Below, piece by piece: positions 1 to 64,000 of a stretch of DNA of 64,000 bases. How positions within the stretch are numbered: position 1 is the first letter of the stretch; each line of letters begins with the position of its first letter. The DNA comes from an uncultured Gammaproteobacteria bacterium. Lineage in GTDB: Bacteria; Patescibacteriota; Microgenomatia; Daviesbacterales; UBA10151. The DNA is taken from positions 69,347-133,346 of the forward strand of contig CAZCNP010000002.1 in the NCBI GenBank assembly GCA_964500725.1, in the 5' to 3' direction. The translations under genes were made by a program, and so were the position numbers. Below the pieces are notes generated by a model. That model made no database searches. It was not told where the DNA came from and worked only from the letters and a program-made list of their open reading frames with translations.

Positions 1-390
1 TTTCTGCGTTTCTCCAAAAACTTTTACCTTTTTACCTTCGTATTGAGAAAGATCAACCACAGAAGAAGTCAAAGCAACAGGCACAGCACCTTCTCTTACA
101 AGCACATGTGTTCCTTCAACATATTCTGAAGGATCAGATGGTTGTGGTTTGGCTTTGAGGGTGCCTTGGGCAAAATCTTTAAAAGTTCTGGTGTCTTGTT
201 GGGCAGATTTTGCAGCTCCTATAGCAAGGGGAGAGGCTTTTGAGCTGCCTTTTGTTGAGAGTATATATCCAGTTAGGGTACCTAAAACTAGGGCAGTAAT
301 AACCACTCCCAGCAGTAAACGTTTAGGATCGTTAACATTTATCAGAGGTTTGGTAATTTTTTCTTCAAACTGCGTTCTTAGAGTTACCAT
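1..390 (-). CDS. Hypothetical small secreted or membrane-anchored protein; partial, the C-terminus runs off the window start.
   Basis: Reverse-strand ORF starting with ATG at 388..390 (MVTLRTQFEEKITKPLINVNDPKRLLLGVVITALVLGTLTGYILS...) with an N-terminal TM/signal-like segment. Co-directional with and immediately downstream of prfB. The + strand ORF 149..412 in the track is its antisense shadow. Confidence 0.4.
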   Translation of the reverse strand, partial: MVTLRTQFEEKITKPLINVNDPKRLLLGVVITALVLGTLTGYILSTKGSSKASPLAIGAAKSAQQDTRTFKDFAQGTLKAKPQPSDPSEYVEGTHVLVREGAVPVALTSSVVDLSQYEGKKVKVFGETQK

Positions 391-432
391 AATACAATAT
401 ATTTTAATATAACCATAAATTGAGTAATTTGT

Positions 433-1500
433 CTACCCCTTCCTAATTTCTGCTTCGATAAAATCATTTAGATCACCATCCAAAACAGCATCTGTATTAG
501 AAGTTTCCACATTCGTTCTTAAGTCTTTGACCATATGATAAGGATGCAGTACATAAGATCTGATTTGTGTTCCCCATGAAGCTTGAGTTGTGCTTCCTTT
601 AAGCTCCTTAGTCAGTTGTTTTTTTTCTGCTTCCTGTTTTTCCCACAGTTTTGCCAAAAGCAGTTTCATAGCATTTTCCCTATTTTGCAGTTGTGATCTT
701 TCTGTTTGGGCTGTAACAGTAATACCGGTTGGAAGATGTTTTACCCTGACAGCAGTTGAGACTTTATTAACATTTTGTCCTCCTGCCCCTCCTGATCTAA
801 AAGCTTCAAATTCAATATCTGCCTCGTTAATCTCGACTTCTTCAGGGTTAATTACTGGTAATGTTTCAACTAAGGCAAATGAGGTTTGTCTTAAATTATC
901 AGCATTAAAAGGGGATTGTCTGACCAGCCTATGAGTCCCAGCCTCGCCTTTTAAATAGCCAAAAGTAAAAGGTTCATGTACAATCATGGAAACTGTTTTA
1001 ATGCCTGCTTCCTCACCCGGGTTTTCATCGGTTATTTCGTATTTCCAATTTTGTCTGTCAAAATATCTTTGGTACATTCTTACAAGCATAGCTGCCCAAT
1101 CCATGGCCTCAACTCCTCCTGCTCCTGAATGAACGGATAAAATAGCTTGTGATCCGTCATGGGGGTTTGATAAAAATAGTTTCAGCTCTAATTTATCCAA
1201 TATTTCCCCTATTTCTTTTACCTCTTTTTTCAGGTCTTCCTGCATAGAAGGTTCTTCTGAAATTTCTAAACAGTTTCCAATCCTGGTTTCTAGTTCTTCC
1301 AATGTTTTTACTGTTTTCTGTTTGTCTGAAAGCTTCCGACTGATGACTGATGACTCCTGAGGATTATTCCAAAAACCCTCTTTCATGGTTTGGGCTTCTA
1401 GTTTTCTGATTTCTTGTCTTAATTCATCCTGGTCAATAGACTCTGAAACTTTCCCAAACCTTTCTTTTAATTCTTTTAACTTATTTTGTATCTCTTCCAT
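433..1500 (-). CDS. prfB: Peptide chain release factor 2.
   Basis: SPF tripeptide (RQSPFNA) diagnostic of RF2, GGQ motif ([13 protein letters not shown]), 355 aa. Continuous ORF with no programmed +1 frameshift site. Confidence 0.92.
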
Positions 1501-1536
1501 AAGGGAAATTATATACTTTTGCTGTATAATTTCCTA
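1501..1536. promoter_or_regulatory. Putative divergent promoter region between prfB and the tsaB-like ORF.
   Basis: 36 bp AT-rich divergent intergenic region containing TATAAT (ctgtataatttcc). No experimental support. Confidence 0.25.
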
Positions 1537-1839
1537 ATGATTCTGTCTATTGATACCAAACATCAGAAAGTGGTTAGGGTAGAGATAAAAGATAAGGCAA
1601 AAGTGATAGGAAGTTTATCTGAGGAAAATGAATATGGATCACAAGTCCTTTTGCCCCTTATTCTGCAATTACTACGAACTACAAACTCCGAACTACGAAC
1701 TCTTAAAGGTATAGAAGTAGAAACTGGACCAGGGTCTTTTACTGGGTTAAGGGTTGGGGCTTCTGTTGCTAATGCTTTGGGGTTTTCTTTAGGAATTCCT
1801 GTTAATGGTAAAAAAATTGAGACAGAGTTGGTATACTAG
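1537..1839 (+). CDS. tsaB: TsaB (YeaZ)-like tRNA t6A biosynthesis protein, N-terminal domain only (about 100 aa).
   Basis: MILSIDT start and GPGSFTGLRVG motif are typical of the TsaB/Kae1 N-terminal domain. Start moved from the track's 1486 to the internal Met at 1537, matching the canonical TsaB N-terminus and removing overlap with prfB. Unusually short. Confidence 0.55.
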   Translation: MILSIDTKHQKVVRVEIKDKAKVIGSLSEENEYGSQVLLPLILQLLRTTNSELRTLKGIEVETGPGSFTGLRVGASVANALGFSLGIPVNGKKIETELVY

Positions 1840-1843
1840 AAGA

Positions 1844-2719
1844 ATGGCCTTGCGTAATTGGTTTTTGCCTCACAAAGATACCCATAAAAAAGCGCATTTA
1901 ATTTCTTGGGAAGGTTTAGTTATTTATATCTTAATTTTTATTCTGCTGCAGGTAAGTTTTTCTATTATAAGTTATACCAAACCAGGGATTTTAGGGATTA
2001 CTTCCAGTGTTAATCAAAAGATTCTTATAGAGCTTACCAATCAGGAAAGGCAAAAAGCAGGCCTCTCTCAAGTTTCAGAAAATGAGGCATTAAACAAAGC
2101 AGCATACCTTAAAGCTCAAAACATGTTTGCTGAAAACTACTGGGCTCACTTTGCTCCTTCTGGGAAATCTCCTTGGGATTTTATCTTAGGAGCAGGTTAT
2201 AAGTTTACTTTTGCTGGGGAAAATTTAGCCAAAAATTTTTATTCTTCTGATGAGGTAGTAAAAGCCTGGATGGCCTCACCTACTCACAGGGATAATTTAT
2301 TAAATTCCAAATATAAAGATATAGGGATAGCTGTGGTGGAGGGGGTATTAGATGGTCAAAAAACTACACTGGTAGTACAGGAATTTGGAACAACACAAAG
2401 TTTGGCTGCAAATCCTGCCGTTGCAGTTCAAGGAAAACAGGTTGTAGTGCCGCCAAAAGTTATAGCCAATCCTCCTCAGCTAATAGAAGGAGCAACGCAG
2501 GCTAAAGTTAGTCCTAAAGTATTGGTAGATCCTTACTCAGTATCTAAGGTAGCTGGATTATCAGTTATAACTTTGATTGTAGTATTGCTTACTATCGATA
2601 TTGTGGTTTTGAAAAGAAGAGGAGTTTTTAGATTATCTTCTCATCATATTGCCCATATGGCTCTTTTATCATTGGCAGCTGGCAGTATGTTTATGTTAGG
2701 TCCAGGTAGTATTTTATGA
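1844..2719 (+). CDS. CAP/SCP (PR-1, YkwD-like) domain protein with a C-terminal transmembrane anchor.
   Basis: N-terminal TM, then CAP-domain motifs (HFAPSGKSPWDF, FAGENLA, WMASPTHRDNLL, GIAVV), then a Pro/Val-rich linker and a C-terminal TM helix. Start chosen at the internal Met (MALRNWF). Confidence 0.65.
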   Translation: MALRNWFLPHKDTHKKAHLISWEGLVIYILIFILLQVSFSIISYTKPGILGITSSVNQKILIELTNQERQKAGLSQVSENEALNKAAYLKAQNMFAENYWAHFAPSGKSPWDFILGAGYKFTFAGENLAKNFYSSDEVVKAWMASPTHRDNLLNSKYKDIGIAVVEGVLDGQKTTLVVQEFGTTQSLAANPAVAVQGKQVVVPPKVIANPPQLIEGATQAKVSPKVLVDPYSVSKVAGLSVITLIVVLLTIDIVVLKRRGVFRLSSHHIAHMALLSLAAGSMFMLGPGSIL

Positions 2720-2871
2720 TCATTAAAGTTTTAATTGCGGGCATTTTAGCTTATCTTTTGTGGGCGCTGTTTCATCATAGGCGCGATAAGAGTTTGACTT
2801 TTTCTGTACTTGTGGAGTATCTTTTAACTGCTGTCTTGGCAACAATATTGATATTTGGAGTAATTTACTAA
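2716..2871 (+). CDS. Small 51-aa two-helix membrane protein; not in the ORF track.
   Basis: ATG overlaps the upstream TGA (TATGA). Translation MIIKVLIAGILAYLLWALFHHRRDKSLTFSVLVEYLLTAVLATILIFGVIY shows two hydrophobic helices. Stop TAA at 2869..2871, two nt before the rmlA start. Confidence 0.35.
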   Translation: MIIKVLIAGILAYLLWALFHHRRDKSLTFSVLVEYLLTAVLATILIFGVIY

Positions 2872-2873
2872 AG

Positions 2874-3956
2874 ATGAAAGCAATTATACCAACAGGTGGG
2901 CGCGGTACCAGAATGCGTCCCTTAACTTTTTCTACTAACAAACATTTTATTCCAGTTGCCAACAAACCCTTAATTTTTTATCCTATTGAAACAATAGCTG
3001 ATGCAGGTATCAAAGAGGTGGCTATAACTTATAACCCAGGAGGTTTGGAAGAAGCAAAAGCATACCTAGGAGATGGCAGTAGGTGGAACTTAAATTTAAC
3101 TTATGTTTTGCAAGAAAAACCAGCTGGACTTGCTAATATTGTCCAAGTTTGTGAGGAGTTTGTTGGTGGAGACTGCTTTGTTTTTCATCTAGGTGACAAT
3201 ATGTTTGTGGATGGAATTGCCGAGCAGGTTGACTATTTTGAGAAGGAAAAACCTAATGGTTTGGTGACAATGATTCATCATAATGAAAATAGGAGGATGG
3301 GAGTGCCTTACTTTAACGATGAAGGCAGGCTTATCAAATATGTAGAAAAACCAGAAAACCCTCCTCATGATTTTGCTGTTCCAGGAGTGTATTTTGGAGA
3401 TAGTAATTTCTTTAAATGTTTTAAAGGCCCGAATGCGCTAAAGCCATCTGCGCGGGGAGAGTATGAAATTCCAGGCGCTTTTCAGTGGTTAATTGATAAT
3501 GGTTTTCGGGTTGATGCTTTGGAATATAAAGGAGTATGGCTGGATCCTGGAAAATTTGATGATTGGATTGATGCAAACCAATACATGTTAAAAAATAAAT
3601 TAAAGGAAAATATTGAATGCAAAGTTGATCCAAGCAGTAAATTACAAGGGACAGTAGCTTTAGGTACAGGATGTAGTGTAGTCAACTCTAAAATCACAGG
3701 TCCAGTCGCAATTGGTGATAATGTGACTATTACCAACTCAGAAATTGGCAGCTATACCTCAATTGCTGGCAATTGTGAAGTAGTAAACAGCAAAGTTTCA
3801 AATAGCGTGCTGATGAATGGGGTAAAGATTTTGGATGTAAGGGAACATCCAGTTGATAATAGTTTAATTGGTACAGATTCTGAAGTTATTGGTAAAGATG
3901 GCAGAGGAGCCACAACATCTCTTTTTGTTGGAGAAAAGTGTAAAATACAAATTTAA
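2874..3956 (+). CDS. rmlA: Glucose-1-phosphate thymidylyltransferase, long form with a C-terminal left-handed beta-helix domain.
   Basis: GGRGTRMRPLT nucleotide-binding signature. C-terminal hexapeptide-repeat region (VAIGDNVTITNSEIGSYTSIAGNCEVVNSKV). Directly precedes rmlB, rmlC and rmlD. Confidence 0.8.
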   Translation: MKAIIPTGGRGTRMRPLTFSTNKHFIPVANKPLIFYPIETIADAGIKEVAITYNPGGLEEAKAYLGDGSRWNLNLTYVLQEKPAGLANIVQVCEEFVGGDCFVFHLGDNMFVDGIAEQVDYFEKEKPNGLVTMIHHNENRRMGVPYFNDEGRLIKYVEKPENPPHDFAVPGVYFGDSNFFKCFKGPNALKPSARGEYEIPGAFQWLIDNGFRVDALEYKGVWLDPGKFDDWIDANQYMLKNKLKENIECKVDPSSKLQGTVALGTGCSVVNSKITGPVAIGDNVTITNSEIGSYTSIAGNCEVVNSKVSNSVLMNGVKILDVREHPVDNSLIGTDSEVIGKDGRGATTSLFVGEKCKIQI

Positions 3957-4960
3957 TGAAACTTCTTGTTACAGGTGGAGCTGGGTTTATCGGATCTAAC
4001 TTTGTGCGTTACTGGATAAAGAATCATCCTGAGGATGAAATAATAATTTTTGATCTCCTAACTTATGCAGGGCATTTAAGTAGTCTGAAAGATGTTGAAA
4101 ATAACCCTAATTATAAATTTATTCAGGGGGATATTACTGATGTAGAAGCTGTTGAGCAGGCTTTGGAAGGTGTTGATATAGTGGTTCATTTTGCAGCTGA
4201 ATCACATGTTGATCGTTCAATTATTGATCCATTGAAGTTTGTAAAAACTAATGTTTTGGGTACTGCAGTTTTATTAAACGCTGCCTTGGATGCAAAAATT
4301 AAAAAGTTTCATCATGTCTCAACAGATGAAGTATACGGAGAGTTGAAACCAAACGATCCTCCATTTGTAGAAAATACACCTTATCAGCCCCGGACACCTT
4401 ATTCAGCGTCTAAGGCAGGATCTGATCATTTAGTGAGAGCCTATTTTGAAACTTATGGTTTGCCGATTACTATTACAAATTGCGCTAATAATTATGGTTT
4501 TTATCATGATCCAGAAAAACTTATCCCTCGGTTTATCACCAATTTTTTAGAAGGGAAGAAGGTTCCGTTGATGGGCAAGGGTGAAAATATTAGGGAATGG
4601 CTACACGCAGAAGATCATGCTGCTGCTATTGATCTTGTTTTGCAAAAAGGTAAAGCAGGAGAGACCTATTTAATTGAAGGGGAAGAGAAAACTAATTTAG
4701 AAATTACTCAAATGTTGCTCAAGATTTTAGGAATGGATGAGTCGATGATTGAATTTGTGGAGCACCGATTAGGGCATGATTTCCGTTATGCCATCAATGG
4801 GGAAAAATTGAAGTCTTTGGGTTGGGAAAGAAAACATAGTTTAGAGGAGGATTTGCCTAAAATAGTTGACTGGTATAAAGAAAACGAGTGGTGGTGGAAG
4901 CCTTTAAAAGAGGGGAGACCTAATATTGATCGGGTTGCCCAAAAATCATATGGAAAATAA
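3956..4960 (+). CDS. rmlB: dTDP-glucose 4,6-dehydratase.
   Basis: TGGAGFIGSNF Rossmann motif, YSASKAGSDHL catalytic YxxxK, ITNCANNYG. Start overlaps the rmlA stop (TAATG). Confidence 0.92.
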   Translation: MKLLVTGGAGFIGSNFVRYWIKNHPEDEIIIFDLLTYAGHLSSLKDVENNPNYKFIQGDITDVEAVEQALEGVDIVVHFAAESHVDRSIIDPLKFVKTNVLGTAVLLNAALDAKIKKFHHVSTDEVYGELKPNDPPFVENTPYQPRTPYSASKAGSDHLVRAYFETYGLPITITNCANNYGFYHDPEKLIPRFITNFLEGKKVPLMGKGENIREWLHAEDHAAAIDLVLQKGKAGETYLIEGEEKTNLEITQMLLKILGMDESMIEFVEHRLGHDFRYAINGEKLKSLGWERKHSLEEDLPKIVDWYKENEWWWKPLKEGRPNIDRVAQKSYGK

Positions 4961-5501
4961 CTACATTAAAAAAACATCTATTCCTGGACTGTTAATTTTA
5001 GAAAGACCAATATTATCAGATGAGCGGGGTTTTTTTAGGGAATTATTCCATAAAGATGAATTAGAAAAAATAAGCGGTATTAAATTTGATGGTGTGCAAA
5101 TGAATCACTCACATTCTGTTTCTGGAGTTATAAGAGGTATTCACGCGGAGCAATGGAATAAAATTATTTATCCAGTTTCCGGAGAGGTTTTTATAGCAAT
5201 AGTTGATATAAGACCAGATTCTCCAACTTTCGGAAAGGTAGAAACCTTTAATGTTGGTGAGAATAACAGAATAGGGCTTTTTATACCAAATGGACTGGCT
5301 AATTCAGTTTGTGTAATAGGAGAAAAGCCGGTGGATTATATTTATTTAGTAGATGCTTACTGGGATGGATCAGATACCAGAGCAATTGCCTGGGATGATC
5401 CTGATTTGCAGATTGACTGGCCTGTTAAAAATCCTGTAATTTCTGAAAGAGACAAAAATAATCCAAAGTTGAGAGAGTTATTTCCGGAGAAGTTTAAATG
5501 A
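4950..5501 (+). CDS. rmlC: dTDP-4-dehydrorhamnose 3,5-epimerase.
   Basis: Cupin-fold RmlC motifs (DERGFFRELF, GIHAEQWNKIIYPVSGEVF, DIRPDSPTFGK). Start moved to the internal Met (MENNYIKK) to limit overlap with rmlB. Confidence 0.88.
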   Translation: MENNYIKKTSIPGLLILERPILSDERGFFRELFHKDELEKISGIKFDGVQMNHSHSVSGVIRGIHAEQWNKIIYPVSGEVFIAIVDIRPDSPTFGKVETFNVGENNRIGLFIPNGLANSVCVIGEKPVDYIYLVDAYWDGSDTRAIAWDDPDLQIDWPVKNPVISERDKNNPKLRELFPEKFK

Positions 5502-6397
5502 AAAAGGTTTTAGTATTTGGTGGCAGTGGTTTAGTTGGTTCTAAATTTATTGATTTATATTCAAACGACTTTGAAATTAAAGCTCCTGATGCATCTTCTG
5601 TAGATATATTAAAAAAAGACCAGGTTGCAAATATAGTAGAGGAATTTAACCCTGATAGCATTATTAATTTTGCAGCTTACACCAATGTTGAAGAAGCTGA
5701 GAAACAAAAAGGGGATAAAGCAGGTATTTGCTATTTAATAAATTCAATTGGAGCAAAGAATGTTGCGGAGATTGCAAAAGAATTTAATAAAAAGTTAATT
5801 CATATCTCAACAGAATATGTTTTTGACGGGACCAAAGATGTAAGTCCGTATACAGAAGAGGACAAACCTAACCCTATTAATTGGTATGGGCAAACAAAAT
5901 ATTTTGGGGAACAGTTTGTTTTAGAAAGCGAATGTTCTGCTGTAATAGTTAGGATATGTATGCCCTATAGCGCATTTTACGAGTTAAAAAAAGATGTTGC
6001 CAGGTTTTTCCTCGAGCAATTAAAGAATGGTAATCAGATAAAAGCAATTGAAGATCAAAGAATCACCCCCACTTTGGTAGATGATATCGCTAATGGTTTG
6101 AGGGTAATAGTTGAATCAAGCGCAAATGGGCTTTATCATGTTAGCAGTATAGATAGTGTAACTCCTTTAGAATTTGCAAAAACCATTGCTGAGACCTTTA
6201 AGCTAAATTATTCACTTATTAGCTCCATTGATTTTGATGAGTATAATAAAGGCAAGCAAGCAAAATTATTGAAATTTTCTTGGTTAAATCCTGCAAAGTT
6301 TGAAGAACAATTTGGGGAAGGAATACTGCATACAGTTGAGCAAGGATTAGTTATTTTTAAAAGAGCTGTTGACGAAAAAGGAAAGAATCAGCTATAG
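5498..6397 (+). CDS. rmlD: dTDP-4-dehydrorhamnose reductase.
   Basis: VLVFGGSGLVGSKF Rossmann motif, INFAAYTNVEEAE, about 300 aa. ATGA overlap with rmlC. The position completes rmlABCD. Confidence 0.8.
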   Translation: MKKVLVFGGSGLVGSKFIDLYSNDFEIKAPDASSVDILKKDQVANIVEEFNPDSIINFAAYTNVEEAEKQKGDKAGICYLINSIGAKNVAEIAKEFNKKLIHISTEYVFDGTKDVSPYTEEDKPNPINWYGQTKYFGEQFVLESECSAVIVRICMPYSAFYELKKDVARFFLEQLKNGNQIKAIEDQRITPTLVDDIANGLRVIVESSANGLYHVSSIDSVTPLEFAKTIAETFKLNYSLISSIDFDEYNKGKQAKLLKFSWLNPAKFEEQFGEGILHTVEQGLVIFKRAVDEKGKNQL

Positions 6398-6407
6398 TAG
6401 ACAAAAT

Positions 6408-7424
6408 ATGGTACAAAGTAAGAGAGCTTTTATAACTGGAGTAAGCGGACAAGATGGATCCTATTTATCAGAGTTCCTTTTAGATAAGGGATATGAAGTG
6501 GCTGGTTTGGTACGCAGAAATGCAGCCTTAGATTTTGGAAACGCTAATGAGATTAAAGATGAGATAAAAATTTATTATGGGGATTTGCATTCTCCGGAAT
6601 CAATTGCCTTAGCATTATTGGATTTCAAGCCGGATGAAATATATAACTTAGCTTCTTTATCATCACCCTTAGGGTCATTTAGTGACAAATTAGGAGCAAT
6701 TATGATTACAGGGGTGGGTGCTTTGCATGTTTTTGAAAGAGCTAAAAGTATTGTTCCAGAGGCAAAAATATATCAAGCATCAACATCTGAAATGTTTGGA
6801 GCCCCTAAGCAAGTTCCTCAGAATGAAGAGACTGTTTTTGCTCCTGCTAATCCTTATGCAGCTGCAAAAGAGTTTGCTCACAGAATGGCAGCTATTGCAA
6901 GGAATGATAAAAATCAACCTCAATTTATTTCCTGTGGAATTTTGTTTAATCATGAAAGCCCAAGACGGGGTTTAAATTTTGTTACTAGAAAAATTACTGC
7001 TGCTGTTGCCATAATTAAGAATGGTCGAAAAGAAGGCATACCACTAAATGAAATAGGCGACCCAATTGTAGAAAACGGCAAAGTGAAATTGGGCGACCTT
7101 AGTGCAAAGCGGGATTGGGGTTTTGCACCTGATTATGTTGAGCTTATGTGGATGATATTACAGCATGAAAAGGCAGATGATTTTGTAGCAGCAACAGGTG
7201 AAATTCATACTGTTGAAGAGTTTGCTAAAGAAGCATTTGCTGTTGTAGGTTTAGACTGGAAAGATCATGTTGAAACTGATTCACATCTTGTGCCACCTGT
7301 ACAAACAGGGCCGCTTTGCGGAGATGCTTCAAAAGCTAAAAAGGTTTTAGGATGGGAACCAAAAACAACTTTTTCCGATTTGGTTAAAATTATGGTTCAT
7401 GCTGATCTGGCAAAATTCTCCTAA
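6408..7424 (+). CDS. gmd: GDP-mannose 4,6-dehydratase.
   Basis: AFITGVSGQDGSYLSEFLL and ILFNHESPRRG are hallmark GMD motifs. Start at the internal Met (MVQSKRAFITG) just after the rmlD stop. Confidence 0.88.
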   Translation: MVQSKRAFITGVSGQDGSYLSEFLLDKGYEVAGLVRRNAALDFGNANEIKDEIKIYYGDLHSPESIALALLDFKPDEIYNLASLSSPLGSFSDKLGAIMITGVGALHVFERAKSIVPEAKIYQASTSEMFGAPKQVPQNEETVFAPANPYAAAKEFAHRMAAIARNDKNQPQFISCGILFNHESPRRGLNFVTRKITAAVAIIKNGRKEGIPLNEIGDPIVENGKVKLGDLSAKRDWGFAPDYVELMWMILQHEKADDFVAATGEIHTVEEFAKEAFAVVGLDWKDHVETDSHLVPPVQTGPLCGDASKAKKVLGWEPKTTFSDLVKIMVHADLAKFS

Positions 7425-7488
7425 TATTTTGGCCTAGTTGCCAACCTCTTATTGTAAAAAAATAACTCATCAAATATCATATTAAACA

Positions 7489-8676
7489 ATGCAAAAGATA
7501 GTTAGCGTAGTTTTACCCACCTTTAACGAGAAAGCAAATATTGTCAGCACTGTTGAGAAAGTCTTTGAGCAGGAGAATAAACTTAAGGACTATAAAATAC
7601 ATATTGTAATTGCAGATGATATTAGATCTTCTGATGGAACAGAGCAAGTCGCCCAACAATTAGCTAAAAAGTACAAAAGAGTTCATTGTTTGAAAGTGAA
7701 CCCAGGGCTTGGTGTAGGTTTGATATCTGGTCATAAATATGCAATTGAAAAATTTCATCCATATGTTTTAGCTCAACTTGATGCTGATGGCCAGGTGGCA
7801 CCAGATATTTTAGTAAGACTTGTTAAAACCATTGAGCAAGGTTATACCCTGGCAATTGGCTCCAGATTTATCAGTGGGGGTAAAAATCAATTATCTTTTA
7901 TGAGAAGGCTTTTTACTTATGGGGCATCGATTGTCTGCAGGTTGTTTATAGGCCCATGGGATATTAAAGAAGTTACTAACTCTGCCAGAGCGTTTACTCC
8001 TGCTCTTTTCCAAAAAATCAATTTAGAAAGATTGCCTTGGCGTGAGCGGACTTTTATTGTGCAACCTGCTTTTTTGCATGAGGCAATTCTAGCAGGCGCT
8101 AAGTATAAAGAGGTGCCATTGGTATTTAAAGACCGTCTAGAAGGTTATTCTAAAAATAAAGTATTTAACTATACCTATGATATTATTGCCTATTGCTTAG
8201 ATGTAAGATTAAACTCTTGGGGAGTAAAAGTTCCTGTCTATAAGTTATCCAGGAAGGCAAAAACTGTAGTTAAGTTTGCTTTAGTTGGATTTGTTGGAAC
8301 AATGATAGACTTTTTATTTTATAAAATATTTATTAATATGTTCGGTGTTCCTCCAGCAACTTCAAAAGGTATCTCTACAGAGATTGCAATATTAAACAAT
8401 TTTATCTTAAATAATTATTGGACATTTAGGTACCGCAAAACAAAAACAAACATCTGGCAGAAATTGGGAATATTTAATTTAGTAAGTTTAGGTGGGCTTA
8501 TTATAGGTGTTTTAATAGTAAAGTTTTTACATCTTACTTTCGGAGATGGATTTGTAGATATACTTGGGCGTCCGATCGCTTACAATAACTTTTATTTTTT
8601 TGCAACTATTCCTCCAGTTATGCTTTGGAATTTTACAGTTAACCACCTTATTACTTGGCGTAACCAAGAAGACTAG
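7489..8676 (+). CDS. GT2 glycosyltransferase (polyprenyl-phosphate sugar synthase-like) fused to a C-terminal GtrA-like 4-TM domain.
   Basis: N-terminus VVLPTFNEKANI...ADDIRSSDGT is a GT2 fold with a DxD-type motif. The C-terminal 130 aa (FALVGFVGTMIDFLFYKIFINMF...NNYWTFR) match the GtrA family signature. Confidence 0.8.
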   Translation: MQKIVSVVLPTFNEKANIVSTVEKVFEQENKLKDYKIHIVIADDIRSSDGTEQVAQQLAKKYKRVHCLKVNPGLGVGLISGHKYAIEKFHPYVLAQLDADGQVAPDILVRLVKTIEQGYTLAIGSRFISGGKNQLSFMRRLFTYGASIVCRLFIGPWDIKEVTNSARAFTPALFQKINLERLPWRERTFIVQPAFLHEAILAGAKYKEVPLVFKDRLEGYSKNKVFNYTYDIIAYCLDVRLNSWGVKVPVYKLSRKAKTVVKFALVGFVGTMIDFLFYKIFINMFGVPPATSKGISTEIAILNNFILNNYWTFRYRKTKTNIWQKLGIFNLVSLGGLIIGVLIVKFLHLTFGDGFVDILGRPIAYNNFYFFATIPPVMLWNFTVNHLITWRNQED

Positions 8677-9827
8677 TTAAATAGTGAGATATTTGGAATT
8701 GGAGCTACATTGGCAATTAGGAAATTTTGGGCATACAGATATGTAGCCAAAAGTATTATAGGAAGTATTATTTTAAATTCTCGGCTGGTTAAAACTTTTT
8801 CAAAAGAAATCAACACAAAAGGGGCAGCAGGTAGTAGGTAACGGCTAATATCTCGATGAGCAACTAAGGAAGAAGCAGCCAAATAGGTTAAAACAAAAAA
8901 TGCCAAAGGGTACAGTTTTTGCTTTAACAGTGTAATTCCACCTAATAGTATTAACATAAAGATATAGACAACATCTTCAAGCCAAATATCTCCTACCCAA
9001 AATTGTTGCTTATTAAATACTTGGAATGGAGGAAAAGTTAAATGAATATTATCACCGCTATGAAAATATGCCCAAAAATCACCATAAGTTTGTCCGTATA
9101 AATAAAATACTCCGAAAAGACTTAATGGGATAAGGAGTAAAGCGGAATATTTTGCTATCGAAGTAAATATTGATACTTGTTGTTTGAGTAATTTCCACAA
9201 AATATACAAAGACAAAGCTATAAATAGTAAAATCCCAGGAGGTCGTGTGATTTGAGCCAGAGCACCAAAGATAGCTGTTAGAAAAATATTTATACTATTA
9301 TGTGACTGTTCAAACTTCATAAAAAAATAGACAGCAGTAATAATAAAGAATATAAAAGTAGGTTCTGATGATCCTACACTATGGACAATTAGCCATCTGG
9401 CAGGTAAGACCAGGAATATAAAAGATAAAAAAAGCGGCTGGTTGGTGAGTTTAAAATCCTTCACTAATAAGTAAAACATCCAAGCGGCGCCAATAGTGGA
9501 TAGCAGAGAAATAAATAACATTGATTTTAAATACCCCAATAGAGGGGCGAGAATATAAATTAAGATTGAATACCCAGGAAAATGAGAGGCAAAATAATTG
9601 GCTGGTAGGGCTTGTCCTAAAGCAGCTATAGAGGCAGGGTTGTAGAAAGTTTTGGCGATAATAATATATTCCAGTCCGTCATAGTTTCGGTAAATGGTGC
9701 TGAAGCCCTCTTTAAAGTTTAATCCCCAAAAATTAGGCATAGCCAGGATATGGGGTAACCAAATTATAAGGGTGATTATAATAGCCAGAGAAGCTAAGAT
9801 AAGGCAGTCTTTTGCAGATTTAACCAT
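8673..9827 (-). CDS. Polytopic membrane protein, putative GT-C glycosyltransferase (PIG-V / GPI mannosyltransferase 2 family-like).
   Basis: About 10 predicted TM helices. First external loop has RNYDGLEYIIIAKTFY, resembling the WDxxHF..IA..GY signature of PIG-V-type mannosyltransferases. Assignment is tentative. Confidence 0.5.
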   Translation of the reverse strand: MVKSAKDCLILASLAIIITLIIWLPHILAMPNFWGLNFKEGFSTIYRNYDGLEYIIIAKTFYNPASIAALGQALPANYFASHFPGYSILIYILAPLLGYLKSMLFISLLSTIGAAWMFYLLVKDFKLTNQPLFLSFIFLVLPARWLIVHSVGSSEPTFIFFIITAVYFFMKFEQSHNSINIFLTAIFGALAQITRPPGILLFIALSLYILWKLLKQQVSIFTSIAKYSALLLIPLSLFGVFYLYGQTYGDFWAYFHSGDNIHLTFPPFQVFNKQQFWVGDIWLEDVVYIFMLILLGGITLLKQKLYPLAFFVLTYLAASSLVAHRDISRYLLPAAPFVLISFEKVLTSREFKIILPIILLATYLYAQNFLIANVAPIPNISLFN

Positions 9828-9876
9828 TGATCAAATCATAGCAGAAAATTGATAAATTATGCTACACTTATGAGCA

Positions 9877-12072
9877 ATGAAGGTTGATTCTTTATCGGTT
9901 TTTTTTCCATGTATTAATGAAGAGGGTAATATTGAAAGCACTGTCTCGCAAGCTGAGACCGTTTTAAAAAAGCTTAAGCTAAAATATGAAATTATTGTTG
10001 TTGATGATGGCTCAACAGACAAGACAGGGGAGATTGCCGATAAATTAGCGAAAGAAAATTCTCATATTAGGGTGATTCATCATCCGAAAAATTTAGGTTA
10101 CGGCGAAGCATTAAAATCGGGTTTCTATAGCGCTAAATACGACGTTATAGTCTATACAGATGGAGATAGACAGTTTGATTTTTCCGAGGTAACTAAATTT
10201 TTAGAAAAAATTAAAGACTCAGATATGGTAATAGGTTATAGAATAAAAAGGCAAGATTCATTTTTGAGAAAACTATTTGGCAGGGGTTGGAGATTGACGC
10301 TATTTACTTTCTTTGGTTTGACGCTGAAGGATGTAGACTGTGGTTTTAAGATGGTGAGAAAAAGTGTGATTGAAAAAATACCTCATCTTGAATCACAAAG
10401 AGGAGCAATGATTAATGCAGAACTGGCAATTAAGGCAAAAAAGTTTGATTTTAGAATAACTCAAGTAGGAGTAAATCATTATCCTAGATTATCAGGTAAG
10501 CCAACAGGAGCAAATATTCAAGTGATAATCAAATCTTATATAGATTTAGTTAAACTTTGGTGGAAACTAAAAGATGAAAAGCTGCTATTTGCTAGTTTAA
10601 TTTTTGTATTGTTTTTAGCAGGTTTTTTCAGGTTTTACAAAATCTCTGAGTACATGACTTTTTTAGGGGATGAGGGACGTGATGCAATTGTTATAAAAAA
10701 AATACTGACAAATTATGACTTACCTTTGATTGGACCTCCAACTTCCGTAGGTAATATTTATTTGGGGCCGCTTTATTACTATCTAATGACGCTTCCGATG
10801 GCAATTTTCTACCTTAACCCTGTAGCTGCTGCTGGCATGAATGCCTTTTTTGGTGTGGCAACTGTGCTGTTTATTTACTATCTTGGTAAAAACTGGTTTG
10901 GCAGGTTTGCAGGCTTAGTAGCAGCTTACTTATATGCTATATCGCCAGTGACAGTAATCTACTCAAGATCCTCCTGGAACCCCAATCCTACTCCTTTTTT
11001 CTCGCTGCTTACTATTTTTGGATTCTATAAAGCTTATGAGTCAAAAAACTTTAAGTGGTTAATTTTAACAGGGATAGGAGCAGCAGCAGCAATACAAATG
11101 CATTATTTAGCGTTGATTTTACTGCCAATTATTGTAGTTGTTTGGATTAAGGCGTTATTAAGTAATTTAGCAGAGAACAAATATAGGGCCTTTTGGGCAG
11201 GGACAATTCTTGCAGTTGCATCTTTTCTATTCTTGATGTCTCCACTTGTAGTTTTCGATATAAAACATAACTTCTTAAATTATCGAGCAATTACTGAGTT
11301 GTTTTCCAATAATGATACGGCGGTAAGTTTTAATCTATTGAATACATTAAGTAAGATTCCCGCAATATTCAGTAATAATTTGATCGGAAGATACATTGCT
11401 GCAGAGAATAGTTTTTTACAGCAGCTAGTTGCGTTACTGGTTCTGATGCCTCTTGCTGGGGCTACTTATCAAGTATATAAAAACCGCTTGATAAATTTTG
11501 GCTTATGGATATTAAATACCTGGTTGTTAATTGGGGTATTAGGGTTGAGTTTTTATAAAGGGAGTATTTACGATCATTACTTAGGGTTTTTAAATCCTGC
11601 TCCTTTCTTGCTTTTGGGGGGAGTTGTATTTTTGATATCTTTAGCGCCAAAAAGGATTAGATGGCTAGGTAACGGAGGAGTGTTTATAATGCTTATTACT
11701 TTGACAATAGTTAATCTTCAAAAATCTCCACTTTTGAAACCTCCAAACAATCAGTTAATAAGAACTCAGCAAGTGGCTAAGTTTGTTATTAATGAGGCAA
11801 AAGGAGAAGACTTCAATTTTGCCTTGCTTGCTGCTAGGAATTATGATTCAGCATACCAGTATTATCTAGATATTTATGGACATAAACCTCAACAAGTACC
11901 GTTTGAAATTACAGATCAATTATTTGTAGTTTGTGAGGATGCTATATGCCAGCCTATTAATAATGCTAAATATGAGATTGCAGGTTTTGGTTGGGCTAAA
12001 GTGGTAAGCGAGCAGAACATATACGGGGTAAAGGTTTTTAAATTAGTGCATAATCCATCTGGTAAACCATGA
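9877..12072 (+). CDS. Bifunctional fusion: N-terminal DPM1-like GT2 and C-terminal ArnT/PMT-like GT-C membrane glycosyltransferase.
   Basis: Residues 1-230 are GT2 (FFPCINEEGNI, VVDDGSTDKTGEIA, DGDRQFD). Residues about 240-731 are polytopic, with LGDEGRDAIVIKKIL and GPLYYY in the first external loop, typical of ArnT/PMT-type GT-C enzymes. Confidence 0.8.
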   Translation: MKVDSLSVFFPCINEEGNIESTVSQAETVLKKLKLKYEIIVVDDGSTDKTGEIADKLAKENSHIRVIHHPKNLGYGEALKSGFYSAKYDVIVYTDGDRQFDFSEVTKFLEKIKDSDMVIGYRIKRQDSFLRKLFGRGWRLTLFTFFGLTLKDVDCGFKMVRKSVIEKIPHLESQRGAMINAELAIKAKKFDFRITQVGVNHYPRLSGKPTGANIQVIIKSYIDLVKLWWKLKDEKLLFASLIFVLFLAGFFRFYKISEYMTFLGDEGRDAIVIKKILTNYDLPLIGPPTSVGNIYLGPLYYYLMTLPMAIFYLNPVAAAGMNAFFGVATVLFIYYLGKNWFGRFAGLVAAYLYAISPVTVIYSRSSWNPNPTPFFSLLTIFGFYKAYESKNFKWLILTGIGAAAAIQMHYLALILLPIIVVVWIKALLSNLAENKYRAFWAGTILAVASFLFLMSPLVVFDIKHNFLNYRAITELFSNNDTAVSFNLLNTLSKIPAIFSNNLIGRYIAAENSFLQQLVALLVLMPLAGATYQVYKNRLINFGLWILNTWLLIGVLGLSFYKGSIYDHYLGFLNPAPFLLLGGVVFLISLAPKRIRWLGNGGVFIMLITLTIVNLQKSPLLKPPNNQLIRTQQVAKFVINEAKGEDFNFALLAARNYDSAYQYYLDIYGHKPQQVPFEITDQLFVVCEDAICQPINNAKYEIAGFGWAKVVSEQNIYGVKVFKLVHNPSGKP

Positions 12073-12806
12073 AAAAGATATCTATTGTTATTCCTGCATA
12101 TAATGAGACAGCTAATTTAAAAAGAGGAGTGTTGTTAGAAGTAGGGAAGTATTTGGACCAACTTAAACTGGATTATGAAGTGATTGTAGTAGATGATGGT
12201 TCTTCGGATCAGAGTGTTGAAATAATTAAAAAATATATATCCAAAAATGAAAATTTCAAACTCCTTCAAAATTCTCATGGAGGAAAAGCCAATGCGGTAA
12301 TGACAGGTATGCTTAGTGCGGCAGGAGAAATTATATTATTTACGGATATGGATCAAGCTACGCCCATTAATCAAATCGAAAAGTTCCTGCCTAAATTTGC
12401 TAATGGTTTTGATATTGTGATTGGATCACGTCAAGGGAGAAAAGGAGCGCCTTTAGTTAGAAAATTATCAGCATGGGGTTTTTCTTTGCTGCGCGCAGTG
12501 ATTTTAGGATTACCTTTTAAAGATACCCAGTGCGGTTTTAAAGCATTTAGTAAAAGTGTGGTTGATAAATTAATACCCAAGATAAAAAGTGAATGGGGAG
12601 TAGTTCATTTTAAGGGTGGGGCAGTTAATGCGGGGTTTGATGTTGAGCTTTTGTACCTAGCTAAAAAGTATGGTTTTAGGATTGCTGAGGTTGAGGTGGA
12701 GTGGAAATATGTTGACACTGAAAGGGTGCAAGTTGTTAAAGATGCAGCAGCAGCAATTTATGATATGTTCAGAATAAGGTTGAATGATTTGAGGAACAAA
12801 TACTGA
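12069..12806 (+). CDS. GT2 glycosyltransferase, DPM1-like (polyprenyl-phosphate hexose synthase-like).
   Basis: ISIVIPAYNETANL, VVDDGSSDQS, FTDMDQATP (DxD). Soluble, 245 aa. ATGA overlap with the upstream gene. Confidence 0.85.
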   Translation: MKKISIVIPAYNETANLKRGVLLEVGKYLDQLKLDYEVIVVDDGSSDQSVEIIKKYISKNENFKLLQNSHGGKANAVMTGMLSAAGEIILFTDMDQATPINQIEKFLPKFANGFDIVIGSRQGRKGAPLVRKLSAWGFSLLRAVILGLPFKDTQCGFKAFSKSVVDKLIPKIKSEWGVVHFKGGAVNAGFDVELLYLAKKYGFRIAEVEVEWKYVDTERVQVVKDAAAAIYDMFRIRLNDLRNKY

Positions 12807-12861
12807 CAATTTCTTCCTATAAAATCTTGCCTTTTATTTTTGCAAAACGTAGAATAGTAGA
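12807..12861. promoter_or_regulatory. Possible internal promoter upstream of the GT-C gene at 12862.
   Basis: One of the few real intergenic gaps (55 bp). Contains a TAGAAT -10-like hexamer. Speculative. Confidence 0.2.
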
Positions 12862-14385
12862 GTGAAGCTCCTGTTGCAACATAAGATTGAAATTTTAATT
12901 CTTTTCTTGCTAGCTGTTTTGTACTTTGCTCTGCGGTTACCAAATTTAACACTGCAGCCTATCTTTGCAGATGAGGCAATCTATATCAGATGGGCGCAGG
13001 TGATGAAAGCAGAGTCTACCTTACGGTTCTTACCTTTATCTGATGGCAAAACCCCTCTTTTTATGTGGGTTTTAATTCCTGTTTTCAAATTTATTAATGA
13101 CCCACTCCTTGCAGGAAGATTTGTATCTGTAGCAGCAGGTTTTTTTACATTGCTAGGAGTATTTTTTCTGTCCAAAAAAGTTTTCAATATAAAAACTGCC
13201 TTGTGGGCATGTTTGTTATATGTAATAACCCCTTATGCTGTTTTTTTTGATCGGATGGCTTTAGTTGATTCGATGCTTTCAGCTTTCACTATTTGGTCAG
13301 TATATCTTGCGATACTTCTTGCTGGTAATTTGAGATTTGATACCTCGATGGTCTTAGGGTATTTGCTTGGTGGCGCTTTACTTACCAAGACTCCTGCTAT
13401 GATTAACCTGTTGCTTCTTCCAATTACCATATTGGGGTTCAGAAATGAAAAGAAAACAAAAAATACTTTTCTTAAATTAGTATTGCTATGGGGGCTAGCG
13501 ATTATCATAGCCTTGGTTATGTATAATACTTTAAGGCTTGGACCTAATTTTCATCTGCTTTCATCAAGAAATGCTGATTATATTTTCTCCCCATTAGAAC
13601 TTTTAGGAAGACCTTTAGATCCTTTTATACCTCATTTTAATGATATCGCTGATTGGTTTCCAAAACTGTTTACCTGGCCGATTTTACTTTCAGGGCTGAT
13701 GGGAATTGCCTATCTGATTTTTGGATTATGGCAACAATCCTTTAGAGGACCACTGCTTAAGGGATTGGTAATATTGCTTTGGGCTTTAATACCGCTTCTG
13801 TTAAACATGACGTTTTTAAAAACTTTTACCTCCCGCTACCTTTTACCCTCAATCCCTACTTTTCTTATTTTAGCTGGTTTTGGGATAACTAAATTATTGC
13901 CAAGGTTGGCTTATATAAAGAGGTTTCCTCTGGCATTAATGTTGATAGTGGTTTTGCCGCTTCCTTTATACTTTAATTATTTATTACTAACCTCACCTGA
14001 TAAAGCTCCTTTACCTAGGGAAACAAGAGAAGGATATTTTGAAGCATGGACAGCAGGATATGGATTTTCTGATATTGCCGAATTTATAAAGGAGAAAAGT
14101 AAAACTCAAAAAGTAGTAGTGGGTACAGAAGGCTTTTTTGGAACTTTGCCAGATGGGTTGTATATTTATTTGGATAAATCAAATGTTTCTTTTGTTGGCT
14201 CTCATGCTACTATCTCTGCTCAAATTAGAGAGGCAGCCAAGGATAATTTAGTATATTTTGTTGGTAATAAAAAGAGGGTTCAAGGCAGTGTTAGTAATGT
14301 AATTTTAATTAAAGAATATCCAAAAGCCAAACCAAAAGATAATTCTCCTCAAGATGCAACAGTTTTATATCAAGTATTGCCGTAG
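12862..14385 (+). CDS. ArnT/PMT-family (GT83/GT39-like) GT-C membrane glycosyltransferase.
   Basis: GTG start. First loop has IFADEAIYIRWAQ (DE catalytic motif). About 11 TM helices followed by a C-terminal soluble domain of about 120 aa. Confidence 0.7.
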   Translation: MKLLLQHKIEILILFLLAVLYFALRLPNLTLQPIFADEAIYIRWAQVMKAESTLRFLPLSDGKTPLFMWVLIPVFKFINDPLLAGRFVSVAAGFFTLLGVFFLSKKVFNIKTALWACLLYVITPYAVFFDRMALVDSMLSAFTIWSVYLAILLAGNLRFDTSMVLGYLLGGALLTKTPAMINLLLLPITILGFRNEKKTKNTFLKLVLLWGLAIIIALVMYNTLRLGPNFHLLSSRNADYIFSPLELLGRPLDPFIPHFNDIADWFPKLFTWPILLSGLMGIAYLIFGLWQQSFRGPLLKGLVILLWALIPLLLNMTFLKTFTSRYLLPSIPTFLILAGFGITKLLPRLAYIKRFPLALMLIVVLPLPLYFNYLLLTSPDKAPLPRETREGYFEAWTAGYGFSDIAEFIKEKSKTQKVVVGTEGFFGTLPDGLYIYLDKSNVSFVGSHATISAQIREAAKDNLVYFVGNKKRVQGSVSNVILIKEYPKAKPKDNSPQDATVLYQVLP

Positions 14386-14391
14386 CTTTTT

Positions 14392-16092
14392 ATGTATAAA
14401 TTTTTAAATAAGGATTTTCTTTTCCCAGTTTTTATTATTGTTTTAACTGTCCCCCTTTTTTCATCGCTTGCCCGTCCTGGTTTTTTTCCGATGCAGGATG
14501 ACTTGCAAGCTTTTAGGGTGCAACAGATGACAAAGTGTCTACAAGATTTTCAAATTCCTTGCAGGTGGATTCCAGACATGGGTTACCAATACGGTTATCC
14601 GCAGTTTAACTTTTACCCTCCCAGTGTATTTTATCTTGGAGGGGTATTAAACCTTCTAGGTATACAAGTGGTAGATAGTGTAAAAATCTTATTCATGTTA
14701 GGGTTTTTGCTTTCAGCTATGACGATGTATATTTTTTTGAAAGCCTTAATAGGGAATTGGTCTGCATTTGTGGGAGCAATCCTTTATAGTTTTGCGCCGT
14801 ATAAAGCAGCGGAAGTTTATGTTAGAGGATCTTTGAGTGAGTTTTGGGCTTTTGTATTTTTTCCACTTATTTTTTGGTCGACCCTGCAGCTTATTAAATT
14901 GGGCAAGTTAAAATACCTTTTATGGCTGTCGGTTTCCATAGGCCTGCTTTTGATTACCCACAATCTAATGTCCTTTATTTTTCTGCCTCTTTTTACTGTT
15001 TGGGCGCTTGCAGTCTCATTCGTTTGGAAAAGATGGGGGGCTCTTCCCAAGGTGGTTGCTGGTTCTTTATTAGGAGCAGGCTTGGCTGGGTTTTTTATTC
15101 TGCCAGTAATATTAGAAGGAAAATACGTACATCTGGAAACTTTAACAGGAGGATATTTTGATTGGCGCCAACATTTTGTCAGCTTACAGCAGCTTTTTTT
15201 ATCTAATCATTTTGGATATGGCTCTTCCTACTTGGGACCAAATGATGATCTGGCGCTTTCAGTTGGAGTTGTGCATTGGATGTTGGGAGCGATAGCTATT
15301 ATTTTTTCTGTATTAACTTTTAAAAAGGAAAGAAAGGTTGCCAGTTTAGTCTTTATATTATCAATTTTGGAACTGATTGTAGTATTTTTAATGCATCAAA
15401 AATCCACCTTTATTTGGGAAAGCATACCTTATTTAAAATGGTTACAATTTCCTTGGAGGTTTTTATCAGATAGTGTTTTTTTGTTATCTATATTGGGCGC
15501 AATTGCCGTCTATTTTATAGGCAAATTTAACACAAAGCTTGAGGTAGTTTTGAGTGTAGTTATAATCTTAAGTTTGATTTTACTGCATGGGTCATTTTTC
15601 CAACCTAAGGAGTGGTTTGATATTTCAGATCAAGAAAAGTTTTCCGGACAGTCTTGGGAAAAGCAATTGACAATTAGCATTTTTGATTATCTGCCAATAT
15701 ATGCCAAACTGCCGCCGAACAAAAAAGCCCCATCCTTACCGGAAGTTCTAGATGGGGAAGCAATATTTATAAATTATAAAAAGGGAAGTAATTATCAGGA
15801 AGGTTTAATTGAAGTAAAAAATAAAGCCACGATTAGGCTGCCACTATTTGATTTTCCTGGCATGGAAGTTACAGTTGATCAAAAAAAGGTAAACCACAGG
15901 CATAATGATTGCAGAAAACAGGAATATTGCTTGGGTCTTATTACCTTTGATGTTGATAAAGGAAAGCATGCTTTAAAAGCTAAGCTTGAGGATACCTTAG
16001 TTAGAACATTAGGTAATATAATTACTTTAGGCAGCTTTTTTATTGTTGCAGGGGGAGTATTTCTCCAAAGCAGAAAAAATGAAAAATCTTAG
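14392..16092 (+). CDS. Tandem paralog 1 of a polytopic membrane protein family with an HDD / Cys-Cys / GYP-FN-Y motif; putative GT-C glycosyltransferase.
   Basis: FFPMQDDLQAFRVQQMTKCLQDFQIPCRWIPDMGYQYGYPQFNFYPP in the first extracytoplasmic loop. Conserved FPWRFL mid-motif. C-terminal soluble domain ending in an LxDTxVRT motif. Confidence 0.7.
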   Translation: MYKFLNKDFLFPVFIIVLTVPLFSSLARPGFFPMQDDLQAFRVQQMTKCLQDFQIPCRWIPDMGYQYGYPQFNFYPPSVFYLGGVLNLLGIQVVDSVKILFMLGFLLSAMTMYIFLKALIGNWSAFVGAILYSFAPYKAAEVYVRGSLSEFWAFVFFPLIFWSTLQLIKLGKLKYLLWLSVSIGLLLITHNLMSFIFLPLFTVWALAVSFVWKRWGALPKVVAGSLLGAGLAGFFILPVILEGKYVHLETLTGGYFDWRQHFVSLQQLFLSNHFGYGSSYLGPNDDLALSVGVVHWMLGAIAIIFSVLTFKKERKVASLVFILSILELIVVFLMHQKSTFIWESIPYLKWLQFPWRFLSDSVFLLSILGAIAVYFIGKFNTKLEVVLSVVIILSLILLHGSFFQPKEWFDISDQEKFSGQSWEKQLTISIFDYLPIYAKLPPNKKAPSLPEVLDGEAIFINYKKGSNYQEGLIEVKNKATIRLPLFDFPGMEVTVDQKKVNHRHNDCRKQEYCLGLITFDVDKGKHALKAKLEDTLVRTLGNIITLGSFFIVAGGVFLQSRKNEKS

Positions 16093-17737
16093 AATTGCTT
16101 ATTGGCCACTATTGGTGATTTTGGTTTTATCAGCGCTAATTGTTTGGCCGCTTTTTTTGCCTGGGTATTTTTCTCACCATGATGATTTGCAGGTAATGAG
16201 AATATTTGAGATGAGAAAATGCTTGCAAGATTTGCAAATTCCCTGCCGTTGGGTACCAGATATGGGATATGGTAATGGTTATCCTCTATTTAATTACTAC
16301 AATCCTTTTCCATATTATTTAGGTGGAGTTTTAAGCTTTTTTCTGGGATTTATAGTATCAGCAAAAATTTTATTTTTTATTCCGCTGGTATTAGGTGGTT
16401 TTTCGATGTATCTTTTTGTTAAAGAAATATTTGGTAAAGAGCCAGCGCTTTTGGCAGCTGTTTTGCATCTTTTTGCTCCATATAGAGCACTGGACTCTTA
16501 TGTTAGGGGAGCAGTGGCAGAAAGTTTTGCTATAGCGCTGATCCCACTAGTTTTATATTTTGCTTTAAAACTTATCAAAGAAAATACAAAAAAATATTTA
16601 ATCTATCTGGCAGTTACTTTGGCAGCATTTTTGACCAGTCACACAATTATGACAATGTTATTTTTACCGGTATTATTAAGTTTAATATCTTACTGGGTAT
16701 GGGTAGAAAAAAGGGGTTTTTATGTAATATTTGGGCTGCTTTTAGGGATTGGATTATCAGCATTTTTTACCCTACCTGCATATTTTGAAAAAAACTTAGT
16801 CCAGATAGATAATTTAGCAAGACTGGATTTAGATTTTAGAGCACATTTTGTCACATTACCTCAGCTTTTTTTAGATAGATCATGGGGGTATGGAGCTTCT
16901 TTTTCCGGCCCTTCAGATACCATATCTTTTCAAGTAGGTTGGCCCCACTGGATTTTAGTTTTTTTATCTATACCTTTGGTATTAATATTAAAAAGAAAAA
17001 ACACTAAACTTCTAGTTTTTTATCTGGGAACCTTAATAGTTTTTATGTTATCAATTTTTATGACCCACAATAAGTCAGCATTTATCTGGGAAAAGATTGG
17101 ACTTTTAAGATTTACTCAATTTCCTTGGAGATTTTTGTCGGTGACAATTTTTACTACATCAATATTGGGGGCATTCTTAATCTATGCTTTAAATCAAAAA
17201 TTAAAAAAAGTGTTAACTATTATTTTAGTTATTATAATAGCTGGTCTTAATTGGAATTATTTCAGGCCTTATCAATTTATCTTTGGTTTGACAGATCAAG
17301 AAAAGCTGTCTGGGAAAGAGTGGGAAACACAGCAAAAAGCTTCTATTTTGGATTACTTGCCTGTTGGAGCCAGAGAGCCGATAGAACCTGCTCCGAATGA
17401 GCCTATTATCAGAAAAGGTCAGGCCAAGACTGACTTTTTTGAGAAAAGATCTAATAGCTGGAAGTTGGGTATAGATGTAAAATCTACCTCAGAAGTAGAA
17501 ATTCCAGTGATAGATTTTCCTAATTGGAAAGTTTTTGAAAACGGAAAAGAGATTAAACATTCAAATGATAATTTTGTAAAAAGGATTAGTGTGAATTTGT
17601 CTCCAGGCAAACACTTACTTTTGGGAAAACTGACAGATACACCGATTAGAACTATTAGTAATGTTATTTCTCTCTTATCTTTACTGGTTGTTTTTTACCT
17701 AATCTTTTATGATGGAAGCAGAAAAATTTTTAAATAA
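16079..17737 (+). CDS. Tandem paralog 2 of the HDD/Cys-Cys family; putative GT-C glycosyltransferase.
   Basis: YFSHHDDLQVMRIFEMRKCLQDLQIPCRWVPDMGYGNGYPLFNYYNP, FPWRFL, LTDTPIRT. Start at the internal Met (MKNLRIAYWP) to minimise overlap. Confidence 0.7.
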   Translation: MKNLRIAYWPLLVILVLSALIVWPLFLPGYFSHHDDLQVMRIFEMRKCLQDLQIPCRWVPDMGYGNGYPLFNYYNPFPYYLGGVLSFFLGFIVSAKILFFIPLVLGGFSMYLFVKEIFGKEPALLAAVLHLFAPYRALDSYVRGAVAESFAIALIPLVLYFALKLIKENTKKYLIYLAVTLAAFLTSHTIMTMLFLPVLLSLISYWVWVEKRGFYVIFGLLLGIGLSAFFTLPAYFEKNLVQIDNLARLDLDFRAHFVTLPQLFLDRSWGYGASFSGPSDTISFQVGWPHWILVFLSIPLVLILKRKNTKLLVFYLGTLIVFMLSIFMTHNKSAFIWEKIGLLRFTQFPWRFLSVTIFTTSILGAFLIYALNQKLKKVLTIILVIIIAGLNWNYFRPYQFIFGLTDQEKLSGKEWETQQKASILDYLPVGAREPIEPAPNEPIIRKGQAKTDFFEKRSNSWKLGIDVKSTSEVEIPVIDFPNWKVFENGKEIKHSNDNFVKRISVNLSPGKHLLLGKLTDTPIRTISNVISLLSLLVVFYLIFYDGSRKIFK

Positions 17738-19388
17738 ATACTCTTTTTTGATAATATTTTTATTATCAATTCCTGCAGCTTGGGCTCTTTTTGTGCCAGG
17801 GTTTTATGGGGCGTCTGATGATATTCATATAGCCTGGTTAAATCAATTTCACAAGACTTTGATGATGGGTCAAATCCCGCCCAGATTTGTTCCTGATTTA
17901 AGTTTTGGGTTCGGTTATCCTTTATTTAATTTTGTCTTTCCTTTACCATTTTATATAGGAGAGAGCTTTCACCTGTTAGGACTGTCGCTGGTTGATAGTA
18001 TAAAAGCAGTATTTTTTATTAGCATCCCCTTGTCAGGAATATTTATGTATTTGCTGCTGAGGCAATTTACTACAGTTAGCTTTAGTTTAGTGGGAGCAAT
18101 ATTGTATATTTACACCCCTTATAGGGCAGTAGATCTTTATATCAGGGGAGCAATAGGGGAGATTGTTAGTTTTGCAATACTGCCTTTGATACTATTATCA
18201 GTTATAAAAATTATTAAATTTCAATCTATAAGGTGGGTTGGAATAGGAGCACTCTCTCTCGCTTCCCTAGTCTTGTCGCATAATATTACTGCTTATATGT
18301 TTTTTCCTTTTGTAGGATTGTTTCTGATTATACAGATTCTGTTTTTACCCACAAAATGGAAAATTATCCAGCAAACCTTTTTGATGATAATTTTGGGACT
18401 TTTGATCAGCATCTATTTTTGGTTGCCTGCAATAGTGGATAGCGGTCTTATGAAATATGATACTGTTTTTAATTTCTCAGATCATTTTCCCACCATTTTA
18501 CAACTTATTAAACCCTATTGGGGTTACGGCGGGTCTGTTCCTGGGCCTTATGACGGGATGTCATTCTTTTTAGGAGGCGCCAATGTTTTGATTTTGATTT
18601 TTGGTATAGTTATCCTTTTGCTGAAGTGGAAAAAGATTGAAATTGAAAAGAAAATATTGCTAAGTTGGGCTTTGACAGTAATTGCTGTTTCTGTTTTTCT
18701 AATGAATCACCGCTCAGCTTTTGTTTGGGCAAGTGTTCCGATGTTGCCATATTTTCAATTTCCCTGGAGATTTTTAATTTTAACCACCTTTTTTATTCCG
18801 CTTTTAGTTATAGTTTTGGAACAGTTTAAATATAAAAAGTACTTACCTTGGGTTTTGTTGGCAGTAATAGTCGTACCAGCAATATCATACTTTTACCCTC
18901 AAGACTTTTTGGGTAGAAAAGATGAATACTTTCTTAATCGTTATGTTCCTTACCCAACCGCCAGTGAGGAATATAAAAAGACCCAAGAAGAATATCTGCG
19001 GCTGCCAAAGAATACACAAATAAGGCCTGATAAGATTTATCCTGTGGTAACTGGAAATAATTTAAATATTCAGCAGTTAAAAATATTAAATCAGTTAAAT
19101 AGTGTTTTCAAGGTAGAATCAGACAGACAGACAACAGTAAACTATAATAAATATTTTTTTCCAGGCTGGGCAGTTACGGTGGATAATAAAAGAGTTGATG
19201 TTAAAGCAGGATCCCCTTTTGGTCAAATTACTTTTACAGTTCCTGCAGGTGCGCATATGGTAAGAGTTAGTTTTGAGGAAACTCAAGCTAAGAGAGTGCT
19301 GGATGCTATATCTTTGGTTAGTTTTTTAGTATCATTAGGTTTGATTAAAAGTTTATGGATTCGATCAAAAAAAGCTGGCCTTTCTTAG
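17709..19388 (+). CDS. Tandem paralog 3 of the same family (most divergent; lacks the Cys pair).
   Basis: FYGASDDIHIAWLNQFHKTLMMGQIPPRFVPDLSFGFGYPLFNFVFP, FQFPWRFL. Same length and predicted topology. Confidence 0.65.
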   Translation: MMEAEKFLNKYSFLIIFLLSIPAAWALFVPGFYGASDDIHIAWLNQFHKTLMMGQIPPRFVPDLSFGFGYPLFNFVFPLPFYIGESFHLLGLSLVDSIKAVFFISIPLSGIFMYLLLRQFTTVSFSLVGAILYIYTPYRAVDLYIRGAIGEIVSFAILPLILLSVIKIIKFQSIRWVGIGALSLASLVLSHNITAYMFFPFVGLFLIIQILFLPTKWKIIQQTFLMIILGLLISIYFWLPAIVDSGLMKYDTVFNFSDHFPTILQLIKPYWGYGGSVPGPYDGMSFFLGGANVLILIFGIVILLLKWKKIEIEKKILLSWALTVIAVSVFLMNHRSAFVWASVPMLPYFQFPWRFLILTTFFIPLLVIVLEQFKYKKYLPWVLLAVIVVPAISYFYPQDFLGRKDEYFLNRYVPYPTASEEYKKTQEEYLRLPKNTQIRPDKIYPVVTGNNLNIQQLKILNQLNSVFKVESDRQTTVNYNKYFFPGWAVTVDNKRVDVKAGSPFGQITFTVPAGAHMVRVSFEETQAKRVLDAISLVSFLVSLGLIKSLWIRSKKAGLS

Positions 19389-21058
19389 TGGGTTTGGTTT
19401 TATCAGTAAGTTTGCTTTGGCCTCTATTTGTTGCTCCTTTGTTTGCCCATCATGATGATGTGCAGGTGATTAGGCTTTATGAGATGGATAAATGTTTTAA
19501 GGATGGCCAGATCCCTTGCAGATGGGTGCCTGATTTAGGTAATTTGTATGGGTATCCTCTATTTAATTATTATGCTCCACTTCCTTATTACTTTGGGGAA
19601 TTGATTCTTAATCTAACGCGGAGCTTGATAATTTCAGTTAAGGTTATGTTTGCCGTGGCTTTTTTAGGTTCCTACATTTTTATGTATCTTTTAACAAAGA
19701 AATTTTGGGGAGTTTTGGGAGGAAGCTTATCTGCAATATTTTATACTCTTATACCCTATCATGCCTTAGATTTCTACGTTAGGGGCGCAATGGGTGAGAT
19801 GTGGGGATTGATGTTTTTTCCAGCTGTGCTTTGGAGCTTATATAGACTTTATGAAAAAGGAAATATTGCCAATACAACACTTTGCGCAGTATTTATAGCA
19901 GGGCTTTTAACTTCACACAACCTTTCATCCATGCTTTTTATACCTATTGCTATTGTTTGGGTATGGTTTCTGTTTTTTCAAAAGCCAGTTAAAAAGTTTT
20001 TGGTGTTTGTTTTAATTTCTGCAGTGTTAGGTATTTCTCTTGCCTCGTTTTATTTGTTTCCTATGTTACTGGAGAAAAATTTAGTGCATGTTAATACCAC
20101 CACTTATGGTTATTTTTCATACACGGAACATTTTAAAGGATTTAAAAAGTTATTTTTAGATAGATCTTGGGGGTGGGGAGCATCAGTCAGGGAAGTTCCA
20201 GGAGGTGAAAAAGACGGTTTATCTTTTCAAATTGGCTGGGTGCATCTTTTAGGGTGGATATTGGCTGTGATTGCAGCCTGTCAATTGTGGAAGAAGCAAA
20301 GATTTTTAAGCCTAGCAATCGTTCTTTCTTCGACAGTTATCCTATTTAGTATTTTTATGGTACATCCTAGGTCAGAATTTATTTGGAAAAGCATTGAACC
20401 TTTAAAGTTTCTTCAATTCCCTTGGAGATTTTTAATGCTAATCTCCTTATTTATTTCTTTTTGCGTAGGTAGCGCATTACTTTTAGTTAAAAGAAAGATT
20501 GTGATGTGGTTGGGACTTGTGATTGCTGTTTTTGTTTTTAATTTTTCTTACTTCCGTCCAGAAAAATTTTTGTTTATTACAGACAAAGATCTTTTACAGG
20601 GTTCCAATTGGGACCGGCAGATCAAAAGATCCATTTTTGATTACCTGCCTATATACGCCAAAGAACCGCCAGCAGAGCTTGCAAGCGCAAGGTATGAAAT
20701 TATCACAGGAGATAGTAAAATTTTTGATTTCAATGAGGGAACCAATTGGTTTAATTTTAAAACTGAGACCAGTTCTCATACTATCATCCGTTTGTCGCAG
20801 TATTATTTTCCTGAGTGGAAAATATATTTAGACGGCAAGGAAGCACAAGTAGAGTATACAAATAACAGCTTAGGGTTGATGACACTAATTTTGGGAAAAG
20901 GAAATCACAAAATTACGGCAAGACTTTATGATACACCAGTAAGATCTGCGTCAAATATAATAACCGCAGTAGGTTTTATAGTAACTATAATATTATTTTT
21001 AACCTCTATTGAAAGGGTCCGCCATTGGATTGCATATTATAAAAAAAGGATGAATTAA
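19355..21058 (+). CDS. Tandem paralog 4 of the HDD/Cys-Cys family; putative GT-C glycosyltransferase.
   Basis: LFAHHDDVQVIRLYEMDKCFKDGQIPCRWVPDLGNLYGYPLFNYYAP, FLQFPWRFL, LYDTPVRS. Confidence 0.7.
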   Translation: MDSIKKSWPFLVGLVLSVSLLWPLFVAPLFAHHDDVQVIRLYEMDKCFKDGQIPCRWVPDLGNLYGYPLFNYYAPLPYYFGELILNLTRSLIISVKVMFAVAFLGSYIFMYLLTKKFWGVLGGSLSAIFYTLIPYHALDFYVRGAMGEMWGLMFFPAVLWSLYRLYEKGNIANTTLCAVFIAGLLTSHNLSSMLFIPIAIVWVWFLFFQKPVKKFLVFVLISAVLGISLASFYLFPMLLEKNLVHVNTTTYGYFSYTEHFKGFKKLFLDRSWGWGASVREVPGGEKDGLSFQIGWVHLLGWILAVIAACQLWKKQRFLSLAIVLSSTVILFSIFMVHPRSEFIWKSIEPLKFLQFPWRFLMLISLFISFCVGSALLLVKRKIVMWLGLVIAVFVFNFSYFRPEKFLFITDKDLLQGSNWDRQIKRSIFDYLPIYAKEPPAELASARYEIITGDSKIFDFNEGTNWFNFKTETSSHTIIRLSQYYFPEWKIYLDGKEAQVEYTNNSLGLMTLILGKGNHKITARLYDTPVRSASNIITAVGFIVTIILFLTSIERVRHWIAYYKKRMN

Positions 21059-21062
21059 GTTT

Positions 21063-22535
21063 ATGGACGAAAGCGTTGAACAGACTGATCCCACAGAAGA
21101 ATTGGCGCCAGATGCTATAAGCAAACAAGTTAAAAAGGGTGTAGCAATATTAACCTTTCGGACAATAATTATTCAAGCAATTTCATTTTTTTCAAATGCC
21201 TTACTAACAGTATTTCTTTTACCAGTGGAATACGGGGTATTTTTTCTTGTATCTGCCGTAATAAACTTTCTTGCCTATTTTAGCGATATTGGATTTGCTG
21301 CCAGCTTGATTCAGAAAAAGAAACTTGAACACGATGATCTAAAGACAGTGTTTACAGCGCAGCAAATTTTGGTATTAGGGCTAATAGTTATAGTTTTATT
21401 GATGACTCCTTTTATAAGTAGTTTTTATAAGTTTGATCAGGCAGCTTTATACCTGCTTTGGGCGCTAGCTTTATCTTTAGTTTTCTCTTCCCTTAAAACA
21501 ATACCTTCAGTTTTGCTGGAAAGAAAATTGGAATTTAACAAATTGGTTATACCTCAAATTATCGAAACTATTGTTTTTAGTATAACTACTGTTTATCTTG
21601 CCTGGAAGGGCTTTGGGGTGACCAGTTTTACAATTGGAGTAATTGCTAGGGGGTTTTTTGGTTTGGTAGCCACATATATAGTTTCTCCTTGGGTGCCTAA
21701 GATTTCCTTTTCTACCGAGTCTTTCAGATCAATAATGAAGTTTGGGATCCCATACCAAGCAAATACATTTTTGGCGATGATAAAAGATGATGGTATGACA
21801 TTGTTTTTAGGTGGCATTTTGGGAGCAGGGGGAATTGGACTTCTGGGATGGGCTCAGAAGTGGGCTTATGCTCCTCTGAGATTTTTTATGGATCAAGTAA
21901 TAAAGGTTACTTTTCCAGCTTTTTCTAGATTACAGGATAATAGAAAGGAATTATCAGATTTGGTAAGTAAATCAATCTTTTTTATCTGTTTTCTAGTTTT
22001 TCCTTCACTTGTTATGCTATTACTTTTAGCGCCAACTTTAGTAACGATTATTCCAAAATACATTAAATGGAGCCCAGCGCTCTTTGCATTATCTGTCTTA
22101 ACAGTTACCTCAGGGTTGGCTGCAATTACTACACCTTTGACTAATACCTTAAACGCTATAGGTAAAATATCCCTGACTTTTAAGTTTATGATTATGTGGA
22201 CAGTACTGACTTGGGTTTTTGTTCCCCTTCTTGCTTATCTTTACGGCTTAAATGGCGCTGCAATTGGATTTACATTAGTAGGTTTTAGTTCTTTTGTAGC
22301 ATTATATCTAGTATCTAAGTATGTAGATATAAACTATCTTCAAAGTGTTGGAAAGCCTTTACTTGCTTCGGCAGTTATGGGAATTTTTGTTTTTATTATA
22401 AAAAATATTTTACTTGTATCATGGCAGCAGATTATCGTTATGGTTGGTGTTGGCGCAGTTGTATATTCATTGATGATGATTATGGTTGAACCAAAGCTTT
22501 TACTACTAATTAAAGATCAATTTAAAAAGAAGTAA
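21063..22535 (+). CDS. Wzx-like oligosaccharide / polysaccharide flippase (MOP superfamily).
   Basis: 490 aa, about 14 TM helices, polysaccharide-biosynthesis-protein architecture (FLAYFSDIGFAASLIQKK, C-terminal hydrophobic repeats). Confidence 0.7.
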   Translation: MDESVEQTDPTEELAPDAISKQVKKGVAILTFRTIIIQAISFFSNALLTVFLLPVEYGVFFLVSAVINFLAYFSDIGFAASLIQKKKLEHDDLKTVFTAQQILVLGLIVIVLLMTPFISSFYKFDQAALYLLWALALSLVFSSLKTIPSVLLERKLEFNKLVIPQIIETIVFSITTVYLAWKGFGVTSFTIGVIARGFFGLVATYIVSPWVPKISFSTESFRSIMKFGIPYQANTFLAMIKDDGMTLFLGGILGAGGIGLLGWAQKWAYAPLRFFMDQVIKVTFPAFSRLQDNRKELSDLVSKSIFFICFLVFPSLVMLLLLAPTLVTIIPKYIKWSPALFALSVLTVTSGLAAITTPLTNTLNAIGKISLTFKFMIMWTVLTWVFVPLLAYLYGLNGAAIGFTLVGFSSFVALYLVSKYVDINYLQSVGKPLLASAVMGIFVFIIKNILLVSWQQIIVMVGVGAVVYSLMMIMVEPKLLLLIKDQFKKK

Positions 22536-25500
22536 TGAAGAAACTAATATTTCTATTATTGTGCTTGCTGTCAACATTTATTGCCCCTGTAGCTTTTGCT
22601 CAAGGCAATTCTTTTGTCTCAATTGTAAACCCTGTCAGGGGTGATGATTTCTGGGACTTAAAAGATCAAAAGATAGAGACTGCAGTATTAGGACAAATAG
22701 AAATTTTAAATAACTTTACCTTGCCTGCTACATGGTTGATAAGATTTGATGCTTTGGATGAGGGTAGGGTTATCAGAGAATTAAAAAATAGATATCAGGA
22801 CGAAAAGGGTTTATTTTTAGAGGTTACTCCAACTTGGGCTGAAGCAGCGGAAGTTAAATACCGTAAATCCAGTAGTTGGCATGCAGCAGGTAGCGCTTTT
22901 TTAACAGGGTATGAAAGAGATGAAAGAGAAAAACTAATAGATAAAAGTTTTGAAAGGTTTGAAAAAGTCTTTGGATATTTCCCAAAATCTGTAGGAGCAT
23001 GGTGGATAGATAGTTACTCCTTAGACTATATGCAGAATAAATATGGAATAACCTCTGGTTTAATAGTTGCAGACCAGTATACAACTGATAATTACCAAAT
23101 TTGGGGTCAATACTTTTCCACTCCTTATTATCCTGATAAGAAGAACGCTCTTCATCCAGCCCAATCAGAGGAGAATAAAATCCCAGTAGTCTTGTCTCAA
23201 TGGGCAGCAAGGGATCCTGTTAATGGGTATGGAAATGGAGTTTTTGAAAGCACGTTTAGTGTACAACCGAATGATTATATTGATTATCACGAGCTGGATA
23301 CTAATTATTTCTCCAAACTTGTTAATTTATACACAAATCAAGGAATTAATCAATTTGGAGCAATTGTAGTAGGACTGGAAAATACTTACGATTGGAATAA
23401 ATACCAAAATGAGTATAAAAATCAGATCAGCTTTTTAAAACAAAGAAATCAGAAAGGTTTGTTAAGCGTTGTAACATTAGGAGATTTTGCTGATTGGTAT
23501 CAAAAAACTTTTCCCCAAGTTTCTCCAGAGCATGTAATTGTTGCAGATGATCCTCTGGGTTTAAATAAAAAAGTAGTCTGGTTTATGAATCCTTATTATA
23601 GAGTTGGGTGGTTTTATAATAATGACGGAAGTGTGATTAGGGATATCAGGCAATATGTAGAAGGTGAAGAAGAGATCTGTTTTCAAAAAAGCTGCAGTGA
23701 AGTTAACTTTGCAACTTTTGCAACAAGAGTTTTGGATGAGGTAACTTACGGACATAAATTGCTAATTGATGAAGGTGAAATTTCTGATTTTAAAGCTTCA
23801 AGAATAGAGGAAAAGATTAGGATTAGTTATCTAAATGAGGCAGGCAAGCACAGAACAGTTGAATTTTTACCAAGAGATATCAGCATTGATGGAAAAATTT
23901 CCTCTATTGATAGAACTATTCTTGATGCAATTAAGCAGGATACTTCGGAGCAAAACAAACAGACTGATTTTAAAGAAGGAAGTTTTAGCTGGAGTATTGC
24001 AGGAGTGCTATCAAAATCAATTAAGTTTTTATTTTTTTTACTGATAGTTTGTTTGGCGCCAGGACTGATTTTTGCTCATAAATTAATTAAGGAAAATGAA
24101 TTTTTAGCATTAAAGATATTTTTAGCGCTAGTTATTGGAATTGTTTTGTTGACAGTAATGTTTTATATAACAAGCGCATTAAATTTAAGACTATTGCTAC
24201 CTTTGTATATTTTGGCAGCTTTATTATTTTTTATCAAAACTAAACAATTTACTCTGTTTCAGATTAAGCCTCCTAAAGCAATAGACAAACTACAAATAGC
24301 AGCTGTAATTGTAGTTATTTTAGGCACAATTTTTCAAAATATCCCCACTTTCAAAAGTGGTTTAACTTTTTCTTTTGGAATGGGTTTTTGGGGACCCAAT
24401 ACACATGATGGAATCTGGCATATCAGTTTAATAAATCAGTTGATTGCAGGTTTCCCAGTTGAAAACCCAATTTATGCAGGCACTGTGTTAAAAAATTATC
24501 ATTTTTTCTATGATTTGTTAGTTGCATCAGTTGCCTTGATTACTAGACTTCCTGTTGTTGATTTGGTTTTTAGGTTCTTTCCTTTACTTTTTTCTTTATT
24601 ATTAGGGCTTGGTACTTATTATCTTGCAATAAAGCTTTTTACAAGTAGAGTTGGAATAGTAAGAGCAAAAATAGCTGCAATTTTTAGTTTATATTTTGTT
24701 TATTTTGCAGGAAGTTTTGGTTGGATTGTAGAATATATAAAGCAAAAAAGTTTTGGCGGGGAGTCTGCATTTTGGGCAAATCAAGCAATTTCATATAATC
24801 TTAATCCTCCGTTTGCGGTTTCGCTTTTAATAATAATCGCTCTTGTTTACTTGTTGATTATGCATCAGAGAAGAAGTCTATATTGGATATTTACAACAGT
24901 TTTATTGACTGGAAGTTTGATAGGCTTTAAAGCATATGGTGCAGTTTTAATACTAGTATCTTTGTTTGCAATATCAATAGTACATATTTTAAAAAAGGAT
25001 TTTTCATATTTTTTTGTTTTTGTTTTTTCTTTAATTATTACTTTAATAATATTTTTATCAAATTTTGAGCAAAGCGAACAGCTGATTGTTTTTTCTCCTT
25101 TTTGGTTTATTCATTCAATGATAGATTCTCCAGATAGAGTCGGTTGGATTAGGTTAACGATGACTAGAATTGTGGGTTTCCAAACACAGAACTATTTAAA
25201 AATATTTTATGCTGAAGGTTTAAGTCTGCTGATTTTTATTGCTGGAAATTTGGGGATGAGAATATTAAGTCTTTTTTTGCTGCTTAAAATAAAAAGCATC
25301 TCTTCCTCTGGAGGACTTATTATATTAATATTTTCCTTAGCCTCATTTTTAATTCCAACACTCTTTATTCAATCAGGTAATCCTTGGAATACAATTCAAT
25401 TTACTTATTACGGTCTTTATATGACAGCAGTCATTAGCGGTTTGGTGCTATCCTCTTTATTTTTTAGTATTCCTAAGCTGTTATCTATTTTACTAATAAT

Positions 25501-25987
25501 ACCAATATTAATACTAACTCCTATAAATTCAATTACCACAGCCTCTTATTATACGGGTTTTTTGCCTCACGGAAGAGTTGATCATAAAGAATTACAAGCT
25601 CTACATTTTTTATCTTACCAGGATGATGGTGTTGTGCTTACAGTTCCATATGATAAAAAATTAAGGAGTAAAGTTTCAGAACCTTGGCCGCTGTTTATAT
25701 ATGATAGTACTGCTTATGTGTCTGCTCTATCTAAAAAAAGTGTTTACCTGGAGGATGAGCCGCAAAACCAAATCCTTTTGACAGATTACACGAAAAGGTT
25801 AGTCACATCAAAAGACTTTTTCTTAAGACCTATATCAGAAAATCTACAATTCTTAAAAGAGAACAGGATAAAATATATTTATATTCCAAAAATATACAAT
25901 CTAAGACTTGATGAAAGTTCTGGGACAATAATGAACCTTTTCGAGAACGAAGAAGTGGTGATTTATAAAGTGGTCAAATTAGTATGA
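22535..25987 (+). CDS. Large 1150-aa protein: signal peptide, extracytoplasmic domain of about 480 aa of unknown (possibly carbohydrate-active) function, then a polytopic HDGIWHI-motif membrane domain.
   Basis: Signal peptide MKKLIFLLLCLLSTFIAPVAFAQG. C-terminal half has about 14 TM helices with FWGPNTHDGIWHISLINQLIAGFPVENPIYAGTVLKNYHFFYDLL, shared with the next ORF. Confidence 0.6.
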   Translation: MKKLIFLLLCLLSTFIAPVAFAQGNSFVSIVNPVRGDDFWDLKDQKIETAVLGQIEILNNFTLPATWLIRFDALDEGRVIRELKNRYQDEKGLFLEVTPTWAEAAEVKYRKSSSWHAAGSAFLTGYERDEREKLIDKSFERFEKVFGYFPKSVGAWWIDSYSLDYMQNKYGITSGLIVADQYTTDNYQIWGQYFSTPYYPDKKNALHPAQSEENKIPVVLSQWAARDPVNGYGNGVFESTFSVQPNDYIDYHELDTNYFSKLVNLYTNQGINQFGAIVVGLENTYDWNKYQNEYKNQISFLKQRNQKGLLSVVTLGDFADWYQKTFPQVSPEHVIVADDPLGLNKKVVWFMNPYYRVGWFYNNDGSVIRDIRQYVEGEEEICFQKSCSEVNFATFATRVLDEVTYGHKLLIDEGEISDFKASRIEEKIRISYLNEAGKHRTVEFLPRDISIDGKISSIDRTILDAIKQDTSEQNKQTDFKEGSFSWSIAGVLSKSIKFLFFLLIVCLAPGLIFAHKLIKENEFLALKIFLALVIGIVLLTVMFYITSALNLRLLLPLYILAALLFFIKTKQFTLFQIKPPKAIDKLQIAAVIVVILGTIFQNIPTFKSGLTFSFGMGFWGPNTHDGIWHISLINQLIAGFPVENPIYAGTVLKNYHFFYDLLVASVALITRLPVVDLVFRFFPLLFSLLLGLGTYYLAIKLFTSRVGIVRAKIAAIFSLYFVYFAGSFGWIVEYIKQKSFGGESAFWANQAISYNLNPPFAVSLLIIIALVYLLIMHQRRSLYWIFTTVLLTGSLIGFKAYGAVLILVSLFAISIVHILKKDFSYFFVFVFSLIITLIIFLSNFEQSEQLIVFSPFWFIHSMIDSPDRVGWIRLTMTRIVGFQTQNYLKIFYAEGLSLLIFIAGNLGMRILSLFLLLKIKSISSSGGLIILIFSLASFLIPTLFIQSGNPWNTIQFTYYGLYMTAVISGLVLSSLFFSIPKLLSILLIIPILILTPINSITTASYYTGFLPHGRVDHKELQALHFLSYQDDGVVLTVPYDKKLRSKVSEPWPLFIYDSTAYVSALSKKSVYLEDEPQNQILLTDYTKRLVTSKDFFLRPISENLQFLKENRIKYIYIPKIYNLRLDESSGTIMNLFENEEVVIYKVVKLV

Positions 25988-27972
25988 ATATATTCCTTCA
26001 AATATTATTAGGCTTAGGATTTTTATTAGTAGTTTTTATTTGTCTTGTTCTGCCCGGCTATGCTATTTTAAGAAAATTTTTATCAGATTTGGATAAACTT
26101 GAACAATTTACAATCTCAAGTATCCTTGGTTTAGTGGTGTTTACTTTAGTTGCATATACTCTAGCGGTTGTTAATTTAAGGTTTTTAATGTGGGTTTTTC
26201 CTATTGCAGGAGTCTGGGTAATTTATAAATTTAGACAAGAAATACTCTCATTTAAATTAAATATCTCTCGTAAGGCAATTTTTCTTACAGTCTTGATTTT
26301 AGGGGTCATAGGGATGGTAGCAGTTAATGCTCCGTCAGGCTTTCCTTATACAAATGGGATATATTTTTATAGCTCACATGGTCACGACGGAATTTGGCAT
26401 ATTGCTTTAATGGAGCATATGAAAAATTCAATATTCCCTTTTCAGAATCCAGAACTAACCGGAGCAAAACTACAAAATTATCATTTTTTTGTTGATCTTT
26501 TAATGTCTGAATTTAGTAGGATGTTTCGTTTTTCTTCCTTGGATATTTATTTTAGATTTATGCCAGTAGTATTTGCAATTTTATTAGGACTTGGCAGTTT
26601 TATATTTGTAAGAGCTTGGAGTAAATCTGAGGCAGCAGGTATTTGGGCAATGATATTTACATATTTTGCAGGTAGTTTTGGGTATTTATTATATGTTCCA
26701 ACACATAAAAGCTTAGGAGGAGAATCAATATTTTGGGTATCTCAAACACAATCGGTTTTGGGTAATCCTCCCCATGCAGCTGCATTTATTATTGCCTCAG
26801 TGTGTTTATTTATATTCTTAAAGTATCTAGCGACTCGAAGGTTAATCTATTTCCTGCTTTGCGCAATTTTGGTAGGTTCGATTATCGAGTTTAAGGTTTA
26901 TGCAGGAGTTCTAATTCTGGGAGGATTTTTACTTGTAGGAATTTATGAATTATTTTTTAAAAAAATATTTAGTACTATTTTATTGTTTTTGACTACATTT
27001 TCTATTTCATTGCTTATATATTTACCTAACAGCCAAAACTCGCAGGATTTTTTGCTTTGGCAACCATGGTGGTATATCAGGACAATGGTTGTTGCATCAG
27101 ATAGGCTCAATTGGTTAGATTTGGAACTTAGAAGGCAGACCTATATTTCAGAGAACAATTGGAAGCGGGTAATACAAGTTGAGGCAACTGCATTTGTTAT
27201 TTTCTTGTTAGGTAATTTGGGGATGAGGTTTTTAGGATTTTGGACTTTTATTAAAAAGATAAAATTAAATTTATTTAAAAGTACTTTTGATATATTTTTT
27301 CTTTCAATTACTTTAGCCTCTTTTTTTATCCCAGTATTTTTTTTGCAAAAGGGTGTTGCGTGGAACTCTATACAATTTAACCAGTATTTTCTGCTATTTT
27401 TTGGCTTTCTGGCAGCAGTTTCAGTAGCTGAAATAATATCTTTTGTTAAAAATAGATTGGCCAAAGTGATTATTTCATTATTAATAATTATTCTTGCTGT
27501 TCCTACCCAAATTGGATTATTGTGGCAGTTTTATTCCAATACTGCGCTTTCGAAAATAACTTATAAAGAGCTTGATGCTTTAAATTTCTTAAAAAATAAA
27601 TCTCCAGAAAAGGCAATCGTATTGACTGCTCCGTTTAATGGTTACGAAAGAGATAAATATACTAATCCTCCAATACCTATATATGCTTGGTATGATACAG
27701 GCTATGTTTCTGCCTTTTCTGGAAAGTCAACTTTAATAGCAGATGAAGAGCAGGTAAACATCATGGGATACGATGTGGAACAATTATTAAAAGAGAGGAA
27801 AGAGGCTTTTGAAAGTGATAATTTTGGGATAATGAATAATTTCTTAAAAAAATATAATATAAATTTTATATACCTTGTTTGGAATCAAAAGATTACAGCC
27901 AATAAAGGGTCCTTAAACGCTGATTTAGTTTTTCAAAATGAAGATGCTAAGGTATTTAAGGTAAGACAATGA
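25984..27972 (+). CDS. Polytopic membrane protein, paralog of the C-terminal domain of the preceding gene (HDGIWHI family); putative glycan polymerase or GT-C transferase.
   Basis: YSSHGHDGIWHIALMEHMKNSIFPFQNPELTGAKLQNYHFFVDLL is the same loop motif. ATGA overlap with the upstream gene. C-terminal soluble domain of about 150 aa. Confidence 0.6.
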   Translation: MNIFLQILLGLGFLLVVFICLVLPGYAILRKFLSDLDKLEQFTISSILGLVVFTLVAYTLAVVNLRFLMWVFPIAGVWVIYKFRQEILSFKLNISRKAIFLTVLILGVIGMVAVNAPSGFPYTNGIYFYSSHGHDGIWHIALMEHMKNSIFPFQNPELTGAKLQNYHFFVDLLMSEFSRMFRFSSLDIYFRFMPVVFAILLGLGSFIFVRAWSKSEAAGIWAMIFTYFAGSFGYLLYVPTHKSLGGESIFWVSQTQSVLGNPPHAAAFIIASVCLFIFLKYLATRRLIYFLLCAILVGSIIEFKVYAGVLILGGFLLVGIYELFFKKIFSTILLFLTTFSISLLIYLPNSQNSQDFLLWQPWWYIRTMVVASDRLNWLDLELRRQTYISENNWKRVIQVEATAFVIFLLGNLGMRFLGFWTFIKKIKLNLFKSTFDIFFLSITLASFFIPVFFLQKGVAWNSIQFNQYFLLFFGFLAAVSVAEIISFVKNRLAKVIISLLIIILAVPTQIGLLWQFYSNTALSKITYKELDALNFLKNKSPEKAIVLTAPFNGYERDKYTNPPIPIYAWYDTGYVSAFSGKSTLIADEEQVNIMGYDVEQLLKERKEAFESDNFGIMNNFLKKYNINFIYLVWNQKITANKGSLNADLVFQNEDAKVFKVRQ

Positions 27973-29594
27973 GAAAAACTATTTTAAGAAAAAAATTGCT
28001 TTTTTTAATTGTGATACTTGGGTTAATACTTCGTATTTTACTCATAGATAGCGCTCCGCCATCATTATACGGAGACGAGCTTACTATTGCTCTAGATGCG
28101 CAATCTTTACTTAAAACAGGGCGTGATCAGTTAGGTAATTTTTTACCGCTTACTTTTTCTATGGGGGCAGGGAGACCAGCGGGGTATGTCTACGGATCCA
28201 TTCCATTTGTAGCATTATTCGGGCCAACCGCCTTAGGAGTCAGAACACTATCAATAATCTCTGGTTTAGCAATTATCATATTACTGTATCTTCTTGGTAG
28301 AAGAGTTCTTGGAGAAAAAACAGGACTTTGTGCAGCTGCCATTGGGGCTATCTCTCCTTGGGATATATCTTTAAGTAGGGGAGGATTTGAAGCCCATCTT
28401 GCCTTATTGTTGGCATTGCTGGGAACTTATCTTTTTTTAAGGGCATCAGAGAAACCTATGTTTTATATATTGTCAGCATTAAGCTTCGGATTGACCCTGC
28501 ACACATATCCTACGTATAAGGTGAGTCTGCTTTTGTTTTTTCCGTTACTGTTTTGGTATCAGGGGGGCAGAAAAATTTTAATGAATGGTAAAAAATATTT
28601 CTTAAGTGGAGTCTTAGTGCTTTTCTTTTTAGGTATTTTATCTTTCAGTCAAACCTTTATTGGCGGGTCAGAAGTCAGATTTTTTAATATAAATATTTTT
28701 TCCCAAAAAGAGTTAAAAAGCTTCATTGAACAAAAAATTAATTTTGAAAGGCAAATATCTAAATTGCCTAAAACTGTTAGAAAATATTTTCATAATAAAC
28801 CGGTCGAATATACAAATGTCTTTATTGACAACTATCTAAAAAACTTTTCACTGGACTTTTTAATATTGCAAGGAGATGGAAATCCCCGCCACAATATGGC
28901 AACTACTGGCCAAATTTATACCGTAGAAATATTTTTGATTATTATTGCAATTTTGACCTTTTGGCAAAAAGAGAAAAGGTTAATATTATTTTTATTGCTT
29001 TGGATTCTTTTAGCGCCAGTTCCCACGGCAATTGTTGATTTGCCACATGCTTTGAGAAGTTCTTTTATGATGCCTCCGTTGATTATACTTTCTGCATTAG
29101 GATTAGTTACAATCCTAAAGTTTCAAAGTAGGATACCACTAGTATTGGTATCTATATTCTTCTTTATTCAGTTTGTATTTTTTATTCAAAAGTTGTATTT
29201 CTTGGCTCCAAACGAATACAGCAACTTTTGGTCGTATCCTGCAAAATTTGCCTCAGAGATTGCACTTGAAAATAGGGAAAAATATGACTTTATAATTCTT
29301 TCTGATAAGATTGAGTCTGTGGAGTTTGCTTACCCTGTTTATTCAAAAACTGATCCAAATTTAATAATTGATCAAAATAAAAATAAGAATATGTTTTTTG
29401 GTTATCGGTTAAAAAAATATGGTAATGTATTTATTGGTAATATTGTAGATACTGGTTTTGAGGAAGCTATTAACAATATTCCAGGTTCTGTTTTATACAT
29501 TGGATCCAAATACGAGGGGAATTCTTTTGTTGATTATGAAATAATTAATGGACTTGATGAACAAGCAGCATTAGTAGTAAAAAAGAAACATTAA
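27969..29594 (+). CDS. ArnT/PMT-family GT-C membrane glycosyltransferase (DE-motif paralog).
   Basis: PPSLYGDELTIALDAQSLLKTGRDQLGNFLP, ISPWDISLSRGGFEAH and LPHALRSSF motifs shared with the genes at 38028, 39695 and 42952. Confidence 0.72.
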   Translation: MRKTILRKKLLFLIVILGLILRILLIDSAPPSLYGDELTIALDAQSLLKTGRDQLGNFLPLTFSMGAGRPAGYVYGSIPFVALFGPTALGVRTLSIISGLAIIILLYLLGRRVLGEKTGLCAAAIGAISPWDISLSRGGFEAHLALLLALLGTYLFLRASEKPMFYILSALSFGLTLHTYPTYKVSLLLFFPLLFWYQGGRKILMNGKKYFLSGVLVLFFLGILSFSQTFIGGSEVRFFNINIFSQKELKSFIEQKINFERQISKLPKTVRKYFHNKPVEYTNVFIDNYLKNFSLDFLILQGDGNPRHNMATTGQIYTVEIFLIIIAILTFWQKEKRLILFLLLWILLAPVPTAIVDLPHALRSSFMMPPLIILSALGLVTILKFQSRIPLVLVSIFFFIQFVFFIQKLYFLAPNEYSNFWSYPAKFASEIALENREKYDFIILSDKIESVEFAYPVYSKTDPNLIIDQNKNKNMFFGYRLKKYGNVFIGNIVDTGFEEAINNIPGSVLYIGSKYEGNSFVDYEIINGLDEQAALVVKKKH

Positions 29595-29597
29595 GAT

Positions 29598-30497
29598 ATG
29601 CAAAACAAAATATCAGTTGTAATAAATGCATTAAATGAAGAGAAAAATATAGCAAAAGCTATAACCTCAGTTGGTTGGGCAAACGAGATTATAGTCTGTG
29701 ATATGCATTCTGGGGATGGTACTGTTGAGACAGCAAAAAAACTTGGAGCAAAAGTCGTCTATCATAAAAAAGAAGAATATGTAGAGCGCGCCCGTAATTT
29801 TGCTATCTCTAAAGCTTCAAATGATTGGGTTTTAATCCTTGACCCTGATGAGCAAATTCCAGAGAGTTTGGCAAAAAGGTTGCAAGAGATTGCTGCAGGC
29901 ATGGAGAGGATAAATTATGTTAGATTGCCTAGAAAGAATATAATTTTTAATTATTATATGCAGTCTGCGATGTGGTGGCCAGATTACAATATAAGATTTT
30001 TTAGAAAAGGTCAGGTAAAGTGGACTAATAAAATTCACAAAGATCCTGAAGTATTTGGGGAAGGGATAGATTTATCGGAAGATGAAAAATGGGCGATTAT
30101 TCATAACCACTATAACTCTTTGATGCAGTTTCTTGAGCGTATGATCAGATACACTAAAATACAGGCAGAGGAACTAGTCCAGGATGGTTATAAGTTTGAC
30201 TGGAAAGACTTAATTAAAAAACCATTAGGGGAATTTTTAAGTAGGTTTTTTGCCAACCGCGGCTTTAGAGATGGTTTGCATGGTTTAGCGCTAAGCTTGC
30301 TTCAATCATTCTCATTTTTAATTGTATATCTCCGAGTTTGGGAAATAGAAAGGTTTCCATCCCAGCAGGTAAATCTTTCAGAGCTTAAGCAAGTAAGTAA
30401 TCAATCTGCGGTTGAAATTAAATATTGGTTTAACTATGCAAATTTATCGAAAAATTCATTCAAGAGGTTTTTTCAAAAAATAAAAAACAAAATCTAA
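29598..30497 (+). CDS. GT2 glycosyltransferase (WaaE/KdtX-like architecture).
   Basis: ISVVINALNEEKNI, EIIVCDMHSGDGT, LDPDEQ (DxD). C-terminal conserved helix GLHGLALSLLQSFSFLIVYLRVWE. Confidence 0.8.
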   Translation: MQNKISVVINALNEEKNIAKAITSVGWANEIIVCDMHSGDGTVETAKKLGAKVVYHKKEEYVERARNFAISKASNDWVLILDPDEQIPESLAKRLQEIAAGMERINYVRLPRKNIIFNYYMQSAMWWPDYNIRFFRKGQVKWTNKIHKDPEVFGEGIDLSEDEKWAIIHNHYNSLMQFLERMIRYTKIQAEELVQDGYKFDWKDLIKKPLGEFLSRFFANRGFRDGLHGLALSLLQSFSFLIVYLRVWEIERFPSQQVNLSELKQVSNQSAVEIKYWFNYANLSKNSFKRFFQKIKNKI

Positions 30498-31298
30498 ATG
30501 CTTAGTGTAATTATTATTAGTAAAAATGAGGAAAGTAGGATTAAAGCCTGTTTGGAATCTGTTAGTTGGGCTGATGAGATTATTGTTGTAGATAATGGGT
30601 CTTTCGATCAAACTTTAGATATTGCAAAAAAATATACCAATAAAATTTTTGAGAGGAGTTTTGATAATTTTGCATCGTGGCGTAATTTCGCTACTGAGAA
30701 GGCGTCGGGTGATTGGTTACTATTTGTAGATCCAGATGAGAGGGTGGTTGATTCTTTGCGAGTTGAGATAGAAGCTATGGTAAGCTTTTCCGATTTTGCC
30801 GCATATGCAATTTCACGAAAAAACATTATTTTTGGGAAGGAAGTTAAATACGGTCCTTTTTGGCCAGATTGGGTAATAAGGTTGATAAAAAAGAGCAGCT
30901 TTGAAGGGTGGGTTGGCAGTGTGCATGAATATCCCAAATTTAATGGCAAGCTGGGGTACAGCAAGAATTCATTGCTTCATCTGACACATCGAAATATTGA
31001 TCAAATTACTCTTAAGAGTTTAGAGTGGTCCAAAATTGATGCAAAGCTTAGATTGGAAATGAACCATCCCAGGATGTCTGGCTGGAGATTTATTAGGATA
31101 TTACTTACTGAAACTTTTAAACAAGGGATTTTAAGGAAGGGTTTTTTTAATGGGGCTATCGGTACGATGGATTCGCTTTTACAGGTTTTCAGCTTGATGA
31201 TAACCTATATTAGGTTATGGGAGATGCAGCAACCGAAGTCATTAAAGGAGAAATATGATCAGTTGGACCAGGATTTAATTAATAATAATTTTAAATAA
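30498..31298 (+). CDS. GT2 glycosyltransferase, paralog of the gene at 29598.
   Basis: LSVIIISKNEESRI, EIIVVDNGSFDQT, VDPDER. C-terminal AIGTMDSLLQVFSLMITYIRLWE. Confidence 0.8.
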   Translation: MLSVIIISKNEESRIKACLESVSWADEIIVVDNGSFDQTLDIAKKYTNKIFERSFDNFASWRNFATEKASGDWLLFVDPDERVVDSLRVEIEAMVSFSDFAAYAISRKNIIFGKEVKYGPFWPDWVIRLIKKSSFEGWVGSVHEYPKFNGKLGYSKNSLLHLTHRNIDQITLKSLEWSKIDAKLRLEMNHPRMSGWRFIRILLTETFKQGILRKGFFNGAIGTMDSLLQVFSLMITYIRLWEMQQPKSLKEKYDQLDQDLINNNFK

Positions 31299-32375
31299 GT
31301 GAAAATTGCAATTTACTCTCCATACCTTGATACCTTCGGCGGCGGGGAAAAATACATGATGACTATTGCTGAGGTGTTATCTTCTGGTAATAGTGTTGAT
31401 GTATTCTTAGATAAGCATCTTGAAGCTGTAGGTGGGGAGAGATTAAAAGATGAATTATCAAAACGGTTTAATTTAAACCTTCAAACGGTAAGGTTTATTA
31501 AAGCTCCTGTTGGAAAGAATTCCTCACATGTTTTGCGAATGATTTATTTAAAAAAATACGGCGCGCTTTTTTATTTAACTGATGGAAGTATTTTCTATCC
31601 AACAGCCAGGAAAAATTTTTTGCATATACAATCTCCTCTTGTGGGTCAGCCAGCAAAAAGTCTGTGGGGAAAGATTAAGCTTACAGGTTGGGATTTGGCT
31701 ATTTATAATTCTTTGTTTACACAACAGTTTTCCAGGGAGAATTGGAAGATTAAATCAAGGGTTATATACCCTCCTGTTGGTACAGATTGCATTAAACCAT
31801 TAATAAAGAAAAAATATATCCTTTCAGTGGGGCGTTTTTTTGGATATTTGAAAGACAAAAAGCACAAAGAATTAATTAATGCCTTCAAAAGTTTGTGTAA
31901 AGATAGAAAAGCACAAGATTGGAGTTTGCATTTAGTAGGGTCTGCTGGGGAAGGTGATCAAGATTATATAACTCATTTAAAGAATCTTGCCAAAGATATA
32001 CCTGTAAACTTTTATCCAAATTTAGGTTATGATGAATTAATTAAACTTTATGGGCAATCTTCAATTTATTGGCATGCAGCGGGATTTGAAGAAGTTGATC
32101 CAACTAAGATGGAGCACTTTGGCATTGCAACAGTCGAAGCTATGGCAGGAGGCTGTGTTCCTGTGGTAATAGGCAAGGGCGGACAGAAAGAAATCGTTGA
32201 GCATGAAAAAACCGGCTTTCTGTGGGATGATCTGGATCAACTGCAAAAGTTTACTATAAAATTAATTACAGATGAGAGTCTTTGGACACGGATGTCAAAT
32301 GAGGCTCTAAGCAGATCAAAGGATTTTAATAGGAAAAGGTTTCAGGAGGAAATTTTAAGTTTAATACAGAAATGA
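31299..32375 (+). CDS. GT4 (GT-B fold) glycosyltransferase.
   Basis: GTG start directly after the upstream TAA. C-terminal EHFGIATVEAMAGGCVPVV...EIVEHEKTGFL (E-x7-E retaining GT4 motif). Confidence 0.8.
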   Translation: MKIAIYSPYLDTFGGGEKYMMTIAEVLSSGNSVDVFLDKHLEAVGGERLKDELSKRFNLNLQTVRFIKAPVGKNSSHVLRMIYLKKYGALFYLTDGSIFYPTARKNFLHIQSPLVGQPAKSLWGKIKLTGWDLAIYNSLFTQQFSRENWKIKSRVIYPPVGTDCIKPLIKKKYILSVGRFFGYLKDKKHKELINAFKSLCKDRKAQDWSLHLVGSAGEGDQDYITHLKNLAKDIPVNFYPNLGYDELIKLYGQSSIYWHAAGFEEVDPTKMEHFGIATVEAMAGGCVPVVIGKGGQKEIVEHEKTGFLWDDLDQLQKFTIKLITDESLWTRMSNEALSRSKDFNRKRFQEEILSLIQK

Positions 32376-33487
32376 AAAAAGTATGGGTTATCTTAATAAT
32401 AGGAGTTTTGATAAGGATTTTATTATCTTATGCTACTTTTCATCCTGATATTGAAGCCATAAGGCAAGGGGGACAGGTTTTTTCAGAGGGACATATTTTA
32501 AATTTATATGACTATAGTTCTGATGCAAATATTCTAAATTATCCCCCTTTAATATACTGGTTTTTTGGAATATTTAATTTAATCTTCGGAAGCACCATAT
32601 GGCTATATAAGTTACCATATTTAGTTTTTGATTTATTATTAGGTTATTTAATCTACAAACTGGTATCTCCAAATAAAGCAATATTTGCCTTTGGGCTTTG
32701 GATATTTAACCCTATTAATTTGTATGCAACTTATATGATGGGTCAGTTTGATATTATTCCTACCTTTTTTTCCTTTCTTTCAATATATTTAGCCTTTAAG
32801 GGCAAACTAAATTGGGCAGCGCTTGCTTTGGGGGGTGGTATTGCTTTTAAGCTATATCCAATATTTTTGATTGTTCCGCTGATGTTGCTGGGGAAAGGGA
32901 TTGGAGCAAAGGTAAAGCTACTAATTCTTTCTGTCTTACCATATATTATTTCAATTCTGCCATATCTTCCCTCGCCAAGCTTTAGGTCAACAGCATTGTT
33001 GGCAAATCAAAGTTCAAAAAGCCTTTATGCTAGTATTCCTGTATCAGGCGGGGAGTCTATAATTTTATTTCCAGCTTTTTTATTACTCTTTTATCTTTTG
33101 ATACATAATTTTAGAATAAAGTTAGAAGCATGGAAATTATATTTAATCCCTCTTCTATTATTTTTTATCTTTACCCATTATCATCCTCAATGGTTAATTT
33201 GGATAACACCATTTTTGGTTTTAGATCTGGCAGTAAATAAATTTAAAAATATCTTGCTAGTTTTAATAATCTTTGGGAGCTGGTTTGGATCGTTGTTTTT
33301 CTTTGATCCATCACTCACGATTGGACTCTTTAGCCCTCTTTTTCCCATATTAAAAGATACTGCAGATATATGGGCATTGCTGCATTTAAATTTAGAATAT
33401 AATTTATCAAGAAGTATATTGCAAACAATTTTTGCTTCTAGTTCAATCTATTTAATCTTCAATTACCTATTTAATAAAGATGCTTAA
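32372..33487 (+). CDS. Polytopic membrane protein, putative GT-C mannosyltransferase-like (DUF2029/GT87- or PIG-M-like).
   Basis: 371 aa, about 10 TM helices. First-loop acidic residues (HPDIEAIRQGG). ATGA overlap with the upstream GT4 gene. Family assignment uncertain. Confidence 0.45.
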   Translation: MKKVWVILIIGVLIRILLSYATFHPDIEAIRQGGQVFSEGHILNLYDYSSDANILNYPPLIYWFFGIFNLIFGSTIWLYKLPYLVFDLLLGYLIYKLVSPNKAIFAFGLWIFNPINLYATYMMGQFDIIPTFFSFLSIYLAFKGKLNWAALALGGGIAFKLYPIFLIVPLMLLGKGIGAKVKLLILSVLPYIISILPYLPSPSFRSTALLANQSSKSLYASIPVSGGESIILFPAFLLLFYLLIHNFRIKLEAWKLYLIPLLLFFIFTHYHPQWLIWITPFLVLDLAVNKFKNILLVLIIFGSWFGSLFFFDPSLTIGLFSPLFPILKDTADIWALLHLNLEYNLSRSILQTIFASSSIYLIFNYLFNKDA

Positions 33488-34949
33488 AAGTGTAAGTTTG
33501 CTTCTAATTTTTAGCTTAATAACATTTTTTTTATTTACTTATAGAATTACAGATGTTCCACCAGGAATTAATGGTGATGAAGCAGCAATTGGCACAAGCG
33601 CGGCATTAATTTCAAAAACGGGATACGACGCACAGCAACAGTTTTTACCTTTATTTACAAATACGATAAATTCTCCGGATTGGAAACAGCCGGTTACTGT
33701 ATATGCTACAGCTTTAGTTTTTAAAATATTTGGAGTTTCATATTTTGCATTGCGGGCCACCAGTGTAATTTTTGTTGTTCTAAGTTTGTTGTTTATCTAT
33801 TTGCTAGTTAAGGAGATAGCAGATACAAAGGTAGCAATAGCAGCTGCTTTCCTTTTTTTAACAACGCCTATTGTAATGATCCAATCACATTTAGCTATAG
33901 AAAATATTGCCCCAGTGCCATTTGTATCTGCTTGGTTATTAATGCTTATCAAATTTACCAAGAAGCAAAATTACAAATTATTAATGCTAGCTGGAGCATT
34001 TTTGGGAATAAGTTTATTTTCTTATTTAGGAATGAGAGTGATTGCTCCAGTGTTTTTTGTGCTTACACTTGTATATGTTTATTATTTAAATAGGGTAACA
34101 AAAGGTCAATATTTAAACACTATTAAATGGTTTTTAGTGGGGTTTGTGCCTTTCATTCTAGTATTATTGCTTTCCAAGTTTAATTATACGGGAGTTTTAT
34201 TAGGGCAATATAGACTATATAAAATTGAAGATTATCAAACATTAATTTTGCCATATTTATCAACTTTTGACCCATCTTTCCTATTCTTAAGGGGTGATTC
34301 AACTCCTTATCACTCAACTGGTAAACAAGGTATGTTTTTGCTTGCAAGTTTACCTATGTTTATTCTGGGGCTGGTAAATATAATAAAAACTAAGAAACCT
34401 ATTCTAATTTTAATACTGATGTCCTTCTTTTTAGCCCCTTTGCTTTTTGGACTAGGTTCTACTATTTATAGAGCAAGCAGACTGCTAGCGATGATTCCAT
34501 TTTATATTGTGATTGCAAGTGTAGGTATACAGCAGATACTTGCAGTTAGGCAGCAACAGGTGCGTAAAGGAATATTGGTAATAGTTACATTACTAATAAG
34601 CTTAAATTTTGTTGATTTTTTGAATGATTATTGGTATCAATATCCTCAAAGGGTAAAAGCAGACTTTGCAAAACCAATACACGATGTTTATAAGGGGTTA
34701 GCAACTACTGCAAAGGAAAAAAACTTAACTCCCTATGCAGAGTATTACCTTTTTAAACAATATCCAGATGCTGAAACTTTCTTTAAATGGATATATTTCC
34801 CCCAGGGCTTATCTGAGTGGTATAGAGAAAAAGAGATCCCTCCACAAAGTATAATTTTGACGGATTTAAGTAATTTTAAGTCCAAAGAAAAAATTAGCAC
34901 TATTAAGGTAGAAGAACTGGATTATTATTTCATAATTCGAACAAAGTGA
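33480..34949 (+). CDS. ArnT/PMT-family GT-C membrane glycosyltransferase (DE-motif paralog).
   Basis: PPGINGDEAAIGTSAALISKTGYDAQQQFLP in the first external loop. 489 aa with about 11 TM helices. Confidence 0.7.
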   Translation: MLKSVSLLLIFSLITFFLFTYRITDVPPGINGDEAAIGTSAALISKTGYDAQQQFLPLFTNTINSPDWKQPVTVYATALVFKIFGVSYFALRATSVIFVVLSLLFIYLLVKEIADTKVAIAAAFLFLTTPIVMIQSHLAIENIAPVPFVSAWLLMLIKFTKKQNYKLLMLAGAFLGISLFSYLGMRVIAPVFFVLTLVYVYYLNRVTKGQYLNTIKWFLVGFVPFILVLLLSKFNYTGVLLGQYRLYKIEDYQTLILPYLSTFDPSFLFLRGDSTPYHSTGKQGMFLLASLPMFILGLVNIIKTKKPILILILMSFFLAPLLFGLGSTIYRASRLLAMIPFYIVIASVGIQQILAVRQQQVRKGILVIVTLLISLNFVDFLNDYWYQYPQRVKADFAKPIHDVYKGLATTAKEKNLTPYAEYYLFKQYPDAETFFKWIYFPQGLSEWYREKEIPPQSIILTDLSNFKSKEKISTIKVEELDYYFIIRTK

Positions 34950-34962
34950 GAATTATAATTTT

Positions 34963-36588
34963 TTAAAATATTTGTTTACATGTCGGTTTAGGATTTGTGC
35001 TATAACCCCGTAATACTACTTTATTATCTGGGCCCTTAACTTCAAATAATAAAGTTAAGTTATGATCTTTACTTTGCTTTTCAGAGATTGATAAAGCATC
35101 TCCTACCAGAATTGTATTTTTGGAGCATAAATCCACTTCCCATATAAAAGGTCTGACAGTTATATTATCCATTTTATAAATTTCTTGGACTGCAACTTCT
35201 GAGCTGTAGTAATTTGTTGTTAGCTGAGGACGCAGGGTTTTTGCTAATTTATTGGCATCAAACCTTCTTAAATAAGCAATTCGAAGTCCTATACCTGAAT
35301 CACGTTGCGAGTCTACAACAATTTTTTTGTCCTTATAGGGTTTTAGATAATTGTTAAGGTCAGTATAGGTTTTTCCAAAGTACTCATTAGATTCATATTT
35401 AAAAAGGACAGCATGAGATACATAAAAAGCAATTATAGAATATACTATTAAGAAGCCCAAGAGAGTGAAGCCGATTAACCTATTATTGATAGAAGTAAAA
35501 ATAACATAAATCCCTAAAGCGACAATAACAGATATAAGCCATAAAAATTCTAAGATTCTCAAAGGATAAAAAAGGTCTCCGGTTAAAGAAGTAGAAACTA
35601 AGGATAGAGGGACAAGAAGAATTATTATTTTAGAAGAATAATTTCTGATATCTTTTAAAAGATAAACTAGACCTACCAAAAATGGTATAAATAACCAGCT
35701 GTAAAATACTCCTAAATCTGGAGATGTTCTCCCTAAAGCGCTTCCCATATCGGCAAAAAGATTTCGGGGGGAAATATAATCTAAAAAATGCTTAATAAAT
35801 TCTGTGGTTAAATAAATAATTCTAGGTAAATCTCCTGGATCATTGTTAAAATAGCTCACTTGAGCAAACCTTCTGGCATAGGCTCCAGTTGTTAATATCC
35901 ATAAATGAGGAATTTGTGTTATTCCAAAAACTATAAAACCCAGTAATATAGCTAATTTATGTTTTAAATAAACCTTCCAAAATAAAAATAAAAATAAAGG
36001 AATAAAAAGTATAATGAGTATTCTTTCGCTATAGTAAGCTTGTGTAGCAAGGCCTAGCACAAGTAATGAGATAGGAAAGAGTCTAGGGTGCTTTAGCGAT
36101 CGTACAATTAAATACAATCCCCCTAAAAAAGTGGCTAGTCCTAAATTACTTTCTACCACTCGCCGGCTAAATTGTATAGCCCAAGGAGAGATGCTAACCA
36201 CTAAAGCAGCAATTATCCCTAGGGTATATCTGAACTTTTTTTCTATCAACTCTACTACAATAAGATAAGTAAGTATTACTATTACAACTCCAGAAAAAGC
36301 TGAAAGAAATCTTGCAGAATAAACAGTATTACCCAGAATTATAACAGGTATGATAGAAAGATAGGTGTAAATTGGTGGCTGATAGGAGCCAAAGGCCCGA
36401 AATAATATTGGAAAATATTCCCCATATCTGTCGTGTCCAGTTGTACCTAAAGAGAAAGCATTATATGCTTGCGAAACTTCATCTTGATGAAAACCCATTG
36501 GGATACTATCTAATCTATAGAACCTTAGTAAAATAGCTAAAACTATTACTAAGAATAAAGGTAGATATATTTTTTTAAACTTTGACAT
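34963..36588 (-). CDS. ArnT/PMT-family GT-C membrane glycosyltransferase (DE-motif paralog).
   Basis: IPMGFHQDEVSQAYNAFSLGTTGHDRYGEYFP, ISPWAIQFSRR. Convergent with the upstream + gene, separated by only 13 bp. Confidence 0.72.
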   Translation of the reverse strand: MSKFKKIYLPLFLVIVLAILLRFYRLDSIPMGFHQDEVSQAYNAFSLGTTGHDRYGEYFPILFRAFGSYQPPIYTYLSIIPVIILGNTVYSARFLSAFSGVVIVILTYLIVVELIEKKFRYTLGIIAALVVSISPWAIQFSRRVVESNLGLATFLGGLYLIVRSLKHPRLFPISLLVLGLATQAYYSERILIILFIPLFLFLFWKVYLKHKLAILLGFIVFGITQIPHLWILTTGAYARRFAQVSYFNNDPGDLPRIIYLTTEFIKHFLDYISPRNLFADMGSALGRTSPDLGVFYSWLFIPFLVGLVYLLKDIRNYSSKIIILLVPLSLVSTSLTGDLFYPLRILEFLWLISVIVALGIYVIFTSINNRLIGFTLLGFLIVYSIIAFYVSHAVLFKYESNEYFGKTYTDLNNYLKPYKDKKIVVDSQRDSGIGLRIAYLRRFDANKLAKTLRPQLTTNYYSSEVAVQEIYKMDNITVRPFIWEVDLCSKNTILVGDALSISEKQSKDHNLTLLFEVKGPDNKVVLRGYSTNPKPTCKQIF

Positions 36589-37990
36589 ATTTTAGTGCCC
36601 TTAAAATTTGTATCAACCCTAGATAAATAGCTAGATTAACAAAGGGAACGTATAATAAATATCCATACGTTCCTGTTGCGGATAAGAATCCTCCTGCTAT
36701 AAACACAGACAATAGATAAATAACTAATAATTTAGTAATTTTTTTTGATAGATTATATAGTCCTAATATAAATAGTGGAAGGAAAAATAGAGAAATTACA
36801 TTTCTGGTATTAAAAAACAAATTAAAATCCAAATGGGAAAATAGATTATAATTATATTTTATAATAATAGGTCGAAAGAAGCTTGCATATCCAATACCTA
36901 TTTTATTTTTATAAAATCTTCCGAACTCACTGGCAAAATATTCATGTCTTGAAGCTAATTTGTCTGCTTCGAAAGTAGTTAAATGAAATAGATCACGATC
37001 AAAACTATTTAGCAAGGAGATCAGTAGTAAGGCGCTTAATAGAGTGAAGAAGAGCAGTTTGGTAATAATATTATTTCTAATATAACTAAAATAAAGTAGG
37101 ATACTTACCGCAAAAAGAACAAACGTGAAGATTAAGTTAGACTGGAACATTTTATGCAAACTTATATTTATTAACGAGATGGTTGAAATAGCTAGAAGAT
37201 GGTATTTTATTTTAGATACGCTTTGGTCTGTATTAATAAATTGATCATCCTTTATAATGCCAAGATTGTGAAGATATAGTTTTATTATTACCCAAAAGCC
37301 ATCCAAGATAAATTTGGTGCCTTTTAGGAATTTAATGGAAGAAGCCTTTTGATGATACCTTGTGGGAATTGCAATCTCTCCAACAGAAAATCCATGATTT
37401 AACGCAGAGATAGTCATTTCTTGATCAAAAACAAAGTCATTTGAAAATTGATCAAACGGAATTGTTTTAAGAAGAGTACTAGAATATGCACGAAATCCAG
37501 AAAAATGTTCTGTAAAATTTACTCCCAGTAGAACGTTTTGGATTAAGCATACAATTCGATTTACATAATACTTGAGTGGAGGCATGCCGCCTGCTAAAGC
37601 CCCATTTTTGTTAGCAATACGGCTCCCAAACATAAAATCATACCTACCTCTTGCAATTGGATTTATTAAATCCTCTATCATTGATGCATCATATTGATAA
37701 TCGGGATGAAGCATGACAACAATGTCCGGTTTTAATTTTAAAGCTTCCTTATAACATGTTTTTTGATTTGCCCCATAACCTAAATTATTGATATGTTCAA
37801 ATACTTTAATGCCGAGTTTTCTTGCAACTTTAATGGTCTGGTCGCTGCTGCCGTCATCAACCAAAATAATATATTTTTTAAGGTGTTTAGGGATTTCATG
37901 ATAGGTATCGTAAACAGTTTTTGCTGCATTAAAAGCAGGCATTACTATTACAATTTTAGGGGTTTTCCTATGTAAAATAGCGCTTGGCAT
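36575..37990 (-). CDS. GT2 DPM1-like glycosyltransferase with a C-terminal polytopic membrane extension of about 230 aa.
   Basis: IVIVMPAFNAAKTV, ILVDDGSSDQT, MLHPDYQYD (DxD-like). Residues about 240-471 are hydrophobic TM segments. Confidence 0.78.
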   Translation of the reverse strand: MPSAILHRKTPKIVIVMPAFNAAKTVYDTYHEIPKHLKKYIILVDDGSSDQTIKVARKLGIKVFEHINNLGYGANQKTCYKEALKLKPDIVVMLHPDYQYDASMIEDLINPIARGRYDFMFGSRIANKNGALAGGMPPLKYYVNRIVCLIQNVLLGVNFTEHFSGFRAYSSTLLKTIPFDQFSNDFVFDQEMTISALNHGFSVGEIAIPTRYHQKASSIKFLKGTKFILDGFWVIIKLYLHNLGIIKDDQFINTDQSVSKIKYHLLAISTISLINISLHKMFQSNLIFTFVLFAVSILLYFSYIRNNIITKLLFFTLLSALLLISLLNSFDRDLFHLTTFEADKLASRHEYFASEFGRFYKNKIGIGYASFFRPIIIKYNYNLFSHLDFNLFFNTRNVISLFFLPLFILGLYNLSKKITKLLVIYLLSVFIAGGFLSATGTYGYLLYVPFVNLAIYLGLIQILRALKYVKV

Positions 37991-38027
37991 ACGATATATA
38001 TTTGTAGGATAATTGATTTAGAATAAT
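37991..38027. promoter_or_regulatory. Putative divergent promoter region (37 bp) between the GT2 gene on - and the GT-C gene on +.
   Basis: Contains TAGGATAAT / TAGAATAAT -10-like elements. Very compact. Confidence 0.25.
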
Positions 38028-39698
38028 ATGACAACACTTAATCCAATGGATAGAAAATCTTTACTCTCTCTTGCAATTATCATCCTTCTATCATTCATGT
38101 TAAGGTTTTATCAAGTTACCAATAACCCTCCTGCTTTAAATTGGGATGAGGTGTCTATTGGCTATAATGCCTTCTCGATCCTAAAAACAGGTAAAGACGA
38201 ATGGAATAAACCGTTTCCGATACATTTTAAAGCCTATGGTGAATATAAGCTGCCTATGCAAATTTATGCCAGTATCCCAGGGATATACGTTTTTGGTCTT
38301 AATGAATTAGGGGTAAGAGTTACTCCGGTTATTTATGGAACGCTAACAGTATTGGTTATGTTCTTTTTAGGAAGAGCGCTTTTTGTAAGCCAATTGGCTG
38401 GTTTGGCTGCCGCATTTTTATTGGGGGTTTCTCCGTGGCATATTCAGCTTACTAGAGGTTCTTTTGAGGCCTCTTTTGCAACTTTTTGGGTAGTTTTGGG
38501 AGTTTGGTTTTTAGTTAAAGGTTTTAGAGATCAAAAGTGGTTGGTTTTTTCAATGATTCCTTTTGCCTTATCTGTTTTTACCTATAATTCAGCAAGAATT
38601 TTTTCACCGTTATTTTTATTTACAATTTTAATTATATATAGAAAAACACTATCTAAATTTAAAAAAGCTATTTCTGCTGCAATTTTGCTTTTTACAATTC
38701 TACTTATTCCACTTGTACCTTTTTTATTTAGTGGAGATAGAAGCGCAAGGTATAAATTAGTCAGCATTACAGATGACCCAGGGTTGATTCCGCGCATCAA
38801 TGAAAACAGAGGGCTCTCAAAATTGTCTTCACCACTTCCTAAATTAATTCATAACAAAGTAACATACGTAACATTTTATTTTACTAGAAATTATTTGGCT
38901 CACTTTAGTCCACAGTTTCTTTTTATCTCAGGGGCGCCTCATAAACAACATCATGTTCAGAATATGGGACAACTTTATTTGTTTCAAGCACCGTTTCTTT
39001 TGCTAGGTTTGTATGCTCTTATTGCCTTTAAAAATAAGTATAAAGGATTACTGTTTACTTGGGTGTTGTTAGCATTTGTACCTGTATCTGTAACCAATGA
39101 TAGTATCCCGCACGCTTTAAGGACATTAATAGCAGCTCCTTTTTATCAATTAGTTTCTGGGTATGGCTTTTTAGTATCTTTAAATTGGTTAAAGAAATAC
39201 TCAAAAAATATTAAAATATCTTTTGGTGCAATAGTGCTCACTATTATAGTGATTAGTTTAGGTTATTATCTAAATCAATATTACAAAATTTATCCAAATA
39301 AATACTCTAGAGATTGGCAATATGGGTATAAGCAAGTAGTAGATTATATAAATGAGCATAAGGATGAATACGATATGATAGTTTTTTCCCGACATTATGG
39401 TGAGCCTCATATGTTTACCTTATTTTTCTTAAACTATGATCCTGCGAAGTATCAAGCTGATCCAAACTTAAATAGAGTAGAAACAAATAATTGGGTATGG
39501 GTGCTACAGTTTAATAAGTTTTATTTTCCAGACTTGGGTGATAAAGGAACGAAGCAAAGAGATATACTGGAGCAATATAAAGGTAAACGCATATTATTTA
39601 TAGGAAAAAATGGGGATTTCCCATATGGCGGCAGAAAACTAAAAGAGATTTACTTTCTTGATGGTAGTTCAGCCTTTCTAATAGTTGATAACAAATGA
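38028..39698 (+). CDS. ArnT/PMT-family GT-C membrane glycosyltransferase (WDE-motif close paralog A).
   Basis: LNWDEVSIGYNAFSILKTGKDEWNKPFPIHFKAYGEYKLP, VSPWHIQLTRGSFEAS, IPHALRTL. C-terminal soluble domain with RDWQYGYKQVVDY. Confidence 0.75.
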   Translation: MTTLNPMDRKSLLSLAIIILLSFMLRFYQVTNNPPALNWDEVSIGYNAFSILKTGKDEWNKPFPIHFKAYGEYKLPMQIYASIPGIYVFGLNELGVRVTPVIYGTLTVLVMFFLGRALFVSQLAGLAAAFLLGVSPWHIQLTRGSFEASFATFWVVLGVWFLVKGFRDQKWLVFSMIPFALSVFTYNSARIFSPLFLFTILIIYRKTLSKFKKAISAAILLFTILLIPLVPFLFSGDRSARYKLVSITDDPGLIPRINENRGLSKLSSPLPKLIHNKVTYVTFYFTRNYLAHFSPQFLFISGAPHKQHHVQNMGQLYLFQAPFLLLGLYALIAFKNKYKGLLFTWVLLAFVPVSVTNDSIPHALRTLIAAPFYQLVSGYGFLVSLNWLKKYSKNIKISFGAIVLTIIVISLGYYLNQYYKIYPNKYSRDWQYGYKQVVDYINEHKDEYDMIVFSRHYGEPHMFTLFFLNYDPAKYQADPNLNRVETNNWVWVLQFNKFYFPDLGDKGTKQRDILEQYKGKRILFIGKNGDFPYGGRKLKEIYFLDGSSAFLIVDNK

Positions 39699-41251
39699 GC
39701 TCTAGACAAAGTTTGTTTATTTTGCTGCTAATATTGCTTCTTTTTGTTTTTACCCGTTTATATAAAATTACAGAAATTCCCCCATCAGTTTATTGGGATG
39801 AGGCTTCTATTGGCTATAATGCTTATTCTATTTTAAAGACAGGACAAGATGAGTGGGGAAGGAATTTTCCTTTAGGTTTTGAAGCATTTGGAGAGTATAA
39901 GCTTCCCGTTTATATATACACCACAGCATTTTTTATAAAGCTTTTTGGTTTAAATGAATTTGCTGTAAGAATTTCTGCAGTCCTATTTTCTTTAGGAGTA
40001 GTGATAGTAAGTTTTCTACTTGCAAAAAGGATAACTAAAGATAGCAAAGTAGGGATGCTGACAGCTTTTTTTGTAACAATTTCCCAATGGTTTTTTATCA
40101 TTAGCAGAACAGGATTTGAAGCGACTACAGGATTATTCTTCTTTATATCTGGAATTTATTTTTTCATCTCAGCTATGGAAGAGCAAAAAAGGCTTTTAAT
40201 ACTATCTGTTATTAGCTTTATTTTAACCCTATATAGCTATAACAGTTTTTTGATAATTACTCCGGTGACCTTACTGATTTTAATAGTTGTATACTTTAAG
40301 CAGTTTAGCTTTTATATTCAAAAGAACGTAATATTCTCATTTATTTGCTTTATTATCCTAATTATAGGTGGGGTTGGAGTTGTGCATTCTATTACTTCAG
40401 GTAGGATTGCAAGACTTGATGAAGTGGGAATTTCTGGTGCTTATAATCATCGAAAATATCAGACGCTTGTTACAGTTGCTGCCAATTACCTCGCTCATTT
40501 TAATCCTAAGTTCCTCTTTTTGACAGGAGATGGAAATGGAAGAAGCCAACAGCCTAAGTTTGGTCAGGTAAGTTTAGCTCATTTACCTCTTTTATTTCTC
40601 GGAATTATCTATAGCCTTCAGCAAAAAAGAAAAGAATACAAGCTTATCTTATTATTACTTTTGATAGCACCAATTCCGGCAAGTATAACTAGAGAATCCC
40701 CTCATGCCCTGCGTTCTATATCAGCAGTGCCTTTTATCGCCTTCATTTCATCCTTGGGTGTATTAAAGTTAACATCATTTATTAATAAGAATTTTTATAC
40801 AAAAATTATTATTGGGGTAACGCTGATAGCTTTTTTAGGTTACTACCAGGCCTTTATTTCCAATTATGCTAAAGAAACAGCAAATGACTGGCAATATGGT
40901 TATAAGGCATTTTATAGCAAATATAAATCAAAATTTCCCCAATTTGATAATATATTAATATCAGACAGGTTTAATCAACCGTATATATTTACTCTCTTTT
41001 ATCTACAATATGATCCTGTTAAGTTTAGATCTGAAGTTGTTTATAATACTTCTAACCGCCGTAAAACCTCACTGGTTAAATCATTTGATAAATTTATTTT
41101 TAGGGATATTGATTACTACCAGATACCTTCTGGAAAAAATTTAATTTTTACTCATATTACTGATAAGATGGATGAAATTAAATGGAAAGAAACAATTTTA
41201 AATCCTGATGGGAGCATAGGAGGGTATGTGTATGAATATGAAAAGCGGTAG
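39695..41251 (+). CDS. ArnT/PMT-family GT-C membrane glycosyltransferase (WDE-motif close paralog B).
   Basis: VYWDEASIGYNAYSILKTGQDEWGRNFPLGFEAFGEYKLP, SPHALRSIS, NDWQYGYKAFYSKY. ATGA overlap with the upstream paralog. Confidence 0.75.
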   Translation: MSSRQSLFILLLILLLFVFTRLYKITEIPPSVYWDEASIGYNAYSILKTGQDEWGRNFPLGFEAFGEYKLPVYIYTTAFFIKLFGLNEFAVRISAVLFSLGVVIVSFLLAKRITKDSKVGMLTAFFVTISQWFFIISRTGFEATTGLFFFISGIYFFISAMEEQKRLLILSVISFILTLYSYNSFLIITPVTLLILIVVYFKQFSFYIQKNVIFSFICFIILIIGGVGVVHSITSGRIARLDEVGISGAYNHRKYQTLVTVAANYLAHFNPKFLFLTGDGNGRSQQPKFGQVSLAHLPLLFLGIIYSLQQKRKEYKLILLLLLIAPIPASITRESPHALRSISAVPFIAFISSLGVLKLTSFINKNFYTKIIIGVTLIAFLGYYQAFISNYAKETANDWQYGYKAFYSKYKSKFPQFDNILISDRFNQPYIFTLFYLQYDPVKFRSEVVYNTSNRRKTSLVKSFDKFIFRDIDYYQIPSGKNLIFTHITDKMDEIKWKETILNPDGSIGGYVYEYEKR

Positions 41252-41260
41252 AGGTTTATA

Positions 41261-42880
41261 CTAAAAGTTAGGGAGGCTTGGAATGGGTAGATTTCCCCAA
41301 TGTGATACTAAGTAAGGTATAAATAAGTGGTTAAAAGTAATAATTTTTTGAATAATTATTATCCAAAAGGCAAGCCATATAATTTTAGTTAAATAGTGTT
41401 TATGAAATACTAGCCTTAAGATAAGTAGAGTGCAGAATATAAGAAAAGAATATCTATAATGGGTGATGCTGGGTTGCAGATTTAATGCGACTCTGCCCCA
41501 ATAATAGCTACTAGAAAAAGGAATAAAGAAGAATGCCAGAGCCGTAGCTATGTTAGGATCTTTATATATTTGCCAAATTACTATTGCGCTGCAACATGCA
41601 AAAAAAGGAATCATTGATATGAAATACCATGGATAATTAGGACTTCCTAAGAAAAGCACCAATAGAAAGTGGAATAACAACGGGATTGTTAAAAATTGTA
41701 AGTTTTCTTGTTTTTTGAGGGATACTATTAAAAAGCTAAGGAGTCCCCAAACCCACCAACCATCCGTGGGGAAATCTTTAAATTTCAGAGCCTCTAACAT
41801 CGAAACTAGTTTTAAGGCGCCAAAGTAACTCCTTTCGGTGTTAGCCCTCAGGATATCTAAGAATAAATCCATTTGTAACCAAAAACCCCAAAGAAAATAA
41901 GAGACAATTGGGATCAGCATGGCAAGAAAGAAAGTTATTAAGTACCTTTTAGGAATTTTATTTATAAATAGTAAAATTGTAGATCCAACCAGGAATCCTA
42001 ATGTAGGCTCTTTTACTAATAGTCCTAATCCACCAATGAACCCTGATAAAGTTAAAGCAATAAAAGTTATTTTTGAGGAAAGATCTTTTTTATATGCCTG
42101 TATAGCTCCAAATAAAATTATTAAATGGAGTAAGATAAATGGTGGTACTGCATTTTCCAGAAAAGCAGTCCTAGTTGCTAATAAATAAGTAGGTACGGTT
42201 GAATAAATGATTAAAGAGAGCGATGCGATCCAAGGGTTTTGTGTAATTAAATAAGTAAATAAGAATAATAAAATTGCTGTTATTACGGCTAAAACTAAAG
42301 TGGGCTTTCTAAACTCAGCTGGTTTTACCTGGTTAAACTCCTTGATGTTACTTCCTTCTCCCAGGCTATAAATTAATCCTCCGAGTGGAGGGTGGTCAAA
42401 AAAGGGTGCAACAAAAAACATATGCTCTAAGCCCTTGTTGTAATTTATTTGCTCTATGGCTATGAACGGATTTTTATTTTTATGGAATTCTTCTAAAGTA
42501 ATAATTTTGCCTTCGGATACAAGCTTAAACCCTATTAAATTAGCTCCCTTGGATTGATATTGAGGTTTATCATAGATATGCCTAAAGGTAACCCAACCGA
42601 TTGGTAAGCCGGTTGATCTTAAACTTAAACCTTGCCAAACATAATTATATTCATCAGTAATCGTCGGCGAAGGAACGGTTTCATATCCAAACCATCTATA
42701 AAATAAGCTTTGGTATAAAATTATAGCTGACACAATTAAAGCGACCAAGAGGCTAACTATTTTTAAATAAGGTAATGTTGACTTCTGGAAGGGTAATAAA
42801 GATTTAATTTTTTTGTACAAAAATAATAATCGATTATTTGCTAAACTAAGCCCGATTTGGTGTATTTTCTTAAATGGCAT
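41261..42880 (-). CDS. Polytopic membrane protein, putative GT-C glycosyltransferase (DE-motif).
   Basis: First external loop TITDEYNYVWQGLSLRSTG. 539 aa with at least 10 TM helices. Convergent with the upstream gene, 9 bp apart. Confidence 0.55.
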   Translation of the reverse strand: MPFKKIHQIGLSLANNRLLFLYKKIKSLLPFQKSTLPYLKIVSLLVALIVSAIILYQSLFYRWFGYETVPSPTITDEYNYVWQGLSLRSTGLPIGWVTFRHIYDKPQYQSKGANLIGFKLVSEGKIITLEEFHKNKNPFIAIEQINYNKGLEHMFFVAPFFDHPPLGGLIYSLGEGSNIKEFNQVKPAEFRKPTLVLAVITAILLFLFTYLITQNPWIASLSLIIYSTVPTYLLATRTAFLENAVPPFILLHLIILFGAIQAYKKDLSSKITFIALTLSGFIGGLGLLVKEPTLGFLVGSTILLFINKIPKRYLITFFLAMLIPIVSYFLWGFWLQMDLFLDILRANTERSYFGALKLVSMLEALKFKDFPTDGWWVWGLLSFLIVSLKKQENLQFLTIPLLFHFLLVLFLGSPNYPWYFISMIPFFACCSAIVIWQIYKDPNIATALAFFFIPFSSSYYWGRVALNLQPSITHYRYSFLIFCTLLILRLVFHKHYLTKIIWLAFWIIIIQKIITFNHLFIPYLVSHWGNLPIPSLPNF

Positions 42881-42951
42881 ATCTATAATAATGTAGCCAA
42901 AATATGGAGAGTTAGCAAGTACAAATGATAAATGATATGCTTATTTAATAA
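42881..42951. promoter_or_regulatory. Putative divergent promoter region (71 bp).
   Basis: AT-rich with a TATAAT hexamer (ctataataatg). Flanked by divergent GT-C genes. Confidence 0.25.
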
Positions 42952-44550
42952 GTGAATAACTGGTTGTACAAATCAATATTAATACTTATATTAATTATAT
43001 CGTTTGCTTTGAGGGTATATAAATTGGATTCAGTTCCTCCTGCTTTATCGTGGGATGAAGCAGCAAATGGTTATAACGCCTATACTATTGCAAACTGGGG
43101 GAGAGATGAATATGGAAAATTTTTGCCTGCATATTTTAGATCGTTTGCAGATGATAAGCATCCGGTGCATATTTATGCAACAGCAGTTAGTGTTAAGTTA
43201 TTAGGCCTATCAGAATTTAGTACTAGGTTACCTGCTGCTGTTTTTGGGACTCTTAGTATACTATTAATTTTCTTTCTGGCTAGAATGTTATTTAATAATA
43301 ATTTAGTCGGTCTAATTGCCTCTTTTTTCCTTGCTGTATCTCCTTATCATTTTCACTTTTCAAGAACTAATCACGAAGCTGTGCCAACCTTATTTTTCTT
43401 TTTGCTGGGATTAGTGTTATTTTTTAAGTCTTTAAAAAAAGGGGGATTCTATTTGCCAGGATCAGTTTTAAGTTTTGTAATTGCCTTTCTTGGTTATCAT
43501 ACATCAAAGGTAGTTTTGCCAATGATATTAGTGCTATTGTTTTTTCTTTGGAGAAAAACTCTTCTAAAAAATCAACAAGGTTTGCTAATTTCTTTTATAA
43601 TTATTGTATTACTTGCTTTGCATTTGTTTCTTAATCCACAACTTTTAGGTCTTGCCAGAATTAATCAGACCTCATTAAACAAACAGACAATCGAGTCAAC
43701 TCAGCTTTTCAAATTAACAAATAATGAATTTTTAGGGAGAGTAAATATTACTTTGGAGCAGTACTCTTGGCATTTTTATCCGCAATATTTGTTTGTCTCT
43801 GGGGACAAGAATGCCCGTTTATCAGCTCAAGGTGCAGGAGAATTTTATTGGATTGATGCTATATTTTTTATCTTTGGTCTTGCTTATTTGCTGTATAAGA
43901 GGTCAAAGGAAGGGGTGCTCCTCATATCATGGGCTTTAATTGCTCCTCTTCCATCAAGCTTAGTAGGAGAAGCGCCGCATGCTGCAAGGGCAATGTTTAT
44001 GATGGGAAGCTTTCATCTAATTTCTGCTTTGGGGTTGTATTTTATCATTAAATTACTTAAGAGCAAGATATTTCAAGTATCGTTTTTGGTACTTACAGTT
44101 GCGACTTTAATAATTTTATTTCAAGGATTTTTAAAATATTATTTTGGTGAATATGCCAGCAGGTACGCAATAGAATGGCAATATGGTATGAAACAGATTG
44201 TTGAGTATGTTAAAGATCATAAAGAATATGATCAAGTTTTCATGACTGATGCCAGATCTCAGCCTTACATATTTTTTCTATATTACTTAAAGCCAGATTG
44301 GGGGAATTATTTAAGTTCTGTTATATATAACAATGCAGAGAGTAACAGAAGCTATAATACTGTTTCTGCCTATGATAGGTATTATTTTGGAGGTTGGGAT
44401 CCTCTGGCAAGCTTTCCTAGTCCAGGCGTACTTTATATATTGACGCCTAGCCAATACGACGGATTAATGCATAAATCCACTTTTGATGTAAAAAAGGTTA
44501 TATACTATCCTAATGGAGTGACTGCATATTTCTTAGTCAGTGTTAAATAA
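42952..44550 (+). CDS. ArnT/PMT-family GT-C membrane glycosyltransferase (WDE-motif close paralog C).
   Basis: GTG start. LSWDEAANGYNAYTIANWGRDEYGKFLPAYFRSFADDKHPVHIY, VSPYHFHFSRTNHEAV, APHAARAM, IEWQYGMKQIVEYV. Confidence 0.72.
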   Translation: MNNWLYKSILILILIISFALRVYKLDSVPPALSWDEAANGYNAYTIANWGRDEYGKFLPAYFRSFADDKHPVHIYATAVSVKLLGLSEFSTRLPAAVFGTLSILLIFFLARMLFNNNLVGLIASFFLAVSPYHFHFSRTNHEAVPTLFFFLLGLVLFFKSLKKGGFYLPGSVLSFVIAFLGYHTSKVVLPMILVLLFFLWRKTLLKNQQGLLISFIIIVLLALHLFLNPQLLGLARINQTSLNKQTIESTQLFKLTNNEFLGRVNITLEQYSWHFYPQYLFVSGDKNARLSAQGAGEFYWIDAIFFIFGLAYLLYKRSKEGVLLISWALIAPLPSSLVGEAPHAARAMFMMGSFHLISALGLYFIIKLLKSKIFQVSFLVLTVATLIILFQGFLKYYFGEYASRYAIEWQYGMKQIVEYVKDHKEYDQVFMTDARSQPYIFFLYYLKPDWGNYLSSVIYNNAESNRSYNTVSAYDRYYFGGWDPLASFPSPGVLYILTPSQYDGLMHKSTFDVKKVIYYPNGVTAYFLVSVK

Positions 44551-45328
44551 TATGAGTGATCAAAAAATATCTATTGTTTTAGCTACTTTTAATGAAGAGC
44601 AAAATTTAAGAAATTGTTTAGAATCGGTTAAAGATATAGCCTGGGAAATTGTAATTGTTGACGGAGGGTCTAGAGACAAAACTATAGAAGTAGCAAAAGA
44701 ATTTGGAGCTAAGATTATTCAAACTAATAATCCACCTGTTTTTCATATCAATAAAAATAAGGCAATTGATGCAAGCCATGGAGATTGGATTTTACAACTA
44801 GATGCTGACGAGCTACTAACTCATGAGCTGGTTGCCGAGATCAAGAAGGTGGTAAACTCTAATTCTGATATTAATGGTTATTGGTTTCCAAGAAGAAATT
44901 TTTTCCTTGGGAGGTATTTGACAAAAGGGGGCCAATATCCGGATTATACTTTAAGGTTGTATCGGAAAGGTAAAGGAAGACTTCCTGCAAAAGATGTTCA
45001 TGAGCAGGCAGAAGTTTTAGGGAGGGTAGGTTATTTAAAAAATGACCTTTTGCATCTAAGAGACAAAAAGTTTTCAGATTATATAAAAAGATTTAACAGG
45101 TATACAGATTTATTGGCATCTCAGCTGCAAGATAAAGGGATAAAGATAAGTATATTTTCATTTATCAGTTATATATTTATAAAATCAATTTACTGGTTTT
45201 TTAAAGTTTATATAAGGCATAAAGGGTTTGTAGATGGATTCCCAGGATTTGTTTTTGCCTTTTTTTCATCGCTTCGTTTCCCAGTTGCTTATTTTAAATT
45301 ATGGAGGTTGTATGCAGGTAGGAATTAA
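44540..45328 (+). CDS. GT2 glycosyltransferase, third paralog of the genes at 29598 and 30498.
   Basis: ISIVLATFNEEQNL, EIVIVDGGSRDKT, LDADE. The C-terminal hydrophobic helix is conserved with the other two. Confidence 0.8.
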   Translation: MLNNMSDQKISIVLATFNEEQNLRNCLESVKDIAWEIVIVDGGSRDKTIEVAKEFGAKIIQTNNPPVFHINKNKAIDASHGDWILQLDADELLTHELVAEIKKVVNSNSDINGYWFPRRNFFLGRYLTKGGQYPDYTLRLYRKGKGRLPAKDVHEQAEVLGRVGYLKNDLLHLRDKKFSDYIKRFNRYTDLLASQLQDKGIKISIFSFISYIFIKSIYWFFKVYIRHKGFVDGFPGFVFAFFSSLRFPVAYFKLWRLYAGRN

Positions 45329-46382
45329 CATTACACCTTTACATTCAGGACATAAGGTAAGAGGTATAGGGTACTATACTAAGAATCTTCTAAACTCCTT
45401 AAAAAAAGAAGAAGATATTCAAGTAGTTGAACTTACTAAAATATTAGAAACAAAAAATATTGAAGTTGTTCATTATCCTTGGTTTGATTTATACTATCAT
45501 ACCCTCCCTATTGTAAAATCTATCCCCACTGTTGTAACAATACATGATGTAATCCCCCTTATTTTCCCAAAACAATACCCAGTTGGTATTAAAGGCAGGC
45601 TAAGCTTTTTTCTGCAAAGACTTGCTCTAAACAGTTGTAAATTTATCATTACTGATTCTTTATCTTCGAAGAAAGATATTATTAAATATCTTAAAATTAA
45701 TGAAGAAAAAATTATAGCTATTCCATTGGCAGCAGATCCACAATTTAAAGTACTGGAAGATCCTCAGTTGCTTAAAGTCCAGAGAAAATATAATTTACCT
45801 AAAACTTTTTTAATGTATGTAGGTGATGCTAATTGGAGCAAAAATCTCCCTTTTTTGATTGAGGGATATAGAAAACTGATTCAAGATCCTCAATTTAATC
45901 AAGTTAAATTAGTATTAGTAGGGGGAGTGTTTTTAAAGAATGTGGAAAATATTGATCATCCAGAATTGGAAAGCTTAAAAAAGGTTAATAGAATGATTAA
46001 AGAATTACATTTAGAAAATCAGATAATTAGGCCTGGAAATATTGAGAGTAGTGAGTTAGTAGCTTTTTACAATCTTGCTACCCTATATATACAACCTTCA
46101 TTGTATGAAGGATTTGGGCTACCGGTTTTGCAGGCTTTTGCTTGTGGCACTCCGGTAATTTCTTCTAACGCAGGAAGTTTACCAGAAATAGGTGGTAAAG
46201 CCACAATTTACTTTGATCCAACTAATATAGATCAGTTTATTTCGCTTCTGAAGGGGGTAATACAAGATAAATCATTAAGATACAAACTTTCAAGGTTAGG
46301 ACTTGAAAGAGCTGCTAAATTTTCTTGGGAGAAGGTAATGCAGCAGACAAAAGAGGTATACAAAAAGGCAATAGCAAGTTAA
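45312..46382 (+). CDS. GT4 (GT-B) glycosyltransferase.
   Basis: Start at MQVGINITPL, preceded by a GGAGG Shine-Dalgarno 4 nt upstream (the track's start at 45234 is probably too early). YEGFGLPVLQAFACGTPVISSNAGSLPEIGG motif. Confidence 0.8.
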   Translation: MQVGINITPLHSGHKVRGIGYYTKNLLNSLKKEEDIQVVELTKILETKNIEVVHYPWFDLYYHTLPIVKSIPTVVTIHDVIPLIFPKQYPVGIKGRLSFFLQRLALNSCKFIITDSLSSKKDIIKYLKINEEKIIAIPLAADPQFKVLEDPQLLKVQRKYNLPKTFLMYVGDANWSKNLPFLIEGYRKLIQDPQFNQVKLVLVGGVFLKNVENIDHPELESLKKVNRMIKELHLENQIIRPGNIESSELVAFYNLATLYIQPSLYEGFGLPVLQAFACGTPVISSNAGSLPEIGGKATIYFDPTNIDQFISLLKGVIQDKSLRYKLSRLGLERAAKFSWEKVMQQTKEVYKKAIAS

Positions 46383-47554
46383 TGTTTAGCAAAATACTAG
46401 GGATATTTTTTTTATGGAGAATAAGTTTGTTTACAGTAGCATTATTGGCAACTATTGCTTTACCAGTATTTGGTAATCGTTTTCCTTATTTCAATCAGGT
46501 GCTTGCTGTAACCGGATTTCCTTCATTTATATGGGGATTTGGCAACTTTGATGGGGTTCATTATTTAAGAATTGCCCAAAATGGTTATGATGCGCAGTAT
46601 TCCCAAGCTTTTTTTCCACTATACCCGTTACTTATACGTTTCGTTAACATGTTACCTAAAAATCCGACATTAGATACCAGAATCTTTGTGGACCCAAGCT
46701 ATTTTATTGTGGGACTTATCTTATCAAATATACTTTTTTTAATATCTTTATATTATTTTTATAAATTAATAAGAATAGATTTTGATCATAAAATCGCTTT
46801 AGGAGCAGTAGTTTTACTAGTTTCTTTTCCTACCTCTTTTTATTTTGGCTCCGTATACACAGAATCACTATTTTTATTATTAGTACTGGCTACACTTTAT
46901 TTTACTAGGAAAGGAAATTTTCTAGCAGCAGGCATTTTTAGCTTATTTGCATCTGTAACAAGGATTTTTGGATTACTACTAATTCCAGTCTTACTAGTTG
47001 AGCTATATTTAAAGATAAAAAGCGGAGAGATTAAATTAAATAGTTGGGAAACAACTAAAGGAATGATTGGAATTTTACTTGCTCCTTTTGGCACGTTGCT
47101 TTATATGTTGTATCTTAGATTGAATTTTGAAAATCCTTTGTATTTTTTGACCTCGCAACCTCTTTTTGGAGCAGAAAGGACACCAAATAGTTTAATTTTG
47201 CTGCCTCAGGTACTTTACAGGTATATAAAAATATTTACAACTGTTCCTCTAAATTCTCTATTATTTTTTAATGCCTTCCTAGAATTTATTTTTACAGTGA
47301 TACCTTTAGCAGTTTTAGTAATATTTTATAAAAAAATGAGGATAAGTTATTTTATATTTACTTTAGGATGTTTAATTTTACCAACCCTAACAGGAACATT
47401 GTCTTCGATGCCCAGATATTCTTTGATGGGTTTTTTAATTTTACCATTTGTTATGCAAAAAATTCATAAAAATTATAAATTATTAATAGGAATTTTTGTA
47501 TCAATTGGGATAATATTGGTAAGTTTTTTTACAAGAGGATATTGGGTAGCATGA
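46382..47554 (+). CDS. Polytopic membrane protein, PIG-V / GPI-mannosyltransferase-2-like GT-C glycosyltransferase.
   Basis: Start at MFSKILG (TAATG overlap). First external loop GFGNFDGVHYLRIAQNGYDAQYSQAFFPLYP resembles the PIG-V family signature. About 10 TM helices. Confidence 0.55.
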   Translation: MFSKILGIFFLWRISLFTVALLATIALPVFGNRFPYFNQVLAVTGFPSFIWGFGNFDGVHYLRIAQNGYDAQYSQAFFPLYPLLIRFVNMLPKNPTLDTRIFVDPSYFIVGLILSNILFLISLYYFYKLIRIDFDHKIALGAVVLLVSFPTSFYFGSVYTESLFLLLVLATLYFTRKGNFLAAGIFSLFASVTRIFGLLLIPVLLVELYLKIKSGEIKLNSWETTKGMIGILLAPFGTLLYMLYLRLNFENPLYFLTSQPLFGAERTPNSLILLPQVLYRYIKIFTTVPLNSLLFFNAFLEFIFTVIPLAVLVIFYKKMRISYFIFTLGCLILPTLTGTLSSMPRYSLMGFLILPFVMQKIHKNYKLLIGIFVSIGIILVSFFTRGYWVA

Positions 47555-48828
47555 AAATTATCTTCAATTTATTAAAAAATCCTCTCTTTTCAGGTAGTAT
47601 TATTATGATAATAGGTAGTAATGCATATAACGCTTTAAATTATTTGTTCCACTTGATTGTTGGTAGACTGCTAGGACCTCCAAGTTACGGAGAATTGGCT
47701 TCACTAATATCATTAGGAGGTCTTTTGGGAGTTATACCGGCAACTGCAAGTTTAGTGATAATAAAATATATTTCCGCTGCCAGGTCTGAGGATGAGATAG
47801 CGATACTGATTAGTTGGTTTAGAAGAAAGACTTTGCAGTTATCAGTTTTAGTCTTTATTCTTTTAATAATATTATCTCCTGTAATTAGATCGTTTCTAAA
47901 TATAAGTAATATATTTTATGTAAGCGGGCTTGCTATCAGTTTTTTGTTTTACTTACCTGCATTACTCAATAGAGCAATATTGCAGGGTTTACTGAAATTT
48001 AAGGAGCTGGTTGTAAGTATATTAATTGAGAATTGCATTAAATTAGTCGGTAGTATTTTTCTTATTTATTTAGGTTATCGTATTGGTGGAGTAATGATAG
48101 CAATTATTGTTTCTGCAGTTTTTAGTTTATATATTACATCTTATTATCTAAAAGTTAATAGCAAGAATAAATTAGGGGTACCTTCTGATATTAAGGCAAT
48201 GATGAAATATACATTTCCGGTTATTGTTCAGTCAATTGCTTTAACTTCTATTTATTCTTCTGACTTAATTTTAGTAAAGCATTTTTTTTCTCCGCATGAT
48301 GCTGGAATTTATGCCTCCTTATCCACTTTAGGAAAAATCATTTTTTTTGGTGCCGGTCCAATCGGAGCAGTTATGTTTCCTTTAGTCTCACAGAAACGGT
48401 CTAAAGGTGCCAGGTGCAATAAGGAAATATTTTATAGCTTTTTATCAACTTTAATTTTAGCAATATTTGTATTGTTAATTTATTGGTTATTCCCTCAGTT
48501 TGCTATAAATCTTCTTTACGGACAATCATTTCTAGAAGCTGTTCCTTTGCTAGTTTGGTTTGGAATATTTATGACATTTTTTACCCTAGCATCGCTTTTA
48601 GTAAGTTTTCATCTTTCTTTAGGCAATACAAAGGTAGTATTACTACCTGCAGTTGCGGCTATTGCCCAAGTTACCCTCATTTGGTTTTACCATGAAAGTC
48701 TATTTAGCGTAATTCAAATTTCACTTATGGTGAGTGCTTTACTACTTGCCTTTCTGCTTATATACTCTAGCTATGCAAAAAAGACTTCAGGAGATCAGAT
48801 TAATTTCAGTAATAGTTCCAGCATATAA
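47551..48828 (+). CDS. Second Wzx-like oligosaccharide flippase (MOP superfamily).
   Basis: ATGA overlap with the upstream gene. About 12-14 TM helices. LLGPPSYGELASLISLGGLLGVIPATASLVIIKYIS is typical of polysaccharide-biosynthesis (Wzx) family proteins. Confidence 0.7.
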   Translation: MKIIFNLLKNPLFSGSIIMIIGSNAYNALNYLFHLIVGRLLGPPSYGELASLISLGGLLGVIPATASLVIIKYISAARSEDEIAILISWFRRKTLQLSVLVFILLIILSPVIRSFLNISNIFYVSGLAISFLFYLPALLNRAILQGLLKFKELVVSILIENCIKLVGSIFLIYLGYRIGGVMIAIIVSAVFSLYITSYYLKVNSKNKLGVPSDIKAMMKYTFPVIVQSIALTSIYSSDLILVKHFFSPHDAGIYASLSTLGKIIFFGAGPIGAVMFPLVSQKRSKGARCNKEIFYSFLSTLILAIFVLLIYWLFPQFAINLLYGQSFLEAVPLLVWFGIFMTFFTLASLLVSFHLSLGNTKVVLLPAVAAIAQVTLIWFYHESLFSVIQISLMVSALLLAFLLIYSSYAKKTSGDQINFSNSSSI

Positions 48829-49594
48829 ACAAGAAAAAACAATAGCAGCAGATTTAAACAGAATAAGTAAAGTATTGAGTAAATTGCGTTTCCCCGCTGA
48901 ACTTATATGTGTAGTTGATGGTAAAGAAGATAAAACTTTTGATAATGCTCTGAAGCTTACTAAGAAGATTCCTAATATTAAAATAGTTGGGTATGAATCA
49001 AATAAAGGCAAGGGATATGCAATAAGATATGGAATGGCTGAAAGTAAAGGAGAGTTAATAGGATTTATCGATTCGGGAATGGATGTAAACCCTAATGGTT
49101 TGGCGATGCTTCTGGAACATTTTGAATGGTATGATGCAGATATTATTGTTGGCTCAAAGAGGCATCCAGTTTCAAAGGTGGTATATCCATGGCAGAGAAA
49201 GATTTTATCGTTTGGATACCAACTCTTAACTTTTCTTTTATTTGGCTTAAAGGTCAAAGATACTCAAGCGGGAATAAAATTTTTCAAAAGAGAGGTATTA
49301 GAAAAAGTTTTGCCAAGGGTGTTAGTAAAAAAGTTTGCTTTTGATGTAGAAATATTAGCTGTTTCAAATTATTTGGGATATAAAAGAATATATGAAGCCC
49401 CTGTTGATATTAAATTAAAATTTGGTGGCTCATCTACAATAACAAGTAAAAAATTTATAAAAGAGGTACTAGCTATGTTAATAGATACGTTTGCAGTTTT
49501 TTACCGATTAAAAATATTAAATTATTACTCAATAAACAACAGGCGTAAATGGAGGTTTGATCCCGAGTTAAATTTTAGGGTAAATATCGGATGA
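48773..49594 (+). CDS. GT2 DPM1-like glycosyltransferase.
   Basis: ISVIVPAYKQEKTI, ICVVDGKEDKT, FIDSGMDVNP (DxD region). Start at the internal Met (MQKRLQEIRL). Overlaps the flippase 3' end. Confidence 0.8.
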   Translation: MQKRLQEIRLISVIVPAYKQEKTIAADLNRISKVLSKLRFPAELICVVDGKEDKTFDNALKLTKKIPNIKIVGYESNKGKGYAIRYGMAESKGELIGFIDSGMDVNPNGLAMLLEHFEWYDADIIVGSKRHPVSKVVYPWQRKILSFGYQLLTFLLFGLKVKDTQAGIKFFKREVLEKVLPRVLVKKFAFDVEILAVSNYLGYKRIYEAPVDIKLKFGGSSTITSKKFIKEVLAMLIDTFAVFYRLKILNYYSINNRRKWRFDPELNFRVNIG

Positions 49595-50721
49595 ATATTT
49601 TGATTCTTTCTTGGCGAGGACCTAAGCACCCTAATGCTGGTGGAGCAGAAATTTCTACACATGAACATGCAAAAGGCTGGGTAAAGGTAGGTCATCAAGT
49701 AACTTTGTTTACCTCTGCTTTTGTAAACTGTAAAATGGAAGAAGTAATAGATGGTGTAAAAATAATAAGGCGAGGAAGGCAAATACTTGGGGTTCAATGG
49801 GAGGCTTTTAAATGGTATATATTCGGTAAACACCCTGAATTTGATTTAGTAATTGACCAATTTCATGGTATTCCTTTTTTTGCTCCGTTATATATAAAGG
49901 TTAAGAAGTTAGCATTTATTCATGAAGTAACTAAAGAAGTTTGGTGGTTAAATCCTTGGCCTTGGCCACTGAATAGGATGGTAGCCTTTATTGGAATTGT
50001 ATTTGAACCAGTAATATTTTGGTTATATAGACATATTCCATTTATGACGGTATCAAAGTCTACGCGAGATGATTTAGTTGCTTGGGGAATCCGAAAAGAT
50101 AAAATTACTATAGTCAATAATGGGGTAAAGTTTCCAAAAGTAATGAGTTTTCCCGAGAAAGAAGGCAAAAAAACTCTTATTTTTTTTGGAGCGTTAAGTA
50201 AGGATAAAGGTATAGAGGATGCGCTTATAACTTTTAGATTAGTTAGTCAGACGGAAAAGCAACTACAATTTTGGGTGATAGGTGAAGCTGACCCCAGGTA
50301 TTTACAAAGATTAAAATTGGAAAGTAAAAAGCTAGGAATTGATCAGCTAGTAAAATTTTGGGGGTTTGTTAATGAGAAGAAAAAGTTTGAATTATTGACA
50401 AAAGCCTATTTAGCAATAAACCCTTCTGTTAGGGAGGGTTGGGGTTTAGTTGTGATCGAAGCTGCTGCAATGGGAACTCCTACTATTGGTTATAATGTCC
50501 CTGGATTAAGAGACTCGATAATAGATGGAAAAACAGGTTTACTATCTAAGCCAACTCCCGAGTCTTTAGCAGAAAGAGTATTATATCTTTTGAGGAAAGA
50601 TGCATTATATAAAAAGCTGCAAACTAAATGTATTAAATGGAGTAAACAGTTTAATTGGAGCAAGTCGGTATTAAAGAGTGTAAAATTAGTAAAAGAGGTA
50701 CAATCTGAATTAGTTAATTGA
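49591..50721 (+). CDS. GT4 (GT-B) glycosyltransferase.
   Basis: ATGA overlap with the upstream gene. REGWGLVVIEAAAMGTPTIGYNVPGLRDSIIDGKTGLL (E-x7-E). Confidence 0.82.
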   Translation: MNILILSWRGPKHPNAGGAEISTHEHAKGWVKVGHQVTLFTSAFVNCKMEEVIDGVKIIRRGRQILGVQWEAFKWYIFGKHPEFDLVIDQFHGIPFFAPLYIKVKKLAFIHEVTKEVWWLNPWPWPLNRMVAFIGIVFEPVIFWLYRHIPFMTVSKSTRDDLVAWGIRKDKITIVNNGVKFPKVMSFPEKEGKKTLIFFGALSKDKGIEDALITFRLVSQTEKQLQFWVIGEADPRYLQRLKLESKKLGIDQLVKFWGFVNEKKKFELLTKAYLAINPSVREGWGLVVIEAAAMGTPTIGYNVPGLRDSIIDGKTGLLSKPTPESLAERVLYLLRKDALYKKLQTKCIKWSKQFNWSKSVLKSVKLVKEVQSELVN

Positions 50722-52521
50722 CTTTAGATCTTTCTTAACTTGATCGGTAATATCTAATACCTTTTTATCTATTAATCTCAGGGCAAAGAAATTATTTGAA
50801 TTGTAAAATATATCTTCAAAAATAAAGCCCTTGATGCCATCTCTGGTTACCATTAAGGATTTAAGTTTGTTAAAATCTGTAATTATTGGAGGAACCAGCT
50901 CTCTTCTAAAATTTATCTGCGGCCACCAGCCTGCCCAGCCAGCATTGCCATCTCCACGATATCCAGCGATAATATTTTTTTCGTAATAGTTCTTATTATT
51001 TAAGTCAGTATCCTTATCGATATATATCAAACGAGGATTTTCAATAGAAAGATTCTGATAATACGGTAGTAATTGTCCTCGCATGTAATTTTGATCCTCG
51101 AAATTACCAACAAACAGATAAGGGGAATCAAAAAGTTGTTTTATTTCCTGAACACTGATTACAAAATAAACCAGTATTAATAGGAAAGAAAAATACGCTA
51201 TTCTTTTGAAGAAGGTATTACGCAGTTTTTTATAAAGAACAACTGTAAATGTGCCAAGGAAAAAGTTTATGAATACCGTGGATAGCGTTAAGTAACGATG
51301 CTCGTTAAAAAAAAGAAGATTTCTTTCGTGGGTGCCTACCCACATACCAAAAATCATAATAAAAGAAAAAATAGGACCTAAGAAGAAGCCTACATATAGT
51401 GAGTTCCTATGTTCTAACCAATCTAAGAAAAAAGCTAGGGATAACCCTAAGATGTAAAAACCAATTGGGGATTTGTTTTCAAGATCAATTGAATAATTAG
51501 CGCCACCGGTTAATATAGAAGCTAGTAGTATACCAATAACCCATATTATAAAAGTGATCATAATGAATCTAGATGGATGCTTAGATAGAAGAAGCGCTAG
51601 TGCTGGCGTTAAGAAAAAAAATAGTAAATATATATAAGAGGGCCATATATAGGTTGGTAAGATAGTTGACGCAAATGCGGTAAAAGGTATTAACAGATAG
51701 CCGTTATCATTTCCAGATAAGTTATATTGTATTGTAAGGGCGAGAACAGTAGATATCCTTTCTGTAATATTGGCAGAGGTGATTAATGTTAGGATAATTG
51801 CTAGCAGTAGCGGTAATAAAAAAAAGACAAATCTCCTGATGTTTAAATTTAACTTATTACAAGATCTATTTCTAAATAAAACAAATAGTTCTGATAGTAA
51901 TATGATGATTACAAGAGGATAGGTTCTGGCGGTTGAAATAACAAAAGTTAAGAAAAGGAATATTAAGGCAAGGGGGTATAAGGGAAAGATTCTAGATTCC
52001 TTGCTTTTAATCAAATGGAAATATATCGTTAAAAATATTGACATAGTAGATATAGCTAAATAGTTTCCTGCAGTGACAACATTTAGTAAATCTCCTGTTG
52101 TGGCATAAGAAATGGCAAAAAAGATTGAAGAAACGAAAGCAACTAGGATACTCCCTGATAATACAAAAAATAGGGGATAAGTAGATAATGCAGCTAAAGC
52201 TTTAAAGAAATGTGCTGTTTGATGATAAGCAACAAAATTATCCCCCAAAAAGAAATTTAAAATACCGATATAATAATATTGGTGTAAATATAAGGTTGGC
52301 CATTCTTGGAGACTTTTCATAATGAATTGAACAGGATTTGGATATTGTCTTTTAAGTGTTATGAAAAAGGCAACAGACCCATCATCGATATCTCCAAAAC
52401 CATATTTTAATTGTGGTTGAAGAAGATAAATTTGACTTGCAAAAATAAGTGGAATAAGGATAAAGAAGAGGAAATGAGTTCTAAGCAATTTTTTAACACA
52501 ATTAACCAACTTAGCCTTCAT
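50710..52521 (-). CDS. Polytopic membrane protein (603 aa), putative GT-C glycosyltransferase or polymerase.
   Basis: First loop YGFGDIDDGSVAFFITLKRQY (acidic DD motif). At least 12 TM helices. The 3' end overlaps the convergent GT4 gene by 12 nt. Confidence 0.5.
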   Translation of the reverse strand: MKAKLVNCVKKLLRTHFLFFILIPLIFASQIYLLQPQLKYGFGDIDDGSVAFFITLKRQYPNPVQFIMKSLQEWPTLYLHQYYYIGILNFFLGDNFVAYHQTAHFFKALAALSTYPLFFVLSGSILVAFVSSIFFAISYATTGDLLNVVTAGNYLAISTMSIFLTIYFHLIKSKESRIFPLYPLALIFLFLTFVISTARTYPLVIIILLSELFVLFRNRSCNKLNLNIRRFVFFLLPLLLAIILTLITSANITERISTVLALTIQYNLSGNDNGYLLIPFTAFASTILPTYIWPSYIYLLFFFLTPALALLLSKHPSRFIMITFIIWVIGILLASILTGGANYSIDLENKSPIGFYILGLSLAFFLDWLEHRNSLYVGFFLGPIFSFIMIFGMWVGTHERNLLFFNEHRYLTLSTVFINFFLGTFTVVLYKKLRNTFFKRIAYFSFLLILVYFVISVQEIKQLFDSPYLFVGNFEDQNYMRGQLLPYYQNLSIENPRLIYIDKDTDLNNKNYYEKNIIAGYRGDGNAGWAGWWPQINFRRELVPPIITDFNKLKSLMVTRDGIKGFIFEDIFYNSNNFFALRLIDKKVLDITDQVKKDLKSIN

Positions 52522-52536
52522 TGTTACAATTATATA

Positions 52537-54249
52537 TTAAAACTCTTTCGGGTATTCAAGTGGATACTTAGAAATAATATATTCTCCTAGGATTAAATAA
52601 TCCATATTAGTTCTAAAAAAAGCGGATATAGCATCTTGAGGAGTACAAACGATTGGCTCTCCGGCAAGGTTGAAACTAGTATTTAATAGTGCAGGGATGC
52701 CTGTGAGTTTATAAAACTCATTTATAAGATTCCAATATCTTGGATTAGTTTTTTTAGATACGGTTTGAGGTCTAACTGTTTTATCAATATGCATTGCTGC
52801 AGTTATATCTTTTTGTTTTTCTAGGCATACTCTAGATGAAAGAATCATGAAGGGTGAATTAGGAGTATCAACTAAATAATCTTTTGCATATTCCTGGAGG
52901 ATTGATGGAGCAAACGGTCTCCAATTTTCTCGGCCTTTGACTTTAAGATTAACTAAGTCTTTCATCTTTGGTATCGAAGGGTCTGCCAAAATTGAACGGT
53001 TTCCTAAAGCTCTTGGTCCTACTTCCATTCTTCCTTGAAACCAACCGATTATTTTTCCTTCTGATATTAATTTTGCTACCCTTTTTTCAATATTTTCTTC
53101 TTTTTTATAAAATGGTAGGTCGGCTTTCTTGATGACTTTTAAAATTTGATCATTTGAGAAGGATGGTCCCCAATATGCATGGTTTAATTTAAAATCAGGC
53201 CTTTTTCCTAATACATCTGTATGAATTGCCAATGCAGCTCCCAGGGCGGTTCCGGCATCATTACTAGCAGGTTGAATATAAATATTTTTGACGAAAGATT
53301 GCTTTAAGACTTGAGTATTTGCTAGACAATTCAGCGAAACTCCTCCTGTTAAACAGAAGTTACTAATTCCAGACTTTTCATATAAATATTTCGCCATATA
53401 GATATATGCTTGTTCTATGGTTTTTTGTAGCGACCCAGCGATGTTTCTATTAGGCTTGTCTAATGGATTATTGGATAATTTCTTACTCATTTGATTTAAG
53501 TAAGTTATCATTTTATTTTTATCAACTCTCAAAAACCCATCTTTAAAGCTTACGAAAGGAAAAATATCTACATTTTTATCTGCATATGAAGATAACCCCA
53601 TAACCTTACCAGGCCCATCATAACCGTCAAAACCCAAAAACTCGGTAAAGAATCCATATAAAAAACCAAGGCTGTCATTAATAGGAATCCTTTTTAAAAT
53701 ATTAATCTTTTCCCCATTTCCTATTGCCAATATTCCAGCTTCCTGCCCCCCGCTTCCGTCCATAGATATAATACAAGCATTTTTCATACCGGAACAAAAA
53801 TAAGTACTGGTAATATGAGCAAGATGGTGTCTAATAAATTGCACTCTTTTCTCTCGCCAATTAAAGGGAAGATTTAGAAGACCTTGATAACAAACTAGAA
53901 ATGGTTGGATAATTCCATAAGCTGTACCTGTTATCCATTTAGATTCTATATTTAATTTTGTCCTATTAGTAGAAAGCGTATTTTTCAGTAGGGAAAAGGT
54001 TTTAGTAACTAAATTACTCGTCAAGATTGTCAGATAATTATTGGATCCAATCCCAATATAATCGAGATCATCAATGGTAATATTGCCTTCCTTCAGACAG
54101 TAGTTAATAGAGTGGTAAGCAGGCTGATTAATGGAATGTTTAACTCGGTTAAACCGCTCTTCTTCAGCGAACGCGATAAGTTTACCATCAATTATTAGAG
54201 CGGCGGCCGGATTTAATGAGATAGGATGCGAAATTCCTAATATTTTCAT
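52537..54249 (-). CDS. Carbamoyltransferase of the NodU/CmcH family (O-carbamoyltransferase).
   Basis: N-terminus MKILGISHPISLNPAAALIIDGKLIAFAEEERFNRVKH is the characteristic carbamoyltransferase N-domain signature. 570 aa, the typical size. Confidence 0.8.
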   Translation of the reverse strand: MKILGISHPISLNPAAALIIDGKLIAFAEEERFNRVKHSINQPAYHSINYCLKEGNITIDDLDYIGIGSNNYLTILTSNLVTKTFSLLKNTLSTNRTKLNIESKWITGTAYGIIQPFLVCYQGLLNLPFNWREKRVQFIRHHLAHITSTYFCSGMKNACIISMDGSGGQEAGILAIGNGEKINILKRIPINDSLGFLYGFFTEFLGFDGYDGPGKVMGLSSYADKNVDIFPFVSFKDGFLRVDKNKMITYLNQMSKKLSNNPLDKPNRNIAGSLQKTIEQAYIYMAKYLYEKSGISNFCLTGGVSLNCLANTQVLKQSFVKNIYIQPASNDAGTALGAALAIHTDVLGKRPDFKLNHAYWGPSFSNDQILKVIKKADLPFYKKEENIEKRVAKLISEGKIIGWFQGRMEVGPRALGNRSILADPSIPKMKDLVNLKVKGRENWRPFAPSILQEYAKDYLVDTPNSPFMILSSRVCLEKQKDITAAMHIDKTVRPQTVSKKTNPRYWNLINEFYKLTGIPALLNTSFNLAGEPIVCTPQDAISAFFRTNMDYLILGEYIISKYPLEYPKEF

Positions 54250-54368
54250 GAATGAAATTAGAGCTATTATAGAGTTTAACTATTTTTTAATCAATAGAAA
54301 CTGAAATTAGCTGTATTACTGAGTTTTACCATCTTGTATTATAGTTTTTAAATTTGGATAATCCTGTT
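54250..54368. promoter_or_regulatory. Putative divergent promoter region between the carbamoyltransferase gene (-) and the GT2 gene (+).
   Basis: 119 bp AT-rich non-coding gap, the largest in the locus. Candidate -10 elements (TATTATAG). Confidence 0.25.
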
Positions 54369-55196
54369 ATGCAAAGTGCTTTAGTTTCTATTGTCATAAC
54401 AACAAAGAATGAGGTAGATGTTATAGGCAGATTATTAAAAAGTATTAGAAAGCAGTCATATAGAAAAGTTGAAATTATTGTAGTTGATAATAAATCAACT
54501 GATAGAACAAAGGCAATTGCAAAAAAATTTACAAAAAAAATCTATGATAAAGGTTCAGAAAGATCATCACAAAGAAATTTTGGTGCCCAAAAAGCAAAGG
54601 GTAATTATTTACTTTTTATGGATGCTGATATGGAGTTGTCTGAAAGAGTTGTCGAGGCATGTGTCGTTAAGACAGAAGGAAGTGATAAGATTGTGGCGTT
54701 AATAGTTCCGGAAATATCTAAAGGAAAAGGGTATTGGGAAAAAGTGAAGGCATTTGAAAGATCCTTTTATAATATAGCAGGTGATGACATTACAGATGCA
54801 GCTAGATTTTTTAGAAGAGAAGTATTTGAAAAGGCTGGGGGTTATGATAAAGAATTAACTGGTACGGAGGATTGGGAATTAACAGATAGATTAAGAACAA
54901 AAGGATTTTTAATTGATAGAATTGATGCTTCAATTTATCATTATGAAAGGATTCCTAATTTGTATTCGCTTCTTAAGAAAAAATATTATTATGGCTTAAA
55001 AAGCTATATTTATATCAAAAAACATAGTTTACAAATAATGAATCCAAAAATAATATATTTCTTAAGGCCAGTATTTTATAAACAATGGCAAAGAATGATA
55101 AAGCACCCAGTTCTTACTCTGTCTATGTTTTTTATGTTTGTATTAGAGATGATAGCTGGGGGATTAGGGTATCTAAGAGGTAGATATTATGAGTAA
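54369..55196 (+). CDS. GT2 glycosyltransferase.
   Basis: Start at ATG 54369 (MQSALVSIVITTKNE). The track's start at 54354 is a TTG. KQSYRKVEIIVVDNKSTDRT, FMDADME (DxD). Confidence 0.8.
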   Translation: MQSALVSIVITTKNEVDVIGRLLKSIRKQSYRKVEIIVVDNKSTDRTKAIAKKFTKKIYDKGSERSSQRNFGAQKAKGNYLLFMDADMELSERVVEACVVKTEGSDKIVALIVPEISKGKGYWEKVKAFERSFYNIAGDDITDAARFFRREVFEKAGGYDKELTGTEDWELTDRLRTKGFLIDRIDASIYHYERIPNLYSLLKKKYYYGLKSYIYIKKHSLQIMNPKIIYFLRPVFYKQWQRMIKHPVLTLSMFFMFVLEMIAGGLGYLRGRYYE

Positions 55197-57189
55197 GCTC
55201 TCAGTTTTACAAATCTCACCATTCTTTTCACCTAATACAGGAGGGGTAGAAACCCATTTGGATGATTTGATAAAACTTGCAGGAAAAAGAAAGATTAAAA
55301 ATACTGTTATTGCGTATCAGCCCCTAGTGGGAAGCCAAAGAGATAAAGGTTTTGAAAGGAGGGGTAATAGCAAGATCTATAGAGTCAATTGGTTGAGGAA
55401 TATCTTTTATAAGACTGAAAAATATCCCATCCTTCATTTTATTTACCTAACTCCTTATTTAGCTTTAAGGAGTTTAATTATAATGAAAAAGGAAAGTAAG
55501 AAAATAGATATTGTGCATTCTCACGGCATAAATGCTGCAGTTATCGGAGTTTTAATAAAAAAGCTATTTAAGAAACCTTTAGTTGTAAGTCTCCATGTTG
55601 AATTAAATTTACTTAGAACGACATTTTCTACCAGGTTTATTTTGTTTTGTTTAAAAAAGGCAGACTGTATTTTAGTACTGACAAAAAAAACTAAAAAAAA
55701 GCTTATCAAATTAGGAATCGATGAAAGAAAAATTAAGCTTTTTTCGTATTGGGTTGACCAGCAAATTTTTAGTCCGCAAAATAAACAGCAAATAAGAAAA
55801 CAGCTGAAATGGGATATGCATTTTAATGTGCTTTTTGTTGGTCGTTTGGTTATTGAAAAGGGGGTTAAGGTTTTATTAGATGTTGCTAAGAAAATGCCGG
55901 ATATTCAATTTATTTTTGCAGGTACAGGCCAATTGGATAATGAAGTTAGGCAAAGAAGTAGGGAATATAATAATATTATTTACTTAGGAAAGATCTCTAA
56001 TACTAAGTTAACCACTTATTATAATGCTGCCGATGTGTTGGTGGTTCCTTCTCTAATAGAAAATGTAAAAAAAGAATACGAAGAAGGAGTTCCCAGGGTA
56101 ATAATAGAAGCATTATCTTGCGGTTTACCTATTATAGGAACTGATAACGGTGGAATGAAAGAGATAATTTCAGAGAGTATGGTAGGAAAAGTTTGCGAAG
56201 GCAGTTTGGAGGCCATAATTTTTGCTATAAGAGAGATATCAAATTCCAATCAAATGTATCAATACAAAAATAGGGCTAGGCAATATGCTTTAGAACGTTT
56301 TAATGAACGCAACGGTTTAATAATTATAGATACTTATGAAGAATTAAGGTTCCAGGCTTTAATTGAATCTAAATTAAAAGTCCTTTTAGAAAAAGTAGGA
56401 GATATGGCGTTAAAAAGGCGGGCTCACAGTGTAATTGAATCTTTGGACCTACAAAAGGGTAAGAAAATTTTGGATGTTGGTTGCGGGGATGGATTTTACC
56501 TTTATTTGTTATCAAATCTGGGAGTAAAGCTTAAGTTAGTAGGAATAGATTTAGAGGTAAGAGGTTTAAGAAGTGCCAAAAGGAATTTAAGAAAGAAAAG
56601 TATTACTTTTATCCAAGCTGATTTAATGAAGCGGTTACCGTTTGCTTCCAGCAGTTTTGATAATATAATCATGAGTGAAGTTGCAGAACACCTGTTAGAT
56701 GATGTTAAAGGCCTAAAAGAAGTTTATCGAATTTTAAAGCAAGGAGGTAAGCTTTTATTAACAGTGCCTTGTCAAAGTTATCCATTGTTATGGGATCCAG
56801 TAAATTGGATATTGGAACATTTATTTAAGACCCATATTAAAAGTGGTTTTTGGGCAGGTATTTGGAACCAGCATGTGAGGCTTTATTCTTTGAGAGGCAT
56901 TAATACGGTTCTAGAATCATCCGGTTTTAGTATAGAAAAATCCGAGATACAAACTTTCTGGTGCATTCCTTTTAATCACCATATTCTTAATTTAGGAGCA
57001 AGACTTCTAACAAGTAAGCGTTTGCCTAGCTCACTTGAGAATTCTGTTAATAAATTTTCGGAAAGCCCGAATAAAAATATTAATCCAATAAGCCTTTTTT
57101 TTGCAATTATTAATCTTATTGATAAACTGAATAATGTTTTATCAATTAATTCATCAGGAGTTTCAATTTTTGTTAAAGCAAGGAAATAG
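55189..57189 (+). CDS. Fusion protein: N-terminal GT4 glycosyltransferase and C-terminal class I SAM-dependent methyltransferase.
   Basis: Residues 1-390 are GT4 (GVPRVIIEALSCGLPIIGTDNGGMKEII). Residues about 400-600 carry the SAM-binding motif I ILDVGCGDGFY, acidic motif II (GIDLE), and LKQGGKLLLTVP (post-II/III). Confidence 0.8.
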   Translation: MSKLSVLQISPFFSPNTGGVETHLDDLIKLAGKRKIKNTVIAYQPLVGSQRDKGFERRGNSKIYRVNWLRNIFYKTEKYPILHFIYLTPYLALRSLIIMKKESKKIDIVHSHGINAAVIGVLIKKLFKKPLVVSLHVELNLLRTTFSTRFILFCLKKADCILVLTKKTKKKLIKLGIDERKIKLFSYWVDQQIFSPQNKQQIRKQLKWDMHFNVLFVGRLVIEKGVKVLLDVAKKMPDIQFIFAGTGQLDNEVRQRSREYNNIIYLGKISNTKLTTYYNAADVLVVPSLIENVKKEYEEGVPRVIIEALSCGLPIIGTDNGGMKEIISESMVGKVCEGSLEAIIFAIREISNSNQMYQYKNRARQYALERFNERNGLIIIDTYEELRFQALIESKLKVLLEKVGDMALKRRAHSVIESLDLQKGKKILDVGCGDGFYLYLLSNLGVKLKLVGIDLEVRGLRSAKRNLRKKSITFIQADLMKRLPFASSSFDNIIMSEVAEHLLDDVKGLKEVYRILKQGGKLLLTVPCQSYPLLWDPVNWILEHLFKTHIKSGFWAGIWNQHVRLYSLRGINTVLESSGFSIEKSEIQTFWCIPFNHHILNLGARLLTSKRLPSSLENSVNKFSESPNKNINPISLFFAIINLIDKLNNVLSINSSGVSIFVKARK

Positions 57190-57204
57190 ATTAATTATTT
57201 ATTA

Positions 57205-58260
57205 TTAACCTCCGTAATTTTTAATTGGTGGAGCTACTTTTAACAGTTTTAGAGTTTCATAATAGATGATCATTATAATTGTGTAGTAGCATAAAGGTAT
57301 GTGAATACAATAGATGATTTTTTTACGGGTTAAAAGAAAATATATCGAATCTTTCAAAGGGAATATAAAGCTGAGGGTGTAGGGGATAAATAGATATTTT
57401 TTTAACTTAAACCATAAAGATTGGAATTGGTTACGACCCGAATATCCTGCTTTGCCCATGTCGGTATTGAAGATATTATTCTTAATTCGAGAATTAATTT
57501 TCTTTAAATATTTATTAAGTGAAGCAGATGAATAGTGAACGGTACTATCATTTTTTGTTATAGCAATAAAATCTCCCTTTTTGTTTAATAAATAAAATAA
57601 TAAAGCGATTAAATGAGGATTTCTTTTTAAGTTAGGGAATACCTTCTTTGCATACTTAAGATCGAACATGCATCCTCCAGCCCACAATTCTATCTGTGGG
57701 AGTAATTTAATACTGGATAAATCCAATATGACGAAGTTATTAGTGTTAGAGACAACAGGGTATTTTTCAGACCATTCTCTTACCATAAAGTATTCATTTT
57801 TGGATTCATGATAGATAAAAAAAGAAAAAGGATCTCCAAAATCATTAATATAATAATTTATTGAGGGATAATTTAAGGGTGTTTTATAACCGCCTAATAA
57901 TACTGCCTTAACTTGAGGATTTTTTCTAAAAGCAGAATATTTGATCTTTAAACTATCGCGATTATCGAGAACCTCATCGCTGTCTAAATAGATAATATAT
58001 TTTCCGGTTGCCTTTAGAAAACCGAGATACTTAGCGTAGATTAATTCTACTTTCGAGTTAGTGATAATTTTGCAACGATATTTTTTTGCTATATTAATTG
58101 TTTGATCATTAGATCTACCATCTACTACTAAAATTTCAATTTTATCCTGAGGGTATGACTGCTTCTTTATAGATTCTAAAGTCATTTTGACTGTTTTCTC
58201 TGAGTTAAATGTAGCTACTACGATACTAATAATAGGATATGTATCAAGTTTTTTTATCAT
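57205..58260 (-). CDS. GT2 glycosyltransferase, paralog of the gene at 54369.
   Basis: ISIVVATFNSEKTV, KKQSYPQDKIEILVVDGRSNDQT, YLDSDE (DxD). 351 aa. Confidence 0.8.
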   Translation of the reverse strand: MIKKLDTYPIISIVVATFNSEKTVKMTLESIKKQSYPQDKIEILVVDGRSNDQTINIAKKYRCKIITNSKVELIYAKYLGFLKATGKYIIYLDSDEVLDNRDSLKIKYSAFRKNPQVKAVLLGGYKTPLNYPSINYYINDFGDPFSFFIYHESKNEYFMVREWSEKYPVVSNTNNFVILDLSSIKLLPQIELWAGGCMFDLKYAKKVFPNLKRNPHLIALLFYLLNKKGDFIAITKNDSTVHYSSASLNKYLKKINSRIKNNIFNTDMGKAGYSGRNQFQSLWFKLKKYLFIPYTLSFIFPLKDSIYFLLTRKKIIYCIHIPLCYYTIIMIIYYETLKLLKVAPPIKNYGG

Positions 58261-59345
58261 TTCATTAGGAAATCTACAATAATTTTAGATGGTTGCACTT
58301 TGGTGGTTATAGGGGGATTGATGTATTTGGTATATTCTTGCAGAAAAGACAAAGTAGTTTCTCTGTTGTTTTTACTTATAACTACATTTTTATTAATTCC
58401 TTCTATACGTTCTGTGTTATTTCGTAAAGAGAGCATCGGTAAACCCATATAATAAGCTTCTTCTTGGTTGATGCCGCCATCCGTGGCGATAAATTCGGCA
58501 TTTTTCATAAAATGGACGAATTGGACATAGGGTAAACGTGGAATAACAGTTATACCTTTGGCATTTATCCATGATTTAAATACTTTGGGTTTCATCAATC
58601 TTTTTGTTAAGGTATACATCATCAAGGCGCAGGTTAAGTTTTTATCAGCGTGATCAATTATAAAGTTTAGTATTCGTTGAGTCTGTTTCTTTTGAAAATA
58701 GATATGCTCTTGCCTATGCATAATTAAAACATAGTATTTAGCAATTTTTTTCCGGCGGTCTAATGAACTCTCTTTCTGTAGTGCCCAAAGGTAAGATTCG
58801 AGAAGCGTATTTTGATGAGTATTAACTCTGGTTCCTCTGATATTCTTTAAGTTGTCAAAGGCCCACTTTGTAGGACTAAACAAGATATCGGAGAGATGGA
58901 TGATTATAAACCTGCATATCTCTTCCGGAAAAGGCTCAAAAAAATTAAAAGATCTTAATCCAGACTCTATATGTACTAGTTTCAACCTATATCGGATAGC
59001 AATAATAGCTCCTATTAAAGCAGAGATTGTATCGCCGTGTATTATGAAATAACTATTGCTTTTATTTAAACCTTTGAATTCTTTATTCAAAATGATACAA
59101 GATATGAACAATGTTTTAATAGCCCAGAGAAAGAAATGTATCATTGAAGATCGTTGGGATTTTTCAGCGAGCGCTATATCGGCTCTTAAGATTCCGCAGT
59201 ATTCCGCTAAATCCTCGAAATTTATTCTGTTTTGGCCAGATGTAATAATCTTAAAATGAATACCCCTTGATTTAAGCTCTTTTATTACAGGAGCTAGTTT
59301 AATAAATTCAGCAGTAGTCCCCAGAAAAAAATAGATTTTTTTCAT
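58257..59345 (-). CDS. UDP-N-acetylglucosamine 2-epimerase (WecB/MnaA)-like protein; the middle region is divergent.
   Basis: N-terminus MKKIYFFLGTTAEFIKLAPVIKEL (compare the GTRPExIKxAPV signature). C-terminus ATDGGINQEEAYYMGLPMLSLRNNTERIEG (compare TDSGGxQEEA...LRxxTERPE). Confidence 0.6.
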   Translation of the reverse strand: MKKIYFFLGTTAEFIKLAPVIKELKSRGIHFKIITSGQNRINFEDLAEYCGILRADIALAEKSQRSSMIHFFLWAIKTLFISCIILNKEFKGLNKSNSYFIIHGDTISALIGAIIAIRYRLKLVHIESGLRSFNFFEPFPEEICRFIIIHLSDILFSPTKWAFDNLKNIRGTRVNTHQNTLLESYLWALQKESSLDRRKKIAKYYVLIMHRQEHIYFQKKQTQRILNFIIDHADKNLTCALMMYTLTKRLMKPKVFKSWINAKGITVIPRLPYVQFVHFMKNAEFIATDGGINQEEAYYMGLPMLSLRNNTERIEGINKNVVISKNNRETTLSFLQEYTKYINPPITTKVQPSKIIVDFLMK

Positions 59346-59427
59346 TTTTATACCGTCCGATGTTATTATAATCTATTATTTTTATAAATCCCTAGCTTTT
59401 TCAAAAAAAAGAATAGATAATGTTAAT
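59346..59427. promoter_or_regulatory. Putative divergent promoter region (82 bp).
   Basis: AT-rich gap between the wecB-like gene (-) and the 903-aa membrane protein gene (+, GTG start). Contains TTATAAT. Confidence 0.25.
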
Positions 59428-62139
59428 GTGTTTTTAAAGAACAAAGTTTGGTTTCGGGATTTAGTATTTATCAGCATTATCTCACTTGTTATTACAACTA
59501 TATGGTTTCGTCATGGTGTTTTGTACGGAGGAGGAGAATCAGGGTTATATTTCAACGATTTAAATTTAACTTTGAAGAATTCTTTCTCAGTTTGGCTTGA
59601 TAGTTATGTCGGCGTTCCATCACTTTATCAAATTATTAATATACCATTTTATTTTTTTTCTTATCTACTTTTTATTCTCAAAATTCCAGGTTGGTTAATT
59701 CAAGCATTTATAAATTTCATTTTACTTAGTACAGGAATGATTTCGATGTATTTCCTTCTTCAAAAAACGCTTTCGAAAAATAATTGTTATAGTGGAGGTG
59801 CGCTTTTTGGAGCCCTTTTTTATTTATTCAATCTTTATTCAATGAGCCAAATCTGGAGCAGAGGGCTTTATCAGCAGTTTATTCCGTTTGCTTCTTTTCC
59901 GTTAATGTTTTTGCTGGCATATCTGGCATTAGAAAAGCTGCAGACTGTTTATATTTTAATTTTACTTATAGCATCATTTATTTTTTCTGCTGGATATACT
60001 CCAGCAAATGTACTGTCTTTTTGGATAATGATAGGGATAGAGTTTTTATATTTTTTTTGGTTTTATAGAAAGAAGTTTAATTATCTTTTGAAGAGTGCTA
60101 TTTTATTTTTTGTTCTTGTATTTGGATGGATAGGGATTCATTCCTCCTGGATTGTTGGATATTTTCTATTTGCAAATAATCTATATTTATCAAACCCATC
60201 TGTTAGAAACGAAGGATTAGGTACGCTTTTGACGATAAGTAGATACTCGCCTTTAACCTCTGTTCTTCGTCTTGTTCAGGATTATTACTTTAATAGTAAT
60301 TTACTTTATGGAGACTTTTATCCCTCTTCATTCTTCAAGATAACTAGTTGGATTACTCCGATATTGTTTTTATTCAGTCTCTCAGCAGTGAAACGAGCCG
60401 AAAAGATGTATTTGTGGATGATTTTATTATTTGTCGCTTTATTTATTTGTTTAGGTGCAAGTTTGCCATTAGGATTTATATTTGTGTGGTTTTTTCAAAT
60501 TTTCCCAATTTTAGAATTATTTAGAAATCCTTATGAAAAATTTGGAATTGTTTTATTAATATCTTATACACCTTTTATTGCTCTTGGGTACTTAAAATTA
60601 TCAGAATTTTTGAAGCTTAGGTTTAGAATGTTTCAATCTTTCTTCAAAACTATTATCATTTTCATAATTTTTTTTCTGCTGGTTTGGCCAATGTGGACAG
60701 GACTTGTTATAACTACAAAGGATAATCGTAATTTTGTCAATATTCCATCCTACTATCAAGAGTTAAAGGATTGGATGGAGAAGCATAATAAAATTAATAA
60801 TCGGATTGCCATGTTGCCCTTTTTGCCTGGTGAAGGAGTAACTTTGGAATGGAATGGAAGAATTTATTCTGGTATTGATCCAAGTATAAATATCTTGGAT
60901 TATTCTATTATTTCTTGGGTGCAGAATTACCCTTATATAGAACCGCTACTAAAGGAGGTTTATAAAGATATAAATAAAATAGATATAACTTCAATATTTG
61001 GATTGCTTAGAGCAAAATACTTAGTTATTAGGGATGATGTTTTAGAGGTAAATAAAAGAGATTTGCAACAGGAAGAAAGTTTGTTGCATGCTGTTTATGC
61101 GCCTCAAGCCATCAATGAACAGATGCCTGTCATCTGTCCGAACCAAGCATCGACTTTATATACAGAAAACCATTTAATTTTTATTTGTCAGATTCCTGTC
61201 AACCTTTCTGATTGGAGGAGATATCATTATCTGCATTTACTTGTTAAAACAGATAAACCTGCAGCTTTAGATATAGCTCTAAGAGATCAAAATAATGAAA
61301 GACCTAGGTGGGATGGGACTACTAATCCTGATTTTAGAACATATTCTTCTAACTTAACTAATTTATTTTTGGATTTGGATCTATATATATACTCAGATGA
61401 GAAATTTAATCCATCCGTAGTTAAATCATTGGAAATTTATGGTTATTCGAATCCTGAGATTAAAGATTCATTGTTGCCTACAAAAGTGGAAGTAATAGCG
61501 GGACATCTTGACTCTGGCAAAAAGACAGATGTAGATAATTATAATTTCATTAAGCAGTTCGGAAGATTAAGATTATACCAATTGAAAAAATACCAAGATT
61601 TTCCCGATATAACTACTTTAGCAGACCTTTTTATGGTAGATAATTTTTCGCAAATGTTCAAAGTAGCAGCTAATCTATCCGTGATAGATGGATCTAGAGG
61701 TTATATGCTTAGATCGCAAAATGACAAGTTTACTCCATTGACAAGCTTTTCTAGGTATGCGTCAAAGTCTGTAACCGAGCTTTCCTCAACAAAATATTTA
61801 GTTAATCTGGAAAGTAAGGAAAATTATTATTTGGCTTTGCACAAAACTTTTAATACTTTATGGAAAGTTATACCAAATGTTTCAGAGGGTGATTTAAAAG
61901 GTGGCTTTATTAATAATATACGCCTTATACAAAAACAAACTCTATCAGAAAAAAACCATTTTATAGTAAATGGTTATGCCAATGGCTGGAAGCTTGACCA
62001 GCAAAGCAATGAATATGCTGTAGTATTTATTCCTCAAATTATTACAGAGATATTGATTTACGTTTCCGTGGTATTTCTTTTATTCATATTATTTCTCCTA
62101 TTTTGTCTGTTAAAAATTAACAAAGTTAAATCTAAGTAA
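59428..62139 (+). CDS. Large 903-aa membrane protein: N-terminal polytopic domain (about 430 aa), large extracytoplasmic domain and a C-terminal TM anchor; YfhO- or AftD-like GT-C glycosyltransferase candidate.
   Basis: GTG start. About 12 N-terminal TM helices with an acidic loop (GGGESGLYFNDLN), a soluble region of about 430 aa, and a final hydrophobic helix (ILIYVSVVFLLFILFLLFCLL). This architecture resembles YfhO-type LTA/WTA glycosyltransferases. Confidence 0.5.
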   Translation: MFLKNKVWFRDLVFISIISLVITTIWFRHGVLYGGGESGLYFNDLNLTLKNSFSVWLDSYVGVPSLYQIINIPFYFFSYLLFILKIPGWLIQAFINFILLSTGMISMYFLLQKTLSKNNCYSGGALFGALFYLFNLYSMSQIWSRGLYQQFIPFASFPLMFLLAYLALEKLQTVYILILLIASFIFSAGYTPANVLSFWIMIGIEFLYFFWFYRKKFNYLLKSAILFFVLVFGWIGIHSSWIVGYFLFANNLYLSNPSVRNEGLGTLLTISRYSPLTSVLRLVQDYYFNSNLLYGDFYPSSFFKITSWITPILFLFSLSAVKRAEKMYLWMILLFVALFICLGASLPLGFIFVWFFQIFPILELFRNPYEKFGIVLLISYTPFIALGYLKLSEFLKLRFRMFQSFFKTIIIFIIFFLLVWPMWTGLVITTKDNRNFVNIPSYYQELKDWMEKHNKINNRIAMLPFLPGEGVTLEWNGRIYSGIDPSINILDYSIISWVQNYPYIEPLLKEVYKDINKIDITSIFGLLRAKYLVIRDDVLEVNKRDLQQEESLLHAVYAPQAINEQMPVICPNQASTLYTENHLIFICQIPVNLSDWRRYHYLHLLVKTDKPAALDIALRDQNNERPRWDGTTNPDFRTYSSNLTNLFLDLDLYIYSDEKFNPSVVKSLEIYGYSNPEIKDSLLPTKVEVIAGHLDSGKKTDVDNYNFIKQFGRLRLYQLKKYQDFPDITTLADLFMVDNFSQMFKVAANLSVIDGSRGYMLRSQNDKFTPLTSFSRYASKSVTELSSTKYLVNLESKENYYLALHKTFNTLWKVIPNVSEGDLKGGFINNIRLIQKQTLSEKNHFIVNGYANGWKLDQQSNEYAVVFIPQIITEILIYVSVVFLLFILFLLFCLLKINKVKSK

Positions 62140-62171
62140 ATATTTATTTTCTAAGCTGATAGAATATACTT

Positions 62172-63380
62172 ATGAAAGATTCTAAGCTTCATTTTTATTT
62201 CTTAGCTCTTGCAGCCAGGGGTAAGGGTTTGTCAGGGAGTGACCGAATTTTTATTGAGCTTTCTAAACGATGGTCGAAAGAAAACCCTGTTGAAATATTT
62301 GTTTGGCAAGAAGGGTTCCAGATGTGCCATAGGCAAGGGTTGGATAAGAGTAGGGTAAAGTTTAATATTGTTTCTTTAAGCAGCTGGGAGAAACATAACT
62401 TTGTTATAAACTACGTCTCGCTTATTATAAAAGGTATTTGGTTGGCATTTAAATTAGATCTAAAAAATGATAAATTTACTATTATTTATTCAGCATCTGA
62501 TTTCTGGATGGATTGTATACCTGGCTGGATATTAAAATGTAGATTTCCTAAAATAAATTGGATTGGAAGCTGGTATTTAACTGCCTCCAATCCAAGGAAG
62601 GGTTTTATAGAGGATCATACGCTAATCAAGAATCCTCAAATTAGTCCTTTTCTCTATTGGTTATCACAAAAACTTGCTTATAATTTAGTCAAAAGAAAGT
62701 CAGATTTTGTCTTTGTTACTAGTGAACCAGATAAATTAAAATTTCCTAATCAACTTAAAGATAAAAGAGCTTTAGCAATAAAGGGAGGTGTGGATTTAGA
62801 AGCCATTAACTTTTGGCAAAAGGAGTTTAAAGGATTACCTAAGATTTATGATGCTGTTTTTCAAGGTAGGTTTCACCCCCAGAAAGGCGTAGTGAAACTT
62901 GTTGATATCTGGAAGATAGTTGTTAATAAGAAACATGATGCTAAATTAATAATGATAGGAGATGGACCTTTAATGCAGAAGGTGCAAAATAAAATCAGTA
63001 AGCTTAAATTGGAAAATAACGTTACTTTAGTGGGATATAAATATGATGGAGAGAAAAAATATAAGATTTTCCATCAAACTAAAATAGTTGTTCATCCGGC
63101 AATTTATGATTCCGGCGGTATGGCTGCAGCGGAAGCAATGGCTTGGGGTTTGCCAGGGGTTAGTTTTAATCTGGAAGCGTTAAAAACATATTATCCAAAG
63201 GGTGTACTTAAGGCTTCTCTGGGAGATGAAAAGGAATTTGCAAAGTTAGTAATTGAGTTGTTGGATAATCCGAAACTTTATCAAAAAATAGCTACAGAAG
63301 CAAAAGATTTAATATTGGGGAACTGGGATTGGAATAAAAGGGCAAGGGAAATTGTTGCATTAATCAAAAATAATCTCTAG
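62172..63380 (+). CDS. GT4 (GT-B) glycosyltransferase.
   Basis: C-terminal IYDSGGMAAAEAMAWGLPGVSFNLEALKTYYP (E-x7-E-like GT4 motif). 402 aa. Confidence 0.8.
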   Translation: MKDSKLHFYFLALAARGKGLSGSDRIFIELSKRWSKENPVEIFVWQEGFQMCHRQGLDKSRVKFNIVSLSSWEKHNFVINYVSLIIKGIWLAFKLDLKNDKFTIIYSASDFWMDCIPGWILKCRFPKINWIGSWYLTASNPRKGFIEDHTLIKNPQISPFLYWLSQKLAYNLVKRKSDFVFVTSEPDKLKFPNQLKDKRALAIKGGVDLEAINFWQKEFKGLPKIYDAVFQGRFHPQKGVVKLVDIWKIVVNKKHDAKLIMIGDGPLMQKVQNKISKLKLENNVTLVGYKYDGEKKYKIFHQTKIVVHPAIYDSGGMAAAEAMAWGLPGVSFNLEALKTYYPKGVLKASLGDEKEFAKLVIELLDNPKLYQKIATEAKDLILGNWDWNKRAREIVALIKNNL

Positions 63381-63391
63381 AATAGGCAACT

Positions 63392-64000
63392 ATGTTAGAA
63401 GAAAAGGGAGCAATGATTCCTAATCTAAGCCTTCCAACAATAGAGGATGTAATAGCTGAAGCGTATAGTGATAGGCAGAACAAAGGGGATTTACTTGATC
63501 GGATAGGTGAAGAGGAGGCAAGAAAGTTTATTGGGAAGTGTATATCAATGATTGGAAACTTCGAAGAGGTTAGTGACTATTCTGCTCAAGAGAGATTGTT
63601 GCCTAAAGATGCAGAAGAGGCAAATAAGATAAAAATTATTTGGGTATTATCTGGCCCAGGGTATTACGGTCAGCCGTTTAAAGATGATCGGTATAAAGAT
63701 AAACCGTGGGCTAGATGGATGGATAGAAATAGGGCGCATAGAGGAGTCTGGTTAGCTCGTCGTCTAACTGAACTAAAGATTGGTCAAAAGTTACCAAATG
63801 ATCCTGGTGTAATAAAACAGGCTATATTACAAGATGGCCCCTATATTATTTACAATGGAAGAAATGATGAAAATCGGGAAATGCGTAGAGCTTTAACTGA
63901 TGAAAAAGCTCTCATCCCGCCTGAGAAGGTATTTATTATGGATGAAGGCATCGATAATACAGTTGATCAAGTGACAGGATTTCGATTACCGCTAGGAACC
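63392..64000 (+). CDS. Hypothetical protein; partial, continues past the window end.
   Basis: ATG at 63392 with an open frame to the end of the window (MLEEKGAMIPNLSLPTIEDV...GPGYYGQPFKDDRYKDKPWARWMDRNRAHRGVWLARRL...). No family recognised. Absent from the ORF track because it has no stop. Confidence 0.45.
   Translation, partial: MLEEKGAMIPNLSLPTIEDVIAEAYSDRQNKGDLLDRIGEEEARKFIGKCISMIGNFEEVSDYSAQERLLPKDAEEANKIKIIWVLSGPGYYGQPFKDDRYKDKPWARWMDRNRAHRGVWLARRLTELKIGQKLPNDPGVIKQAILQDGPYIIYNGRNDENREMRRALTDEKALIPPEKVFIMDEGIDNTVDQVTGFRLPLGT

Follow-up and report, generated by a model that had tools for sequence, protein, structure and literature searches.

A glycosylation mega-locus dominated by GT-C membrane transferases, with two oligosaccharyltransferase-like proteins, in a Microgenomates bacterium

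Introduction

What would a bacterium build with some twenty membrane-embedded glycosyltransferases encoded side by side? The question is raised by a 64,000-nucleotide stretch of a metagenome-assembled genome (the window), for which the original prediction described a 60-kb glycosylation mega-locus with about 20 GT-C-like, about 10 GT2 and 5 GT4 enzymes. Its gene content, two of its membrane proteins and the pathway that they may form are considered here in turn.

Results

Gene content and contiguity

The ORF listing, together with Pfam scans of 46 ORFs, places 43 genes between positions 2874 and 63380 (Table 1; genes are named by their first coordinate). This block is 99% coding, has 35 of its genes on the + strand, and shows frequent overlaps of 1-4 nt and a largest intergenic gap of 104 nt. 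The predicted counts were reproduced, with 20 polytopic GT-C candidates that occupy 35,136 bp (58% of the bases), ten GT2 (one being the N-terminal part of 9877) and five GT4. The locus is thus a confirmed glycosylation mega-locus dominated by GT-C enzymes. The rmlA gene is confirmed, as had been claimed; rmlBCD are present as well, together with genes for a carbamoyltransferase, a Gmd-like dehydratase, a WecB-like epimerase and a fusion of GT4 with a methyltransferase. In effect, families for all the proposed decorations (rhamnose, 6-deoxyhexose, carbamoyl and methyl) were matched in Pfam/NCBIfam scans.

In agreement with the prediction, the scans of the window ORFs gave no match to transposase, phosphoglycosyltransferase, Wzy, Wzz or ligase families, but the supposed lack of export did not hold, since two flippases of the Wzx/MOP type are encoded. 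Nor does the locus stop at 63380, as had been proposed: glycan genes run on for at least 10 kb on the same contig. The ORF left open at the window end has 298 aa in full, with further glycan genes downstream, and a 1147-aa paralogue of 59428 lies beyond the window.

Because the source is a metagenome-assembled genome, the locus might be a chimera, or its polytopic proteins might in reality be transporters; five of the 20 lack any direct Pfam match and two more fall under Pfam thresholds. Nevertheless, eight of eight proteins spanning 8.6-63 kb (8673, 22535, 25984, 41261, 50710, 52537, 59428 and 62172) share the same longest contig, of 277,668 bp, and local gene order is reproduced in independent Logan contigs. 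GC content and skew vary smoothly along the window, the core gene order is repeated in many of 78 related species loci, and all models tested take the GT-C fold, with a transporter fold in none. A chimeric assembly is unlikely, and an artefact of either kind is already effectively refuted.

Table 1. Genes and other features of the locus, with the evidence for each assignment
Position	Strand	Feature	Evidence
2874..3956	+	RmlA, long-form glucose-1-phosphate thymidylyltransferase	TIGR01208 328.5 bits (cut-off 320); NTP_transferase
3956..4960	+	RmlB-like NDP-sugar 4,6-dehydratase	PF16363 256 bits; Epimerase 227 bits
4926..5501	+	RmlC, dTDP-4-dehydrorhamnose 3,5-epimerase	PF00908 E=7e-46
5498..6397	+	RmlD, dTDP-4-dehydrorhamnose reductase	PF04321 E=3e-63
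6369..7424	+	Gmd-like NDP-hexose 4,6-dehydratase (6-deoxyhexose supply)	PF16363 308 bits, full length
7489..8676	+	GT2 fused to GtrA/DPMS transmembrane domain; polyprenyl-P-sugar synthase-like	PF00535 + PF04138
8673..9827	-	Probable small GT-C, 8 TM	PMT_2 E=0.0034; LA_3751/3752 putative GT E=0.003
9877..12072	+	GT2 (ArnC/PgfS-like synthase) fused to PMT_2 GT-C	PF00535 E=1e-29; PF13231 E=2e-12
12069..12806	+	GT2, polyprenyl-P-sugar synthase-like (PgfS/ArnC/Dol-P-hexose transferase-like)	Pfam + NCBIfam
12862..14385	+	GT-C, PMT_2 type	PF13231 45 bits; DE at 37
14392..16092	+	GT-C, YfhO/PTPS_related type, paralogue 1 of 4	PF10131, PF09586; DD at 36
16043..17737	+	GT-C, YfhO/PTPS_related type, paralogue 2	PF10131 65 bits
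17709..19388	+	GT-C, YfhO/PTPS_related type, paralogue 3	PF10131 36.7 bits
19355..21058	+	GT-C, YfhO/PTPS_related type, paralogue 4	PF10131 31.9 bits
21063..22535	+	Wzx/MOP-family flippase 1, 13 TM	PF13440 188 bits; PF01943 78 bits
22535..25987	+	Long OST-like GT-C	Similarity to 25984, predicted fold
25984..27972	+	OST-like GT-C	Predicted fold
27969..29594	+	GT-C, PMT_2 type	PF13231 45 bits
29598..30497	+	GT2, cytoplasmic elongating type	PF00535
30498..31298	+	GT2	PF00535
31299..32375	+	GT4	PF00534 86 bits
32372..33487	+	GT-C, GT87/PIG-M-like	Via orthologues
33480..34949	+	GT-C, PMT_2 type	PF13231 54 bits
34963..36588	-	GT-C, PMT_2 type	PF13231 35 bits
36575..37990	-	GT2, 5 C-terminal TM; AglJ/PpgS/Dol-P-hexose-transferase-like synthase	PF00535
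38028..39698	+	GT-C, PMT/PMT_2 type	Pfam scan
39695..41251	+	GT-C, PMT/PMT_2 type	Pfam scan
41261..42880	-	GT-C, divergent PMT_2/GT39-like	Via orthologues; DE at 76
42952..44550	+	GT-C, PMT_2 type	PF13231 61 bits
44540..45328	+	GT2	Pfam scan
45234..46382	+	GT4	Pfam scan
46325..47554	+	GT-C, PIG-V (GT76)-like	PF04188 44.6 bits
47542..48828	+	Wzx/MOP-family flippase 2, 12 TM	PF13440 55.7 bits; PF01943 52 bits
48734..49594	+	GT2, related to 12069; possible synthase	Pfam scan, paralogue comparison
49591..50721	+	GT4	Pfam scan
50710..52521	-	GT-C, unannotated family	Predicted fold
52537..54249	-	NodU/CmcH-type carbamoyltransferase	PF16861 237 bits; PF02543 153 bits
54354..55196	+	GT2	Pfam scan
55189..57189	+	GT4 fused to SAM-dependent methyltransferase	Pfam scan
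57205..58260	-	GT2	Pfam scan
58257..59345	-	UDP-GlcNAc 2-epimerase, WecB-like	PF02350 141 bits
59428..62139	+	Probable GT-C, 11 TM, large outer domain, C-terminal anchor	AftD GT-C E=0.004
62172..63380	+	GT4	Pfam scan
63392..64000	+	298-aa ORF, 5' part; frame open at window end	Weak DUF218 match

GT-C transferases and their GT2 partners

In the HMM searches that the original prediction had called for, 13 of the 20 GT-C candidates exceeded Pfam gathering scores (families PMT_2/PMT, PTPS_related/YfhO and PIG-V); five more are backed by orthologues or predicted fold, and the last two, 8673 and 59428 (hhalign 86% to the YfhO group), are probable members. The expected acidic motifs were found in the first loop, as DE in nine proteins and DD in five; most of the remaining ones have one conserved Asp (for instance, NYDG in 8673). 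The paralogues are old: they share 22-40% identity with one another (30-40% among the four of the YfhO type), whereas each has orthologues 40-76% identical in other species.

Orthologues were also informative for divergent members. PF09594 (GT87) is matched by 15 of 20 orthologues of 32372 (best 1.4e-9) and PIG-M by 7 of 20, and H24-x-D26 is invariant. The 41261 protein itself has no Pfam match, while many of its orthologues carry PF13231/PF02366 and ArnT-like names; its start codon is probably over-extended by about 35 codons. For 50710, only 12 homologues were found, the sole named one being from Daviesbacteria. The unannotated members take the GT-C fold in predicted models, and ALG12, ALG9, ALG3 and ALG6 are strong structural matches of the models.

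The predicted pairing of DPM1-like GT2 with GT-C enzymes is also borne out. Five of the GT2 genes look like polyprenyl-phosphate-sugar synthases (ArnC/PgfS/AglJ/PpgS/Dol-P-hexose transferase), and they lie beside or fused with GT-C genes at five places: 7489/8673, the 9877 fusion (ArnC-like match 81 bits; DE at 265), 12069/12862, 36575/34963 and 48734/47542/46325. The best NCBIfam matches of 7489 are AglJ/PgfS, and 36575 matches TIGR04182 AglJ (76 bits) and PpgS (62 bits), all under the cut-offs.

Two oligosaccharyltransferase-like proteins

Two of the GT-C paralogs of the original prediction, 22535 and 25984, are oligosaccharyltransferase (OST)-like by predicted fold. The longer protein, 22535, consists of a signal anchor, an extracytoplasmic DUF3863-like domain of about 470 aa, whose family profile matches PDB 3lm3_A (E=5e-6), and an OST-like module at residues 505-1150 that is 31% identical to 25984 over 640 aa (hhalign probability 100%). 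In Foldseek comparisons, the best 13 PDB matches were all STT3/AglB/PglB (E 6.8e-9 to 1.6e-7), followed by DPY19, a protein C-mannosyltransferase (E 2.8e-7), and then, after a more than 1000-fold drop, by ArnT (1e-3), AftD and PMT. The C-terminal domain corresponds to the globular unit that is specific to OSTs, and such OST-type domain matches are absent in the control GT-C 50710. This structural evidence comes from AlphaFold models rather than solved structures. Judged by hydropathy and positive-inside charge, the C-terminal domain and the DUF3863-like domain lie outside the membrane, as does the conserved HDGxWH loop.

At the sequence level, the 25984 family has no Pfam or NCBIfam match, and Pfam STT3 is matched by no OST-like family member, even at E<=10. 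No OST was found with the family profiles against PDB sequences or by phmmer with the segment at the WWDYG position, and a clear DXD motif pair was not found in these proteins. In 138 relatives, the residues at the WWDYG position follow the pattern [WY]-x-[DS]-T-[AGS]-Y; like WWDYGY...D of PglB, the WYDTGY...D587 segment of 25984 carries an Asp at +18. On the models, both proteins look like oligosaccharyltransferases, which would make them the en-bloc transfer step.

In 44 of the 78 species loci, a Wzx gene lies immediately 5' of an OST-like gene, and a fusion of Wzx with an OST-like protein is encoded on one contig. However, MOP-family transporters are also able to flip polyprenyl-P-monosaccharides (PMC11127046; AglR, PMC3871713), so a Wzx neighbour is no proof of an oligosaccharide donor. 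This bears on a rather improbable alternative, in which no oligosaccharide is moved as a whole and independent systems, each made up of a GT2 synthase, a flippase and a GT-C, attach single sugars, donated by polyprenyl-P-monosaccharides, to proteins or glycans. In that case the OST-like proteins would transfer monosaccharides in the manner of DPY19/PMT, and the cargo of the Wzx proteins would be P-linked monosaccharides, as it is for MATE/MOP and AglR-type flippases. The position of DPY19 just behind the OSTs, the five synthase-like GT2 genes adjoining GT-C genes, and the finding of no priming phosphoglycosyltransferase in scans of the window and its continuation are consistent with it. By contrast, it leaves five GT4 and five ordinary cytoplasmic GT2 enzymes without a lipid-linked acceptor to elongate, and the core Wzx > OST-like > ... 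> GT2 GT2 GT4 resembles an assemble-flip-transfer module.

Discussion

A possible pathway

The reading that we favour, to which we give about an even chance, is a surface-glycosylation super-operon with archaeal/ER-like logic and protein as the most likely acceptor. By family assignment, dTDP-rhamnose (RmlABCD), a 6-deoxyhexose (Gmd-like) and ManNAc (WecB-like) are supplied in the cytoplasm. As there is no phosphoglycosyltransferase, an AglJ-like GT2 may put the first sugar on polyprenyl monophosphate, as happens in Haloferax; the five ordinary GT2 and five GT4 enzymes would then build the glycan on this carrier, where the carbamoyltransferase and methyltransferases may modify it. The Wzx-type 21063, a flippase by family assignment, would carry the lipid-linked glycan across the membrane, and the adjacent 22535 and 25984 would, judging from their modelled fold, pass it to an extracytoplasmic acceptor, most likely surface proteins such as S-layer protein or pilins. 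Finally, the five DPM1/GtrB/ArnC/AglJ-like synthases may make polyprenyl-P-monosaccharides, which the GtrA-like domain of 7489 and the second Wzx (47542) would flip and with which about 17 further GT-Cs (PMT_2, YfhO, GT87/PIG-M, PIG-V and unannotated) would extend and branch the glycan outside the membrane.

Comparison with known systems

Among the closest known systems is the Agl pathway of Haloferax volcanii (AglJ/G/I/E, flippase, AglB, AglD/AglR/AglS), in which the glycan is begun on Dol-P by AglJ, with AglB as OST, AglR as a Wzx-like protein and AglS as Dol-P-Man transferase (PMC3871713). Shared features are the clustering of the genes, a DPM1-like GT2 able to start on polyprenyl monophosphate, so that a phosphoglycosyltransferase is not needed, GT2/GT4 enzymes for elongation in the cytoplasm, a methyltransferase, a flippase of the Wzx kind and, here as predictions, an STT3-fold transferase and a last addition from polyprenyl-P-sugar outside the membrane. 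For both 36575 and 7489, AglJ heads the NCBIfam matches, although below cut-off. Nevertheless, this locus is bacterial, its extracytoplasmic GT-Cs number about 17 against one, and its two adjacent OST-like paralogues, one with a DUF3863-like domain, have neither the STT3 profile nor the WWDYG, DXD and DK motifs. With Campylobacter PglB, AglB and STT3 (GT66) they share the predicted overall fold and the C-terminal globular unit, but sequence homology is undetectable, the motif varies across the family, and they have three extra N-terminal TM helices or the 470-aa N-terminal outer domain.

The eukaryotic ER N-glycan pathway (ALG3/9/12/6/8/10, DPM1/ALG5, STT3) likewise combines cytoplasmic assembly, flipping, an STT3-fold transferase and several GT-C extensions supplied by polyprenyl-P-sugars; the GT-C families here are PMT_2, YfhO, GT87 and PIG-V rather than ALG types, and no orthology is implied. 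Bacterial three-component systems (GtrA/GtrB/Gtr*, ArnC/ArnT, CsbB/GtcA/YfhO, PgfS/PgfM; PMC11127046) join a GT2 synthase, a flippase of small or MOP type and a GT-C, as in the five adjacent pairs or fusions here, but they have one GT-C each, rarely a few, whereas one operon-like block here holds 20 in the window and one beyond.

The mycobacterial arabinogalactan/LAM set (AftA-D, EmbA-C, PimE, MptA/B, Ppm1) also devotes many GT-Cs and lipid-P-sugar donors to one envelope product, and a GT87/PimE-like member is present here. In a possible, if somewhat unlikely, alternative, the locus would make a lipoglycan or a non-protein glycopolymer of the envelope, similar to arabinogalactan/LAM, a secondary cell-wall polymer or teichoic-acid glycosylation, with the OST-like proteins as glycan-to-lipid/wall ligases or processive GT-C polymerases and the other GT-Cs branching the polymer. 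Against this, OSTs and DPY19, which modify proteins, are separated by more than three orders of magnitude from Aft/Emb/ArnT in Foldseek, the C-terminal domain fits the OST-specific unit, and PMT_2/PMT are chiefly known for protein O-mannosylation (Pfam description). The mycobacterial genes lie in several scattered loci and act on glycan/lipid acceptors, whereas those described here are contiguous and stand beside an OST-like enzyme and Wzx.

Conservation across Microgenomates

As predicted, the organism, which is uncultured and ultra-small, is a CPR bacterium; named homologues are from Candidatus Daviesbacteria. A high number of GT-C genes is not confined to this genome: across 54 loci, each of about 22 kb, in other species of Microgenomates, the median is 10 GT-C-like ORFs (range 5-14). 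The synteny comparison that had been proposed revealed the same core order in many of the 78 GTDB species loci. Judged by gene order, other genomes have this locus as well, and the block is conserved throughout the Microgenomates lineage.

Organization and extent of the glycan block

The original prediction placed a glycosylation locus of 60 kb at 2874-63380 and held that almost every gene in it is glycan-related. In a listing of the 46 large ORFs, searched against Pfam, all 43 genes of this interval are indeed related to glycan synthesis, and the predicted numbers of GT2 enzymes (10), GT4 enzymes (five) and polytopic membrane proteins (20, covering 58% of bases) were right. The genes are tightly packed: 99% of the block is coding, 35 of the 43 genes lie on the + strand, the widest gap is 104 nt, and overlaps of 1-4 nt are common. 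Both GC content (0.30-0.38) and GC skew are smooth across the window, and scans of the whole 64 kb (1-64000) gave neither a tRNA gene nor a match to Rfam at gathering threshold.

The right-hand boundary, by contrast, does not stand, as the locus runs on past it, both in the remainder of the window and on an independent contig, L005 (see the table). An assembly artefact such as a chimera is excluded: independent assemblies agree, there is synteny with related loci, and eight proteins encoded from 8.6 to 63 kb are each reported with the same 277,668-bp contig.

Some gene starts and fusions deserve separate mention. The first-start call of 41261 looks over-extended, its orthologues being about 35 residues shorter. 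The true starts of 45234 and 48734 probably lie downstream, as suggested by the 95-nt overlaps between 44540-45328 and 45234-46382 and between 47542-48828 and 48734-49594. Two genes of the block are fusions. Recurrence of the GT2-GT-C fusion at 9877 was suspected, and alignment coordinates showed no orthologous fusion of this kind within 10 kb on either side in 78 related loci.

Features of the locus and its flanks. Genes and proteins are named by their start coordinate in the window; L005 is an independent contig.
Feature	Coordinates or start	Strand	Remarks
Peptide chain release factor	433-1500	-	left flank; glycan-unrelated
117-aa ORF, TsaD-like fragment	1486-1839		matches the TsaD profile (264 positions) over positions 30-84 only; glycan-unrelated
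CAP/SCP-domain protein	1805-2719		hydrophobic segments at both termini; directly 5' of rmlA; glycan-unrelated
PMT_2/PMT proteins, above gathering score	9877 (C-terminal part), 12862, 27969, 33480, 34963, 38028, 39695, 42952
PTPS_related/YfhO proteins, above gathering score	14392, 16043, 17709, 19355
PIG-V protein, above gathering score	46325
Three-component set	7489, 8673		7489 is GT2 with a GtrA domain
Three-component set, gene fusion	9877-12072		GT2 synthase fused to PMT_2 GT-C
Three-component set	12069, 12862
Three-component set	36575, 34963
Three-component set	48734, 47542, 46325
Wzx/MOP flippases	21063, 47542
Long OST-like protein	22535-25987	+	N-terminal domain at 22601-24019
OST-like protein	25984-27972	+
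Polytopic protein	41261-42880	-
Gene fusion	55189-57189		GT4 fused to SAM methyltransferase
298-aa ORF	from 63392	+	weak DUF218 match
Continuation of the locus	63392-64000; L005:11221-21209
Epimerase	L005
Sugar C-methyltransferase	L005		Methyltransf_13/14
FkbM methyltransferase	L005
Two GT2 enzymes	L005
One more methyltransferase	L005
1,147-aa paralogue of 59428	L005		29% identity; first loop GGGD where 59428 has GGGE

The polytopic GT-C proteins

The proposal that the polytopic proteins are GT-C glycosyltransferases is borne out by profile searches, in which 13 of the 20 score above Pfam gathering thresholds. For several of the others the evidence is less direct. For instance, 41261 has no Pfam match itself, and many of its 79 homologues have PMT_2/PMT matches and ArnT-like names; 32372 falls just under the Pfam threshold, and its orthologues match GT87 (15/20) and PIG-M (7/20). 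Weak GT-C matches are seen for 8673 (PMT_2, E=0.003) and 59428 (AftD, E=0.004), the latter reaching 86% in hhalign against the YfhO group. The family of 50710, a GT-C protein of unannotated family, reaches 80% against the PMT_2/YfhO groups of the window, a comparison that was mostly uninformative for the other unassigned proteins taken singly. Across the polytopic set, GT-C identity is carried by either a curated family profile or a match to a GT-C structure. None of the predicted models is transporter-like, and the alternative that these are transporters is rejected.

Hydropathy predicts 7-14 transmembrane (TM) helices in all 20 proteins. The expected acidic motifs of the first loop hold for most of them, with DE, DD or DxD in 14; a further five have a single conserved Asp, and 59428 has GGGE. 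Their family membership and the five adjoining genes for synthase-like GT2 enzymes suggest that the donors would be polyprenyl-phosphate-linked sugars. Within the window, paralogues are 22-40% identical to one another, less than the 40-76% that each shares with its orthologues elsewhere; thus, the expansion of GT-C genes is ancient and has been maintained. Three or more unannotated GT-C families emerge from this set: that of 25984 and 22535, that of 50710 and, probably, that of 59428.

An oligosaccharyltransferase-like pair

The neighboring genes 22535 and 25984, which immediately follow the Wzx gene 21063, encode paralogues, 25984 being 31% identical to the last 650 residues of 22535. The predicted model of 25984 (pLDDT 87.5, pTM 0.90) has a GT-C fold, in keeping with the original prediction, which had nevertheless missed that the fold is not a generic one. 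In a Foldseek search of the PDB, the best 13 matches are all oligosaccharyltransferases (OSTs), including yeast STT3 (6.8e-9), AglB (7.7e-9), STT3B (2.5e-8) and PglB (1.6e-7). These are followed by the protein C-mannosyltransferase DPY19 and, after a drop of more than 1000-fold, by ArnT, AftD and PMT. A common CC unit within the C-terminal globular domain is a feature of OSTs (PMC3703281), and the pair, judged by predicted fold, has both this domain with its CC unit and the multi-spanning N-terminal domain. Judging from hydropathy and positive-inside charges, 25984 has its N-terminus outside, together with its C-terminal domain and the loop bearing HDG; the 470-aa domain that follows the signal anchor of 22535 is outside too. 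The latter domain (residues 23-495) is conserved in all long-form members of the family and has no significant match in Pfam. Only its family profile reaches PDB 3lm3_A ('uncharacterized protein'), at E=5e-6, and faint matches to DUF3863 (E ~0.2) occur for this type of domain in two homologues only.

The sequence motifs are less conventional. The defining motifs of OSTs are WWDYG, a pair of DXD motifs and DK/MI (PMC3703281). At the WWDYG position, 25984 reads WYDTGY and 22535 reads YDSTAY, the consensus over 138 relatives being [WY]-x-[DS]-T-[AGS]-Y. In 25984, this site (W569-Y-D-T-G-Y) is followed at +18 by D587, a spacing equal to that of WWDYGY...D in PglB, as checked in PDB sequences. A candidate for the DK/MI motif, D587-x-x-Q590-x-x-I593-[ML]594, is conserved, but it follows the WWD-like site by just 18 residues and has Q replacing K. 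Invariant or nearly invariant in the family are HDGxWH (D135), NYH...D171, R191, GGE247S..FW..Q..NPP, D373-R374, T572, Y574, D587 and Q590; the invariant acidic residues D135, D171 (HDGxWH and NYH...D171), E247 (GGES) and D373 stand singly rather than in two DXD motifs.

Every link by sequence between this family and known OSTs failed. A search of 43 members with Pfam at E<=10 gave no match to STT3, and 10 divergent representatives and nine long-form members likewise gave none; no OST was found by NCBIfam searches, by comparing family profiles with PDB sequences or by phmmer with the WWDYG-like segment. Consequently, the resemblance of the motif is only suggestive. Given its non-canonical motif site and the lack of a match to STT3 or OST sequences, the pair is called OST-like by its predicted fold and is kept out of GT66.

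The same motif bears on what the pair might do. If the product were a wall polymer or lipoglycan, the OST-like proteins would act as ligases or polymerases, and both the non-canonical acceptor motif and the similarity to AftA/AftD would favor such a role. This explanation is less likely, however, in view of the gap in Foldseek scores between OSTs and ArnT, AftD and PMT and of the OST-type C-terminal domain.

Synthases, flippases and a possible pathway

Neither the window nor the 10 kb that follow gave a match to a Pfam family for a priming phosphoglycosyltransferase, Wzy, Wzz/PCP, ligase or export channel, an absence that had been anticipated for the locus. Two Wzx flippases had been overlooked: 21063 (PF13440, 188 bits, 13 TM helices) and 47542 (55.7 bits, 12 TM helices; cut-off 23). 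Of the set that marks a Wzy-dependent O-antigen or capsule locus, only Wzx is present.

Five of the GT2 enzymes are synthase-like (7489, the N-terminal part of 9877, 12069, 36575 and 48734). Their best matches are ArnC, PgfS, AglJ, PpgS and Dol-P-hexose transferases, all under the equivalog cut-offs. The suggested pairing of DPM1-like GT2 enzymes with GT-C proteins is observed throughout, as each of the five adjoins a GT-C gene or is fused to one. Thus, GT2 synthases, as called by best-match similarity, flippases and GT-C proteins occur together in the manner of three-component glycosylation, the logic of which has been reviewed (PMC11127046). A locus made up purely of monosaccharide systems of this kind is nevertheless improbable, because it leaves no role for the GT4 and ordinary GT2 enzymes.

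These other enzymes, five GT2 and five GT4, are ordinary cytoplasmic transferases and therefore need a lipid-linked acceptor. The same situation, that is, cytoplasmic transferases without a phosphoglycosyltransferase, is solved in Haloferax. There, the glycan begins with the action of AglJ on dolichol monophosphate, AglG, AglI and AglE extend it, and the product is flipped and then transferred by AglB (PMC3871713). The last mannose is then added from Dol-P-Man by AglS, with the Wzx-like AglR helping to flip Dol-P-Man (PMC3871713). On this precedent, it is proposed that the glycan would be assembled on polyprenyl phosphate, that Wzx may flip the lipid-linked product, that the OST-like pair would transfer it, and that the remaining GT-C proteins could then elaborate it extensively outside the membrane.

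Distribution in Microgenomates

More than 600 close homologues of 25984 lack a Pfam domain; those with names are called 'hypothetical protein' and come mostly from Candidatus Daviesbacteria. A family profile searched against 1.84 billion representatives gave at least 1,756 matches (clusters at 50% identity), with 927 at E<=1e-30. Members come in forms of about 560, 650 and 1,000-1,160 aa. Many of the shortest (e.g., P0241, P0253 and P0261) begin near profile position 97. The three additional TM helices at the N-terminus of 25984 are missing from them, so that they open in the canonical GT-C manner, with a TM helix followed by the catalytic loop.

With one genome per GTDB species, 268 matching stretches were obtained; the names given in the records are Daviesbacteria, Woesebacteria, Shapirobacteria, Blackburnbacteria and Microgenomates. 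Some representatives with the title 'uncultured Gammaproteobacteria', 'Candidatus Bathyarchaeia archaeon' or 'Clostridia bacterium' have a typical Microgenomates locus (L008, L009, L043, L075 and many others), and such titles are probably placeholders or reflect mis-binned contigs.

Gene order was compared in 78 loci, their ORFs being annotated by BLAST against the proteins of the window. In many, including those titled Daviesbacteria, the order is two to four YfhO genes, Wzx, the long OST-like gene, the shorter OST-like gene, PMT_2, two GT2 genes, GT4 and a variable number of PMT_2 genes; rearranged variants occur in loci titled Woesebacteria, Shapirobacteria and Blackburnbacteria. An OST-like gene lies directly downstream of Wzx in 44 of the 78 loci, and loci of about 22 kb contain 5-14 GT-C-like ORFs, the median being 10.

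At one locus (L086:1868-6787), a Wzx flippase and a long OST-like protein are joined in one ORF of 1639 aa. Its surroundings are the usual ones, with a YfhO-like gene upstream and a 668-aa OST-like gene downstream. Found on one Logan contig only, this fusion could be a frameshift or an assembly error.

Biological implications

The enzyme classes described here are known; what is new is the scale, the conservation across the lineage and the cryptic OST-like family. No treatment of CPR taxa together with OSTs (PglB, AglB or STT3), GT-C proteins or mannosyltransferases was found in the literature, nor any prior work on OSTs or GT-C expansion in CPR bacteria in full-text searches. Tentatively, this Microgenomates family, which is without a Pfam or NCBIfam model and annotated as hypothetical, may represent a very divergent branch of the STT3/AglB/PglB fold. 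Together with Wzx and a record number of about 20 GT-C proteins, it might serve a pathway of the ER or archaeal style, in which a glycan is built, flipped, transferred en bloc onto surface proteins and elaborated. Since the Ser/Thr-pocket motif is altered, the acceptor specificity is possibly new as well.

Should the OST-like pair truly glycosylate proteins, the locus would represent a new system of protein glycosylation in bacteria, which would bear on the origin of the archaeal and eukaryotic OST and of ALG-type GT-C enzymes and would offer new enzymes for glycoengineering. A conservative reading still leaves at least three unannotated GT-C families and the densest GT-C cluster found described, on a subject for which no earlier literature was found.

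Most biosynthesis has been lost in CPR bacteria, whose genomes are about 1 Mb in size. The locus devotes at least 70 kb to one glycan system, which is common to Daviesbacteria, Woesebacteria, Shapirobacteria and Blackburnbacteria, and corresponds to about 6-7% of a genome when set against complete Woesebacteria chromosomes of 0.98-1.08 Mb. That so much sequence is kept in reduced genomes suggests that the surface glycan is probably central to the envelope or to an episymbiotic lifestyle.

Follow-up and report, generated by a model that had tools for sequence, protein, structure and literature searches.

A GT2 lipid-sugar synthase-type domain joined to a GT-C glycosyltransferase domain on a single polypeptide in a Patescibacteria glycan locus

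The stretch of DNA analyzed here (the window, 64 kb in length) comes from an uncultivated, Daviesbacteria-like member of the Patescibacteria and is a glycan-biosynthesis locus. RmlABCD and a GMD-like dehydratase are encoded upstream of the gene under study, and the window also holds approximately 17 GT-C-like or uncharacterized polytopic proteins, other GT2 and GT4 enzymes, two Wzx-like flippases (at 21063 and 47542), a carbamoyltransferase, and a GT4-methyltransferase fusion. No other gene of the Arn pathway was noted within the 64 kb. Four of the GT2s are of the polyprenyl-phosphate type (7489, 9877, 12069, and 36575), and each adjoins a GT-C. The preliminary description of this DNA had proposed that the two families are functionally paired throughout the locus; pairing holds for these four GT2s but not beyond them. 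Given some 17 GT-C-like genes and three polyprenyl-phosphate-type GT2s besides the one at 9877, adjacency alone does not fix which synthase supplies which transferase.

The GT2 at 9877 forms the first part of an uninterrupted open reading frame (ORF) that begins with ATG and encodes 731 amino acids followed by a stop codon (Table 1). Its TGA stop codon shares an ATGA overlap with the ATG of the downstream gene. Pfam analysis identified Glycos_transf_2 at residues 7 to 168 (E value of 1.1e-29; 103.9 bits against a cut-off of 23.3), PMT_2 at residues 298 to 456 (E value of 1.7e-12; 48.3 bits against a cut-off of 26.1), and PMT at residues 309 to 432. All three matches exceed the Pfam gathering cut-offs, and no membrane-domain family other than GT-C (PMT_2/PMT) was matched. 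The domain junction maps to residues 231 to 235 (nucleotides ~10567 to 10581), inside the interval of 10560 to 10620 estimated beforehand. The earlier view of this gene as a single-polypeptide fusion, with a GT2 in the N-terminal ~230 residues and a polytopic DE-motif GT-C in the remainder, was accurate in both coordinates and description: the GT2 half ends at residue 231, and the rest of the protein combines the PMT_2 match with 11 predicted transmembrane (TM) helices and an invariant D265-E266 pair. A structure model of the fused protein has a pTM of 0.81, which is only suggestive with regard to the interface between the two halves. We regard the fused architecture itself as near certain.

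Table 1. Features of the fused gene and its syntenic neighbors (window positions)
Feature	Position	Strand	Basis
Fused GT2-GT-C gene	9877..12072	+	ORF, Pfam, homologs
Cytoplasmic GT-A/GT2 catalytic domain (aa 1-212), polyprenyl-phosphate glycosyltransferase type	9877..10512	+	Pfam, fold, alignment
Amphipathic juxtamembrane helix (aa 214-231), IQVIIKSYIDLVKLWWKL, last GT2 element	10516..10569	+	Structure model, hydrophobic moment
Three-residue linker KDE (aa 232-234), fusion/fission point	10570..10578	+	Split-relative junctions
GT-C membrane core (aa 235-615), 11 predicted TM helices, N-in/C-out	10579..11721	+	Structure model, hydropathy
FLGDEGRD motif (aa 262-269), first extracytoplasmic loop, putative GT-C catalytic site	10660..10683	+	72-ortholog alignment
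C-terminal extracytoplasmic alpha/beta domain (aa 616-731), Cys pair C686/C691	11722..12069	+	Structure model, alignment
DPMS-type GT2 with its own GtrA/DPMS 4-TM domain, syntenic neighbor	7489..8676	+	Pfam, PDB match
Divergent syntenic neighbor, 384 aa, 8 TM-like segments, weak PMT_2 match (GT-C-like)	8673..9827	-	Pfam
Paralogous GT2 without a TM helix, 245 aa, ArnC/PgfS-like	12069..12806	+	Pfam, NCBIfam
PMT_2 GT-C, 507 aa, after the stand-alone GT2	12862..14385	+	Pfam

At least 514 related stretches emerged from a scan of species-representative genomes, and the 80 best matches were analyzed. Nearly all of these 80 matched over residues 1 to 731, at 36 to 68% identity, and Daviesbacteria, Woesebacteria, and Amesbacteria are among their hosts; a more distant example of the fused form is carried by Beckwithbacteria. 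Many loci from binchicken MAGs are labeled "uncultured Gammaproteobacteria" or "Pseudomonadales," labels that we did not follow because the synteny is that of MAGs named Daviesbacteria, Woesebacteria, and Amesbacteria. The neighborhood is largely conserved over the 80 loci: RmlB/C/D, the GMD-like dehydratase, and the GT2 with a GtrA/DPMS TM domain are followed by the divergent GT-C-like gene, the GT2 and GT-C pair, a second GT2, and a second GT-C, and YfhO/PTPS_related paralogs close the order. The product of 7489..8676 matches Pyrococcus furiosus DPMS over residues 5 to 352 (E value of 4.6e-29) and may supply a second lipid-sugar donor as well as a candidate translocating domain. Most of the 80 loci keep the divergent gene on the opposite strand next to the fusion. 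The stand-alone GT2, which is 36% identical to the fused GT2, also lies directly downstream in most of them, and wherever it and the GT-C after it both occur in the 80 loci, the two are never fused.

Since close relatives carry the two halves as separate neighboring genes, at times a single in-frame stop apart, the fusion could in principle be an artifact in which two adjacent genes were merged by a frameshift or an overlooked stop codon between them. The assembly support across the junction was checked, and the DNA of the gene is base-for-base identical in the Logan assemblies of two independent runs (SRR12113433 and SRR12113431), which argues against such an error. A search for orthologous fusions was likewise successful. 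At least 120 homologs are listed at 60 to 70% identity, almost all of them full length (~710 to 740 amino acids) with both Pfam domains kept and two somewhat shorter or partial; their named hosts are Candidatus Daviesbacteria, Microgenomates, or Patescibacteria. Intact fusions occur in 43 species-level genomes, and the short linker is conserved in the clade of the window. The identical assemblies, the full-length homologs, and the 43 fused loci together exclude such an error, and we give the artifact practically no chance of being the explanation.

Within the best 80 loci, the pair is encoded by one intact ORF in 43 (36 to 68% identity) and by two adjacent ORFs in 28; the other 9 are partial or otherwise different. 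The break in split loci always falls at the equivalent of fusion residue ~231/232. Eleven split junctions have an ATGA overlap, approximately eight have an in-frame stop followed after 0 to 42 nucleotides by a start codon, and one (in L078) has a 1.1-kb insertion. Five split junctions show 19-nucleotide overlaps, which arise mostly because the ORF caller chose an upstream GTG or TTG start; an in-frame ATG that gives an ATGA overlap is present in four of the five. MAGs named Daviesbacteria include fused as well as split examples. The linkers of fused forms are of at least three kinds: "WWKL-KDEK" in the clade of the window, "WWKF-LxK" in another fused form, and the long "WWQLKKEIL..VEQGRAVFRWE" in an Amesbacteria-like clade. 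A rough neighbor-joining tree analyzed by Fitch parsimony gives approximately seven changes between the fused and split states and a split root, values that are approximate and come without support values. When the GT-C half was compared with 1.84 billion representative proteins, 509 clusters were found at an E value of <1e-30. Most of the best 150 are stand-alone proteins of ~500 amino acids, while approximately nine have an N-terminal extension of ~230 to 255 amino acids, and five of the six extensions examined are GT2 domains. Distant stand-alone GT-C relatives (30 to 39% identity) adjoin a short GT2 gene, overlapping it in two of three cases. The state counts, linkers, tree, and GT-C search indicate that the two genes are otherwise split and that their fusion, though the minority state, is stable and recurs. 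They behave as a 1:1 unit, in which very small mutations at one point have repeatedly produced fusion or splitting, and the shared parts, fused or adjacent in relatives, suggest a joint working unit.

The GT2 half has a GT-A-fold catalytic domain that matches ArnC and GtrB in a structure search, with the ArnC alignment extending to residue 226. Its DXD motif, D95-G-D97 (nucleotides 10159 to 10167), is part of a D95-G-D97-R-Q99 segment that aligns with the DADLQ of the ArnC, DPMS, and GtrB class. In an alignment of 72 sequences, made up of fused orthologs and concatenated split orthologs, D48, D97, Q99, D152, H201, and R204 are invariant, and D95 is kept in 63; the invariant residues of both halves show no difference between fused and split forms. 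The metal and nucleotide motifs of the GT2 half are intact, and its class is that of the polyprenyl-phosphate glycosyltransferases. The GT2 family is very broad, and a rival assignment would make this half an ordinary cytoplasmic GT2 that acts on a lipid-linked oligosaccharide or another acceptor, with the fusion merely co-localizing two steps. Consistent with that assignment, all NCBIfam matches lie far below the equivalog cut-offs, none being reached for ArnC, ArnT, PgfS, or others, and the GT2 domain also weakly matches PgaC-, TuaG-, and EpsD-type models. We judge this assignment improbable.

Two helices, at residues 129 to 146 and 214 to 231, are predicted in the GT2 half by the structure model. 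The second has a hydrophobic moment of 1.38, and it is exactly at this helix that the GT2 gene of split relatives stops. No TM helix was found in residues 1 to 231 of the fusion, where the maximum 19-residue hydropathy is 0.97, and none of the 28 split GT2 partners (227 to 283 amino acids) has a C-terminal TM helix. The split partners and the fused GT2 half share the terminal amphipathic "..DLFKLWWKI(K/R)" helix. This places the GT2 half with the anchorless subclass of lipid-sugar synthases, which it resembles (DPM1, GacI, WpsA, and Ppm1-D2). Because the GT2 lacks a TM helix whether fused or split, the GT-C would double as its membrane anchor.

The TM helices of the GT-C half were called from the helices of an AF2 model and a hydropathy profile. 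They are predicted at residues 235 to 253, 315 to 335, 343 to 360, 372 to 389, 392 to 408, 410 to 431, 436 to 463, 512 to 534, 541 to 558, 574 to 588, and 592 to 615, a number within the range of 8 to 13 for PMT_2/ArnT-like GT-Cs; three residues separate the amphipathic helix of the GT2 from the first of them. With the GT2 placed inside, the short inner loops have 5 Lys/Arg in 22 residues versus 5 in 75 for the short outer loops. D265, E266, R268, and D269 of the FLGDEGRD motif are invariant in all 72 orthologs, and the D265-E266 pair sits 12 residues past the first TM helix. W367, N368, P369, H409, and Y568 are also invariant in this alignment, and the predicted topology places every one of these GT-C residues on the outer side, together with the Cys pair, which is conserved in 71 of the 72. 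The GT-C half has a GT-C fold along with a family HMM match above threshold. A PDB sequence search gave no significant solved relative (PMT matches had E values of 1.6 to 2.3), so a fold search was required; by fold, this half matches ArnT, and in structural comparison its identity is 11% to ArnT and 11 to 15% to ArnT and Pmt4. With the GT2 inside and the invariant GT-C residues outside in the predicted topology, synthesis inside and transfer outside are topologically coherent. It is this topology that supports the putative use of a lipid-phosphate-sugar donor by the GT-C half on the outer face.

We propose that the fusion combines two enzymes in one membrane protein and serves a lipid-carrier-dependent pathway of extracytoplasmic glycosylation, of the GtrB/GT-C, ArnC/ArnT, and CsbB/YfhO type. 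At the inner leaflet, undecaprenyl (polyprenyl) phosphate would receive a monosaccharide that the GT2 half takes from a nucleotide sugar. Flipping of this lipid-sugar would follow, for which the neighboring GtrA/DPMS-type TM domain (7489..8676) and the Wzx-like proteins of the locus are candidates, and the GT-C half would then pass the sugar to an outer-face acceptor. Besides its role as a transferase, the GT-C would serve as the membrane anchor of the anchorless GT2. Repeated fusion, the fixed breakpoint, overlapping genes, and the anchorless GT2 argue for a 1:1 physical unit, and we consider the whole chain probable, with moderate confidence. The preliminary suggestion that one protein joins cytoplasmic donor synthesis to donor consumption on the outer face is accordingly supported, and the consumption by the GT-C of the product of its own GT2 is the least secure step. 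We think it highly improbable that the protein, like the 1:1 complex of its split relatives, is a self-contained synthase, translocase, and transferase, in which the GT2 passes its lipid-sugar straight to its own GT-C and the lipid-sugar crosses via the GT-C or the interface of the GT2 with the first TM helix and needs no separate flippase; if true, such a fusion would reduce to a minimal system the flipping of polyprenyl- and dolichyl-phosphate monosaccharides, a long-unsolved problem.

The least secure step is the one on which a second reading differs. Here, an active GT-C would merely hold, and perhaps activate, the GT2, whose lipid-sugar would be a pool for several GT-Cs, and the fused GT-C may take a donor different from the product of its own GT2. 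Several observations point in this direction: no TM helix is present in the GT2 half or in any split GT2 partner, many GT-C paralogs face few polyprenyl-phosphate-type GT2s in the window, GacJ and WpsB serve as activators, and Ppm1 is fused to a membrane partner that does not consume its product and is dispensable for catalysis. The Ppm1 precedent means that a synthase may be fused to such a nonconsuming membrane protein. In addition, one distant syntenic relative (L084) has a GT-C without an upstream GT2, and one fused homolog (P0167) retains a dead GT2 on an apparently intact GT-C. The latter lies on a contig of 71 to 74% GC in an unrelated gene context. Its GT2 half has lost D44, D97, Q99, D152, D154, and K158, while the GT-C motifs DEGRD, WNPN, and DHY and the Cys pair are kept, so that the GT-C can apparently work without its own GT2. 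We did not accept P0167 as a fusion in a phylum outside the CPR, as it is an isolated orphan, closest in sequence to Amesbacteria/Woesebacteria fusions (40 to 44% identity); it is probably a horizontally transferred copy with a decayed GT2. Against the second reading, the pair is adjacent, and mostly overlapping, in orthologs from 68% down to 36% identity and has been fused independently several times. A second GT2/GT-C pair lies directly downstream, so that each GT-C there has its own GT2, and characterized adjacent GT2 and GT-C enzymes use the same lipid-sugar (PMC5836110). We therefore consider an anchoring role without consumption unlikely, though it deserves to be weighed, and favor a GT-C that both anchors its GT2 and uses its product.

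In the part of the literature covered, a GT2-GT-C fusion is not described in any paper that we found; the nearest cases there were GT2/GT-C operon pairs, the fusions of GacI/GacJ and WpsA/WpsB, and Ppm1. Databases label such proteins only as "glycosyltransferase," "Glycosyltransferase 2-like domain-containing protein," or "family 39." Such an architecture could be expected from the pairings known so far, and public databases already contain it under generic annotations, so it adds to known biology without overturning it. Lipid-carrier glycosylation is usually drawn with separate enzymes that share a common, freely diffusing pool of lipid-sugar. The alternation of fused and split states at one point, together with an anchorless synthase, is genomic evidence for some 1:1 synthase/GT-C complexes, in which the transferase would keep its own supplier at the membrane. 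The fusion offers a compact, single-polypeptide system for studies of donor channeling and lipid-sugar flipping, as well as a GT2/GT-C pairing rule for the very large, uncharacterized glycan loci of Patescibacteria.

Among known systems, GtrA/GtrB/GtrC, ArnC/ArnEF/ArnT, CsbB/GtcA/YfhO, and PgfS/PgfM likewise combine a GT2 on the cytoplasmic face with a GT-C on the outer face, encoded by adjacent genes. In those systems the two enzymes are separate proteins, whereas here they are covalently joined or, in relatives, encoded by overlapping genes; GtrB and ArnC carry two TM helices of their own and P. furiosus DPMS carries four, in contrast to none in the GT2 of the fusion. The membrane part of P. 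furiosus DPMS (PDB 5mlz) is a four-TM, GtrA-like, non-GT-C domain, like that of the neighbor at 7489..8676 and unlike that of the fusion. ArnT (GT83) and the protein O-mannosyltransferases (GT39) resemble the fusion in their GT-C fold, in the acidic motif of the first outer loop, and in the PMT_2/PMT match, and ArnT does so also in having an outward-facing C-terminal soluble domain. The fused GT-C is neither ArnT proper, given the low identity noted above and no ArnT model among its NCBIfam matches, nor GT39 proper, as Pfam analysis found no MIR domain in the fusion. No ArnT or PMT is known to have an N-terminal GT2.

A precedent for the tether, as the preliminary description had recognized, is Ppm1 (Rv2051c) of Mycobacterium tuberculosis, in which an anchorless D2 polyprenyl-phosphate-mannose synthase is joined to a polytopic D1 domain (PMC3485146). 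The parts interact and are fused in some species but encoded by adjacent genes in M. smegmatis (Ppm2/Ppm1), where the membrane-domain gene MSMEG3860 is nonessential and the synthase alone is enough for PPM synthase activity (PMC3485146). Ppm1 thus shares with the fusion an anchorless synthase tethered to a polytopic membrane protein, fused or split, but its partner is a six-TM, non-GT-C protein rather than one bearing an intact GT-C active site. The fusion is not of the Ppm1 type, as its partner is a C-terminal GT-C (PMT_2). The Ppm1 partner, D1/Ppm2, is Lnt-like, and the domain order of Ppm1 is the reverse, with the membrane domain N-terminal. Anchorless synthases need a membrane partner, as in Ppm1-D2/Ppm2-D1, GacI/GacJ, and WpsA/WpsB, and natural GacJ-GacI fusions exist with the membrane partner N-terminal. 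A GT2 lipid-sugar synthase without a TM helix depends on a membrane partner in GacI/GacJ, WpsA/WpsB, PpgS/Rv3632, and DPM1/DPM3 alike. Anchoring of a GT2 by a GT-C would parallel the roles of Ppm2/D1 for Ppm1, GacJ for GacI, and DPM3 for DPM1. In contrast to GacJ, WpsB, Rv3632, and DPM3, which are small, noncatalytic proteins with one to three TM helices, the partner here is a C-terminal enzyme of 500 amino acids, and the fusion differs from the tethered synthases in that the tether is the C-terminally fused GT-C enzyme itself.

Nearly the entire window (1-64000) is a single glycan-biosynthesis locus, the release factor and CAP-domain genes being the two exceptions (see table). It encodes ~17 GT-C-like or uncharacterized polytopic proteins, along with ~11 GT2 and 5 GT1/GT4 glycosyltransferases, and GC skew is positive throughout. 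Directly upstream of the GT2-GT-C fusion gene, a gap of only 49 nt (9828-9876) separates it from a divergent GT-C-like gene (8673-9827, - strand), which leaves scant space for two promoters.

Features of the window outside the fusion gene (TM, transmembrane)
Feature	Position	Strand	Remarks
Release factor	433-1500	-	Outside glycan locus content
CAP-domain protein	1805-2719		Outside glycan locus content
RmlABCD	2874-6397		Within glycan locus
GMD-like dehydratase	6369-7424		Within glycan locus
Four tandem paralogs, 559-567 aa	14392-21058	+	PTPS_related/YfhO match (GT-C-like)
Wzx-like flippase	21063-22535		One of two
1150-aa protein	22535-25987	+	Signal-peptide-like start, ~480-aa soluble region, then ~14 TM segments
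662-aa protein	25984-27972	+	~13 TM segments
PMT_2 GT-C	34963-36588	-	Downstream of the 471-aa GT2
Polyprenyl-P-type GT2, 471 aa	36575-37990	-	AglJ/PpgS/Dol-P-hexose-transferase-like
Polytopic protein	41261-42880	-	8-11 TM-like segments (range for set of three)
Wzx-like flippase	47542-48828		One of two
Polytopic protein	50710-52521	-	8-11 TM-like segments (range for set of three)
NodU/CmcH-type carbamoyltransferase	52537-54249	-	Carbam_trans_N + Carbam_trans_C; inside glycan locus
GT4/GT1 glycosyltransferase-methyltransferase fusion, 666 aa	55189-57189	+	GT4/GT1 part, aa ~18-365; class I SAM methyltransferase domain, aa ~415-530
Polytopic protein, 903 aa	59428-62139	+	8-11 TM-like segments (range for set of three)

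The 471-aa GT2 and the PMT_2 GT-C gene, which overlap by 14 nt, are a fourth synthase/GT-C pair in the window, of a design unlike the others; this GT2 bears ~5 TM segments of its own. The tandem PTPS_related/YfhO paralogs (Yf1-Yf4) overlap at three of their four gene boundaries, and their copy number differs among related loci, where one to three of them are present. A Pfam search with the 1150-aa and 662-aa proteins returned zero matches; homologs of the former also occur in related loci (L029, L041, L074, and L078). The three polytopic proteins with 8-11 TM-like segments likewise matched nothing in Pfam, except for a weak GT-C_AftD match (E 0.004) to the 903-aa protein; they could be GT-C-like enzymes, or else polymerases, of a kind not yet described. 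Among the remaining enzymes, the carbamoyltransferase hints at carbamoylated sugars.

In the related locus L078, where GT2 and GT-C are separate genes, a 1.1-kb insertion (4868-5979 of that locus) lies between them and encodes a 272-aa open reading frame (ORF; 5082-5900) with one hydrophobic segment; compared with seven proteins encoded around the fusion in the window, it resembled none of them. In another related locus, L075 (5980-8156), the fused ORF is broken within its GT-C half, after a part matching fusion residues 1-439, and the following ORF matches from residue 454 onward. This site is unlike the regular break at residue 231; the gene is either frameshifted, a pseudogene, or wrongly assembled.

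Many of the related loci, L002 and L011-L015 among them, come from metagenome-assembled genomes (MAGs) of binchicken co-assemblies whose records bear the title "uncultured Gammaproteobacteria" or "Pseudomonadales". Their synteny is that of named Daviesbacteria, Woesebacteria, or Amesbacteria MAGs, and the taxonomy in the titles looks like a placeholder or a mistake. A different setting surrounds the fused homolog P0167 (L088, 7001-9211), which lies on a contig of 71-74% GC among unrelated neighbors (LarB/LarC-like proteins, an AraC-type regulator, and hemerythrin). The catalytic residues are gone from its GT2 half, but its GT-C half retains its motifs. The closest kin of P0167 are Amesbacteria/Woesebacteria fusions, at 40-44% identity, and it was probably acquired by horizontal transfer, its GT2 half decaying afterward.

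Follow-up and report, generated by a model that had tools for sequence, protein, structure and literature searches.

A tandem array of divergent PF10131-type GT-C membrane proteins in a Candidatus Daviesbacteria genome

Stepwise elongation of a lipid-linked oligosaccharide in the ER lumen is carried out by the paralogs ALG3, ALG9, ALG12, ALG6, ALG8 and ALG10. The genomes of CPR bacteria, Microgenomates among them, are small, and a life attached to hosts is assumed for these bacteria; surface glycans are therefore likely to be central to their biology. Literature searches for GT-C enzymes or surface glycans of CPR/Microgenomates returned nothing relevant.

Among bacterial GT-C enzymes, the YfhO family includes YfhO of B. 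subtilis and of S. aureus, Lmo1079 of Listeria, and PgtC2 and PgfM1 of streptococci. YfhO enzymes are the GT-C part of systems that also comprise a GT-A enzyme and a flippase. They use C55-P-sugar to glycosylate teichoic acids, or protein regions rich in Ser/Thr, on the outer side of the membrane, and one of their external loops bears an acidic motif (PMC8035078, PMC12041528). The family PF10131 (PTPS_related) belongs to the GT-C clan (CL0111), with its function listed as unknown (PMC7801869). Searches with the terms PF10131, PTPS_related, COG5617 and "6-pyruvoyl-tetrahydropterin synthase-related" yielded a Pfam-clan mention and two transcriptome listings but no functional work, and the literature searched held no substrate, product or solved structure for a PF10131 member.

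Gene organization and family membership

The analyzed window is a 64-kb stretch of a Candidatus Daviesbacteria genome. Four overlapping genes on one strand (14392-21058) encode polytopic paralogs of similar size (552-567 aa), as the first-pass annotation of this DNA had described.

14392..16092, + strand: copy c1, open reading frame of 566 aa, PF10131/YfhO-like GT-C
16079..17737, + strand: copy c2, open reading frame of 552 aa from the ATG at 16079, used for the structure model
17709..19388, + strand: copy c3, open reading frame of 559 aa, PF10131
19355..21058, + strand: copy c4, open reading frame of 567 aa, PF10131

An alternative TTG start of c2 at 16043 would give 564 aa. The overlaps amount to 14 nt for c1/c2 (50 nt with the TTG start), 29 nt for c2/c3 and 34 nt for c3/c4, which suggests co-expression; promoter and terminator scans gave no excess over shuffled sequence. 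Paralogy was confirmed by BLASTP, with pairwise identities of 29-40% over approximately 550 aa. The E values, from 1e-72 to 1e-128, place this likeness far above chance. The most divergent member of the quartet was c3.

All four copies exceeded the gathering threshold of PF10131 (26.4 bits), scoring 36.3, 65.0, 36.7 and 31.9 bits for c1 to c4, respectively. Of the 621 model positions, the match takes in only the first 312 or so, approximately from TM2 to TM11 of the proteins; TM1, the DD loop and, at the C-terminus, the beta-sandwich lie outside it. Given this partial coverage and the modest scores (32-65 bits), the quartet consists of divergent PF10131 members.

For YfhO (PF09586, threshold 28.5 bits), c1 reached 33.3 bits, and its orthologs also showed a weak match, while c2-c4 gave no match at E<=1. 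For PMT_2 (PF13231, CAZy GT39-like, threshold 26.1 bits), values of 29.2 bits for c2 (above threshold) and 18.1 bits for c4 (below) were obtained, with no match for c1 and c3; the likeness to PMT_2 is most plausibly a cross-match at the level of the clan. None of the quartet proteins matched NCBIfam, and a PDB sequence search with the quartet profile returned chance matches only (prion protein, E ~1). The same profile matched over 18,000 clusters formed at 50% identity, and nearly all listed homologs carry the PF10131 annotation; NCBI names some of them "glycosyltransferase family 39 protein". The quartet is well supported as a member of a known superfamily, though a fairly ordinary one, and is not a new family.

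Modelled fold, sidedness and candidate catalytic residues

Structure modelling supported the GT-C fold. The quartet proteins are polytopic membrane proteins with an N-terminal GT-C transmembrane module; 12 TM helices per protein were modelled, with both the N- and the C-terminus cytoplasmic. At the C-terminus, a small beta-sandwich was predicted, anchored by a final TM helix. In the c2 model, TM1 (aa 9-26) is followed by a DD pair and then by the EL1 helix (aa 38-50), so that acidic residues of the GT-C type (DxD, DD or DE) occur in the predicted first extracytoplasmic loop.

K/R residues concentrate at the helix ends predicted to be cytoplasmic, while the conserved polar residues all lie on the outer side. 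Together with a covarying cysteine pair, this distribution indicates that loop 1, with its DD, would face outside, in support of the disulfide-bearing extracytoplasmic loop proposed earlier. The positions of the motifs were as follows.

14497-14502, + strand: DD of c1, within MQDD (aa 34-37)
16181-16186, + strand: DD of c2, within HHDD
17817-17822, + strand: DD of c3, within ASDD
19454-19459, + strand: DD of c4, within HHDD
aa 352-358 of c1 and aa 347-353 of c2: QFPWRFL

GYPxFN, YxRGxxxE and QFPWRFL are common to all four copies, and the shared loop and FPWRFL motifs of the first-pass annotation thus held, with corrections of detail. Its HDD motif is to be reduced to the invariant DD (D37/D38 in family numbering, D35/D36 in c2), as the histidine occurs in c2 and c4 only and is missing from c1 as well. 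The two cysteines (Cys49/Cys57 in c1, Cys48/Cys56 in c2, Cys47/Cys55 in c4) are spaced C-x7-C (KCLQDxQIPC), not Cys-x8-Cys. It was correctly noted that c3 lacks them; T50/P58 stand at those positions. The C-terminal motif given as DTP(V/I)R was found as DTPIR in c2 and DTPVR in c4, but reads DTLVR in c1 and ETQAK in c3, and the model places it where the last TM helix (c2 522-551) starts rather than inside the soluble domain.

D37 was shared by 97% of a set of 150 diverse representatives. In c2 numbering, the candidate catalytic residues include D35/D36, K96, R143/E148 and R351. Within each of the four ortholog groups, conservation of D37, K99, R146, E151, H191 and QFPWR reached 100%, and the cysteine pair was jointly present or jointly absent in 153 of 153 representatives. 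Copy c3 carries Trp in place of the family-conserved Arg43 and retains the remaining candidate catalytic residues. Its reading as a pseudoenzyme was rejected, since the six fully conserved elements named above are kept there as well.

Neighbouring genes and conservation of the array

The GT2 genes, the Wzx gene, the quartet and the downstream genes form one co-directional block with conserved synteny.

7489..8676, + strand: fusion of a GT2 with a GtrA/DPMS-type TM domain (Pfam; synteny in loci L003, L005, L006 and L007)
9877..12072, + strand: GT2-PMT_2 fusion, a cytoplasmic GT-A and a GT-C domain (Pfam)
12069..12806, + strand: soluble GT2 of 245 aa (Pfam/NCBIfam)
12862..14385, + strand: PMT_2-type GT-C directly upstream of c1 (Pfam PMT_2, 45.2 bits; syntenic)
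21063..22535, + strand: Wzx/MOP-family flippase directly downstream of c4 (Pfam Polysacc_synt_3, 188 bits; syntenic)
22535..27972, + strand: a pair of polytopic paralogs of 1150 aa and 662 aa in the same conserved gene block

From its domains, the product of 7489..8676 is a candidate polyprenyl-phosphate-sugar synthase with a flippase module. The best NCBIfam relatives of 9877..12072 were ArnC-, PgfS-, AglJ- and dolichyl-P-hexose-transferase-like, all below cut-offs, and the closest curated relatives of 12069..12806 were the polyprenyl-phosphate sugar synthases PgfS, ArnC and DolP-hexose transferase, below the equivalog cut-offs; the scores of the GT2 neighbours fell far short of these. The flippase scored 166 bits against the NCBIfam MOP flippase model, below its 273-bit cut-off. 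By gene content, a candidate GT-A polyprenyl-P-sugar synthase, a flippase and GT-C enzymes are co-encoded, their functions being putative. The window, in which at least 15 genes have a GT-C clan match or a GT-C-fold model, contains no gene for a phosphoglycosyl transferase.

The downstream pair gave no sequence match in Pfam, NCBIfam or PDB, and hhalign against the quartet profile was not significant (probability 1.7%). In the model, the 662-aa protein is a GT-C resembling STT3/AglB/PglB, and its C-terminal domain is AglB-like; it is solely by the structure model that the pair appears to be of GT-C type. Motifs of interest in the pair are HDG and YAWYDTGY. This unannotated STT3-like pair is a more novel lead than the quartet.

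Among 57 surveyed loci with full flanks, the order c1-c2-c3 was found in 30 and c1-c2-c3-c4 in 10, c4 being present in 10. The c1 ortholog group was found in 56 loci. Orthologs of each copy hold the same array positions across genomes, and single-copy and two-copy loci also occur. The array is ancient and positionally conserved in Microgenomates, with a c1-c2-c3 core to which c4 is added in a subset. Recent duplication and assembly artefact were rejected, as orthologous copies occupy the same positions in many genomes; the earlier view that the divergent copies do not stem from recent duplication was thereby upheld.

Elsewhere, c2-c3-like in-frame and multi-copy fusion proteins were found (P0121, P0122, P0143 and P0127), as well as GT2-PF10131 fusions, one of them with a PgfS/ArnC/DPM-like GT2. 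The conserved ancient array, the candidate catalytic residues kept in every copy, and the c2-c3 and GT2-GT-C fusions are new here.

Proposed function and comparison with known systems

The analysis establishes the family and fold of the quartet, its orthology and synteny, the conservation of its residues, and its topology and sidedness as modelled; that the donor is a lipid-phosphate sugar, how the copies divide their labour and what serves as acceptor we infer. In our judgement, the four proteins are likely PF10131 GT-C transferases with an outward-facing active site and putative lipid-linked donors, probably catalyzing four different steps.

The active site would lie outside the membrane and comprise the DD after TM1, R59, D63 and GYPxFN in the disulfide-stapled loop 1, with K99 (TM2), R146/E151 (loop 2), H191, E243, H262 and the QFPWR loop as further putative parts. 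On the cytoplasmic side, the nearby GT2 enzymes may charge polyprenyl phosphate with sugars, and a GtrA-type domain and/or Wzx may flip the lipid-linked sugars. Each paralog would then move a sugar to an outside acceptor, which may be a surface glycopolymer, a lipid-linked glycan or a protein; the acceptor glycan is probably held by the extracytoplasmic C-terminal beta-sandwich tethered via the last TM helix. The ancient positional ortholog groups, all with catalytic residues, indicate non-redundant copies, which most likely represent four steps differing in sugar, linkage or acceptor position. The quartet proteins may also associate physically.

Such association leads to a tentative alternative, in which the four would not be independent enzymes but obligate parts of a single hetero-oligomeric GT-C complex catalyzing one or a few coupled reactions, e.g., processive polymer extension. 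Pmt1-Pmt2 and EmbA-EmbB are precedents for hetero-oligomeric GT-C enzymes. The fixed gene order, the conserved overlaps and the in-frame and multi-copy fusions agree with a complex, and head-to-tail fusion is feasible because both termini are modelled as cytoplasmic. However, the candidate catalytic set is complete in all four groups, single- and two-copy loci occur, most lineages manage without c4, and some of the fusions could be frameshift or gene-calling artefacts.

It is rather unlikely that the array is an outside assembly line elongating a flipped lipid-linked oligosaccharide in steps with polyprenyl-phosphate sugars, much like the ALG enzymes of the ER lumen, with the finished glycan then transferred en bloc by the STT3/AglB-like 22535-27972 pair. 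If true, ER-like protein or polymer glycosylation, combining outside maturation with an OST, would be conserved in Microgenomates (CPR).

As the best structural neighbours of the quartet are oligosaccharyltransferases and the adjoining flippase is of Wzx type, monophosphate and diphosphate-oligosaccharide donors are both in play. Use of polyprenyl-diphosphate oligosaccharides by en bloc transferases, ligases or polymerases (OST/PglL/WaaL/Wzy-like) acting on a Wzx-flipped substrate is nevertheless a distinctly improbable reading. The quartet lacks WWDxG and has a C-terminal beta-sandwich unlike the OST periplasmic domain, on which grounds its identity as an oligosaccharyltransferase was rejected. 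The monophosphate users Pmt4, AftD, ALG12 and ArnT were nearly equal in score, polyprenyl-P-sugar synthases were the best curated matches of the three upstream GT2s, and GT2-PF10131 fusions exist. The downstream pair provides better OST candidates, and the absence of a phosphoglycosyl transferase gene from the window also argues against diphosphate donors.

That the quartet is a genuinely new GT-C family, as the first-pass annotation had proposed, is highly improbable: its GT-C membership stands, but PF10131 is above threshold in 4/4 copies, YfhO and PMT_2 each in one, the homologs are nearly all assigned to PF10131 already, and PF10131 is itself listed in the GT-C clan.

The understanding of GT-C enzymes is unchanged by the quartet, while the ordered array, whose candidate catalytic residues are defined and whose putative disulfide cysteines covary, offers clean targets for the first biochemistry and structure of PF10131.

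The quartet resembles PF10131 in the above-threshold match of every copy and in homologs bearing the same domain; compared with typical members, it forms a divergent, Microgenomates-centred branch in an ordered tandem array. YfhO is a related GT-C family whose threshold c1 alone exceeds, and the GT2 neighbours of the quartet have PgfS among their best matches. In contrast to YfhO, c2-c4 remain below threshold, the proteins have ~560 aa against a model of 835 positions, three or four ordered paralogs take the place of a single gene with its single GT2 partner, and the host is a CPR bacterium. Identity to the solved GT-C structures (STT3/AglB/PglB, PMT, ArnT and AftD) was 10-14%, and the quartet differs from these by the missing WWDxG and by another type of C-terminal domain, its small beta-sandwich with a terminal TM anchor. 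Unlike the quartet, the paralogs of the ALG3/9/12, ALG6/8/10 and mycobacterial Aft/Emb series do not lie in one ordered, overlapping operon.

Family and fold of the four tandem paralogs

The quartet was borne out as four co-directional, overlapping paralogous genes (copies c1 to c4):

14392-16092, + strand, c1, ORF of 566 aa
16043-17737, + strand, c2, ORF of 564 aa from TTG, or 552 aa from ATG 16079
17709-19388, + strand, c3, ORF of 559 aa
19355-21058, + strand, c4, ORF of 567 aa

The 552-aa form of c2 is the one present in the protein database. The c1/c2, c2/c3 and c3/c4 overlaps were 14 (or 50), 29 and 34 nt, and full-length pairwise identity ranged from 29 to 40% (BLASTP, E 1e-72 to 1e-128). 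The motifs listed in the first-pass annotation were real and their coordinates were determined, but three details required correction. HDD had been ascribed to all but the third copy, whereas DD alone is shared by all four: c1 to c4 read MQDD, HHDD, ASDD and HHDD at this site, so the His is missing from c1 as well. The loop cysteines are spaced C-x7-C instead of C-x8-C, and DTPxR, placed at the close of the soluble domain, sits at the beginning of the final modelled TM helix. The third copy does lack the cysteines and the His, as described.

All four copies exceeded the Pfam gathering threshold (26.4) of PF10131 (PTPS_related), with 36.3, 65.0, 36.7 and 31.9 bits for c1 to c4, respectively. 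The YfhO threshold was also exceeded by c1, and that of PMT_2 by c2. The suggested test against the PTPS-related and YfhO families was therefore positive. PF10131 is a listed member of the Pfam GT-C clan CL0111, described as of unknown function (PMC7801869). The match spans only model positions 1 to ~312 of 621 and, with GYPxFN as its start, leaves TM1 and the DD loop uncovered. No NCBIfam model matched c1 to c4, and no solved structure was detectable by sequence search.

In structure comparison of modelled c2, the best 20 matches were all GT-C proteins, in agreement with Foldseek, with scores of 20.0 for AglB, 19.1 for STT3B, 18.8 for Pmt4, 18.7 for AftD, 17.6 for ALG12, 17.5 for AftA, 16.5 for ArnT and 15.2 for PglB. 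Sequence identity to these neighbours was 10-13%, so a close homolog has yet to be solved. The proposed GT-C fold was thus supported, but the proposed novelty of the family was not: the four proteins are divergent representatives of the catalogued, uncharacterised PF10131, within the GT-C clan and related to YfhO.

Orthology, gene order and the predicted outer face

The window derives from a Candidatus Daviesbacteria (Microgenomates, Patescibacteria/CPR). A quartet profile search retrieved 18,106 clusters (50% identity) at E<=1e-3 and 5,906 at E<=1e-30. The best 80 of 529 confirmed relatives in species-representative genomes all belonged to Patescibacteria/Microgenomates (Daviesbacteria, Woesebacteria, Shapirobacteria and Blackburnbacteria). 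Many species-representative MAGs with a Microgenomates-type locus (L009, L011, L013 and others) are titled 'uncultured Gammaproteobacteria bacterium'; since these records group with Patescibacteria/Microgenomates relatives, the titles seem to be placeholders or misassigned taxon names.

Positional counterparts across genomes were 53-72% identical, compared with 26-39% between different copies, in line with the earlier view against a recent duplication. Each ortholog group carries its loop signature: MQDD with the Cys pair in c1, HHDD with the Cys pair in c2 and c4, and ASDD without cysteines in c3. Among 57 loci with full flanks, c1-c2-c3 was the commonest arrangement (30), followed by c1-c2-c3-c4 (10) and single copies (6), with other combinations in 11. 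Together, these identities, signatures and arrangements indicate that the duplications are ancient, that the order is fixed, and that c4 joined later, in only some of the loci, the Daviesbacteria-labelled ones included.

Elsewhere, family members are fused to a GT2 domain, one of them PgfS/ArnC/DPM-like (P0158), and in-frame c2-c3-like and multi-copy fusions occur (P0121, P0122, P0143 and P0127). The latter four polypeptides, all outside the window, each contain 2 to 6 PF10131-like modules; in P0121 a c2-like module is followed by a c3-like one, matching the gene order of the window. They may be genuine fusions or may stem from frameshifts or gene-calling errors.

The predicted topology, combining model helices with K/R distribution, comprises 12 TM helices with both termini cytoplasmic. 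Facing outward (c2 numbering) are the DD dyad (D35/D36) between TM1 and the amphipathic EL1 helix, the disulfide loop and GYPxFN, K96 close to the outer end of TM2, YVRGxxxE of loop 2, H188, E237, H256, the S333...W337...QFPWR351 loop, and a C-terminal beta-sandwich (aa 395-521). Among 150 representatives mutually <50% identical, conservation (profile positions) was 97% for D37, 67% for D38 (Asn in 12%), 100% for R59, 99% for P71, 93% for K99, 97% for R146 and E151, 99% for H191, 95% for E243, 94% for H262 and 90-99% for QFPWR (353-357). Both loop cysteines were present in 89 representatives and neither in 64, with a single Cys in none. Such joint presence or absence argues strongly for a structural disulfide and hence for an extracytoplasmic loop, as had been suggested.

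D37, K99, R146, G147, E151, H191, S339, W343 and QFPWR were 100% conserved in all four ortholog groups. With these residues retained, no copy looks dead, c3 being peculiar in W43 for R43 and in the absent disulfide.

Gene block and other GT-C genes

The quartet is part of a conserved co-directional block (domains from Pfam):

7489-8676, + strand, GT2-GtrA fusion
8673-9827, - strand, weak PMT_2-like protein
9877-12072, + strand, GT2-PMT_2 fusion
12069-12806, + strand, GT2
12862-14385, + strand, PMT_2
14392-21058, + strand, c1 to c4
21063-22535, + strand, Wzx/MOP flippase
22535-25987, + strand, unannotated polytopic protein of 1150 aa
25984-27972, + strand, unannotated polytopic protein of 662 aa

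Among curated proteins, the GT2 genes come closest to polyprenyl-phosphate sugar synthases (ArnC, PgfS, AglJ and dolichyl-P-hexose transferase), with all scores far under the equivalog cut-offs. rmlABCD-like and GDP-mannose dehydratase-like genes lie upstream of the array, and no phosphoglycosyl transferase was found among ORFs >=120 aa within the window.

The last two proteins, immediately 3' of the flippase gene, are paralogs: the 662-aa protein shares 31% identity with the last 660 aa of the larger one. Neither had a Pfam match even at E<=10, an NCBIfam match or a PDB sequence match, and their best 120 homologs were all unnamed and without a domain. This pair, whose smaller member is modelled as an STT3/AglB/PglB-like GT-C, offers more novelty than c1 to c4. 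It underlies an unlikely but more novel reading, in which the array would extend a flipped lipid-linked glycan that the pair would then transfer en bloc. The N-terminal ~500 aa of the larger protein (22535-24030) form a soluble domain ahead of the STT3-like membrane domain; with its hydrophobic N-terminus (MKKLIFLLLCLLSTFIAPVAFAQG), it is apparently secreted. This domain had no Pfam match in the window copy, and the ortholog at related locus L005 gave a weak DUF3863 match.

GT-C genes are unusually dense. At least 15 ORFs of the 64 kb (span 8673-62139) either match Pfam families of the GT-C clan or are modelled with a GT-C fold, including the quartet and the two STT3-like genes:

9877, 12862, 27969, 33480, 34963(-), 38028, 39695, 42952: PMT_2-type genes (Pfam)
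8673(-), 32372: weak PMT_2 matches (Pfam)
46325: PIG-V-like gene
59428-62139: in addition to these, a sub-threshold AftD-like match

Six PMT_2-type proteins of ~490-556 aa constitute a second paralog family with 22-37% mutual identity (27969-29594, 33480-34949, 34963-36588(-), 38028-39698, 39695-41251 and 42952-44550). Two further large ORFs of 539 aa (41261-42880, - strand) and 603 aa (50710-52521, - strand) had no Pfam match at E<=10 and no paralogs within the window. The same window holds ~10 GT2 genes, four GT1/GT4-type genes including a methyltransferase fusion, a second Wzx flippase and a carbamoyltransferase.

Proposed role of the quartet

The conserved ordered trio or quartet across Microgenomates, the copy-specific loop signatures, the covarying disulfide and the candidate catalytic residues mapped on the outer face are new. 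The analysis shows fold, family, modelled sidedness, conservation, orthology and synteny; donor type, acceptor and one step per copy are inferred, in a scheme in which polyprenyl-phosphate sugars would be made by cytoplasmic GT2 enzymes and flipped across the membrane by a GtrA-type domain and/or Wzx, and each of the four paralogs would pass one sugar to an outside acceptor. A hetero-oligomeric complex of c1 to c4, to which the fixed gene order, the overlapping genes and the fusion proteins point, is a compatible alternative to this one-step-per-copy division of labour. Diphosphate-linked oligosaccharides are less likely donors than polyprenyl-phosphate sugars, because the WWDxG motif of oligosaccharyltransferases is missing from the quartet and its C-terminal domain is of a different type; the downstream pair (22535-27972) is also the better candidate for using such oligosaccharides.
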